Below, piece by piece: positions 1-52,868 of a DNA stretch of 52,868 bases. The notes under the pieces were generated by a model. That model saw only the letters and a list, made by a program, of their open reading frames with translations. It ran no database searches and was not told where the DNA came from. Source of the DNA: Seison nebaliae (lineage: Eukaryota); assembly GCA_023231475.1 (NCBI GenBank), contig JALJEE010001876.1:1-52868 (forward strand), read 5' to 3'. Every line of letters begins with the position of its first letter. The first letter of the stretch is position 1. A program made the translations under genes and the position numbers.

Positions 1-457
1 ATTCGTGCACCATTTTTCGACATTTCCTCAATACAGCCACTGATTATCTTCTCTAGTGACTCGTTCTTCTTCGTCAATTCAACCACGGCATCTTCCATTT
101 TCTCTATTTTTTCACCGAATTTCTCAACAGATAACACAAGATTTTCGACCTTGTGTTTGAGTGTCCTGTTGAGTCTAGGACATAAGAGCCACGCAGCTGA
201 AATTTATTAATAAAGTAATAATAAAACACAGTATATAGCTACACAGCTGTATAGGATTGTTATGTCTGGATTTTTGTTTTCCATAATTATACAGAGTCTC
301 GTGGCTCTTATGTCCTTCTCCCTGTCCTGTTATCACTCATTGAATTCGACGACCTTAATCTCTTCGTCGCCAAGATGGTTCTCCATTTTGCAGACTCATC
401 AACTACATCACCGCAGCCAGAGTTCAAATGAGCTGGTCGAACCGCCGACACCTTCGT
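1..457 (-). mobile_element. Interrupted coiled-coil ORF, probably a retroelement ORF1/gag-like remnant (runs off the window start)
   Basis: Removing 171..322 plus one copy of the 9-bp direct repeat gives an open minus-strand frame: TKVSAVRPAHLNSGCGDVVDESAKWRT...SDNRTLKHKVENLVLSVEKFGEKIEKMEDAVVELTKKNESLEKII. It has a heptad-like pattern and lies among TE fragments. Family assignment is inference. Confidence 0.45.
171..322. mobile_element. 152-bp non-autonomous TIR element (MITE-like) with 9-bp target-site duplication
   Basis: Perfect 17-bp inverted repeat AGGACATAAGAGCCACG (177-193) / CGTGGCTCTTATGTCCT (300-316), each 6 nt from an element end. Direct repeat TGTCCTGTT at 162-170 and 323-331. 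Confidence 0.7.
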
Positions 458-1216
458 TCAATTTTTGTATTTTATTTTTCGCCATGTGAAAAAAATCTCT
501 CTCTTTCTTCCTCTCTCTATTTTAACGTTACCAATAGGGAAAGTTTCTTCCACGATGTATTTATCACAATACAAATGACACAGTTTTGCGCTTTTTTCGA
601 TTAAAATTGATTGATGTCTTAATATTATTCTAACAGTCTCTCCTTCACTTATTATTGATTCTTTATTTGATAAGATTGAAATTCGTCGATTCGATAAAAC
701 GTTTCTTTTTGCTTTTGCAATAATATCGTTTCTTTCGGAACAATTTAAATGAGAACGGAGGAGAGTGTTAGGTTTATTTCTAAACACGATTTCGATTGGT
801 GATAATTCGGTTATTGTTAGTAAATTTGATTTTATTGATGTACTGTTTCCAATTTGACTAGTGGTCTTCAACCGAAATTCTTATCATTTTCGAAATTGTT
901 CTGATTTCTCGCTCCACCGTTTAATGATGTTCCGGAGATGCAATATTTAACGTGATCCCTAATTTATTACATTGTCCGACGAATTTTTTTGATCGGAATT
1001 CAGAACCAGCATCTGCTGTAATTGACAGGGGTGTAGCTTGAGATAATATGAATATAATAAGATAATAAATTTGTATAATATTGAGATCATTGTCATTCGC
1101 AGTGTGTCGACGAAATGTGAACAATTTCCCATATTTGCTAAATGAATCGATCTGAATCCATCTGATGACGTTATTAACGGTCCCTTAACGTCCATCTGTA
1201 TGTTATCAAAGGTCAT
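458..1216 (-). pseudogene. Degenerate LTR-retrotransposon (Ty3/Gypsy-like) integrase fragment
   Basis: Frameshifted ORFs carry integrase-core motifs FDNIQMDVKGPL, PLSITADAGSEFRS and LGITLNIASPEHH, followed by ELSPIEIVF. Stops and frameshifts show decay. Confidence 0.75.
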
Positions 1217-1233
1217 ATTGTATTCATATATTA

Positions 1234-1653
1234 TTATTCATTAATCACAATGAGTGATAAAATTGAGAAAAAAAAAGTATTGACACCATATTCCATATTC
1301 ACCGAATCGAACGCTTTACTAGCACCAATAAAGTAGAAGATGAATTTAGTGTTTGAAGCTAGACATCTCATGATAAGAAATTTGATAAGCAGTAATAATA
1401 GGAGAGTTCCTCTACCCTTCACTCTATATGCGAATTGAAAACGTGAACAAAATAGTTCGGAAGAATATCTATTTTTAATGATTTGTTCGATTAATTTTTG
1501 ATCAACCCACTTGCAACACAAATTGGACGCTAGGAGTTTACATCGGATGCGCGTTTGCCATTCGCTTTGTAAATTGGAATAATGGTGTAAATTCTTGTCA
1601 GAATAGTTTATGTTTCCATACAGAATGTCATTGATAACATGATTAATTAACAA
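1234..1653 (-). pseudogene. Degenerate non-LTR (LINE) reverse transcriptase fragment
   Basis: FQFAYRVKGRGT and FYFIGASKAFDSVN resemble the LINE RT motifs QxGFRxxRST and FIDFSKAFDSV. Confidence 0.65.
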
Positions 1654-1681
1654 GCTTCATTATGCTGGGAATTTTTTGTTT

Positions 1682-1723
1682 CCTATTTTGCCCCCTATTC
1701 CCAAATTGCCCCAGTTGACGGTA
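1682..1723 (-). mobile_element. Orphan Tc1/mariner-pogo-like terminal inverted repeat
   Basis: Minus strand reads TA-CCGTCAACTGGGGCAATTTGGGAATAGGGGGCAAAATAGG: TA flank, CCGT start and a duplicated GGGGCAA motif. No partner end was found in the window. Confidence 0.5.
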
Positions 1724-2210
1724 TACTTTTATCCATAAAATCTAGAATATCGACTCTATCCACATGAAATTTTAAGTTAAGAAATAATAAGAATAGATAA
1801 AAATAAAGGAGCAAAAAGCGAAAGATTTATAAAGCATGATTCTAATTTATTTTACTCGTTTGTTGTGATTGGTTTGTGGTCTCTGACGAATCCATAATAG
1901 AAGAGTGTATGTTCTTAAGATATGAAATTATGGAAGATACAAAATTTATTTAGAAAAATGTTAATGTTTTTCCTCCTGTTCCCTTGAGCCTTCTTTTTGT
2001 CTTCTGCTCCTCCCATGTCATAAGACACGACACGTTACCGTTGAAAATTCATTTATTGCTATTTTAATACATTACCAATTGGTTGCATGAAACTCATTTG
2101 AATTTTAGCCTTCTCCTTAATTTTCTTTATTAATTTTTCATTTTTTATTGACTAAATTCCACGATATTATTATATTCAACTAAAAATTTTTGTTTCCATA
2201 AACCGATCGA

Positions 2211-4291
2211 ATGGATCTCATTAAAGTGGTTGAAGAATTATCTTTTCTCGGAGTGGAAGTCAACAAAGAATTTACAAATAATTGTTAATATTTCATTTAT
2301 CTGTTTAACCTCTTCATTGATCAGTAACTAAATATCAATATGTTTGGAAGGATCAAAATGAATTTTTAGATAATTACTCAAAATATATGGTAGACGATAA
2401 TTTGACGACACCAAATGATATTCTTCACCGAATGCTTGAAGTTCTATTATGATTGCCTAATTAAAATTATTAATTTTTAACAGAAACACCAAGTCAATCA
2501 GCGAACAAGCAGGTCGTCTTATAAAGGGCAAACAACGGAAAATCAAAGAAAGTTTTTATTTATTTTTGTCGAAGGTGTCGAATAAAAATGTAGATCTCAA
2601 ACAGTACATATTTTATCGAAATATTTGAAAGAGAATGTGACTCCAATCAAGAACAAATTGATAAAAACGGAAAAAATGAATGACGATCTAGGTGATCAAT
2701 GGAATGAAGAAATTTTAATGAATAAAATCAAAAAAGAGAAAGTGAAAGAAGAAGTAGAGGAGATAAATGAGAGAATAATAGAGGACGATGATGAAGATAT
2801 TTTAGAAGATATCTTTAAGGAATCTCAAGATATCAAAGATAATTGGAATTTAATTAATTATGATCACAAGAAATTGGAAGAAATATCATTCGATCAAAAT
2901 TTATTGTTTGCCGACTATCAAGCGATGGGAAAAATATTTGAGAAGAAATGGAAATATTTTAAAAATATTTTTGAGAACTGTGATAAGAAAATTAAAATTC
3001 TTTCCAGTGTCGACGATATCGTAAATGATCGATTAGATAATTATCTGGTTGGACAATTGTTAACTGTAGCGGATGGAACTGGAAATTTAGGACTGTGTCG
3101 AAATGATAATATTTTCCAAATTTATGATGAAACGAATGAAACTTTCGATAGCATCAAACTCAATTTCCATAATATTAATTTGAATGGACTTCTCTTACAT
3201 TCTGGTTTGTTCGTGATGATTAAAGGAGGTGAAATTAGTAGGAATAGATTTAATGTACAAAAGTTATTTCTACCTCCAATAAATGTAAGGAAGAAAGTAG
3301 AAGAATGTTCTTTGTCTTTTTGTGTGAGTTGTGGTCCGTTCATTGCAAATGAGAATGATGAGGAAAACAAATGGAAGTATCTGGAGGAAACGTTCAAACG
3401 AGTTCAATTATTTAATAAAAGTTTTTAATTTTTTAAATTTTATCGAAATTCATTTTTTTCGTAGATGTTTTGATTTTATTTGGACCGTTCTCTGATAAGT
3501 CGATTAATATGTCGTCAAGAGATATGAACGTAACAGAAGAATGTATGAAGAAAATCGAAGAATTCTCTATAAAGTTATTTCTCAAATTTCTGAAATTCTT
3601 AGAATTTTGTAAAGATATCTGATGAAGAAAGTTTTCATCATTCCATCACTTGACGATGAAGAGAAATTAAATGCTCTTCCAGCCGATCCATTTCCATACA
3701 AATCTTATTCTGTTAGGAAATTTTATTTTGTTTATGAAATTTATTTTGTTTTTAGAATATTGTTCAATTGCCGAATCCGTCTTATATTATTTTGAATGGG
3801 TTTAACATTTTATTGTTATCCAATTCTTATGTAAATGAAACAATGAATTGGCAACAAGATGAAGAAAGTATCTGTTCCAGAAATGCGAGGAAACCTGAAT
3901 TATTATTTCGCAATATCATCCATCAACGACAGTTAGTTATAATTATATTATATTATATATAATTTATTTATGGTTTAATATTAATAGTTGTTATCCATTT
4001 TATCCGATGCATCGAACATATGTCGATTATGATTCACCGACATTAGAAGTAGAATGCGTTCCTGATATGATAATTATGCCGATTAAATGGCATTATCTGT
4101 GTGAACGTATGGAGATTGTGGATGAATTAATTGGAGGCAGAGAAGAAAGTTGGGCGATGAATCCAGGACGATGTCATGTAATGAAGAATGGGGAATTACA
4201 AGGAAATGTGAGTTGGGTACAATTGAAGAGATGGAATAATCAGGAAAAGATGAAAGTAGAATCAAAAAACGAGAAAATCTTTCTCGAATAA
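2211..4291 (+). CDS. POLA2: DNA polymerase alpha subunit B (divergent), 8 exons
   Basis: Motifs VSCGPF, VLILFGPF, VFIIPSLDD, QLPNPSYIILNG, IIHQRHCYPFYP, PDMIIMP and MNPGR. Frame-restoring introns at 2284-2324, 2441-2483, 2552-2593, 3421-3464, 3574-3614, 3712-3755 and 3932-3987. Confidence 0.85.
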
Positions 4292-4487
4292 TAATTTATT
4301 GAATAATAAATGAAGTGATAATAAAAGAATGACGATAAAAATTTTGTTAAATGATGAAATAAATGAAAACAATAATAATCAATCAATAAATCGATAAAAT
4401 ATCTCTAAATAATTCAATCGAATTGAGAATATAAATGTTGCATGAAAATTATGATTGGTGACCACGATTGATTGTGATCAAATAATT

Positions 4488-7004
4488 TCATGTATCATTA
4501 AATGCATCATTAGTATTGTTGTTATTACTATTATTCGATTGACACTCGAGATGTAATTTACCGCTCAAAGTGGTAGTTGAAGAAGAATTATCATAGAAAT
4601 TTGTTGCAATAAAATTATTATTCTTTAACGATACATTATTCGTTGAATTTGGAGATAAAAATTGATTTTGATGATGTTGTTGATGTTGTTGTTGTTGATG
4701 TGGAGTGAAGGATTGTACTAATTGTTGATTATGATGATGTTGATTATTCGAATTATTACAACGGATATCATAAGAAAAATTATCATTATTCATCGTATCC
4801 TTTTCTAACTTGATCGATTTATTTTCACCATTATTATTATTATTCGCCGTCGTCTTACTAGACGACGATACAATTGACGATATTTTGTTGTTCGAAGTAA
4901 TAGGAGAATTATTAAGGATTGATGACATAATTGTATTCGTCAAATTAATTTTATTATTCATATCATTCTTTGCATTATTCGGAATATTACTGTTGTTGTT
5001 GTTGATATTTTGTTTGAAGTCGTTAGACATATTAAAATCATCGTCGTCTATCATCTCGTTGATGTTGTGAGAAGTGTTTTCAATAAGATTCTTATTCGTT
5101 GACGATGATGATGATGATACTAAAAGATCATTGTCATCCATTGATGAATTGAGATGATTATTATTATTATTATTAGTCTCCAATAATGATGTAGTTTGTC
5201 GTTTATTATTGAATTTTTTTGAATTACCTTTTCCTTTATCGTCATCGGTTCGAAAGTGGACGCCTTTCATATGTGTTCGTAAGTTGCCGGATGTGGAGAA
5301 GCATCGCGAACATTCATTGCACACATGCGGCTTCTCACCAGTATGTGTATGCATATGAACACGCAAATTACCAGAAGAACGGAACGCCTTATCACATTCG
5401 GTACAATGATATGGTTTTTCGCCGGTATGTGTATGAGTGTGCACACGCAAATTTCCAGAAGATCTAAAGGTTTTATTACAATACTGGCAAGAGTATGGAC
5501 GCTCACCAGTATGTTGTAACATATGCGTTCTCATATTGCCACTTGTGCGAAATGCTTTATTGCAGAAAATGCATTTGTGCGGTTTCTCGTTAGCATGTAT
5601 CAGCATATGTATTCGCAGATTCTGCAACGTAGTAAATCGTTTATTGCATGATGAACAGGAGTAACGTCTCTCTCCTGAATGGAAAAATTCATGAACTCTC
5701 AAATTGGAAATTGTCCGGAACTTCTTCGGACATTGAGTGCACTGATGTGGACGCTCATCGGTATGTACCGTTTGGTGCACTCTCAAATTCCCAAGAGTAG
5801 CGAATGCTCTCCCGCATATAGTGCAACAATGTGGTCTTTCGCCAGTGTGTGTCCTCTCGTGAATTCTCAAGTTTCCTTGAGTTCGAAAACCTTTTCCACA
5901 TGTCTTACATTGGAACGGTGTGGTGCCGGTATGGAGAAGAATATGATGACGAAGATTACCTCTCGTACTATACTGATTGTGACATGTGGGACATTCGGGT
6001 TTCTCACCTTTCTTCACCAATTTCATCATTTCATCTGGTGACATCGATAATTTAGATGAATCGTCGTCAAGACATTCCGATTTGATTTCACCAGATAACA
6101 AATCTTCACTTTTATTATTATTGTTATTTAACGGTCTATTATTCAAGTTCGTATCTTTATCATTATTATTCATATGATTTCTATTCTGATTTAATCTATG
6201 ACTCTTTTTATTATTTTCGTTCGACAACTTCCCATTCCCAACAACATTATTAATTGTTGTTGTTAATAAATTATTATTATTATTATTATTATCATTCGAA
6301 TACAACAACTGTTGTTGTTGTTGTGGATGAGGTGTATGATGAGAATTAATTTGTTGTTGTTGTTGTTGATGATGATTTTGATGATGATTTTGTTGATTAT
6401 TATTATTGTTATTGCTATTGTTGTTGTTAGTCGTTTGAAATGAATTATTATGTGGATTATTCAACGGCTGAGAATTAGATAATTGAGATTTGAGAAAGTT
6501 ATTTGGAATTAAACATTTCTGATTTAAATTTGATGTATTCGATTGCATTGCATTGGAAAGAATTGCATTTAACATCGTTCGATTATTCATCGATGACAAA
6601 TGTAAATTGTTATTAGTTGCTGTAGTACAATTATTATTCGTTTGATGTGATGTCATCAAATTATTTTTCGCATTAAACATCTGATTATTGTTGTTGTTGT
6701 TGTTAATGGTTGGTTTGGGTAATTCGATTTCACATAAAGGTGAAGTCAAATAAGAAATTTTCGAAGAAGAATTTTGTTGTTGTTGTTGTTGCTGTTGTGG
6801 TGTTTGTAGTTGAGATTGTTGTTGTGGCTGAGATTGTTGTTGATTTAATCGAGGCATCGTAGATGCCTGATTCAGATAGTTATTGAACATTTGATGCATT
6901 TGATTCTGATTGACGATATTCTCAAAATTTCCTCTCAATTGAACATCAAGACAATCAGTTAAATGTTTCTCATTCGATGTCAACACCGTGTACAATTCAT
7001 TCAT
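4488..7004 (-). CDS. C2H2 zinc-finger protein with nine tandem fingers and Asn/Gln/His low-complexity flanks
   Basis: 838-aa single-exon ORF with nine CxxC-x12-HxxxH(x) fingers and TGE(R/K)P-type linkers at about 5256-5993. Confidence 0.95.
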   Translation of the reverse strand: MNELYTVLTSNEKHLTDCLDVQLRGNFENIVNQNQMHQMFNNYLNQASTMPRLNQQQSQPQQQSQLQTPQQQQQQQQNSSSKISYLTSPLCEIELPKPTINNNNNNNQMFNAKNNLMTSHQTNNNCTTATNNNLHLSSMNNRTMLNAILSNAMQSNTSNLNQKCLIPNNFLKSQLSNSQPLNNPHNNSFQTTNNNNSNNNNNNQQNHHQNHHQQQQQQINSHHTPHPQQQQQLLYSNDNNNNNNNLLTTTINNVVGNGKLSNENNKKSHRLNQNRNHMNNNDKDTNLNNRPLNNNNNKSEDLLSGEIKSECLDDDSSKLSMSPDEMMKLVKKGEKPECPTCHNQYSTRGNLRHHILLHTGTTPFQCKTCGKGFRTQGNLRIHERTHTGERPHCCTICGRAFATLGNLRVHQTVHTDERPHQCTQCPKKFRTISNLRVHEFFHSGERRYSCSSCNKRFTTLQNLRIHMLIHANEKPHKCIFCNKAFRTSGNMRTHMLQHTGERPYSCQYCNKTFRSSGNLRVHTHTHTGEKPYHCTECDKAFRSSGNLRVHMHTHTGEKPHVCNECSRCFSTSGNLRTHMKGVHFRTDDDKGKGNSKKFNNKRQTTSLLETNNNNNNHLNSSMDDNDLLVSSSSSSTNKNLIENTSHNINEMIDDDDFNMSNDFKQNINNNNSNIPNNAKNDMNNKINLTNTIMSSILNNSPITSNNKISSIVSSSSKTTANNNNNGENKSIKLEKDTMNNDNFSYDIRCNNSNNQHHHNQQLVQSFTPHQQQQHQQHHQNQFLSPNSTNNVSLKNNNFIATNFYDNSSSTTTLSGKLHLECQSNNSNNNNTNDAFNDT

Positions 7005-8042
7005 AATTCATCTTCCTATTCTTCGTATTCAGGCCATTTTGAAAAGAAATTCTAATGGAACAACAATTTATTTATATTCGACTTATTTCATTTCCTGAAT
7101 TCAATCTAAACTTATTTCTACAAATCAATTAGAAAGTTCAACAAGCAGAAAAACATCGACAATTATCAATTCATTTTTTTAAAAAACATTAACACTCTTC
7201 ATTATCATTCTTATTATGATCAGAAAGAAATAAAGAATAAAATAAGAATAATTTTAATTGATTTATCACTATCTTTATCATTTCACCACATACATACACA
7301 CACATACACACTCACACACACAATTCCACACGTACTGTGCATACATGTATTGGTGTAAACAAATTAAAGTTAACATACGAACATTTGTGAATAGAAGATG
7401 TATTTGGAAAGAATATATACCAACAAATACATTTGCCCGTCTTATCAATGATGAGAAAGAAAGATACAAATACATATACCACATAACGAAGAATCATAAA
7501 GAACAACTGAAGTAGTTTGAGGTATTTACTTCACACATATACACATACACACACGACCTCATCATCTTCTTCAAAACAGGAACAAAGACTTATTAATTGT
7601 TTATTTATATTTTTTTCTTCTCAATTTATTTATTTATTTTCCAAACAATTTTTTTTCATTCGTTGCTCTCAATGTCCCCTCAATTTCTCTACCACCAAAT
7701 TCTAAGCTCAACAATTTCCAACACAAGTTCTCCTCCCGAATCCGAATATAACACATCTTTTCCTGCAAACACTCAATCTTCTTCTCACGGACTCAACAGC
7801 CACTTCCTATGTACAAAATATTTGATTCATGAAAACTTCACATTCCTATAATTAAATTATGCAACTCTGCTCTGTATTTTTCCCAATTTGCTTCCTCATC
7901 TTTCCCCCTTAATTAAAATGATTATTTATTTCTTGTTTTCTTCTTCGAAATTCGGCCACTTTCGAGCCTTTAGCTGACATGTCAAGGAAGACGATTAAAG
8001 AAATTTGAAAAATATTTAAAAAAAAAATCTTCTTTTACAATT

Positions 8043-10675
8043 ATGGAAGGACGAATCTTTGGTCGATGTATTCATTCGTTTGATAATCGGAATCGATTCG
8101 AAGTTGTAATTCCATATAATTCGCCATATCTTCTCGCCGTTCGTTCGATGACCTCTCGCATCTTCGACAAAGACCTGAAGAGATGGACTTTCTCCATTTC
8201 CGAATACGAGAGATTTTTACAAATTATTAATTCGTTGAAATCCCAAAACATCTTCATTGAACCGTTATCATCGAATCCTAATCAATCATCAGTTCCATCA
8301 ACTGCCGGAAATCGTAAGAGGACGTGTAATGATAAAATGAATATTTCTATAAAATTCTTAATGAGAGATAATGATCGAGTATCAATTCTTATGCCATTTA
8401 ATAGGGAGATGATTGATTTGATAAAAAGTCGATTGAAAACCAGAAAATATGACGCCGATAAACGACAATGGCACATTCATATTGATGAATATGAGCAATC
8501 AGTGGAACTGTTCGAGAAGGTCAATTCATCAAATCTCCAAATCGATTTGATGAAATTACCTGATGATCTTGTCAATTTTCAGAAAGATCTCATTTCAACT
8601 TCCCAAACTATCAACGATGATAATGATGATGATTTAATGAAAAGAATTCCAATTTTTGAGAAATTGATGCCATTCCAGAAGGAGACCGTACGGAAAGCGA
8701 TCAAATTACATGGGAAAATATTAATAGCGGATGATATGGGTTTAGGAAAGACGATACAATCATTGGCCATTTCTCTCTATTATCGAGAGAAGTGGCCACT
8801 CCTCATCATTTGTCCATCCAGTGTCCGTTATTCCTGGTTCGATGCCATCAAAGTTTGGTGTAGTTCGATTTTGACTGACATGTCAATAACGGACAAAACG
8901 TCGAATTCAGGAACATCGACCGTCACAAGTTATTCCAATCGAACTAGAATTTCCAGGAAATTGGATAGTGATTTAATCGATAATTGGAACGAAATTGTTC
9001 AAATTATTACGACGGGAAAAGATGTGAGAAATCGAATTGGAGTAGATAATTCGAGGATTAAAATTTATTTAATTTCTTATGATATGATGGTGAATGTGAA
9101 AGATGATCTCATTCGAATGATAGGAACATCTCCCAAAATAATAATTGCCGTTTATTTTTTTGTCCATTTGTCCGATTTTTTGAATATTTCCCATTGACTT
9201 CTCAAAAAAGGATGAATCTCATTATATGAAAAGTTTAAAATCTAATCGTACGAAAACCATCACATCATATCTGAAGGTTTTATTTTCATATTATACTGAA
9301 AAATAATCACCGAATTGACTTTTTGAGAAATGTGATCATATTATTTTGTTAAGTGGAACTCCAGCCTTATCTCGACCAGCAGAATTATTCCCACAAATTC
9401 ATGTCCTCTGTCCCAAACTATTCAGTTCATTCCATGATTTTGGTGTGCGTTATTGCGGTGCCGTTCAGGTTCCATCTCATCGTTTCATCTCATTTTTCAA
9501 TTTCCTTCCAATTAACAGACGAAATGGGGATGGAATTATTCGAAATCGAGCAATTTAGATGAACTACAAAATTTATTGAATCAACATTGTCTAATTCGGT
9601 TGGTATTCGATAAGTAAAATTCATTATCATCTTATTCCGTTCAGTCATACGAAAAGTGAAGTTCTTCAACAACTTCCGGAAAAGATAAGGGAACGTGTCA
9701 TAATGGATTCGTCATTAATCGATTTCTCTTCAGAGACCCTTCAAAGATCAAAAAATCAATTTGAAAAGAAGAAATCGGATAATGTTCTTTTCGTGTTCGA
9801 AATAATGTTGGAAATTAATTAATTTTTCAAAAAAGAAAAAATTGGAGACGGAAAAACGAACGGAATTCTTAGAATTCTATCGAGAAACTGCTGTAGCCAA
9901 AATCGATGCATTGAAGTTATAAAAAATAATCCTGAAATGTTTCTATTGTTTTTTCAGAAAATTCTTCAAAGAAACTTTGGAGACGGAAGGTGAGAATATC
10001 ATAATTTTCGCTCATCATCAACTGATACTAGATGAATTGGAAGAATTTATAAAAGATAAAGTTTTCTTGAGTATTGAAAAATAATGAAAATTTGGAATTT
10101 TTATAGAATTTCCCTTATATGAGAATTGATGGTAAGACGTCATCAAAGAAGAGATATGACAATGTGGAATGGTTTCAGAAACCGTCGGATAATATGAAGA
10201 TTGCTTTACTTTCAATTACAGCTGCTAATTCTGGAATTAGTTTGACATCGGCCACTGTTGTTTATTTCGCAGAAATGTTTTGGAATCCTGGTGTTCTTCT
10301 CCAAGCGGAAGATCGTGTTTATCGAATCGGTCAAAAGAATTCAGTTTTTATTCGATATCTGATTGCAGAGAAGACGGCAGATGAAAGTCTTTGGAGATTA
10401 TTGGAATATAAATTATATACATTAAAATCAGTTGGATTATCTAATGTCAGTTTCGCTAATACGGTTTAACATATTTCATTCGAATTATATTGAATAAATT
10501 GGATCATTTCAGAAATCGAAAGTTGAATTATCAGATCAGACGACAATTGATGAATTTTTTGAATTGAAAGAGAATTTGGAAAATGGTTAGAATTATCATT
10601 TTTTTTTCAAATTTGTATTATGCATTTCAATATACAGATGAGATACCTCGAGAAATTTTAAATGAATTGGAATGA
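8043..10675 (+). CDS. SMARCAL1: SMARCAL1/HARP SNF2-family annealing helicase, 10 exons
   Basis: Two HARP-like repeats (FDKDLKRWTF, YDADKRQWHI), then ADDMGLGKT, DESH, LLSGTP, RIDG and QAEDRVYRIGQ. Introns at 9150-9210, 9277-9327, 9469-9518, 9599-9644, 9784-9835, 9916-9957, 10061-10106, 10464-10512 and 10586-10637. Confidence 0.93.
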
Positions 10676-10712
10676 AAAGAAATGAAAATTGAATTGAACT
10701 AATAAAATTTTT

Positions 10713-11466
10713 ATGAATATTGTTTCGAATAAAGTTTATTGATCAAAATTGATTCTTCTAACACATGAATCATTAGAGAATTATTGAAATGAATATTCTG
10801 TTGAAAGATTATCTTAAACTCTTGTCTAGTATTACCGTATGTATTTATTTCATATCTGCCATCATCTTCTTGACTTATAGTCATGCCACTGCTATTACCG
10901 ACCACACGATTTGTAGTAATGTCACTCAATCTCATTTGAGATTATTACGACCACGTCGGAATTTATTCGAGGAATTACTCCAACAGTTACAAATTATGGC
11001 TAATACGAGTATGTTTCATTTTATCGATATCTCTCATGATGACATCTTATCACAATCATCATCATCGTCATCATCATATTATCCTATGAATGTGAGTATC
11101 ACAAAAAAATATGATTATTCCATCTGTCAAGAATGTCTCTCACATCTGGGCTGTATTTATTGTGATGGGGAAACATCGGACGATTTTGGCAGATGTACAA
11201 TGGCACCATTCTGGAAGAAATCGTCGACATGTTCGTCACCAAATCGAATTCGATATTTCCTCTGTTCGATGACCGTCGAACAATTATGGTATTATATGAC
11301 TGTCATGTACATATGTCTATTTGGAATTGTGCTAAGTATTTGGTTCGTTTTGAAGACTTATGGAAATGTTTGTAAATTTATCATGAAACGTTATCGATAT
11401 TTTCGATATCAAATAGAAACGAATCGACGAAATCGATTGGAAGAGATTGAATATGAAAAGATTTAA
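10713..11466 (+). CDS. PTTG1IP-like PSI-domain membrane protein (start at 10713 via intron 10734-10776, or at 10789)
   Basis: N-terminal hydrophobic segment, Cys-rich PSI pattern CQECLSHLGCIYC...C...W...C...C, a TM helix and a basic tail. Confidence 0.65.
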
Positions 11467-11554
11467 TTGGATTTATATTCTTCCAACATTCAATTAATCC
11501 GTTGAAGGAAAACATTTTAATTTATCAATAAAATTTTCATGAGAGAAAAAACTA

Positions 11555-14500
11555 TTATTCTTTTTTTATTTGAATATTCGCTAACAATTTACTAAAGGGA
11601 TATTTTACACTATATTCATTGTATAACGGAATACATCGAATACCTGAAAGGAATTAAAGACGAATACCAACAAAAATTGAATGGAAAAAAACTAAAAAGA
11701 AAAACCTGGTCGTATCGCCACCAAGGGAATGATGCATTGTCCCAATAAACTTCCATTTGATTTAATGTTTTGATCTTCTTTGTCTATGACAGCGAATCGG
11801 CAGAAAACCAATTCCGCTTGCTCCACTTTACATCGCCAAGTTTTACTTTCGTTCGTTAACCAAACTGGATTTAATCCATTATATTCTGAATAATTTCATT
11901 GAGTTAAGAAATGTTAATTAATTCTAACCGATCGTTTCCGTACAATAACTTTGTAATTGATTCAGATGATGATACATCGAAACTTCCACACAAGCACTGA
12001 TGAAAGTGGAGGAACTTTTCTTATTTTTTTGTAGAAATCGCGCCGCAATAATTTGGATAATGAACGTTACGGTCGATCCGAAAGCGGAATTCCTTGTCGA
12101 ATATCTTTTATCCCACATAAATTTTGGTTTGAGAACATAACCACATCTAAATCATTTGAATTGATGATTGAATAATTGATGGAATTTAAATAACTTATTA
12201 TTTAAGTTGAATAAACTATGATTGAATTGAACAGGAAGATCAGGTGTTTGGAAATTTAATGCAACCATTTGACAACCAGCTGCCCAATATTTGAGAGGGA
12301 AATAATTGTCAGATCTGATACGTTTCGCATCGGGATAAATTCTCGATAAATGATTCATATTAAAATGAGCGAAATGTTCATTTTTGTTGATATGTTGCAG
12401 CGCCTTATTCTCGTCTAAAGACGTCATACAATATGCTGGATGATCCGAATCTAAATTAATATTAATAGTAAATTCATTAAAGATAAATCGAATAAAACAC
12501 AAAAAGAACCAAATGAAGATATTTTGATGGATTGACAATAATTTATTAATTCTGATAATTCTTTCGCTATAAATTTCTTATCGTCCGTTGGCAAGAGACG
12601 TTTGGTGAATGTTCGATTAAGTGTGATTGTGGTTGTGGGAATGGGAATGGAATTCATAATCTCTTTCAATGTCTGATAAAAGGTCGTAATGTCGTCCTTA
12701 CTCAATAAGGAGACATAGATGCAAGAGGAAGATAAGTGAATTTCAATAATATGTCCAATGATTTCTTGTTTGAGAATGGATGTAATTGCTAATGCAGCCT
12801 TCTCCTTTGAAATTGTACAACTGGTGGCTATAAAATCTATTAACATTTCATCGTGAGTGGAAGCATTGTATTTGAGAGGAGAAACTAAGAAAATAAATTT
12901 GAATAATTTCATTTGTATTAGATATGGAAAAAAAACCGTCAACGATTTCGTTTAATGAAATGTTTTGTGTATTATTTATTTCCGAAATTTTGTCATTCAA
13001 TTTCGATGTTAATTGTTCATTCTGAAAATATTTTGATAAATGAAAATGGATAATGATAATAAATAAAGAAAACTTCGGCATAAATATAATTACTCGTTGA
13101 GGATGATAATGTTGTTTGAGATAAGGAAGAGATTGATGATGAAATAGATGAGGAGACAGTGATATAACTGTTTCGTCGGTTATTGGAGAAAATGCTGTCC
13201 AACTGATGTTGTCCTTCGATCAATGAAGTGAAATGATCGTTACTGAGACTTCGACGTGCCACTTCGTCATTATACGATTCTTTATAACTAAATTGACAAT
13301 TCGATCGATACATATCGAAAAGAAATTGTCGAATTTCTTCATTTCGATTCAAATTAGTTCGAAGACATTTCGAAATGGTTTTCTTAAACGTCTCAATCAA
13401 CAGTTCAATTAGTCGAATAATTGAGAGTTTTATGGTGAAAACTTCAGTGGAGAGGTTTGGATTTGATAAACGAGAATCGATGGTGGAGAAAGCGGAATCA
13501 TTATTCAAATAATTTTCATGAAAAGTCGTATTAATTTCATAATAATAAATCGGATTCTCTATATAATATTCAATGAGATGATTCAGTGTTGGCATTTCAA
13601 TCGTTTCACCGTTATTAGTTATATGAACGAAATTTAATCCTTCTCTTATTAATCGAATATGTTTCACTTGATCACGACACCAAAATGATATGGTATAATT
13701 ATTGAGTGGATATCGCTCATAATACAAAGTATTCGATGCTGAATCCATTAAATGATTCGCCATACCGGAATTGGTTGGAGATGATTTGGAGGATAAACGT
13801 ACGATAAAAGCACCATCAATTTCAATCGAACTCAAAAATAATTCAGTCGTCTCCATCGTCCATTGTGGTTGATACCAATAATTCACTAATAAATCATCAA
13901 AATTCGATGGGAATTGATTGAGAAAAAGTGGAAAATAGATATCTGGTTTCGGTACAATATCTTTCAACGAACCAACCGAATATAATTGTTGATTAATCTG
14001 ATTGACAAAATTCAATGGATGCATTCGATAATGTTGTATGAGAGAATTGAGCGATTGGAATTTCTTGTTCGGATTGATATAGTAGAACATTTCGTTATCC
14101 ATCTCGATTGGTTTGATCAATAATTTTTCGATTTTATTCTCGTAAAATAGAATGATCGCATAATCATTATTAGATGATGGTCGAAGAAGAAATACTCCGT
14201 TATCATGAGTTGAATCCTCATTGAATTGATGAGGTGTTCGATGACGTTCATCTTGACGGTTCTGTATGAAATTCGCTATTCTTCGATATGCTTCCTTCCG
14301 ATCCGTTTTATGATACCAAGGTTCATAATCGATCTTCTCAACAATCTTCTCCATATTCTTCATTTTTGAATCTTTCGTTTCGAAAACTTCTGTCGCATCT
14401 TTGATCAACGGTGTATTATTATCTTGTTCGAGATTATTTATTTTTAATAATCGACTGTTAATTTCGAAAATTTTCATTTCCCACTTTTTCGTCTGCTTAT

Positions 14501-15989
14501 TCCAAAGAAGTAGATTGGCATTGAATAATATCGTATCATAATCATCGTCAACCGTTTCATTCACTTCGAATTTCTTTTTTCCTTTAACAATAATTTTATG
14601 ACGTAAACGATATGGTGACGGTAATTCTTTTAGGCTTGGATCGACATCCTCGATTAACAATTTATCACCAAGAATTTCACGCATCATCTTTCCCATCACT
14701 GCTTGTTCGTTTGGTGAACATCGATTCTCTATCGACAGAATTAACGGATATTCACTTGCTACAAATGCATATTGATTAATTGCATGAAGTACTTCATCTA
14801 AACCGATTTTGGAACATAAAGTATTTCCGTGAGTTACTACTGGCACTTTCGAACCATTACAACGATCCCAAACATCGATCTCGATACAACGACAACCGCT
14901 TCTCAATATCCGAATATATGCGCCAACTGATGATGTTCCACTCAATTGATTTCCATTTAAATAAGAATTGTGAGATGATGAAATCCAATATCGTGATAAC
15001 GGTTCCATCATATTCTGCCTATAACTGATATAATTTATTCCAATTTTATTTACAAAATTCGAATAATCTTTATCGATCGAATTTCCATCATCTGTTGCTG
15101 AATTAATATCGGAGAATAAGAAATTGAAAAACAAATTCACATCAATCTTATCTAACGATCGTTGTGAATGGAAATTGTTGATATTCGATATCGCTTGTTC
15201 ATCGATATCGATCGCTGCTGTATAAATGTGATCAATGAAATATTTTTGAAACATCAAATAATGCGAAGAATTATTCATGTTCCTTAGAGAGAAATTCGTA
15301 TATACATTATAAACTTTTTCGAAGGTGGTGAATAAACCATCAGGTGATTCGATGAAAATATTGAAATTATTCTTCGTATATTTTAATCGATTATAAATTA
15401 GTTCGTTCTGATCTTCGATAATATTCTTACACAATTCCACAAATAGTTTTCGTTCTATAATGAAATTTTGTGCGACATCAATTTCGAATTTGAAATATTT
15501 GATATGATTCCAAATTTTCGTGGTGGGTTTAATTCCCTTTCGATAGAACCAGTTGGTGAGATCTCTTTTCGATTTCTTCAGTCGATTCACATAATAAATA
15601 TTCGAATATTTTAATTCGTTATTATATTCCCGATTACTCCAAATGGTTAATAGATCGTTGGATGAATAATGGACAGAGTTCTCAATTAATTCGATCAATA
15701 ATCTCCTCCAATTATTGAATCGTTCATAATCGTCTTGTAGGACAAAAATGTTACTCAATCGGAATTTCCTTCCATAAAATAATTGAAGTTCATATTTTTT
15801 GGAAGTGGAAGGAATGATACCATCTGGCAATTGTAACTCATCTACATGGATGGCGACGGTATTTCCATTTTTACTTGTTGCTTGTAAGAGTAGATCGAAT
15901 GATGTTAGAAGAATGGCGAAACCTTCATTCACATCTTTCTTTTTAGCAGAGCGAAACTTAATTGGAAGATATGAAGCCGTATCGTTCAT
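11555..15989 (-). CDS. PLCG: Phospholipase C gamma, at least 7 exons (a further upstream exon is possible via the acceptor at 16037)
   Basis: PH-like FYGRKFRL; X box SSHNSYL...GCRCIEIDVWD...THGNTL; two SH2 domains (GVFLLRPS, GAFIVRLS); Y box SRIYP...GCQMVALNFQT; C2 domain. Introns at 13022-13073, 12885-12936, 12451-12509, 12147-12194, 11886-11928 and 11644-11705. Confidence 0.93.
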
Positions 15990-18035
15990 TTCGGAGAGAT
16001 AATGTGCTTGTAGTTTGTCGGTTCGATAAGTTAGATTCTAGAGGCATTAATAATTCATAAATGGTGGTACTTGCAGGAATGTTTGTTTAGGTATATAATG
16101 ATGGAATAATTCTTCGTTCTCTCTCATTCACATGATCGTGATGCAATGATTAAATAGTTTTGAATAGACTCTCAATAAGAGTTGACCTCCAGAGATGTGC
16201 TATGACTGTACATTCCTTTCATATGATACTCTAATAGTGAAATAATTATAAAGAATAATAATATTAGGAAGAATAAGTCAATTATCGAGGGTTCACACGT
16301 ACGTCTCGTACCTAGTGTCCGATATATACCTCTCGACAATATACCACATGAAATTTTCGGAGGATATCGTACTGTGATAAAAGAAGAAGAAGAATAACCA
16401 GTTCTTCATTCATCAACTTTATTCTATGGGGAATTATAAGAAATCAATAATAAAAAGGAATAATAATTTGTCTGAACTGAAAATGAAATGTCTATAATTT
16501 TATAGAAATAGAATTATTCCAAAATAATGATCATTCCGAATGATATATTGTAAGTTCCATAAAAATTTTCTACAAATTCATTCGACTTAATCAAAACTTC
16601 CAATGGAGGGAAGTTCAGCGAAATTCAATCGGCGTTCAATGAAAATCCGTATGATGTTTCAAGGTGAACTTCTCAATTTATTATTTTTTATATCGAACGC
16701 ATAAAAATCTCAAATCGAGTGTGTCAGTTGGGAGAAATGATAAATGTGTATCAGTTTCAATTATTTATGCAGAAATCTCTGACGAAAGAATATTAATCTT
16801 TACCAACTATTTAAGGTCGTCGAGAAGATGAGAAATCGAATGTCATTAATCATCCAATTCCATTGAAATTCCAATTTCGTTCAAAAGCAAAGGAGAAAAT
16901 AATAAATGCAAAATTTTCTTCTTATATCGGTCGACGAACGAAATAGAATAAAATATGTATATTACTACTCTATAATTGCAATTAATCGTTATTTAATTGG
17001 GTAAATGAAATTCTGATAAGAAAAAGGAGTTTATAGAATAATCATCACAGATAATGATCATAAAAATTGCCGTTTTCAATCGAATATTTTATTGTCCAAA
17101 TTTTTATTTATCACATTCAAAAATTTATTGTTATGGTCTATGAGAAGGATAACATGAGAACAATAACGGGAAAAACACCTACTCTTATTCATTGATATGA
17201 ACTTTTAATATATTTTATTGATTACGTCACATAATTGACAAAAGCAAACAATTATTAATTAGGTGAACAAATTTTTGTTTTTATTGTTCTTTCTCGGAAG
17301 AATTCTCAACTACAAATGTCGCCCAAATATTGTGTTTTCATACAAACGTGACACATGTGACAATGTCGCTCTCTCTCGAATTTTTGAAGTTATCTACAAA
17401 TTACTTTAAAATAATAAACAAATTCCACTAATCGTAACACGGAATAATAATAAGATGTGAACCAATGCGAAAAAGAAAATTTGAAAAAATATAGAAATTT
17501 TCAATTACTCAAATAACTTAAGAAGGATGAATACAATTTTATTACATAACACTTTAATTGGTATTGGAAGGAAAGGAGAAAAATGAAAATCTTCCGGGAA
17601 AAACGAAGAGAGATTCATCAAATGTTTCAACGGAACAATTAAGAGGAATGAAAAGAAAATTATTCTTTTACGTCAATATAATATTAGTATTGTTGATCAA
17701 TAGCTTGCTTATGTAAATAAGAATTATTATTGTGAATAAAAGAACAAAATTAACGACGATAATGATAAGAATAGTAAAATTTCCGTCAAACACAAAAATA
17801 AATGGTCTTAATCAAGTTCATGTCTTAATTGTTAATTATTTATCCTCATTATATGTCTAATTAGAAACATTAGCGACGATAGTTCACATCAATCTGATAA
17901 GAATGCTAATTAGTTACCTTATACGGAAATTGCGGTTCGACATTTCGAAAAATTGAAAGACTTATTTTTATTAATTCAATTTCCTCAATAACAACAGTTG
18001 CCTATTGTTATTGTTACGGTCAAGTAAGAAAGAAG

Positions 18036-19109
18036 ATGGCGAATCTAAATAATCACATAGTGGTTGTCACTGGTTCGACCGGTGGCATCGGTAATGGTTC
18101 TAATTAATTTTAATTATCGATTATTTTTAATTAATATTTTTTTTTTATTTTTGCAGCATTGGTTGCATCGTCAATAAAACGAGGAGCAAATGTTGTTGCG
18201 ATTGGTCGAAGTGATAATAAATTAGAAGAACTTCTATCAAAATTTAATACGGAAAAATGTTTTTTCCATTTTAATGTTTCTAGACTATTTAAATGTAAAT
18301 TTTGTAGTAACGACATTAAAAATCGATTTAATGAATGAAAATTATGAGGCAATTTCTGAAAAACTCAAAAATAGGTTAAATGAAATGTTATTGGTGAATG
18401 ATGAATTGAAAGTATCGATATTAATCAATAATGCTGGTGTCAGTTCCAGATCATCAGTTCAATCCACCAATATGGATGTTTATGAGAAATTAATGAAAAT
18501 TAATTTATTCTCTGGTATTTCTCTCACGAAAACGATCATACCATTTTTCAAGGAGAAATCAAATTCATGTTATCTCATCAATATCAGTTCATTACAGGGA
18601 TATCTTCCATTACCTTATCGATCTGGATGTTTCAATTATTACCTTCATTCGATTTTCATAGTTTTATTCAATTAATTAGATTCCATGACAAAATTTGCTA
18701 TGCAATCATTTGGTGATTGTTTACGATCGGAATTATATGGTGATGATAAAACATCACATATTCATGTTGTCACTGTATCACCTAGTTATGTGCAAACCAA
18801 AATATCAGTCAATGCTCTTAAAGGAAATGGTGATACTTTTCAAAGTTTTACTTCCGCTCGTAATTCTTGTCAATATTTATTTTCCATTGTCAAGGAGAAG
18901 AAAACCATATTTATGATACTGGAGATACACCAGAATATATAGCGGAATGTACATTCAATGCAATCAGTGGGAAAGGAAAACCAAAATCAGATGTATTATT
19001 CGGAGGTATTGTCCACCGGTTAGCTGTATGGTTGAAATTCATCTCTCCTTGGTTCTACACTATAATTATGAGTCGTCGTGCTAGAAACCAGAAAACGGTG
19101 TACAGTTAA
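18036..19109 (+). CDS. Short-chain dehydrogenase/reductase, DHRS7/7B-like (5' end uncertain)
   Basis: VVTGSTGGIG, LINNAG, NISS and catalytic YSMTK formed across an intron. Introns at 18097-18156, 18259-18307, 18629-18679 and 18845-18894. Confidence 0.88.
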
Positions 19110-19513
19110 TTTGGAGATTGGTGAATAAAGTGAATGAGAAAAGAAAGGGAAAAAATATTTTATGTTTCAAAAACAATTTTTAAAAAAATATGATGAATTT
19201 GTTTTTTTTTGGTGAAATTGTTTTAAGTGAAAACTGTTTTTCTCCTGATCTCCTGATCATTTTTTCGATGTAATTAGGAAGAGAATAAATTGTTTAAGAA
19301 AAATGAAAAATCTTTTCAAGAAATATTTCAAGAGGTTTTTTTGTTACCCTTTGTAGTTTGTTCTCCGTTTTTTGTTTTGTTTAAAAAGTAAAATATACAT
19401 TTCGAATAAAGAATTTGAGAGAAGGAAAAAATATAAAAGGGAAAAATGATTTTCTTCAAAACATTATAGAATATATGGAAATCATTTGTGAGAATAAAAT
19501 GATATTTTGATTT

Positions 19514-21018
19514 TTACAGATCTGTTTGAAATGCATGACGATGATAAATCAGCGTCCTTTTAGCAAACGATGATGATGTAACATCTTCCTCTTCATTCAT
19601 ATTCATCAAGGAAGACGAGTCGTTTCCATAGGACTTGAGATGAACTCCAGTTTTCGCCATAACTTTTGCCATGCTTTTCGTTACGGTTGGACCTCGAGTC
19701 TCCCTCAATGAATGATTAATTTGTTGTTGACTTCCATTAACGTTCTGTTCTTTCATGTTCGATAATAATTCCAAATTATCATAATTGTTTCGATATTTAT
19801 TTTGCTTAATTTTCAACTTGATCGAATCTAACCATTCGTCACAAACACGTTTCCATCTCTAAAAATAATAAATAAGAATAATAATAACGAAATTCAGAAA
19901 AAAATATAGAAATCAAACTTCGCTTTCTCGTACTTGGATAAGTTTAGTTAGATAATTGGTCGTTCGTAAAGATTCTTTCCTCATTTCGATTTGTTTATCT
20001 AATTTTAAGATATCTTTTCTCATCTTATACGGAAGATGACGATTAATTCGTGTTTCCATATTCTGAATGATATAATAGGAGAATAATAAATAGATTAAAT
20101 AATAAGAGTAATGAATGAACTTCCATGGCAACTATACGTTTAGTAACGATATGCATAGGTAATGTTTCCAAGGGAGAATCATAAACTTTATCGGTGTTCT
20201 TCAACGAATGTAAGAGTTGAGGAAGAACTGATTGAGAAAAATGATATTTTATCACATCAATCTTCCTCCTCTCATTCATTCGTTTATCAACGTCTACACG
20301 ATTAATGTCTGACGGATAAATTTCATTTGTGGTTGATCTGAAAAAAAGAAATTGAAATTCATTATTATGAGATTACAATGAAATAATCCAACGCTTTCAA
20401 CTGCACAATATCATTCGTTAATTGCTTACATTTAACGATACGTTCTTCTAAGCATCGATGTTCGTCTTGTATTCGGTGATGGTTATCTTTCCATAAACCG
20501 TCATCCGAACTATATTCACTCAATCGTTGATATTCCTTCTCAAGAAATGAGAATTCTCCTGAAACACACAAAATGAATTGTTGATGGTAAAATGGAGAAA
20601 ATATTTAACCTTTCAATTCCACCAACATTTTGGATACTCGTGCCAAGTCTAGTGCGAGACATTCGATGTTGACTAAAGGAACTTTTCCTTTGGAAATCTT
20701 CTGAAATCGAGTCAATTTGTTCGTGTTACTTTCGGTCATTCCGAAGTAATCGCCACAAATATCGTTAACAATCTCTTTGAGAAATTGGAGATTCTCATCG
20801 ATGATCGATGAATCAACATAATACATTTGCATTTTCTGTGCAAATATGTCAGCTGTTCGTTGCATAATCATTCGACTGCAATCGATTTGAGATGATGATA
20901 ATTTGGGAGTTAAAGTCGATTTCGACAAATGAGTAGACACTGATAAATCTTTCGGTAATGCCGAATGGAAAATATTATCATAATTGTCATTATTTCGATT
21001 TCCAATATGATTCCTCAA

Positions 21019-21099
<81 letters not shown>

Positions 21100-22814
21100 G
21101 TTATTGTTATTATTGTTGTTGTTGTTGTTATTGGGTGAAATATGATTAAGATTTTTATCGTCATGATTAATTTCATTTTCTGAAATGGATTTCTGTTTCT
21201 TTCGAATATCTTCGTCAGATAATGGTGGTGTAGATGTGGTGGAATAAGCTGATGATGATTGAATATTCTCATTTACCATTCGTTTGATGGATGGTGAGAT
21301 TTGTGAGAGCGAGTCAGAATATGGTGAAGAGACTGGTGATGTTGATGATGAAGTTCCATCACCGATTGACGTCGCTTTCAACATATAGAGTGATGTATTC
21401 AACGGAATTTTCTCATCCATTATCTGCTTGAATTTATGTTTAAATGTTTGAGCAAGACATTGCGCTTTGTAGTCACATGACGACGATTCCGTTTCGTCAT
21501 TGCAACATTTGTCAGTTCGCTGCATTTTCTCACTTTGTTCCTTCGCCTTTTCCTGGTTGAGCATTCGACGAACCAATTTCTCAATTGAACGATCATCATC
21601 TCTGAGAGTGAACGAGACGAGATTGAGCAAATTCCTCAATTGTTTATCGACTATTATCATATCTTTCTTATCTTCCGAATGATTCAATTGCTCGTCGGAA
21701 TGATGAGAATTATCGACACCAGAATCGATAACAGAATTCGAACAAAATTGTTGTCCATTATTCTCTTTATCTGCTGGATTGGAATGATTCTCTTTTCTTG
21801 ATATATCATCATTCCTTAATATCTTCTTACCATTATGATGATGATGAGAATGATGATTCTTCTCATTAACGGATGTTGTAACGGTTATGGTGGCTGTTGA
21901 TACAGATGATGGAATCATATGATTTGAAGAAACGACGATATCAGTTCGTTTCTGAATATTATTATTATTAATATTATTATGATTATTCGATTGACGAATG
22001 GTATTTGATTTATTGATCTTTCTAGAATTAATATCGATATTAATGATGGATGATGATTTGAGATTTTTATTGTCACTTGAATTATTCAAATTCATATTGA
22101 CATTTCCCATCGAACTTCGTTTTGACGATATTTCATCAACATATTTTATTTCATCTTCCTCCATCACTTGCTCCAATTGGAGACTTTTCATTTTGGACCG
22201 ATTGACCAATTTAGAGGGAAGTGTCGAATTCATCTCGCAGAATTTCATAGAATTATTTTCATTATTATTAATATTAGTCTTAGTGTAACCATTTAAATAA
22301 TTACATCTGTCATCTGCACCCGAAATATTAGATGTCGATTGATACGGTGTTAATTCGATGATTTTGAAGACACTTCCATCACAAATATCATTCAAATCAT
22401 CCAACTGATAAAACATATCCTTCTTAGCGTCGTTGATGTAAACACGGACGTGTGGGAGATTCATGTATGACATGGATAATTGATTAGAGAATGCATTAAC
22501 AAACAATGCCTTAATCGTATCGATACATGAGATGGTCGATGGTAATTTTAATCGTTTTGTTTCCTGTCGATAGATGAGGAAACAAGTTGAATTGGATGGG
22601 AATTTTATTCGTTTGTCAGTCACTCTTACATTCTTATTGTTATTATTGTTATTGGTATTATTGCTGCTGTTGTCGTTATTGTTCAAATTTGGAATTTGAT
22701 GATTTTTCGTTCGATTATTTGTCATGGCAACGCGACGTTCGATTGGAAGACTACATCGATAAGATGAATGTCGACCAAAATTATTATCTTGGCTATTAAC
22801 TGCTTGTCCTCGAA

Positions 22815-22847
<33 letters not shown>

Positions 22848-24984
22848 CCGTCATATACATAACATTTTGTTGTTCCTGTTGCCCATAATTCAATTTTTGC
22901 ATCGTATTTGTATTACAATTAACAAGTTTGTTGTTATTCAAATTGAGATGACTATTGGTTGAAGTGTTAAAGAATGATTGCTGATAAAGATAAGAGGCTT
23001 GAGAAGATTGAGGCATTTCAACGTATGTCGTCGGTTTATGATAAGAAGAACAATAAACTGAATGACGATTATTCAAATCATTCATCCCATCCTTCCCATA
23101 AAATTCATTAGATATCCATTGTTGTTGTTGTTGAGGATGATGGTGATAAGTATTTTGTGCCATTGAAGTAAGTATTAAATTATCTCCATGATTTCTATGT
23201 AGGTTATTGTTTACGCTCGTTGTGATGATGGTGGAGGAAACTGGAATAAAATGTAAATTCTTCGAATTATCCAACAACATCTCCTTTTGTTTCTGAATTA
23301 TATTCAGTCGTTTTTGTGCCGATTTACCACCTTCATTGTCACTTTTCGTTTGTCGATTGGCGAAGAGGATTTGTTGCTGCAATTGTTGTTGTTCTTGATA
23401 CGCTTGTTCTATATTCAGTCTCTGTTGTATCTGTTGTTGATTCGAGTCGTTACACGAATATAACTGTTTCAACAACAACTTATTATTGGCAGTTGATTGG
23501 CCATGATTCTTTTGTAACGATATATTACTATAATGTGTATGAACGGACGTTGGAGAACTATGATTATTTGGAACATGTTTAATCGGAGAAGATAAATGAG
23601 AATGAGCTGGTGTTGATTCAGCGAGTACGATATCTGGTTTGATCGTGCTCAAATCTTTCTCATTGTTCGTCATCTGATTGAATGAAAAATGAACATTTTG
23701 GTGACTCGAATATTTCTCCTGATCGCTACAAGCATTCATTGGAACATCGGTTTGATGCATGAACGATGTCGATAATAAGGAATTATCTTCAGGAATCCCC
23801 TTAATCTTTAATTCGTTCGTTTTCGATTGCTTAGTGACATCAACTGATTTACTTTTCTTTTTAGATGTCGTTTCTTTCCTCTCAATATCCGATTGAACAT
23901 GATTTGGAAGAGGCGTCGTAGTTGGTGTATCGAAATCTTTCGTATGTACAAATGTGTTCTTCACTGGATAACTGATCTCCATCTTTCCATTCTTATTCTT
24001 ATGTTTTTTGTTGTGCTTCGACTTCTTCTGATCGCCTGACATTCGCTCATTCAATGAATTAGTTCTGGACGATTTCTTCTCTAAGCCATCGGTGCTGGAT
24101 GGTCGATTCGCACGATTCTTCTTCTTTTTCGACGAACGGTTCTTCCTCTCTTCCGATTGACTCTTGTCTAATTGGTTCTTGTTCGATTTCGGTCGATCGA
24201 AGAACAAGAAAGGCATTCTGCTACACTTACTGCTTCGATTGTGTTCCTCTCCCAATTTTGTTGTTAAGTTAGTTGAAAATTTTATTGTTGTCCGATGGTT
24301 TCCCAACGGTTCTTCACCTAATTGTTCTTTTGATTCATTCAAATAATTCGTCGCTTCGATATTCGTCCTCTGATTACCTTCGTTCTTGTTGATGCGGAGA
24401 ATTGACGATTTAATCAGATCGAAACGATTCAATTTATGAGATTTATTCAAATTCGACTTTTCATCAACAATCGCTACACTTTTATTCCGTCGAATAATAT
24501 TCGGAATATTCTTATGATTTCTATTACAATTATTCTTATTCTCTTTCTCATTAAACAATTTCGGATGATGAATATCTTCTTCTATTTTTCCTCCTCCTCC
24601 TTCTTCCGCTTGTTCAATTTGTGTCGATCGTTGTTGATGAGTTCCTGATATTCGAGTTAAAGATAACGATTTTTTATTGAATAATTTTATGTTGCGATTT
24701 GATAAGCGACATTTGATTTTATTGCTATGATTACGATTGTTATTCTTGATAGTCAATTGTTGAGTATCATCTGATGAGAGTAATGGATGTACACTTTGTA
24801 CCATCAAATCATTATCAACTCCATTATGTTCTTTATCATCCAAATTCTCTTCAATTTCATCACTTCCACTCTTGTTGATGTTTCCGAGGTCGTTATTTGT
24901 GGCTGTGATAGAGGAAAAAAATTCTTTGAAATTTGAACTTCGCCTACTCACTTCAACAGATGATGGGACGGATGTTGATTCAAT
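19514..24984 (-). CDS. AIP3-domain coiled-coil scaffold, SRCIN1/KIAA1217-like (3' five exons)
   Basis: FLIYRQETKRLKLP...IDTIKALFVNAFSNQLSM...KDMFYQLDDLNDICDGSVFKI matches the p140Cap/SKT AIP3 domain, followed by a C-terminal helical region. Introns at 20559-20609, 20338-20392, 20063-20120 and 19859-19918; in-frame acceptor TCAG before 24984. Confidence 0.8.
21019..21131. repeat. (AAT)n/(AAC)n microsatellite encoding poly-Asn
   Basis: Long perfect ATT run followed by mixed GTT/ATT triplets, in frame within the AIP3-domain gene. Confidence 0.95.
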
Positions 24985-27900
24985 CTGACATATGAAGAAA
25001 TAAAAATAATAACAACATTATTATAATATGTTTACCAATTGTCTTATTTTATAATTTCAACAATAAAAATATTAGTCTAGTCGAAATCCTCCACAAAATT
25101 GTTATTCTTCATCTCCTATTCTGATAACTTCTTCAACTTGTCCACTACTTTCTTCTCAATACAACAATTCTTAATAATAAGAATTTCTCTTCGTACCGTT
25201 CTTTACTTAAGAAGAATAGTTCTGCAAATAAAACGTAACTCAACATTCATTCGTCACTTGAACAATTTAAATGTATAAATTTATTTATTTACTTAATCTC
25301 TCAATCGAATTACCTCATTTCACATAACTGACACAATCGTATGGATTTCGTCCATTTCTTTTTAAAGTTTATACATTTATCATAAATCGTTGAGATCTCA
25401 ACAACATTTCATTAATCTCATTGGGATACTTTTCGTTTTTGATAAGTGTAAACAAAGTATTCGGCACATTCCAAATGAATAAACAACGAAAGATAAACCG
25501 AATTATATTTGTTTTAGCAAAAAATTTATTCTCTTATCAGAACTTTAATTTAATCGGTATATGAATATAAATTCATTATGTACTTTCCAATTACATTAAC
25601 ACACTTTAACGATATTGTTCTATGAGAAGAAGAGTGGGTTGATTACTATAAAAGAAGAAGATAGAAATAATGAAACCGCATTAAACAACTAGACACAAAC
25701 TAAACAACATCAAAATGTAATCAATCGAATAATGTTAAGAAAATATGTGCCACTACAAACGGAAGTCTGTGCGATGGATGTGTAACATTACGTTCAACAT
25801 CGGTTCCACTTCTAGTACCACTTCATTCCAATATTCATCAAAACGTCAATAGACAGATTATAGTGAAAAGGAAGGAAATCGTAAAAAAATTAGCAATCGA
25901 ATTTTTATTAAAAATTTTCCGTGACTATTTCTCCCAAAAACTATGTATTCCTTCCACTCCTTCTTTTCTTTCCTAAAATGAAACATTTGATGAAAAATAT
26001 TAATATTTCTCCTCCGAAGCGAATCTTAATTCTGTTGACTAAGAAATCCTTTTTTTGTTTGAGCACAATCATCTCCTTTTTTTCGATCACCTTCTGTTGA
26101 TTGGAAAATTCTTTACGAAAAATTAGTTGGTGATACGATTGCATAAGAATTCATTAATAGATCAGAATATTTAGATGGAAATATTTATGAACGAAAAATA
26201 ATCCAATTAATTTTTTTCCGAAATACATGAACGAGAGTTCGTTCTTGAACTTTTTCCCAACATAGAAATTTCGGTGAGAATACTTTAAATTTTAGTGATT
26301 ATTCCTCATTTTTACTTCGTTCTCCGTGTCAGCTGCTTATGACATTCGGATTGTGAATTAATCTCAATTCTAGTTGATGCATAACCAATTTCTTTACTTT
26401 CAAAAATACTTTTCCATAATTGCTAATCATGAGAAAGAAATAGTCGGAAAAGGAGACAAAAGAAGCATTATTTACATTGTCAATTAACGTCAAACTGAAA
26501 CAATTGAATTCTTTTTAAGCATTCGAAAAATGGTTAGAGGGGAATGAATGGAATAAAAGATTAATTTAGTTTGATTGATATTTTATCAGGAATATAATGA
26601 TCAGATATAATGTCAGAAATTGTAAGTAATTAAATATGATTCTTGGCAATACTTCCATTTTTTAAAGAGTTATTATTATTATAATTCATATTTATTTACA
26701 TATAATTCTCTTCTGGAAAATATGAAAAAATATAAGAATAAAAGAAAAGATAGAATTGCCAAATGTAGACGAAGACATTTAATTCGGCGCAGATTTGATG
26801 CAGAAGATTGCGTAATGGAAACCTATTAAGAATGAAGAACTAAATGATAAAATTAAAACATTAGGTCTGATATTTGTGAATATTAGGAAGAAATTCTCAT
26901 AGTCGAATGGTGGATGGGATGATGCTAATGACGTAAAATGCGTAAAATTATCTTTTTTTTATCGGTCATCCTCAGTGACGTGCAGTCAGGCAAAACATTA
27001 GCATCGTAGGGAAATTATCGGTATAGCAATATGGTAATTACCTATTGATAAAAATGTTGAAGGAAAAGATATTAAAGAATTGGATGGATTATAATTTTGG
27101 TAAGAAACTAATCGGCTTTACATTGCTTGACATGATGATGATGAGAGATATGAAAAAATCAGTCTCAGTTGTCCGAGAAAAAATGGATGAAGTTATTTAT
27201 TTAAACAAATCCATTAGAAGGAAGGGGAAAAAATGAAATTAGAAGTGGAACATAATTAAGACGATCAGAAAAACGGAAAAGAATTGAAGAAGGAAGAAAT
27301 TTGTTTAGCAAACGAAATAATTGGGCGATATTCAATGACTTATATTACATAATATTCTCAGATATAGCTAGTATGTTGCTTTTCATATCACAGTGTTAGG
27401 ACCACTCACAGTAAGTCCGTACAAAAGAAGACATGCTAATTACTATCATGTTATTTTTAAACAAAACATTTCCATTTCACTTCTGATTGGCATCATGCAG
27501 AATATGTGTATATATATGTTGTAACATTTCTCCGCAGTTTTCGGGAGATAAAGTCGATTCTATTGAGTCATTCGTCGTTCACTCATTTATATATTAATTT
27601 ATAATCGTTAATATGGAAGAGGAAGTATTATTTCATATAATCAACATGTACCAAAATTGAACATAATAGAATATTTATTAATGAATTCATTCACGAATTG
27701 GGACGGGTATAAAAAAAGAAGAAAAATAAAACAACGAAGTTCATTTGCAATGAACTTCCTACGGAATTTACTTCTATGAATTCATTCATCTTATTCATCG
27801 CTCATTACGTAAGGCATTCCATGACCGATCAACCTGCTCCTTCAATTCATTCGTGTACATTCCAATTCAATTTTATCAACTTGCTCCTCTCATCTTCACT

Positions 27901-30814
27901 TCAACTATTCAATTTGTCTTATCTTTTTCCAGTTAGTACTAAAAGTTCTAACAGAAAAATTCTTCAGTTCTTTTAACTCTGAACTAAACAATTGAAAGTG
28001 GATGTTAGAAGTGATTATCATAACAAATGTATGTATAAGTTATAGAGTACAAAACAGGATGTATAACAAAAACTTTCCAATGATTCTTTCCAAGTGCAAG
28101 TTCCATATTCATGAAAATGTACATTTCCGTCAATTGGTCGAATAATGCCCAAAGGATAATTGTAAACCTTGTAAATTCTAGTAAACTGTCATCGAAGATG
28201 TTTATTCACTATTTTTCATTCTATTATGTAATTTTATTCAACAACTCTCAAACTTTCTAAATGTATAATGTCAATACCGAGTTTGACCGGAATTATTAAT
28301 AGGAATATTTGTTAGCTGGTTTATTTAGATAGATGGATAGATAGATAATGCTTATTTTTTCGTCCCTTATTTAGCTCATTAATTTTGACATATTATTGTT
28401 CGATATTTAAAATAAAGAAGACAGAAAATAATTAGAGAATGAATTGACATTTCGGAAGAGAAGGAAAATGCCAAATTCCTTCTCGACCAACATTCCTCTC
28501 GTCGAAAAGACACACGGAAAAACGGAATAAAGTGGATGTAAATGAATTTTGAAAAATGAACGTACACAAAAATAATTTCTCACCGTGATTAAAATAGATA
28601 TTATTAAAATATGGCGAGAGCTGTTAAGCTATCATTAAAGAAGATGCCGAGAATGCAGTCACATCCTTTGCCAGACAAAATGACATCTGTAGCCATTGCC
28701 ACTTACCACTCCAAAAGGCTAGAAGTACATTTCATTAAAAAGAAAGAATATAGAAGGAAAGAAAAAGACCGAAAGACAAGATTTTATTAAGAAACTGAAT
28801 AACCGGAAGAACAACAATAACAAAATTAACATCAACGACTATAACGGCAACAATAAGAACAACAGCAACGAATAGGACTTAATCGGAATGATATTAATAA
28901 AAATATTTTGAAAGAACATTTTTTTAAAGGTACATGTGATTTGAGTAAACGATGTGGAAAGTTGGTTCCATTCTCTCACATGCACCATCAGAGATGGACA
29001 GATACATGTCAAATCTGTTCAATTGAATGAGTAATTGTACATTCATTTTTTTCTCTACATTTCTTTATTAATTTCATCTCTTTCTTTCTTTCCTACCGAT
29101 ATTTTCTTTTAGAAATCTATTCTCATTTTCTTCAGTTTGAAATGATACTAAATTGAATGAAACGTTACAGTTCATCTCCAACTACAAATGGAGAATAGAT
29201 AAAGCTAAAACTTTCTCTTTCTCAACGTTTTGTTTAATGTCGTTCTCTCTTAACTAACCACTTCTCCTTCACATCAAAAAAAAAAGAAATTTGAATACTT
29301 GAGATTATCCATTAGCCAAACGTAGAATGATAAGGGTTCGATGAGAATACGAACGCCCGTAAGAGGGAAATATACACTGTACTCTACACTCATACCAAAC
29401 GAGGGAATGGTCAAAACAATAAACATATTCGAATTTCCCAACTATAATCAACCCGTTATTTTATTGGGAATGTGACTAAAGTTCTTGTTGGGGCAAATCG
29501 ATGACTTAGGGGAGATAAATCTATTTAGTCTATAATATTAAAAAACAATCGAACACGTACAATATCGCAGTAGTTCACAATCAAACAACAAATTTAAAAG
29601 TTCCCACAAAAAGAAACCTCAATACTTGTGAGGAGATTTTCTTCTCTAAATAATGAATCTCGCTAACTTCTTAATTCGTTCCGATTTGGTTTGAGATATT
29701 TATTCAGACAATTTATTATTCTATCAAATATGAGAGACTGTTTAAACAAAATATTAATTTTCATTAGGAATATTGTTGACAGAAATTCAGTGTCCCATGA
29801 ACGACAATATCCATAAGTACTTCAATCCTTCAATTGTCAGATGTGCTACGGACGACAGTGATGAAATTAATATAATTTAAATTTCTCTCTTCAAATAACT
29901 CTTCAAGTGGATTGTTGGGGGAATGCCTTTCTTCGTTTATTTTAAGCTTTTCTCTCGTCTACTATTTCCGTTAAACATGTTACCGTTGGCGAACGGAAGG
30001 TTCATGTCACCCACAGCAACTTTAATGACTTAACCGCATATATCTTCCTTTAGTCAATAGGAATATAACGATAAATTCTATCTGTTCGAACGAAAGTAAC
30101 TACATATTCCAATCGCTCATTAATTTAACCCTTAACTTCAATTTACCCTCTGAAAACTTATTCTTTAAAAATTCCCGTCTTCATGGCAATTCTTCAATCT
30201 TCCGACAAGAAAAATTACCGCCCTTGATCTTCGAACGATTTGTGAGAAGTTCCTGAAAAACAATTATCGAGAAATGTTTCATCTGCTAATGGGAATTTTC
30301 CATCGGAAATTAATTGATGATGTTTCTCTTCAGAATTTACAGTTAGGGTAAGGTGAAAAACATATTTACGAGTTAATCTCTACGATTATCTCTAACATCA
30401 TATTGAAAATTACACGAAAATATTTTTCAGATGAAAAATCCGGAAATTGTTCGAATATACTTTATTTCTATTTATGGTTACACAGAAGTGGAGAAGGAAC
30501 AGCAAAAAATAATGAATAATGTCTAAATGGATAAATGAGTTCTAACAAAGAAATTTACATTGAATTACCGAATTCCTTTTTTTTTGGGGTACAGTAAAGA
30601 ATAATTTACATACGTTCTTTCTCATTAGGAAACAAATATTTTCGTGAAATATTTCCAGCGGAATCGTCGAATGCGACCACAATAATGAAAGAAGTATAAT
30701 AGGAATTGAACGGTAAATTGGCGGTAATGATAAAACACTTCTCACCATGTTAGAAAGTCGAAGACAAAGAAAGAATAATAAAATAATGTTCCATAATTCT
30801 CAACTACTTCTAAC

Positions 30815-31147
30815 TCGAGTGATTTTTACCGAAATTGTTTGATGGGAAGAAAATGGAACCTGAACAAAACGATTTGTGTGTTTCCTTTTGGATTTTGTTG
30901 GTACATTTGACGAATCATCACTTGTCACTGTGGAGGATGAGAAGGAGGACGAAGTTGTGGTTGAAGACGCGGAGAAATTGTTACCCATCGATGTGGAATC
31001 ACTTTTCTGTTGTTCTCTTTTAAGACATGCAATTATGGGACTTTTTATTGTTGATGTATTACGTAGGTTTGTTGCCGCAATTGAATATGGTCGATAACAT
31101 TGGTGTTGCTCTTCTTTATGTAATTTTTTCGAGTCGCCTTCTTCTGT
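30815..31147 (-). CDS. Probable upstream coding exon of the AIP3-domain gene
   Basis: 333-nt stop-free exon (TEEGDSKK...ISVKITR) bounded by a CTAG acceptor and a GTTAGA donor. Phase 0 at both ends, compatible with the acceptor at 24984. Confidence 0.55.
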
Positions 31148-33692
31148 CTAGATTTGATGAAAATAAATAGAACGAAATAGAAATTAGTAGTTTGTGGTTT
31201 GGGAGAGGAGGCAAACACTGGTTGCCATAGATGAAATGGATGAGGTAATGAGTAAATGATGAAGGAAGAAGTGTTTCTTATTTATTCAATAATGATTGAT
31301 TATGTGTGAAATTCGATGAAAAGTAACCTACACAATTAATTTTTTCTGCTTTTACTTTTCTTCAACATTTATCTGGTCAAGAAATTTTTACCAAAATTTT
31401 TATTAGTTTTTTCTGATTACACTGATGATAATGGAGAAAAAATATTGATATTTAACAAAGTTAAGAATCTTAACTTAAGATAAAACGTTCGTAGTGGTAA
31501 GAATGAGATTGGATTGACTCGTCAACATTTCTCAATTCATCAAAAGAAGAAGGAAAATGAATATATATAAGATAGATAAACGTGAAGATCTTCATCATCG
31601 TCATCGTCATCACCATTATCATTCATTAGGAGGGATGACTGTAGAAAAAATACAACGAAGATGAACTAGATAGATTGAAGATAAATCTGTACTAGATTAT
31701 TTACCACTATCACCATTCTTTTAGGTCCAACATAAGTTCATTGTTTTTATTTCCCTACTGAAAAATTATTAAAGGAATTCATTTAACAACTATCTCACTT
31801 CGATCTGTTAGGATTAGGAGATTTGATTAATATGATAATAAATCAAGTTAATCTTTAAAAAACATTCTCTTTTTTTAGTAGTTGAATCGGAAATATTATT
31901 TCAATATTTTAAGGATCAAATTCTCTCCAAATTAACGGAGAATATAAATAGAATAATTTGTTTAGCTATTCCAGGCGACTTCGTCATCGGAGCAGAATGA
32001 AAAGTCAATCAGTTCAACTTTCCCATTTTTCAACTAATCCCTTATATCCAATTGACACTCAAACATTTACATTTACTTATTCTTCTGGTCCATTCCGAAC
32101 GAATTGTTTTCGGGTTTCTGAACTTATTCTACGTGCGAACGATTAAACAACCATCGTTGTGCAAGGAAAATAATTTCATGAATAAATTTAAGAGATTAAT
32201 AACAACAACATAATTGATATGATACTTTTTCACGGAAAACGATTATATGAACGACGGAAAAAAAGAAGGAAGGAAGGAAGACCTTTCGATAATCATATTA
32301 AGATAATTTTTATTAGAGTGATGGATATAGTTTAAGAATTTCTTTTCTCCAAAAAGTTAAACTACATATAAATCGAATAAAAGTGTCGTGTGGTGGTTAT
32401 ATTGAAAGTTTGCAAAATTATGTTTGTTTTTAAATCATCTCCATGAATAATATCGTGATTATAAAGACGATATAAATCACTAATAATTTTGTTAGTAAAA
32501 TGAAATAATTGGATGGTTCTCATCAATTCTTCTTCTCGTTCAATTATTTTCTTTTTCGATCAAATGAAGTTACATAAGGAAAGGATGTCAGAAAATTTGG
32601 TGAATTTCCGATTAAGATATTATGCAAGATGTAAACTGGTCATTATAAGATGAAGGAGCAAATTTTCTTGTTTCCTTCTTGCGCTTCAATTAATTTGAGA
32701 AACGAGTGGGGAGATCATTCAGATGAAGATTGATGATTCAATTCGTCCATCAAATTGATTCGTTGACATTGCATTATTAGCGAAATTACAAATAATTTTC
32801 TCATCATCATCATGTTTGTCGACAACACTACTTATGAAGTTAGAAGATAAAAAATTAGTTTCCGATAAATTGATCGTCGAAATTCTCTTCTTCCTCCTCA
32901 TCTCATATTCATTATCAACTAATCATATTAATATGAATGAATGCAAATGTAATGTAGCGAAAATGAATGAATCTTATTATGAAAGAATTCTCCTTTTAAT
33001 GATATTTTAATACATTCGAACAAACAACTAATCAGATGTTTTGAAAGAGAACTTCTGAATGATGTTGGAATGTACCAAAAAATGATGTAGACCAACTGTC
33101 CCTCATTTATTCCATGATTACCCGGGGAATCAAATAATGACATATGATCTTTCCAATCGAATCGAGAATAAAGGAAATGTTTAATTTTCCATACTGATGG
33201 TGAGAATGATGATTATGATAATGCTCTGCCTCTTCATCGTAATTAACAGAGCTGAACTATCTGGAAAGCGGTGATATTTTCCGTTGAACATAATGTAAAT
33301 GATAGAATTCCTTCATTTAATCGTCGGTTATTTATGTGAGAATTCAAAAGATTTAATGATCATCATAAAATCTGTTTACAATCTCATCATTAATATAATT
33401 AAAATTTCCCCAAAAACTTATTAATCAAATGCTGGATAATAAATAGGAGGATCCAACAATCATATTATATGAACAGATGGTAACCAAATTTTTATGGTAC
33501 ATTATTCTATTGATGTTCATACTTCTACTACTCTTCCTAATACTACCATTACTATTGTATCTGTTACATCTTTTTTATTCTATATTTGATAAAACCATAT
33601 TTTGTTGATGTCACCATTATTTTATGATTTCGTTTATTATTGTTGATGTTTCTTTGTGAGGATTTTAATCATGATTATGCGAATGGACTAAC

Positions 33693-34268
33693 AACATTAA
33701 TATTTGATATCTCAGGAACTTGATCAACAGATATTGACCGCTTGGTGGATTGATGCACAAGAGTATCGTCCTCTTTCTCGTCGTTAGTTGATATTAATGA
33801 AACAGATTTCCCATTATTACTGTTAGAGTGACTTCTGTCATTCTTTCGGAAGAAGTTGATGTCGTTAAGTTTTATAAGTTTCTTGTTGAACGAGGGAGAT
33901 ATTTTCAACGTCGTTCTCGATAAATCATAAACTTTTCGAGATAATTGATCAGATTTATGTCGTATTAAATTCCCACTTAAACTTTGCGTCATCGTGTTAA
34001 CGAAAGTGTTCGAGAGTTTTCTTGATTTATCATAAACTTTATGAGAATGTTCCCAATTGGTCTGATGTTGGAAATGATTTCGGTACGCTTGGCACAACTC
34101 GAGTGAAACAGCTGAGTTTTTCTCATTTGTCTCGCCAGGTCTCCCAACTCCATCTGAATAGTTACTCTGGTAACGGCATGGAATCTCTCTAATATTATCA
34201 TTATATTCCACTGCACTATTAAACTTTACATGATGACGAATATCGTTATCGTAATTTCGATTTACCAT
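33693..34268 (-). CDS. Probable alternative first coding exon of the AIP3-domain gene
   Basis: 197-aa ATG ORF with a phase-0 GTTAGT donor a few codons before its stop. Confidence 0.5.
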
Positions 34269-36924
34269 ATTCCTTCATTCACGAAATGTTGCGAGACAAC
34301 AATTTTTCTTAGTCATTTGTGGAAAAAAAATTCATTTTTTGTCTGTTGAAATAACAAATTAGGATAAGTTGTATATAATTCCAATAAATAAATGAAAATA
34401 TTCTTTACTATCAAAAAAAAAATATTGATCAACTGAAACTCGATGATAAACGAACGAGAAATTTTTTGCCGAGGTTTTACACAAAAATAAATGAACGGAA
34501 AATTGATGGAATGATACCAGTCCATAACTTAAATTAACTGCATAAAAAACAAAGTAATCCAAGAGCGGAGAATAAAAAAAGATTTATTTATGATACAAAT
34601 TCGATTAGAATGAATTTTCAATTTCTTCAATTTGACACGTTGTAATATGACGTATAATTTTCCTTATATAAACTTATGTAATAAATCATAAGTAAATAAA
34701 TGAAAGAAACATAAAAAAAAATTCAGGAACTTCTAGAAATGTGCATTAAATTTCTCCAACCATCAATAGAAGTAAGTAGAATATTGAAAGGAGGAATACC
34801 TGACGTAAGGACATGTCGATTTGCATAAATAGTCTTTTCTGAAAAACGAAAACAAGTTGATCGTCGAAGAAACGATGAGAAGTTGTTACATAAAACTCTT
34901 CTTTATTTCAAATATCGGATGGAATGAAATCTTTCTTTCTTTTCTTTCATTAAATTCGCATGCAGTTTTCTACTTGCACTACAACATGAAAAAGGCTCAT
35001 TTGTATCAAAAGTATTCAGGAAGGAACTATATCAAATAAATTTTCTATTCATCTTTCTCTCACTCTTTATCCCACAATCACAATATTCCTCAATATATCG
35101 ATGTAATAATATTTATATCAAATTTCATTTTCTTCTTCCATTTCATAATACATAAACATTATCATAGACATACAAATAAGTCAGACCGATACTTAATACG
35201 AAATTTCCACTAATTATATAATTGAGTAAATTTTCCGTTAACTCTAAATTTCGAATCCTCACAAAAGTTCTTATTTCCCACCATTCGAATTCCACTCAAA
35301 TTCGTAGTAGTTTCCAATTAGGAAACTTTCTTTTTTAGTTTAATTGTAGTTATTCTAATTTCATGTAATTATTACTTGAATAGCAAATGAATAAGAAGTA
35401 AAGTATAATTGTATCGATGCGAGAGCATCATCTGACAATAAGATGAATTTCAAAATGATTTGTTTGAGAATAATATTTATGATATTTACTATGGTTAATC
35501 GAAAAGGAGAAAGGAATCATACCAGCTGATTATTTCTCCCAAAATAAAGTACTTATATCAATAAAGGAATTCTTCTGATTCTTATGATAATTATCTTTTA
35601 CTTTCCTGTCAATATCAGACGATCATTTCCATAAAAATAATCAACGCACTTATCTATTGTCAAATCCACTTATGGTAGAAATCGCCGACGTACAATCATT
35701 CAAACCATTTAAAAGGTACTTCATATATCGTTGTGATTAGTATTTTAAGAAGAAGAAGAAACCGCAACAAAAACGAAAATGTGAGAATATTAAAAACGGA
35801 ATTTCCATGTCCAATATGTATTCTGAAAAACATAAAATGATATTGTTAAGATGTTATACGACTATCTCCCCGATTAATTTATCGGGTCTAAATGTGCGTA
35901 AAATTATTTGCGAATGCTTCTTATTGAGGTTTAACATCGTCGTAACACCTCATCCCAAATTAACGATAAATTCCCTTATAAATAAATAAGGAAATGAATA
36001 AGATGTAACATCTCAGTTAGTTACATCATTAAGCGCAACAAATCGTCTTATGACAAGAAAGCGTCTGTCGTCAATCCTGTCGATAAAGACATTAAAGAAA
36101 ATAAGAATAAAAAAAATCGATATGGAAGGAAGCATCATGTTTCCAAATGAATAATTATTATAAAATGTATAGATAAATGGAATTTAATGTTCTGCATATA
36201 TTCAGATCGCTCAACTTATTGTAACAATCCGCTACACTATGAAAGAAGGAGAAGTACCTCAACTTTCAACTACACCTAATAAGTACTTCTTTCTTTGAGT
36301 ATACGATGAAATATTTATTCATTTAATCGTACGAATAAACTGGATAATAATCAATAATTATAATGCTCTCAGTCACTCATTCAATTTTCTGATCATGAAA
36401 CGAATTATCTTGGGAAATTCAATAAATCGTCCACTGCCTAATTATTCTTCTTCGAATCGAAATGACACCTAATACTAAACTCTCTGGAATAAAGGTTGAT
36501 GATATTCACTCTAATTCAATTGCATTTATTCTGTTCAATTATATATGAGTGAAAATAACTATAATTTAACGTTCATTAATCCAATTGGAAATGTGTAAAA
36601 GGAAAACTAAAACGAATAATTTCGAAATTTGTAAGACCTAAACTTTAGGTTTAGCTCCACCTACACATTTTCTTTTTATGCATAACTTGTAATTTTCTCA
36701 ATCATCATCGTCCTCTTAATTTCCTCTTGTTTAATGTCGACTCTCTCGCAATATGAAAGACAGTTAATATATTATACTCCGATTATCAGTCCAAGGAAAA
36801 CTATTTTTTAGACTTGTTTCATTTTGAACTGTTATGGACAATAACATCCAATTTCTTTCATTTTTTTTCGGGTAACAATAATTCATTGTTTATATCTTTC
36901 CAAAATCGCATATCAATGACTAAC

Positions 36925-37737
36925 CGTAAGTGTCGAATTGGAAGATGCGATGGACGAAATTTCATGCTCTCTGTCCTTCAAACAATTGGGAATATTGTAC
37001 AATTCTCCTGAGTTTCCGCTGTAGAATGTCATCGGAACATAATTCATTCTCTTTGATTCTTCGTATGAATTTGAAAGTAAATCGTTGTCGATTTGTTCCA
37101 CATTCTCCGTTTCGTCAGAACTATTCGTTCGAATTGTTCCATTATCATCATTATCGTCGTCGTTGATGTCTTTCAAATTCCGTCCGTTAATCACGTTGTC
37201 CAAATCAGACGCGATCATTCCACTGCTGACTAATGACGAAAATTTTTCATTCGGTATTTCGCTATCCATCGTCTTCGCTACTGTTTCTGTCATGTTCCTC
37301 CTCTCAATCTTACTTCCCATTGTGGTGGTAGTGACGGCGGTGGCACTGATGTCTCGTACGAAGAAATTATTACTTAATGTGTTAATGTCAGGTGTCGTCG
37401 CTAATAATAGAGGAACTACTGTACCCATTTTGACAATCGTCTCACCATCTCGTCCACACATGTTCTTAATGGCATCAATATTCATCAATGGTGTCGTATC
37501 CTTTTTCGTCGGTTTTCCGTTATACGGCGACGTTGACCAAATGTAGGAGAAAGATTTGCGTTTTTTCACTTTCTTGTCTTCTGAGAATTTCGACGAATTG
37601 TCGTCCGACTTGTCATTTGCGAAATTAACAGTCGATAGCAGTCTCGATGGTGCATACTCTTCGCATTTTTTATCTGATATAACTGGGTCGAAAATGACAT
37701 GACGTTGAGGTTTTGTTATTGGTTTGGCTGATGTCAT
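36925..37737 (-). CDS. Probable alternative first coding exon of the AIP3-domain gene
   Basis: 274-aa ATG ORF (disordered, S/T/D-rich) ending ACG|GTTAGT at phase 0. Confidence 0.5.
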
Positions 37738-40700
37738 TCTTCCATATTATACCTCGAATTCACTCTTTATCAATCTATCTATTACGAAATGAAAAATTAA
37801 TTAAACATAAGAATTAATAATGCCTCATAAAAAATCGCTTTCTTCTCTCACAGAGAAATAATTTGACAAAATTATTTATTAAATCGAATTCGATTAAACT
37901 CTTGTTTGTCAATTCCATGAATTGAGCGGGAACATCTGAAGAAAACCATTTATCTGACTATAATATTAGTATAACATGATGGAGATAAACATGAAATTAA
38001 CCATAATAATTGTGAAAATTCTTTATACCATTCGAATGGTCGGAAAATTCATCGATAATTGATATAAAGAAAATTCCTTAATATTTTACGTATTCTTACC
38101 TCTCAAGAATGTATTTCATTCGGAGGGGGAATAGAAACAAAAGAACTTGTAACCACCACTAAAGTAAATACATATCATGACGGTGGTGTGAGAATAAATA
38201 AATAAATAACTGAACCGATTATTGTACATGAGAGAGAGACTCAATGAGAATATCTATTAGAATGATTTGTAGAACTCCTTCTCCTGAACGGATGAGAATA
38301 TCTCGAAATAACTTAATTAAATAAGTACGACAGGTGCATAGTAGCATATGATCTATTATAATAGATCGAATTACTTCGCTGTAGATCGTCAGAATATTGA
38401 CGATGATGATGATGATAAGATGAGATAGTATATTGATGATGGTGGGAAAGAATGCGAGAAATCTCTTCGCAAATATATCACTAATACTCTAATTAGTTTT
38501 CCTTTCACGGATAAACCATAAGAAATTATCGATTTTAAAAATACAATTCCAATTACATAATTTATTTTCCTTTACACGAACGTATCGAATTAAATATGAA
38601 TGGATCTGAATGAGCTTGAAAGATAGTAGGAAATTGGATTAAAAATATATTACCTCAACAATGTCATTGATTATTGAAGTTAAGGATCTAATGAAAAAAG
38701 TTTGTCGTTTGATTAACGCATATTGAGGAAATGGGATCAATCTTGCATTAGTTTCCTCTTGACGTAATATGAGATAGGAAGAAAATTTTATGTTTCACTT
38801 ACATGTCGGAGGTTGTTAAGTTTTGTTTTTAGAGAATTCAATTATTCCCAGAAAAATTGTTTATGAAGTCTCGCAAGTATTGAATATTATCTTGAAAGAT
38901 TGATTAATTCATTCGATCATTTCACGAACTAACCGGAAAATGTAGACAATAGGAAAATGAACGGGAAAGTCAAGAAGGGGAAAAACTTTCATTCTTCTAA
39001 CCACAAGACGATGAAATTAAATTAGAAACATCTCGAAACATGGGATAATAAATGATTAATTCGCCGCTAGTCCCTAATGAGTATTTTCAAATGGAAATGT
39101 CATACGCGCGAACTAACATAATGCATCAATATTCCGCTTGGAATTTCCGACTGTATCAACGGAATGATGAATGAACGAATTCAATTAAATCGGAATGGTT
39201 GCAGATTCATAAAAATATGTACCATAACTACAGTCCTGGATACATGGAAATCCCACATTTACTCTACCAAAATCTACATTAATACTGTAACATTTTTATA
39301 TGAGAAATAAATAATATTACAAATTGACATAAAAGTCAAATTTTCATTGAATTCTGATTGATATTTTTGATATATCACTCTATCCGCTTCACATATGATG
39401 ACGTACTTACATGTCTCTTAATAACCACAACATGTCTTCTGATCACACAACAAAAAAAGAGTATTATTTGCAGAATTATGTACGTACATTGTATTATCTT
39501 ATGTATTAGTAAATATCCTTTAAAACAAAATAAATTTGCTTCTTTTCCCTAACCAGCCAAAATCTCACACTAACGGTCTGTCTCTCCAATGTACACCAGT
39601 TCATCTTCCAGTTCAACTATCCCGAGTCCAGTTAGTAACTGGCAGTTCGTTAGGTTAGAGGAATTGTAAAAAAAAATTTCAGTAAAGGTGTGTATCATTG
39701 TGTCGAATTATGTTGACATATGTTATGTTGATGAAAAAACACTTAAAAGAAGCAGTTTTATTAATAAGTCTCCCAATTTTCTTATAGTTGTAACCACAAC
39801 TTATAAGGTTTCTCCAATAACTCACGCTAATGGGGGGGCATACATATTCAAACTCTGAATTTCAGAGAAATACAAGAGACAACTCTACTAGGTACATATT
39901 GATGGAGTCTGAGTGTAGGAATGTTAAATAACTTTCTGAATGAAATGATTATGATGAATTGGATCATTATTCACGAATCTTTCTTCCGCCGTTTGAGTTT
40001 TCTTCACTTCTCACGCAAATAATTGTTTATCTAACATTAATAATATGATTTCTCAGAAAAAAATACTCATATTCTCACACGACTCAGAAAATGAAAGATT
40101 ACTTGAATAGTTTCTTTATAAACATTCTCCGTTGTACTATCCAAGAAAATGGGTGAGGTCTAACCGCGAGAATTGTAAAATGAATGAAAAGAGAGAATTG
40201 TTCCCATTAGAAGACTTGTAAATTGGAATATTTATAGATAATAGGAGCAGCTGTTATTGCCATTGCATATTTCGATTAAATAAGTAATTGAGATTACCAA
40301 GTGGTATCATACTGTGAGTTGCTAAATTGTACTAATAATAAGGAAATTTTAATTCCACTTTATTCGTTCGAAGAACTTTCCTTATCTTCCGAAAATTCTA
40401 TTTCTCTTCGAAAACAAGTCGAGTATCAATGGAAATTATATTGCCACTCTTAGAAGAAGAATAGAATTGAAGGAAGAAATGAACTAATGATAATTATGTC
40501 ATTGAGTCCACACATATAGATCTTCCTCTGTTTGTTATGTAATCAAATTAGGAGCATAGAAGAAACTCTCATATACATTTTTCCTCTTATTATGAATAGG
40601 CAATGGAACGTTTAAGAGTGTCATATGAAGATTTTTAATTTACATCCTTCTTCTTCTTCGTTCCAACTCGCATCAATATAAATAAAAATTCCAATAATGA

Positions 40701-42158
40701 TGGAGTGCGAGAAAGGTGAAGGTGACGAAATAGATCTGTCTGCTCTTACTATAATCGGAAAAGAAGGAATACTATCAAGAACATTTGTCTGATTGTTGAG
40801 GAATGAAAATATTTCGTTCACTCAGTTTCTTCATCATACGAAAATTATTATCATTTTCACATTAATCGCTTTTCATTTCTTATTATAAGAAAACCAGAAC
40901 TGATGTCAGTTTAAGATAACTATGTTATATTACCCATTATACATTTCTTATGTTAAAAGAATTGCTTTCTTATGAATTTCTCCTACCTATTACGTGGAAG
41001 AACATAATTGATTTCGTTGACTAACAATATCGTAAGTTATATTTTCTTCCATAATACCTGTGAGATAGCATCCGTTATTAATAATCTATAACCGTAGATT
41101 CTATGGTTGTAGAAGAATGATGAACTGTTATTATCGATAAAGTGATGAAGAAAGACAATAATTATTATAATTCCATTTCTTTCCTCAATTATCTGGTGAG
41201 ACTGCACATTATATTTATATATATTGTGAATCACACAGAATGTGATTTAATCACAATTTGTGATTAAAGTTTCCATTAACATTGTTTCTTATGGCACACT
41301 TGATGAAATAATATTTATGTCGAAGGAAAATCGTTAAACTCTCACGGAATAAGAGTGTACTGACAAAGCGAATGAGAGTTCCTTCAAATATTTTCTTCTT
41401 CTTAAATATCAAAATATGGAAATGATTTCCTATTATCATTATTGTTATTTGAACATGATTTTCTCATTTAGTTCCGGTCTTCCTCTTTAAACACGTGGTT
41501 GATTGGTTCTATTACCTTCATCATCTTTTGTTGCCTCACCCATTATTTGGTGTAATCGGCGGAAGTGTTTGTTCGATTATTAGTTGAAATTCATTTTTTC
41601 TTCTTCCATTTATTTAAAGATTCATCAGTTCTTCTATCGGACAACTGTCCTATACAGATTTTTCCTATATCGAATAGGTTCCTTCTTATAATATCCATTA
41701 CCATTTCCCAATATCATGAAAGGAAAAACTTTCAGAATATATGTCCGATGCAAGAGAAACAATAAAATAATTTTGTCCCAAATACACAACTGGCAGACTC
41801 ACATATTTCTACTCCTTTACCTTTGTCTATTTAACCAAAAGACCTTTATGGTTTTCTGATGGTTTAAATGTAAGTAAATTTAGGTTTTCCTCATTCAACC
41901 GAATCATTCTTCTTACTCCCCCGGTCTTAAATCGACAACAACTGTTATTTCTTTATAGGAAATAAGCAGGAAATTTCACATTTAATTTTCAATCACTCTC
42001 CTTTGTCGAAAAACGATGAGAAGGTCATCCCGTACGTGAAGTTCAAGTAGCCGATGGTCATTTAGCCATGTGGTGTATATGTAGGAAAACTTTATTTATA
42101 CAAAATGTGTCAATAAATAACGAGAATCATTGTAATATTTTCTGTATACTTCGATGAA

Positions 42159-44167
42159 TTAGAGAAAGTGAAAAAATAAAAAAATAAAATAAATGATCAT
42201 TTGATGGTATAATTCTTGTAAGGTCATTTGATTTATTGTACAACTCCGGTTCGTTCCATAAAAGTTTACTCGCGGTACTATTTTTTAAAAATATAATTCA
42301 ATTAAATAGATATTTAATAGAAACTTGATTTAGTTCTTGAATTTTCATGATCTTCGTGTAAATTCGGCAGTTTCGGCCAATGGTCCGTCCTCTTCGAGTA
42401 CTGTTGTGATGGTTGCACTAAAGTGACCGATTAAAAGAATGTTGCAATTTCTTGATTAGAAATTTAAAAAAAAGAACTTGTTAGTTGAGCTATAGATGAA
42501 TGTTTCCCATAAATATTCATCGCCACACATTCATATAATCCCATATCTTCGAAAGAAACGTTCTGTTTGAAATTATCATAAAATTATCATTTGACTAAAA
42601 AATGTGCGAACTTGAATAATTAATCGTAAGCGATAGATATGACCATTAATGTGCCTTCGGTTTTCTAATTCATTTAATTGGACAATACTCTTCTTCTTCA
42701 AATCGGTACATTCATCAGATGATGATATTCCCAAATTCCAAATTCCTGGAATTATATGACAATCGTCTCTTAATCGCCTCCAATATAATCGATCTTTTGG
42801 GTTTGTTCTTATGATACAATTTATTTCTGTTGTTTCTTTCAGAGTACCTATAATTAACGATCTCGAAACATGTTGATTTATGGCAGGAAATAATTCGAAT
42901 TTCTTCTTATTCAAATTCTTATTCTTATTCAAAAGTTTATTTAGTTTCACCAAATCGACTTCTTTCAATAAATTCTGTTTCGATAAATTGATCATTGTTG
43001 TTGGACTGCCTTCGATGTTCAACCTGATGATTTTTGAAGAAGCTGGTTCCACTCCATTATTCGCTACACATTCCACACGATTAGGAGCCGCTCCAATAAG
43101 TACATCAGTAAATGTAAAAATTGACATTTGTTCGTCTTCTAAAAGAAATTCAAAAGTTGAATTTGAAAAATTAAAATAAATTTTTTTTAAATCAAAACCG
43201 ATCGTTCTCATTAATTTGTTATTTTGATAGAAGAACCAGAAAATTTTCGGTCTTGGATTACCCAACGCCGAACAGCGAATTGTTACATCATCTCCTTCTC
43301 TCACCGTCACGTGGCCAACGGTGGTATTAGCCTCGAAACGTGGTGGCTCTAAATAATGAGATTCATGAAAGAATTTAATTGAAAATGGAATTAAAGAATT
43401 ATTAATGAACCTAATACTTCCAATTTGACCGATTGTAAAGTGGATTTTATTGGTTTTAATAAATTCTTCAAATTTTCAAAGTCATTTGATCGTTTTGATA
43501 CTTCGTCGACTGTCGATAAAGAAAATCGACGTTTATGATGTTTGATATTGGTATTATATTTCATTTCCATAACAACGATCGGCTCAGTCCAAAGAATATC
43601 ACAAGCGTATTCATCCGCATCTTTCGGTTCAATGTCTTGAATAAGCAGATCCCACACCTGGAAATAATGTTCCACGAATCTCTCAGCGATAACCTTCGAC
43701 TGAAAAGTGGGAGATTCGTTATCGATCTGATTAGTTCGGTAAGTCAATTTCTTGAAAACAGTCAAATTCAATGGACGTCGTACGGGCATGAGCCTCAACC
43801 GTTTATCTGTATTCAAACTTTTATCATTGAACGATAAAATATCACCAGAACTTATTTTCATCCAAACTATCTATTTCCATTTAAATATTTAAAAGTTCAT
43901 AAATTTAAATTATTATGAAATGAACTTTCGAAATATCCGGAATATTATCAGCAGCAAAATGATCGATATTTGGTAAGAAGCAAGGTAATTGAACTGCATG
44001 CCCATTAATTCCACGAACAACAACTAAATCATTTAATTCTAGATAATTCAATAAAATAATTACTACAATCAATATTGGAAATAAAGTAAGAAACCTTCGG
44101 TATGAATCCAATTGAGAATTTGAAATAAAAAAATTAATTTCGTCCTAGCCACATGACGAAAGAACAT
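42159..44167 (-). CDS. Three-Ig-domain cell-surface protein, Lachesin/DIP/IgLON-like, probably GPI-anchored, 8 exons
   Basis: Signal-peptide-like MFFRHVARTKLIFLFQILNWIHT; Ig motifs WDLLIQDIEPKDADEYAC, VREGDDVTIRCSALGNPRPKIFW and DMGLYECVAMN; hydrophobic C-terminus MIIYFIFLFFHFL*. Introns at 44039-44094, 43871-43925, 43349-43410, 43139-43198, 42563-42611, 42418-42477 and 42278-42324. Confidence 0.8.
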
Positions 44168-47100
44168 GATGGGGAACGTGGGGAAATGTTAAGAAAGAAA
44201 TACTTCTATTTCTTTGACGAATTTATTATCTGTCTTCTAAGCAGATCTTTCTCGATTGACATTAGATAGTGATTGATAAGAGTCAGATTTTTTTTATTGC
44301 CTTCCAGCATCAAAAGGAGAAAAATCTAATTCAACTGAAATGAAATGAAGAAATAACAATGGGATGAAAAGAAGATGAGAACGTGAAGACGAAAAAGGAG
44401 AGAATGGTCCTTCATTCTCAACTTGTCAATGAATGAATGAATGAATATGGCGGAAATGATGATTGGGAATATTGGGGGGTATGAAATGAAGCGATCAGCT
44501 CACAAGTAGTTTATATTGTTAATAAAAGAAAGAACTTTATTGAATGAAGTTCATTCATTGAAGCATTTCTATCAATATTCTTACTTTTCAAGTGTGCAAT
44601 GAAATCAAATATTTATTTCAATCACCCACCAATCATCCACACTTTCCCAATAACTTCTTATTAAATGGGAGGGAAAATTGAACCACTTCCGATTATAATA
44701 AGCAGTCAACAGGTGCTACTAACAATTAACCGCAGTTTTATTACAATAGAGAACTTTATGAAAAGTAACAAAAATCCCAACAGCTTTCTCACTCCAATAT
44801 CATATCCAAAATTAATTTTTGATTTTCTTTTCCTTCTATTCTCTTTTAGGTCCACCCCATAAAAGAATTTTGCATAAATTTCACAAAAGTTAATATGATT
44901 AAAAAAAATTATTGTTTTTTACTTTTGAACAATAATCATTATTCAACTATCTGAAGCCAAGAATAATAATGGACGGAACGAGTAGAACGCGAAAAGACGA
45001 AACAATAAAATACATGTATGATAGGTAAAGGAATGAGATGTTCATGATGGTGAGTGTTAGGAAGGCAAATAAGCAATGAATAACGGCTATTCTCACGTTT
45101 AGCAGATTATGTGATGGAATAAATTCGAGGCAGCGTCTCATATTTATAATCACATGAACGAATTTAGTTAACCGACTTCTTTCATTTGACACATTTATAA
45201 CGACTAACGAAACTTTCGTTCATTATAATCGTACTTTTTGGTAAAACTGTCGAATTAATCGAAATTTATAGAAGAAGTAAATTACTTTCGACCAAATCAA
45301 TAATCATCGAAGAAATTTTTAACTTGAAATAAAACAAATATTATAAATAAATTGACGATGATGTTAAATAGATGAGATGAGTGAAAATTAATAGAATTAT
45401 TCGCTTCTAAAAACTTATTTCCTTAACAAAATAAAAACAAATATCAATAAATTCTTCCCAATCATTCTTCGGTTTCCCACTACTACAACTCCATTCTTAT
45501 TTAAAGATTAATTGATTAAATGAATAGTTTGGAAGGGACTGATGACATAATCGCAAGTTTGCTTGACTAGTCGAATCTAATGATTTGGATGATTCGAGAT
45601 AACGGAAGAAGATCACAACAAGACTCATATACAAAGTATATCATACATCATCATCATCAACATCATCAAATGAATATCGGAAATTTTAGTAGTAATCGAA
45701 TTCTCTATAGGGAATCATTGGGCGTATTTTCTTCTTCAAATGTTTCTCTGAAAGCACACGAAATGAGAATAATGGATAGTTGTACATTGAAACATATGAA
45801 TATTTGTATGTGGTTCATTCCATTTCCGCTTACATTCCACAACCACAACCTCTAAATAAACATTTCTATTCAAAAACATATTGTTATCTGTTCTCCCACA
45901 AACATACTAATATTTTCAATAAAACTATTTCTCCATTTTACTTCGATTGTTGCTCATCATTTTTTAAGTTGTTCGTTCTATTTCCAATTTCATTCCGCTT
46001 CTAATTCTTCACATCTCCTGTCCCCTCTAATGTACCTATTGTATTCGATGTATCGATGATTTGGATTCATAAAAGAATGAAAAAAGAAAGTGAAAATGAT
46101 TCCTTATTTTCACAAAAGTGACTTTTGAATATTATCTGCATAATTTGTGTAACAATCGTTAATTAGCTGATGATATGCAAATATTACATAAATACCACTA
46201 ACACAGCATGAATCAGCCATAAATATTAACATATCATTTATCGATGATAGGAATCAACTCATTTCATTAATTACCATTTTCAATTAGAACGAAACAAACT
46301 GTTGTTATAATATGAAAATTATTACGCTTCCGAAAATGTTATTCTGATCGCTCTCAAATAATATTATGAGTAGAAAGTGATTATTCTTTCCATGTAATAA
46401 TTGAAAGATGTTTTTTACTTAAATTCTTCAAATAATATCAAATAGTCTCAAAGTTCTGACGAATGAAATAGTTGTGGGAGAAAAGTTAGTTTTAGAAAAA
46501 GAAACACAAAAGAAAAGGACATAAAATCAACTTCTCCATTAGAAAAGAAAACCGATTAATATTTTTTCAATCGACTTCATTCTCAAAACAAGAATTAGAA
46601 CGGAAGTCGTATTATCACCTGCTACTTCGCGTCCATTCTCAGTAATTTTCAGGGGAAACTTCAAGAAATGTGTCTTGACAGTCGAAAAAGAAAATAAATG
46701 GGAATTTCTATAATTTTCCTTTTTTTCTTGACGTAATTCTCCATTATTATCAATATAATCGGAATGGAATATCGACCAGAATCACAATAGCAACAACATC
46801 ATCATTATCGCCGTTTCCATCGTCATAATAAGAATAGTTGTCCTAATAATTAGAATATGTTGACTGATTATTTGGTGGAATCACCACCATCATCACTATC
46901 TAAACGATGATCGCCGCTACCGCAATCATAATCGTCATTACTACTTTATTTACGTTCAATAAATTTTGATTCATTCTCCCTATTTATTTTAGGGAGCAGA
47001 AATGTTTACTAATTGTACGTTTCGGCTATTCATCACTCGAATATGATTTAATGAAACGATTAGTCCGATGGAAATAATGCTTATTTCTTAATTATTCTTT

Positions 47101-48541
47101 TTATTTATTCAACTCTCTCTCATATGTAATCTCTCAGTGAATAATTTACATCTTCTTCCAAAAAATAATATCCATAGGTTTTCCTCGAAAAAACAAAATC
47201 AGAAATGAATAGATTCATTTTTGGACTATCTTCGAACTATGATCATAGTTCTGATTTTGGTAGCCGCTCGATATTCATTTATCATGCTGTTCAAATTAAC
47301 ATCAAATGATTGAGGTAATTCTATCATTATCCAATGGACACACATATACAAATTACACGTCCGAATTGCTGGTAATAACGATACATAATATTGATGAAGA
47401 ATGCACAATCGAATTGAGAATGGAAATAAATACTAAATATAAATAAATTGTAATAGTCGATTAAATTCGCATGTCGAAATCGATTAAATTCCATCTATAG
47501 TGTCGATGTTTAGAGCGATCAGTAGACGGTTTTTTATTCGTCAATATTGAATCATCTGATGATGGTTTTATTAATGGTTCTGTTGTAAATATTGTTTGTT
47601 TTGTTAATTTATTTCTCTTCCTATACTAATTCTCCTTCATCGATTCTTCTGACAAGTAAACAAATATTGTTTGATTGTTAATAATGAAACGATTAATTTG
47701 ATCTATCAACTTATCATCTTCTCTGACCTCTAACTAAAATTCAATAAAAAATTAATCATCCTTTCTTTTTTTCGGTTGAAAAAGAAGAGATTGTTATTTG
47801 ATAATAATTTCTAACATATTCTATCTCTTATTCGATGATACATATCTCTCACGAATAGAGTCTTAACCAGAAAAAGGAGGATGAATTTCTCTTATGAATT
47901 CTCTTTGACTAACACTCCGATAAGTGTGATAAGAGAATGAGGATTATAATATTATAAAGTCAATTCACATATCCATTTCGAATGAAACAATAATAAGAAA
48001 TTTATACGAATTCCAAATTAATGGGAAATCATAATGGATGGTGGGATTATAAAGAAGTTCCATCGGGCCAACAGAAAACTGAATGAAAGAAACATCCCGG
48101 AAATTCATTTTAGAAAGCGATAACTCCCTAATTATGTCGAGCTTCCTCTGCTTCAGTTTGAGCTACAGAATCCCATTCACTTCTCCCATTGATCTATCCA
48201 CAAACACATTAAATATTATTCTTCAAACCATATCCATATACTACACTTCCAGATTGATTCACTTCTATGAGGAAAATATGTAATCGATTCTAATTCTCTT
48301 GTCGGATAAAAAATAATGTCGGGGAAAACTTCAACGACATTTTCATTCAATTATTAAACTAATATAATTTAATTTAATAAATTCCAACACCAAAAAAATA
48401 AAGGAGTAAATATGATTACGAGACTTCTCACACTCTACTACTTAAATATGATAATAGCCAAAGAAAAAATTTTAGTATATAAATTCAAAAAATTTTAGTT
48501 TAACTAATTAGCCGTCAATTCTCCGATCGTCAATTTGAATT

Positions 48542-49426
48542 ATGATAAGTAAGAACTTGTTCTTGAACACCAGAAATGTGTTTCCATTAACAAATGGAAT
48601 TCGGAATTATCGACGAGCTAATCGGAATATCGATTCAAAATTCCGACATTTAAGAGCACAAAAAGTAGTGAAAATTGATCTTCCAAATTTCGACGAGGCG
48701 AAAGAACATGAGAAGTTGTCAATGGAAGAACGAAGGAAGAAATCGTTGAAAGATGGAATTTCTCCATTTCGTCAATTTGAATTTCGACCAATGTTATTTT
48801 CAACGACTGGTGGCATAATTGATACTTATGTCCCACCAGAAGCTGATGGTAAATCATCGATCATTTCACAAGATGGAATGAAACAATTCTACCAATCCAT
48901 TCTCTCTAAAGGAACGGTTTATAAACATTTGAAGAAAGTGAGATCATTTGATGATGAATTCGATACGGATCTTTTTGCTGATAATGCACAAGTCATTTAT
49001 GAGAAAGCTCATAAAGCTCTCATGGATCGAAATAAACGATTACTTCATCAATTGACCACGGAAATGGCCTACAGTCAAATGACAAGTGGATTGAGAGACA
49101 AAACATTTAAATGGAAAATAGTCGAACGAATTCAGCCACCCAGAATTGTCCATGTGAAAACGCAGGAAATGTTATCAGATGAAACAATATTTGGTCAGAT
49201 TACCGTTCGAATTCATTCGAAACAAACAATTAGTGTCTATGATCGTTTTGGTTATCTGATGTTTGGCGATCCGGAAGTTCCCCGCGAAATTCTTGATTAT
49301 ATGGTCTTCGAAAAATTAATAACTGATACAAATGGTGAATGGAGATTACATACGAAAATCATACCTGAATGGCAACAAAAACAACGGAATATCAACGCAT
49401 GGAAAACGTATGTGACGACAAATTAA
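48542..49426 (+). CDS. MRPL45: Mitochondrial ribosomal protein L45 (Tim44-like domain)
   Basis: FRHLRAQKVVKIDLPNF, YVPPEADGK, GQITVRIHSKQ, YDRFG, YMVFEK and WRLHTKIIP; intronless. Confidence 0.93.
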   Translation: MISKNLFLNTRNVFPLTNGIRNYRRANRNIDSKFRHLRAQKVVKIDLPNFDEAKEHEKLSMEERRKKSLKDGISPFRQFEFRPMLFSTTGGIIDTYVPPEADGKSSIISQDGMKQFYQSILSKGTVYKHLKKVRSFDDEFDTDLFADNAQVIYEKAHKALMDRNKRLLHQLTTEMAYSQMTSGLRDKTFKWKIVERIQPPRIVHVKTQEMLSDETIFGQITVRIHSKQTISVYDRFGYLMFGDPEVPREILDYMVFEKLITDTNGEWRLHTKIIPEWQQKQRNINAWKTYVTTN

Positions 49427-49553
49427 ATTTTTTTTTTATTGTTTCAAATAAATTTTTAACAAAATTATAATTCTCTAAACGTCGCAAAAAATCAGATGGA
49501 TATGATAAATAAAATCAGATATATCGCATGAATAGATCAACAATAATTGAAGA

Positions 49554-50701
49554 TCAATAATTGATTGATTTTAAAACATTTTCAATAATTCGCCATTTAG
49601 AAGGAATAACTAGTTGTTCATATGAATGTGGCATTGTCGGTACATCCCACGAACATACTCGACTAATCGGAGATTCGAGATTGAGGAAACATTCTTTCTG
49701 AAAATGAATTTTTAAAATTAAAATTATCATAAAGAAAAAATGAAATGAACTTGTACCGTCGCTGCAATTTCTGAACCAAAACCTGATGTTTCTGGTGCTT
49801 CATGAGAAATTAATAATCGTCCTGTTTTACTTACTGATTCACAAATTGTTTCATAATCCCATGGTAATATTGTTTGTAGATCGATGACTTCACATGAGAC
49901 GTTATATTTCTCCTCGAGAATTTGAGCTGCTTCAATTACCACATGCATTTGTGTTCCCCATGACAATAAAGTGATATCATTCCCTTCTTGAACGATATCT
50001 GCTTTTGATAATGGCAATTTATACATTTTTATTGGAACATCTTCAACGGCAACTCGATATAAAATTTTTGGTTCAAAGAAAATACATGGATTATCATCAT
50101 CTATACATGATGCTAATAATCCTTTGGCACGAATTGCATTCCGTGGCATTACCACTTTCATTCCTGGCATATGTGAGAAAAAAGCTTCGGGACTTTGTGA
50201 ATGATATTGCGCTCCATGACCCACAGCACTACATGGTGTACGAATAGTTAATGGTCCACATGTCCAATTACCATAAGAACGATATCGATAACGACTCGCT
50301 TCATTCGTTATCTGATCGAATGCTGGAAATATATAATCTGCAAATTGTATCTCTGCTATTGTTCGTGCACCCATTACAGCTGAACCAATAGCAAATCCGA
50401 TAATTCCTTGTTCACTTAACGGAGTATTAAATACACGTTCTTTACCATATTTCTCCGCCAAACCAACTGTACATCGGAACACCCCACCAAAATTAACATC
50501 TTCACCAAATAATATCGTACTCTCATCTTCACCTAATTTATGATCGAGAACTTCTGTAATAACGGAAAGGAAGTTTTTTTGTTTAGTTTCTCCCAAAGAA
50601 GACGAAGGCGTTTCCGGTTGAAATTTGAAATGTAGTGAGCGCCCATTAAATTTGTGGAAATTTTTTGAGAATTGAAATAATTTTTTAAAAGAATTCATCA
50701 T
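49554..50701 (-). CDS. BCKDHB: Branched-chain 2-oxoacid dehydrogenase E1 beta subunit, 2 exons
   Basis: [39 protein letters not shown] and [10 protein letters not shown]. Intron 49698-49750; last exon [14 protein letters not shown]. Confidence 0.96.
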
Positions 50702-50846
50702 ATTTTACTTCCCAATTATCAATTTTCTTTTATTTCTCAAAATATTAATTTATTATGTAATTTTGGCAAAAAGGAATTATTAAATTCTAATAACCCAATA
50801 TTTCAAAAAGAAAAAAAATGACATATGCAGTAAGAAAAATCTTTCG

Positions 50847-50980
50847 TCCAATCATTTGTGGGGTGTACTATTTTGAAAAATGCAGATCTGTATTTCCTTT
50901 ATTTTATACAAGTGCAAGTACATGTACATTTTCGGCCAATGAAAACCAGAGAAACAAAATTGAATCTATCTCCTATAAAT
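50847..50980 (+). promoter_or_regulatory. CCAAT boxes and TATA box in the divergent BCKDHB/H4 promoter
   Basis: CCAAT at about 50848 and 50936 and TATAAAT at 50974-50980, upstream of the H4 ATG. Confidence 0.5.
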
Positions 50981-51033
50981 ATGTTCTGGGAGATAGAACA
51001 AATTATTCAATTGTGCTTTTAGCAATTCAGTAG

Positions 51034-51387
<354 letters not shown>

Positions 51388-51470
51388 ACATTGGTCCAGA
51401 ACTACAAAACATTTTATGATTGTACATTATATTACTATTTCGTTTTTGTAATTTGGGTAAATTTTTTATA

Positions 51471-51476
51471 AATAAA
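51471..51476 (+). terminator. Candidate polyadenylation signal of H4
   Basis: AATAAA 84 nt after the stop codon; no histone 3' stem-loop seen. Confidence 0.45.
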
Positions 51477-52868
51477 AGCATTAACATCGACTCAATTCTT
51501 TTTGTTAAACTTCTTTTATATTAAAATAATATTTTCCTCTAATTTTAATAGTGGGATAATAATAATTATATAATAAATATAATAACAATAAAAAGTAATA
51601 TAAATAAGTGTATTAACTGATAAATAAATAAAAATTCAGAAAATTAAGTTTATTAAACAACTTTTAAATAAAAAGAGTTTTTTGGAATTTTAATTGGAAT
51701 TATTTTAGTAAAAGCTGATTAGGTTTCTACCATTCGATTCAATGTCAGTTATTACTTTGTTTTTTATTTAATTGTGCAGTTTTATAAACGTGCAGTTTGA
51801 GTAGTTATTGAGTTATTATTAATTAGGTAATTGGTAGATGATTAATACGAAAATATAAATCGAGAATATTAGTTAGCTAATGGATATAGTAGCAGTTAAT
51901 AATAAAATGTGAAGAAAAAATAATTTTTCATTTCCAACCATACTTACCTAAAATAAAGAATGATTATTACTATGAAAAATTATTATTATTAGTACGGCTT
52001 ACAATCGGTCCATTAGGAGGATACTTTGCTGTTTGCATAGATGCAATCGTTCGCTACTTTTCCCCACCGAAAAATTAGGATCTTAAATTAGGAGAAGATA
52101 TTGTCTGCAAACTTATACTCGAAGTTTTAAATTTGATCTCTGAAATGATCATCTATATTCAACCATACTGTATCAGTTTCGTATTAATTTTAGTATTGGT
52201 ATAATGTTAAAACTTCAGAAAAGTACTTATTTAATCGAACGTGTAACGATCATCGGCCATTTATATTCATTCATTATTTGAGGGCTTTTTTTTAATTATG
52301 AAGAACAAATCTCTTAAACGTCAAAAAATTGAAATAAAGAGCTGACGTCAATAGAGTTGGAACCTTATAGCCTGACACCAAAAAGTAAATTTTTATATTG
52401 AAATCTCAAATAAGATTATAATAGATATGTATTATGTTTTTAGTACAAAGAAGACTATTAAAATTATTACATAGAATTACTAATTGGTTTCACGATATTA
52501 TTCTAGTTTATTCTACAAATTTCGTTTATCGAAATTATTAATATCGATTTTTGACGACCCTGATATTTCTTTGAAGTGGTAAAAAGTTAATAATTTCCAC
52601 AGCTTATATTTGCAGTTGAATAATAATTAACAAAATAGAGAGAGCAAATAAAGTTGTTGTTAAATTTCAGGATTTAAATTATTTTTTATTTATTATAAAA
52701 TCAAATCCCCTCGGTGTAAATTAAAAAGAAAATGAGATAGATTACTGTACATGTTATCAGTGATAAGTTTTCTTCCAATGACGATTTCATCTCTTAAATA
52801 TTCTGGAATATGAGAAGTGATATCGAAGTTAGAAGAAATGTAAAGAGCTTCATCGAAAGATTCAGGAA

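Follow-up and report, generated by a model that had tools for sequence, protein, structure and literature searches.

GTT donors in introns of Seison nebaliae suggest a rewritten 5' splice-site code

All 38 short introns that we rebuilt on one contig of Seison nebaliae, a small marine animal related to rotifers, have the form GTT..AG, and because they all begin with GTT, not with GTA or GTG, the splicing machinery has likely been rewired. Animals mostly use GTR donors. On the evidence of the sequence, the GTT donors of this contig are real and form a strong pattern; they are very likely lineage-wide, at a fraction that is high but perhaps not absolute, and the donor code that the major spliceosome reads here has likely been rewritten, to roughly A(A/G)/GUU. 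The reading that we favour, with a probability of about 0.55, is that U1 has changed to present A, not U, opposite +3 and that U6 has relaxed its reading of positions +4 to +6.

Introns and donor code of the window

The sequence evidence is one contig of 52,868 nt (the window; 52.9 kb of about 44 Mb), with a GC content of 28-34%. Its rebuilt introns measure 41-62 nt and lie in seven unrelated genes on both strands: a 589-aa gene (7 introns), SMARCAL1 (9), PLC-gamma (6), a short-chain dehydrogenase (SDR) gene (4), a long minus-strand gene (4), an Ig-domain gene (7) and BCKDHB (1). Removal of a stop or frameshift marks 37 of the 38, and one (43198-43139) is in frame. Rebuilding thereby reproduced the original prediction in the GT-T start of 38/38 introns, in the counts per gene (7+9+6+4+4+7+1), in the range of 41-62 nt and in the split into 37 obligate introns and a single in-frame one. 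NCBI Seison proteins, mapped letter for letter, gave GTT..AG at 23/23 introns (their annotation being of unstated method); these were P0121 for SMARCAL1 (9 introns), P0210 for PLC-gamma (6), P0001 for BCKDHB (1) and P0231 (7), and the BCKDHB of the contig is SNEBB_010766, with a 100% match. The remaining 15 introns (SDR 4, long minus-strand gene 4, Ig-domain gene 7) were rebuilt by hand. Two gene labels that had been proposed, POLA2 for P0231 and AIP3 for the long minus-strand gene, found no backing: Pfam returned neither an AIP3 nor a polymerase-B match on the exon pieces tried, and a protein search with P0231 matched only P0231 itself. The introns are as follows, with a slash at the exon-intron border.

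2284..2324, plus: 589-aa gene (labelled POLA2), intron 1, att/GTTAATA; P0231 map; sole GT solution
2441..2483, plus: 589-aa gene, gaa/GTTCTAT; P0231 map and reconstruction
2552..2593, plus: 589-aa gene, aaa/GTTTTTA; P0231 map and reconstruction
3421..3464, plus: 589-aa gene, aaa/GTTTTTA; P0231 map and reconstruction
3574..3614, plus: 589-aa gene, aaa/GTTATTT; P0231 map and reconstruction
3712..3755, plus: 589-aa gene, tct/GTTAGGA; P0231 map and reconstruction
3932..3987, plus: 589-aa gene, aca/GTTAGTT; P0231 map and reconstruction
9150..9210, plus: SMARCAL1, intron 1, gcc/GTTTATT; P0121 map; HMM
9277..9327, plus: SMARCAL1, aag/GTTTTAT; P0121 map; HMM
9469..9518, plus: SMARCAL1, cag/GTTCCAT; P0121 map; HMM; second-lineage alignment begins at 9516
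9599..9644, plus: SMARCAL1, tcg/GTTGGTA; P0121 map; HMM; second lineage matches GT only
9784..9835, plus: SMARCAL1, aat/GTTCTTT; P0121 map; HMM; acceptor may be 12 nt later
9916..9957, plus: SMARCAL1, gaa/GTTATAA; P0121 map; HMM; second lineage keeps GTT
10061..10106, plus: SMARCAL1, aaa/GTTTTCT; P0121 map; HMM
10464..10512, plus: SMARCAL1, acg/GTTTAAC; P0121 map; HMM
10586..10637, plus: SMARCAL1, intron 9, atg/GTTAGAA; P0121 map; HMM
11644..11705, minus: PLC-gamma, intron 6, cag/GTTTTTC; P0210 map; HMM
11886..11928, minus: PLC-gamma, tcg/GTTAGAA; P0210 map; HMM; second lineage keeps GTTAG
12147..12194, minus: PLC-gamma, taa/GTTATTT; P0210 map; HMM; second lineage keeps GTTA
12451..12509, minus: PLC-gamma, ttg/GTTCTTT; P0210 map; HMM; second lineage keeps GTT
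12885..12936, minus: PLC-gamma, acg/GTTTTTT; P0210 map and reconstruction
13022..13073, minus: PLC-gamma, intron 1, gaa/GTTTTCT; P0210 map and reconstruction
18097..18156, plus: SDR, intron 1, atg/GTTCTAA; reconstruction; frame also kept by GTA and GTG options
18259..18307, plus: SDR, aat/GTTTTTT; sole GT solution
18629..18679, plus: SDR, gat/GTTTCAA; reconstruction; removal restores the catalytic YxxxK; adh_short matches on both sides
18845..18894, plus: SDR, intron 4, aaa/GTTTTAC; reconstruction; frame also kept by other donors
19859..19918, minus: long minus-strand gene (labelled AIP3), gaa/GTTTGAT; reconstruction; frame also kept by a GTA 15 nt upstream
20063..20120, minus: long minus-strand gene, gaa/GTTCATT; reconstruction
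20338..20392, minus: long minus-strand gene, agc/GTTGGAT; reconstruction
20559..20609, minus: long minus-strand gene, aag/GTTAAAT; reconstruction
42278..42324, minus: Ig-domain gene, intron 7, caa/GTTTCTA; reconstruction
42418..42477, minus: Ig-domain gene, caa/GTTCTTT; reconstruction
42563..42611, minus: Ig-domain gene, caa/GTTCGCA; reconstruction
43139..43198, minus: Ig-domain gene, tcg/GTTTTGA, the sole in-frame intron; donor-blind parser and reconstruction
43349..43410, minus: Ig-domain gene, tag/GTTCATT; reconstruction
43871..43925, minus: Ig-domain gene, aaa/GTTCATT; reconstruction
44039..44094, minus: Ig-domain gene, intron 1, aag/GTTTCTT; reconstruction
49698..49750, minus: BCKDHB, caa/GTTCATT; P0001 map; HMM, with an in-frame GTA 6 nt upstream 12.5 bits lower

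Within the intron, +3 is T in all 38 donors (+4: A 9, C 11, G 2, T 16; +5G 8; +6G 2; +6T 20), against an intron background of T 50%, A 32%, C 11% and G 7%. On the exon side, -2 is A in 25 donors and -1 is A in 17 and G in 14 (purine in 31/38), with AA before the border in 16/38 and AG in 6/38; -2A, the -1 purine and A at exon +1 (26/38) all exceed the coding background (p below 4e-4). The canonical animal GURAGU donor does not describe these sites, which have a purine at +3 in 0/38, +4A in 9/38 and +5G in 8/38. Positions +4 to +6 had been described as nearly free, which is right insofar as neither +4A nor +6U is preferred (+6T lies at background) and needs amending for +4C (11/38 vs 11% background) and +5G (8/38 vs 7%), each enriched at p=0.002 with n=36, a level that is marginal after multiple testing. 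Besides, +5G accompanies a purine at +4 (6/11 vs 2/25, p=0.005). The GURAG class is thus gone, apart from a small GUURG remnant. Features of U2-type (major) introns are present, namely GT..AG in 38/38, C or T at acceptor -3 in 33/38 and T at -5 in 25/36. YTRAY-like matches to a branch-point motif are scattered along the introns, which are 82% A+T and U-rich 3' of the donor. U12-type introns, whose donor motif is RTATCCT, were considered and rejected, A standing at +3 in 0/38. Outside the 38, the acceptor at 24985 (minus strand) could pair with GTA at 25035, for an intron of 51 nt, or with GTT at 25061, for one of 77 nt, and may belong to a 5' UTR.

Chance, selection bias and a second lineage

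Given that GTT makes up 40% of the GT dinucleotides in the window (1878/4660), finding it in 38/38 introns has a chance probability of about 1e-15, or, if T is set to the 50% found inside introns, of 4e-12. For introns of this kind, the GTT fraction has a 95% lower bound of 92%. The uniformity might still be an artefact of T-rich introns in which both the reader and a self-trained annotator picked GTT sites, or a peculiarity of this one contig: 14/38 junctions have a frame-keeping GTA or GTG option, the contig covers no more than 52.9 kb out of some 44 Mb and the junctions are predicted from DNA. However, when every frame-restoring GT..AG excision of 30-90 nt was enumerated around each of the 38 junctions, 24 proved to be without any GTA or GTG option and 21 to have GTT options only, and the 36 off-site options tracked the background (GTT 11, GTC 9, GTA 9, GTG 7). 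A crude Viterbi parser that is blind to +3 and accepts any GT or GC donor chose GTT in 38 of its 52 predicted introns and in 28 of the 35 short ones in strong genes; the seven non-GTT calls of this subset fall within open exons of gene models (five) or at junctions also solvable with GTT (two). HMMs from non-Seison homologues (56 SMARCAL1, 6 PLC-gamma and 58 BCKDHB) ranked the GTT site top among GT donors at 16/16 junctions. GTA or GTG rivals existed at seven of these, scoring 10-34 bits lower at five and 1.3 and 2.7 bits lower at two; one GC rival was level with GTT (+0.2 bits), at donor 9784 a later acceptor with the same donor scored better, and in-frame GTA sites adjoining real donors were passed over. 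With sites fixed independently by these HMMs and by the alignment ends of a second lineage, and with seven unrelated genes on both strands in agreement, an artefact is hardly probable at all.

Two lineages of differing GC are described for S. nebaliae in the accessible passages of PMC8351084. Matching at 80% likeness brought out a second copy in runs X2-X5, all from one sample, at depth 2-5 (32 of 50 pieces); it is about 81-88% identical in exons, with changes mostly towards G/C. The sequencing runs behave as DNA and are silent on expression: no splice joint interrupts the contigs of X1, X2 and X3 that cover the window, and X6 yielded none. Contigs of the second lineage align over exons and end within 2-5 nt of predicted donors, and since these pieces stop at predicted borders, the junction positions are supported independently. 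The second lineage keeps +3T at 4/5 testable donors (9916, 11928, 12194 and 12509); at donor 9599, three of its records end after GT, and this donor is probably not GTT there. The original prediction that every intron begins with GTT thus holds for 38/38 in the window and for this lineage, but because the second lineage keeps +3T at 4/5 donors only, "every" is probably too strong beyond it.

Recognition of the donors

Exons do not avoid canonical GTRAG motifs. Nine coding sequences (6,441 codons) hold 24 exonic GTRAG sites against 14.2 +/- 3.4 expected from per-gene synonymous shuffling, with which pooled shuffling agrees. In 26 control coding sequences, 27 were counted against 41.6 +/- 5.5 expected, a control that is weak because the antisense motif is depleted there too (33 vs 44.6). 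These controls derive from a metagenome scan with rotifer BCKDHB (80 loci, matches essentially uninterrupted) and are 26 short loci with an ORF of at least 300 aa; one of them has a longest ORF other than BCKDHB. Exonic avoidance of GTT is weak (RGTT 114 vs 131 expected) and similar in the controls. With the Ig-domain gene included, the exonic GTRAG sites number 25, eight of them with a YAG 41-62 nt downstream. In the standard register, +3 faces position 6 of U1. A canonical U1 end would pair at -6.2 kcal/mol with the 25 exonic GTRAG sites and at -2.3 with the true donors, and a U1 with A opposite +3 (A6) would close this gap (-2.75 and -2.9 kcal/mol), a comparison that is partly circular because the sites were chosen as GTRAG. 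The A6 U1 still pairs weakly (mean 6.1/11 Watson-Crick pairs, n=36). The best fit comes from a U1 end that carries G across from +4, but this fit is post hoc and we give it no weight. The earlier proposal that donor recognition has been re-specified is supported by +3T in 38/38 introns, by exonic GTRAG sites that are not avoided and by adjoining in-frame GTA sites that are passed over.

In the reading with an altered U1 and a relaxed U6, U1 would fix +3U and no longer bind GURAG if its 5' end were, for example, ACUAAC, and METTL16 loss would leave U6 unmethylated and thereby remove the +4A/GURAG class. The uridines of U5 loop 1 would tolerate either purine at -1 together with A at -2, and the remaining information might lie in the short introns (41-62 nt) and their 82% A+T content. 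METTL16 loss is tied to lost +4A/GURAG use in mutants and yeasts (PMC11347140, PMC11732430, PMC10581693) and in several species shifts usage away from GURAG and towards sites of the U5 type (PMC11347140, PMC11732430), as far as the accessible portions of these papers go. Among 25 syndermatan genomes, METTL16 is BUSCO Missing only in Seison, the other 24 having it (one Fragmented; PMC12256650 supplement), and since about 36% of metazoan BUSCOs go unrecovered in the Seison assembly, "Missing" may mean diverged. U5-40K and SPF45 are also Missing, and SNRNP27 is Complete (PMC12256650 supplement), which leaves loss of SNRNP27 unsupported as a cause, a change in an SNRNP27-type factor having been among those first suggested. 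Against the METTL16 step speak +4U in 16/38, below the 50% background, and the retained SNRNP27. For the U1 change there is a published precedent in Entamoeba, where U1 reads ACAAAC and U6 is typical; against it, U1 is unchanged in most lineages with atypical donors, though those are +4 changes. In the window, Rfam gave nothing at gathering score, and of five weak matches up to E=5 none was a spliceosomal snRNA.

It is possible, if doubtful, that the GTT code is set at the U6/U5 step, through a changed U6 base facing +3 or a G-U wobble, with U1 canonical, marginal or lost. A typical U6 ACAGA can pair with GUU (accessible text of bioRxiv 10.1101/2022.06.08.495308), Cyanidioschyzon has no U1 and an altered U6 ACAGA box (excerpts of PMC11732430 and PMC10581693), A being as frequent as G at -1 (17 vs 14) suits U5 uridines better than C9 of U1, and METTL16 and SNRNP40 are BUSCO-missing. 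On the other hand, recognition driven by U6 should fix +5G and +6U, whereas +5G is found in 8/38 and +6T at background, and the core U4/U6.U5 proteins are BUSCO-complete in Seison (PMC12256650 supplement). That U1 base-pairing has been given up for donor finding in Seison, an animal rich in introns, U1 being lost or a scaffold and AR/GUU being read on introns of 41-62 nt by U5 and unmethylated U6, strikes us as unlikely.

Alternatively, all snRNAs might be canonical and +3U be imposed by a protein, such as a diverged U1C, LUC7, a TIA1-like factor or a PRP8 surface, an explanation that we regard as doubtful. It would accord with the U-rich sequence 3' of Seison donors, with the canonical U1 of most lineages with atypical donors (bioRxiv 10.1101/2022.06.08.495308 and PMC10581693, in their accessible parts) and with the strongly diverged U1C of Entamoeba (same preprint). 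A canonical U1 would, however, prefer the 25 exonic GTRAG sites to the real donors, and exons show no avoidance of such sites. A canonical U1 could also read the donors in a register shifted by +1, as reportedly described by Roca and Krainer in 2009 for donors that begin with GTT and need G at +6. Seison donors share the GTT, and this register predicts +3U (38/38) and a purine at -1 (31/38); but it also predicts +4R, +5A and +6G, which are seen in 11, 8 and 2 of 38, at or below background, and its mean pairing is lower than that of the normal register (4.6 vs 5.1, n=36). The scarcity of +6G disfavours the shifted register, and we consider it very unlikely.

Comparison with known systems

Our literature search, whose coverage of subscription papers was thin, found neither a description of splice sites in Seison nor any animal whose donor consensus has +3U. 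The accessible intron and splicing passages of PMC8351084, PMC10125929, PMC12256650 and PMC13161344 are silent on donors, and the supplements of PMC8351084 and PMC10125929 contain nothing on introns. Few parts of the spliceosome are regarded as being as fixed as the pairing of U1 with the 5' splice site, and a rewritten U1 in Seison, if true, would give this search its first animal case of a re-coded 5' splice site. A switch from purine to U at +3 in an animal whose genes carry several introns each would demonstrate that re-coding can take in many donors at once. Such a case would also make two questions testable on existing genomes: which snRNA sets +3, and how an animal is affected by the loss of METTL16. 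Besides, a GTT donor code matters for gene prediction in the Seison genome.

In Saccharomycotina, loss of METTL16 and SNRNP27K goes with a switch from +4A to +4U while the canonical U1 is kept (available sections of PMC10581693 and PMC11732430). Seison has likewise lost the +4A preference and has METTL16 scored Missing, but it keeps SNRNP27, shows no gain of +4U (16/38 vs 50%) and has changed at +3. The U5-type AG//GU donors of animals and plants form one of two classes, make up 32% of C. elegans donors and need the AG (PMC11732430 and PMC11347140, as far as accessible). They resemble Seison donors in the freedom of +4 to +6 and in U5 pairing on the exon side; in Seison, by contrast, AG precedes the border in 6/38 and AA in 16/38, donors of the GURAG class are lacking and +3 is invariably U.

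Entamoeba is the only +3U lineage that we found in print (bioRxiv 10.1101/2022.06.08.495308, whose supplements may list more). According to the accessible text of this preprint, Entamoeba has GUUUGU donors with a coevolved U1 ACAAAC, a typical U6 and a diverged U1C, is intron-poor and follows a strict motif of 6-7 nt (88-89% GUUUGU). The same text gives the amoebozoans Entamoeba, Mastigamoeba and, as a mixed case, Physarum as instances of compensatory U1/donor change, and yeasts, Giardia, Trichomonas, Micromonas and Thecamonas as lineages with an unchanged U1 and changes at +4 only. Entamoeba and Seison are alike in a near-universal +3U in GT-AG introns and in being AT-rich, gene-reduced lineages. 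They differ in that Seison is an animal with 38 introns in 7 genes, has GTTTGT at 0/38 donors and fixes only +3. On this comparison, Seison donors appear to work like the Entamoeba system, of which they are not a member by motif.

Exon side of the acceptors

At 26 of the 38 3' splice sites belonging to the reconstructed GTT introns, we observed A as the first exon base downstream of the AG, against a coding background of 37%. Because A leads these downstream exons, the insertion sites look like AR|A (the bar marking the exon junction, R a purine), unlike AG|G, the motif commonly quoted for intron insertion sites.

Donors beyond the 38 introns

36916-37746, minus: isolated open frame
33678-34274, minus: isolated open frame
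30803-31147, minus: isolated open frame
24985-25061, minus: acceptor with two alternative donors, upstream of a 1,470-codon ORF

The three isolated frames look like exons separated by long introns. Candidate donors on the same strand at 36924 (GTTAGT) and 30859 (GTTCCA), plausible sites albeit unpinned by homology, again start with GTT; we excluded the candidate donors of these frames from the 38-intron tally. The acceptor at 24985 could be joined either to a GTA donor at 25035, yielding a 51-nt intron, or to a GTT donor at 25061, yielding one of 77 nt; it might represent an exception to GTT donors or a 5' UTR intron.

Splicing-related proteins

ZMAT5 is a protein of the minor spliceosome. Going by the scores in the BUSCO table (supplement of PMC12256650), U5-40K, SPF45, U6 phosphodiesterase, LSm1 and ZMAT5 are also Missing in Seison, ZMAT5 additionally in both acanthocephalans.

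Other genes and elements

924-1184, minus: weak similarity to an integrase core (rve)
4491-7004, minus: gene of 838 aa lacking introns, Q/N-rich tracts and zinc-finger repeats
42190-44167, minus: Ig-domain protein, 539 aa after splicing
51076-51387, plus: single intronless gene starting MAGRGK, close to the contig end

The integrase match (E=0.0015, below cut-off) is probably a decayed retroelement. We take the MAGRGK gene to be histone H4-like, and the zinc-finger repeats are of the C2H2 type. The Ig-domain protein is hydrophobic at both its start and its C-terminal tail, an arrangement that, judged from sequence, may recall GPI-anchored adhesion proteins.
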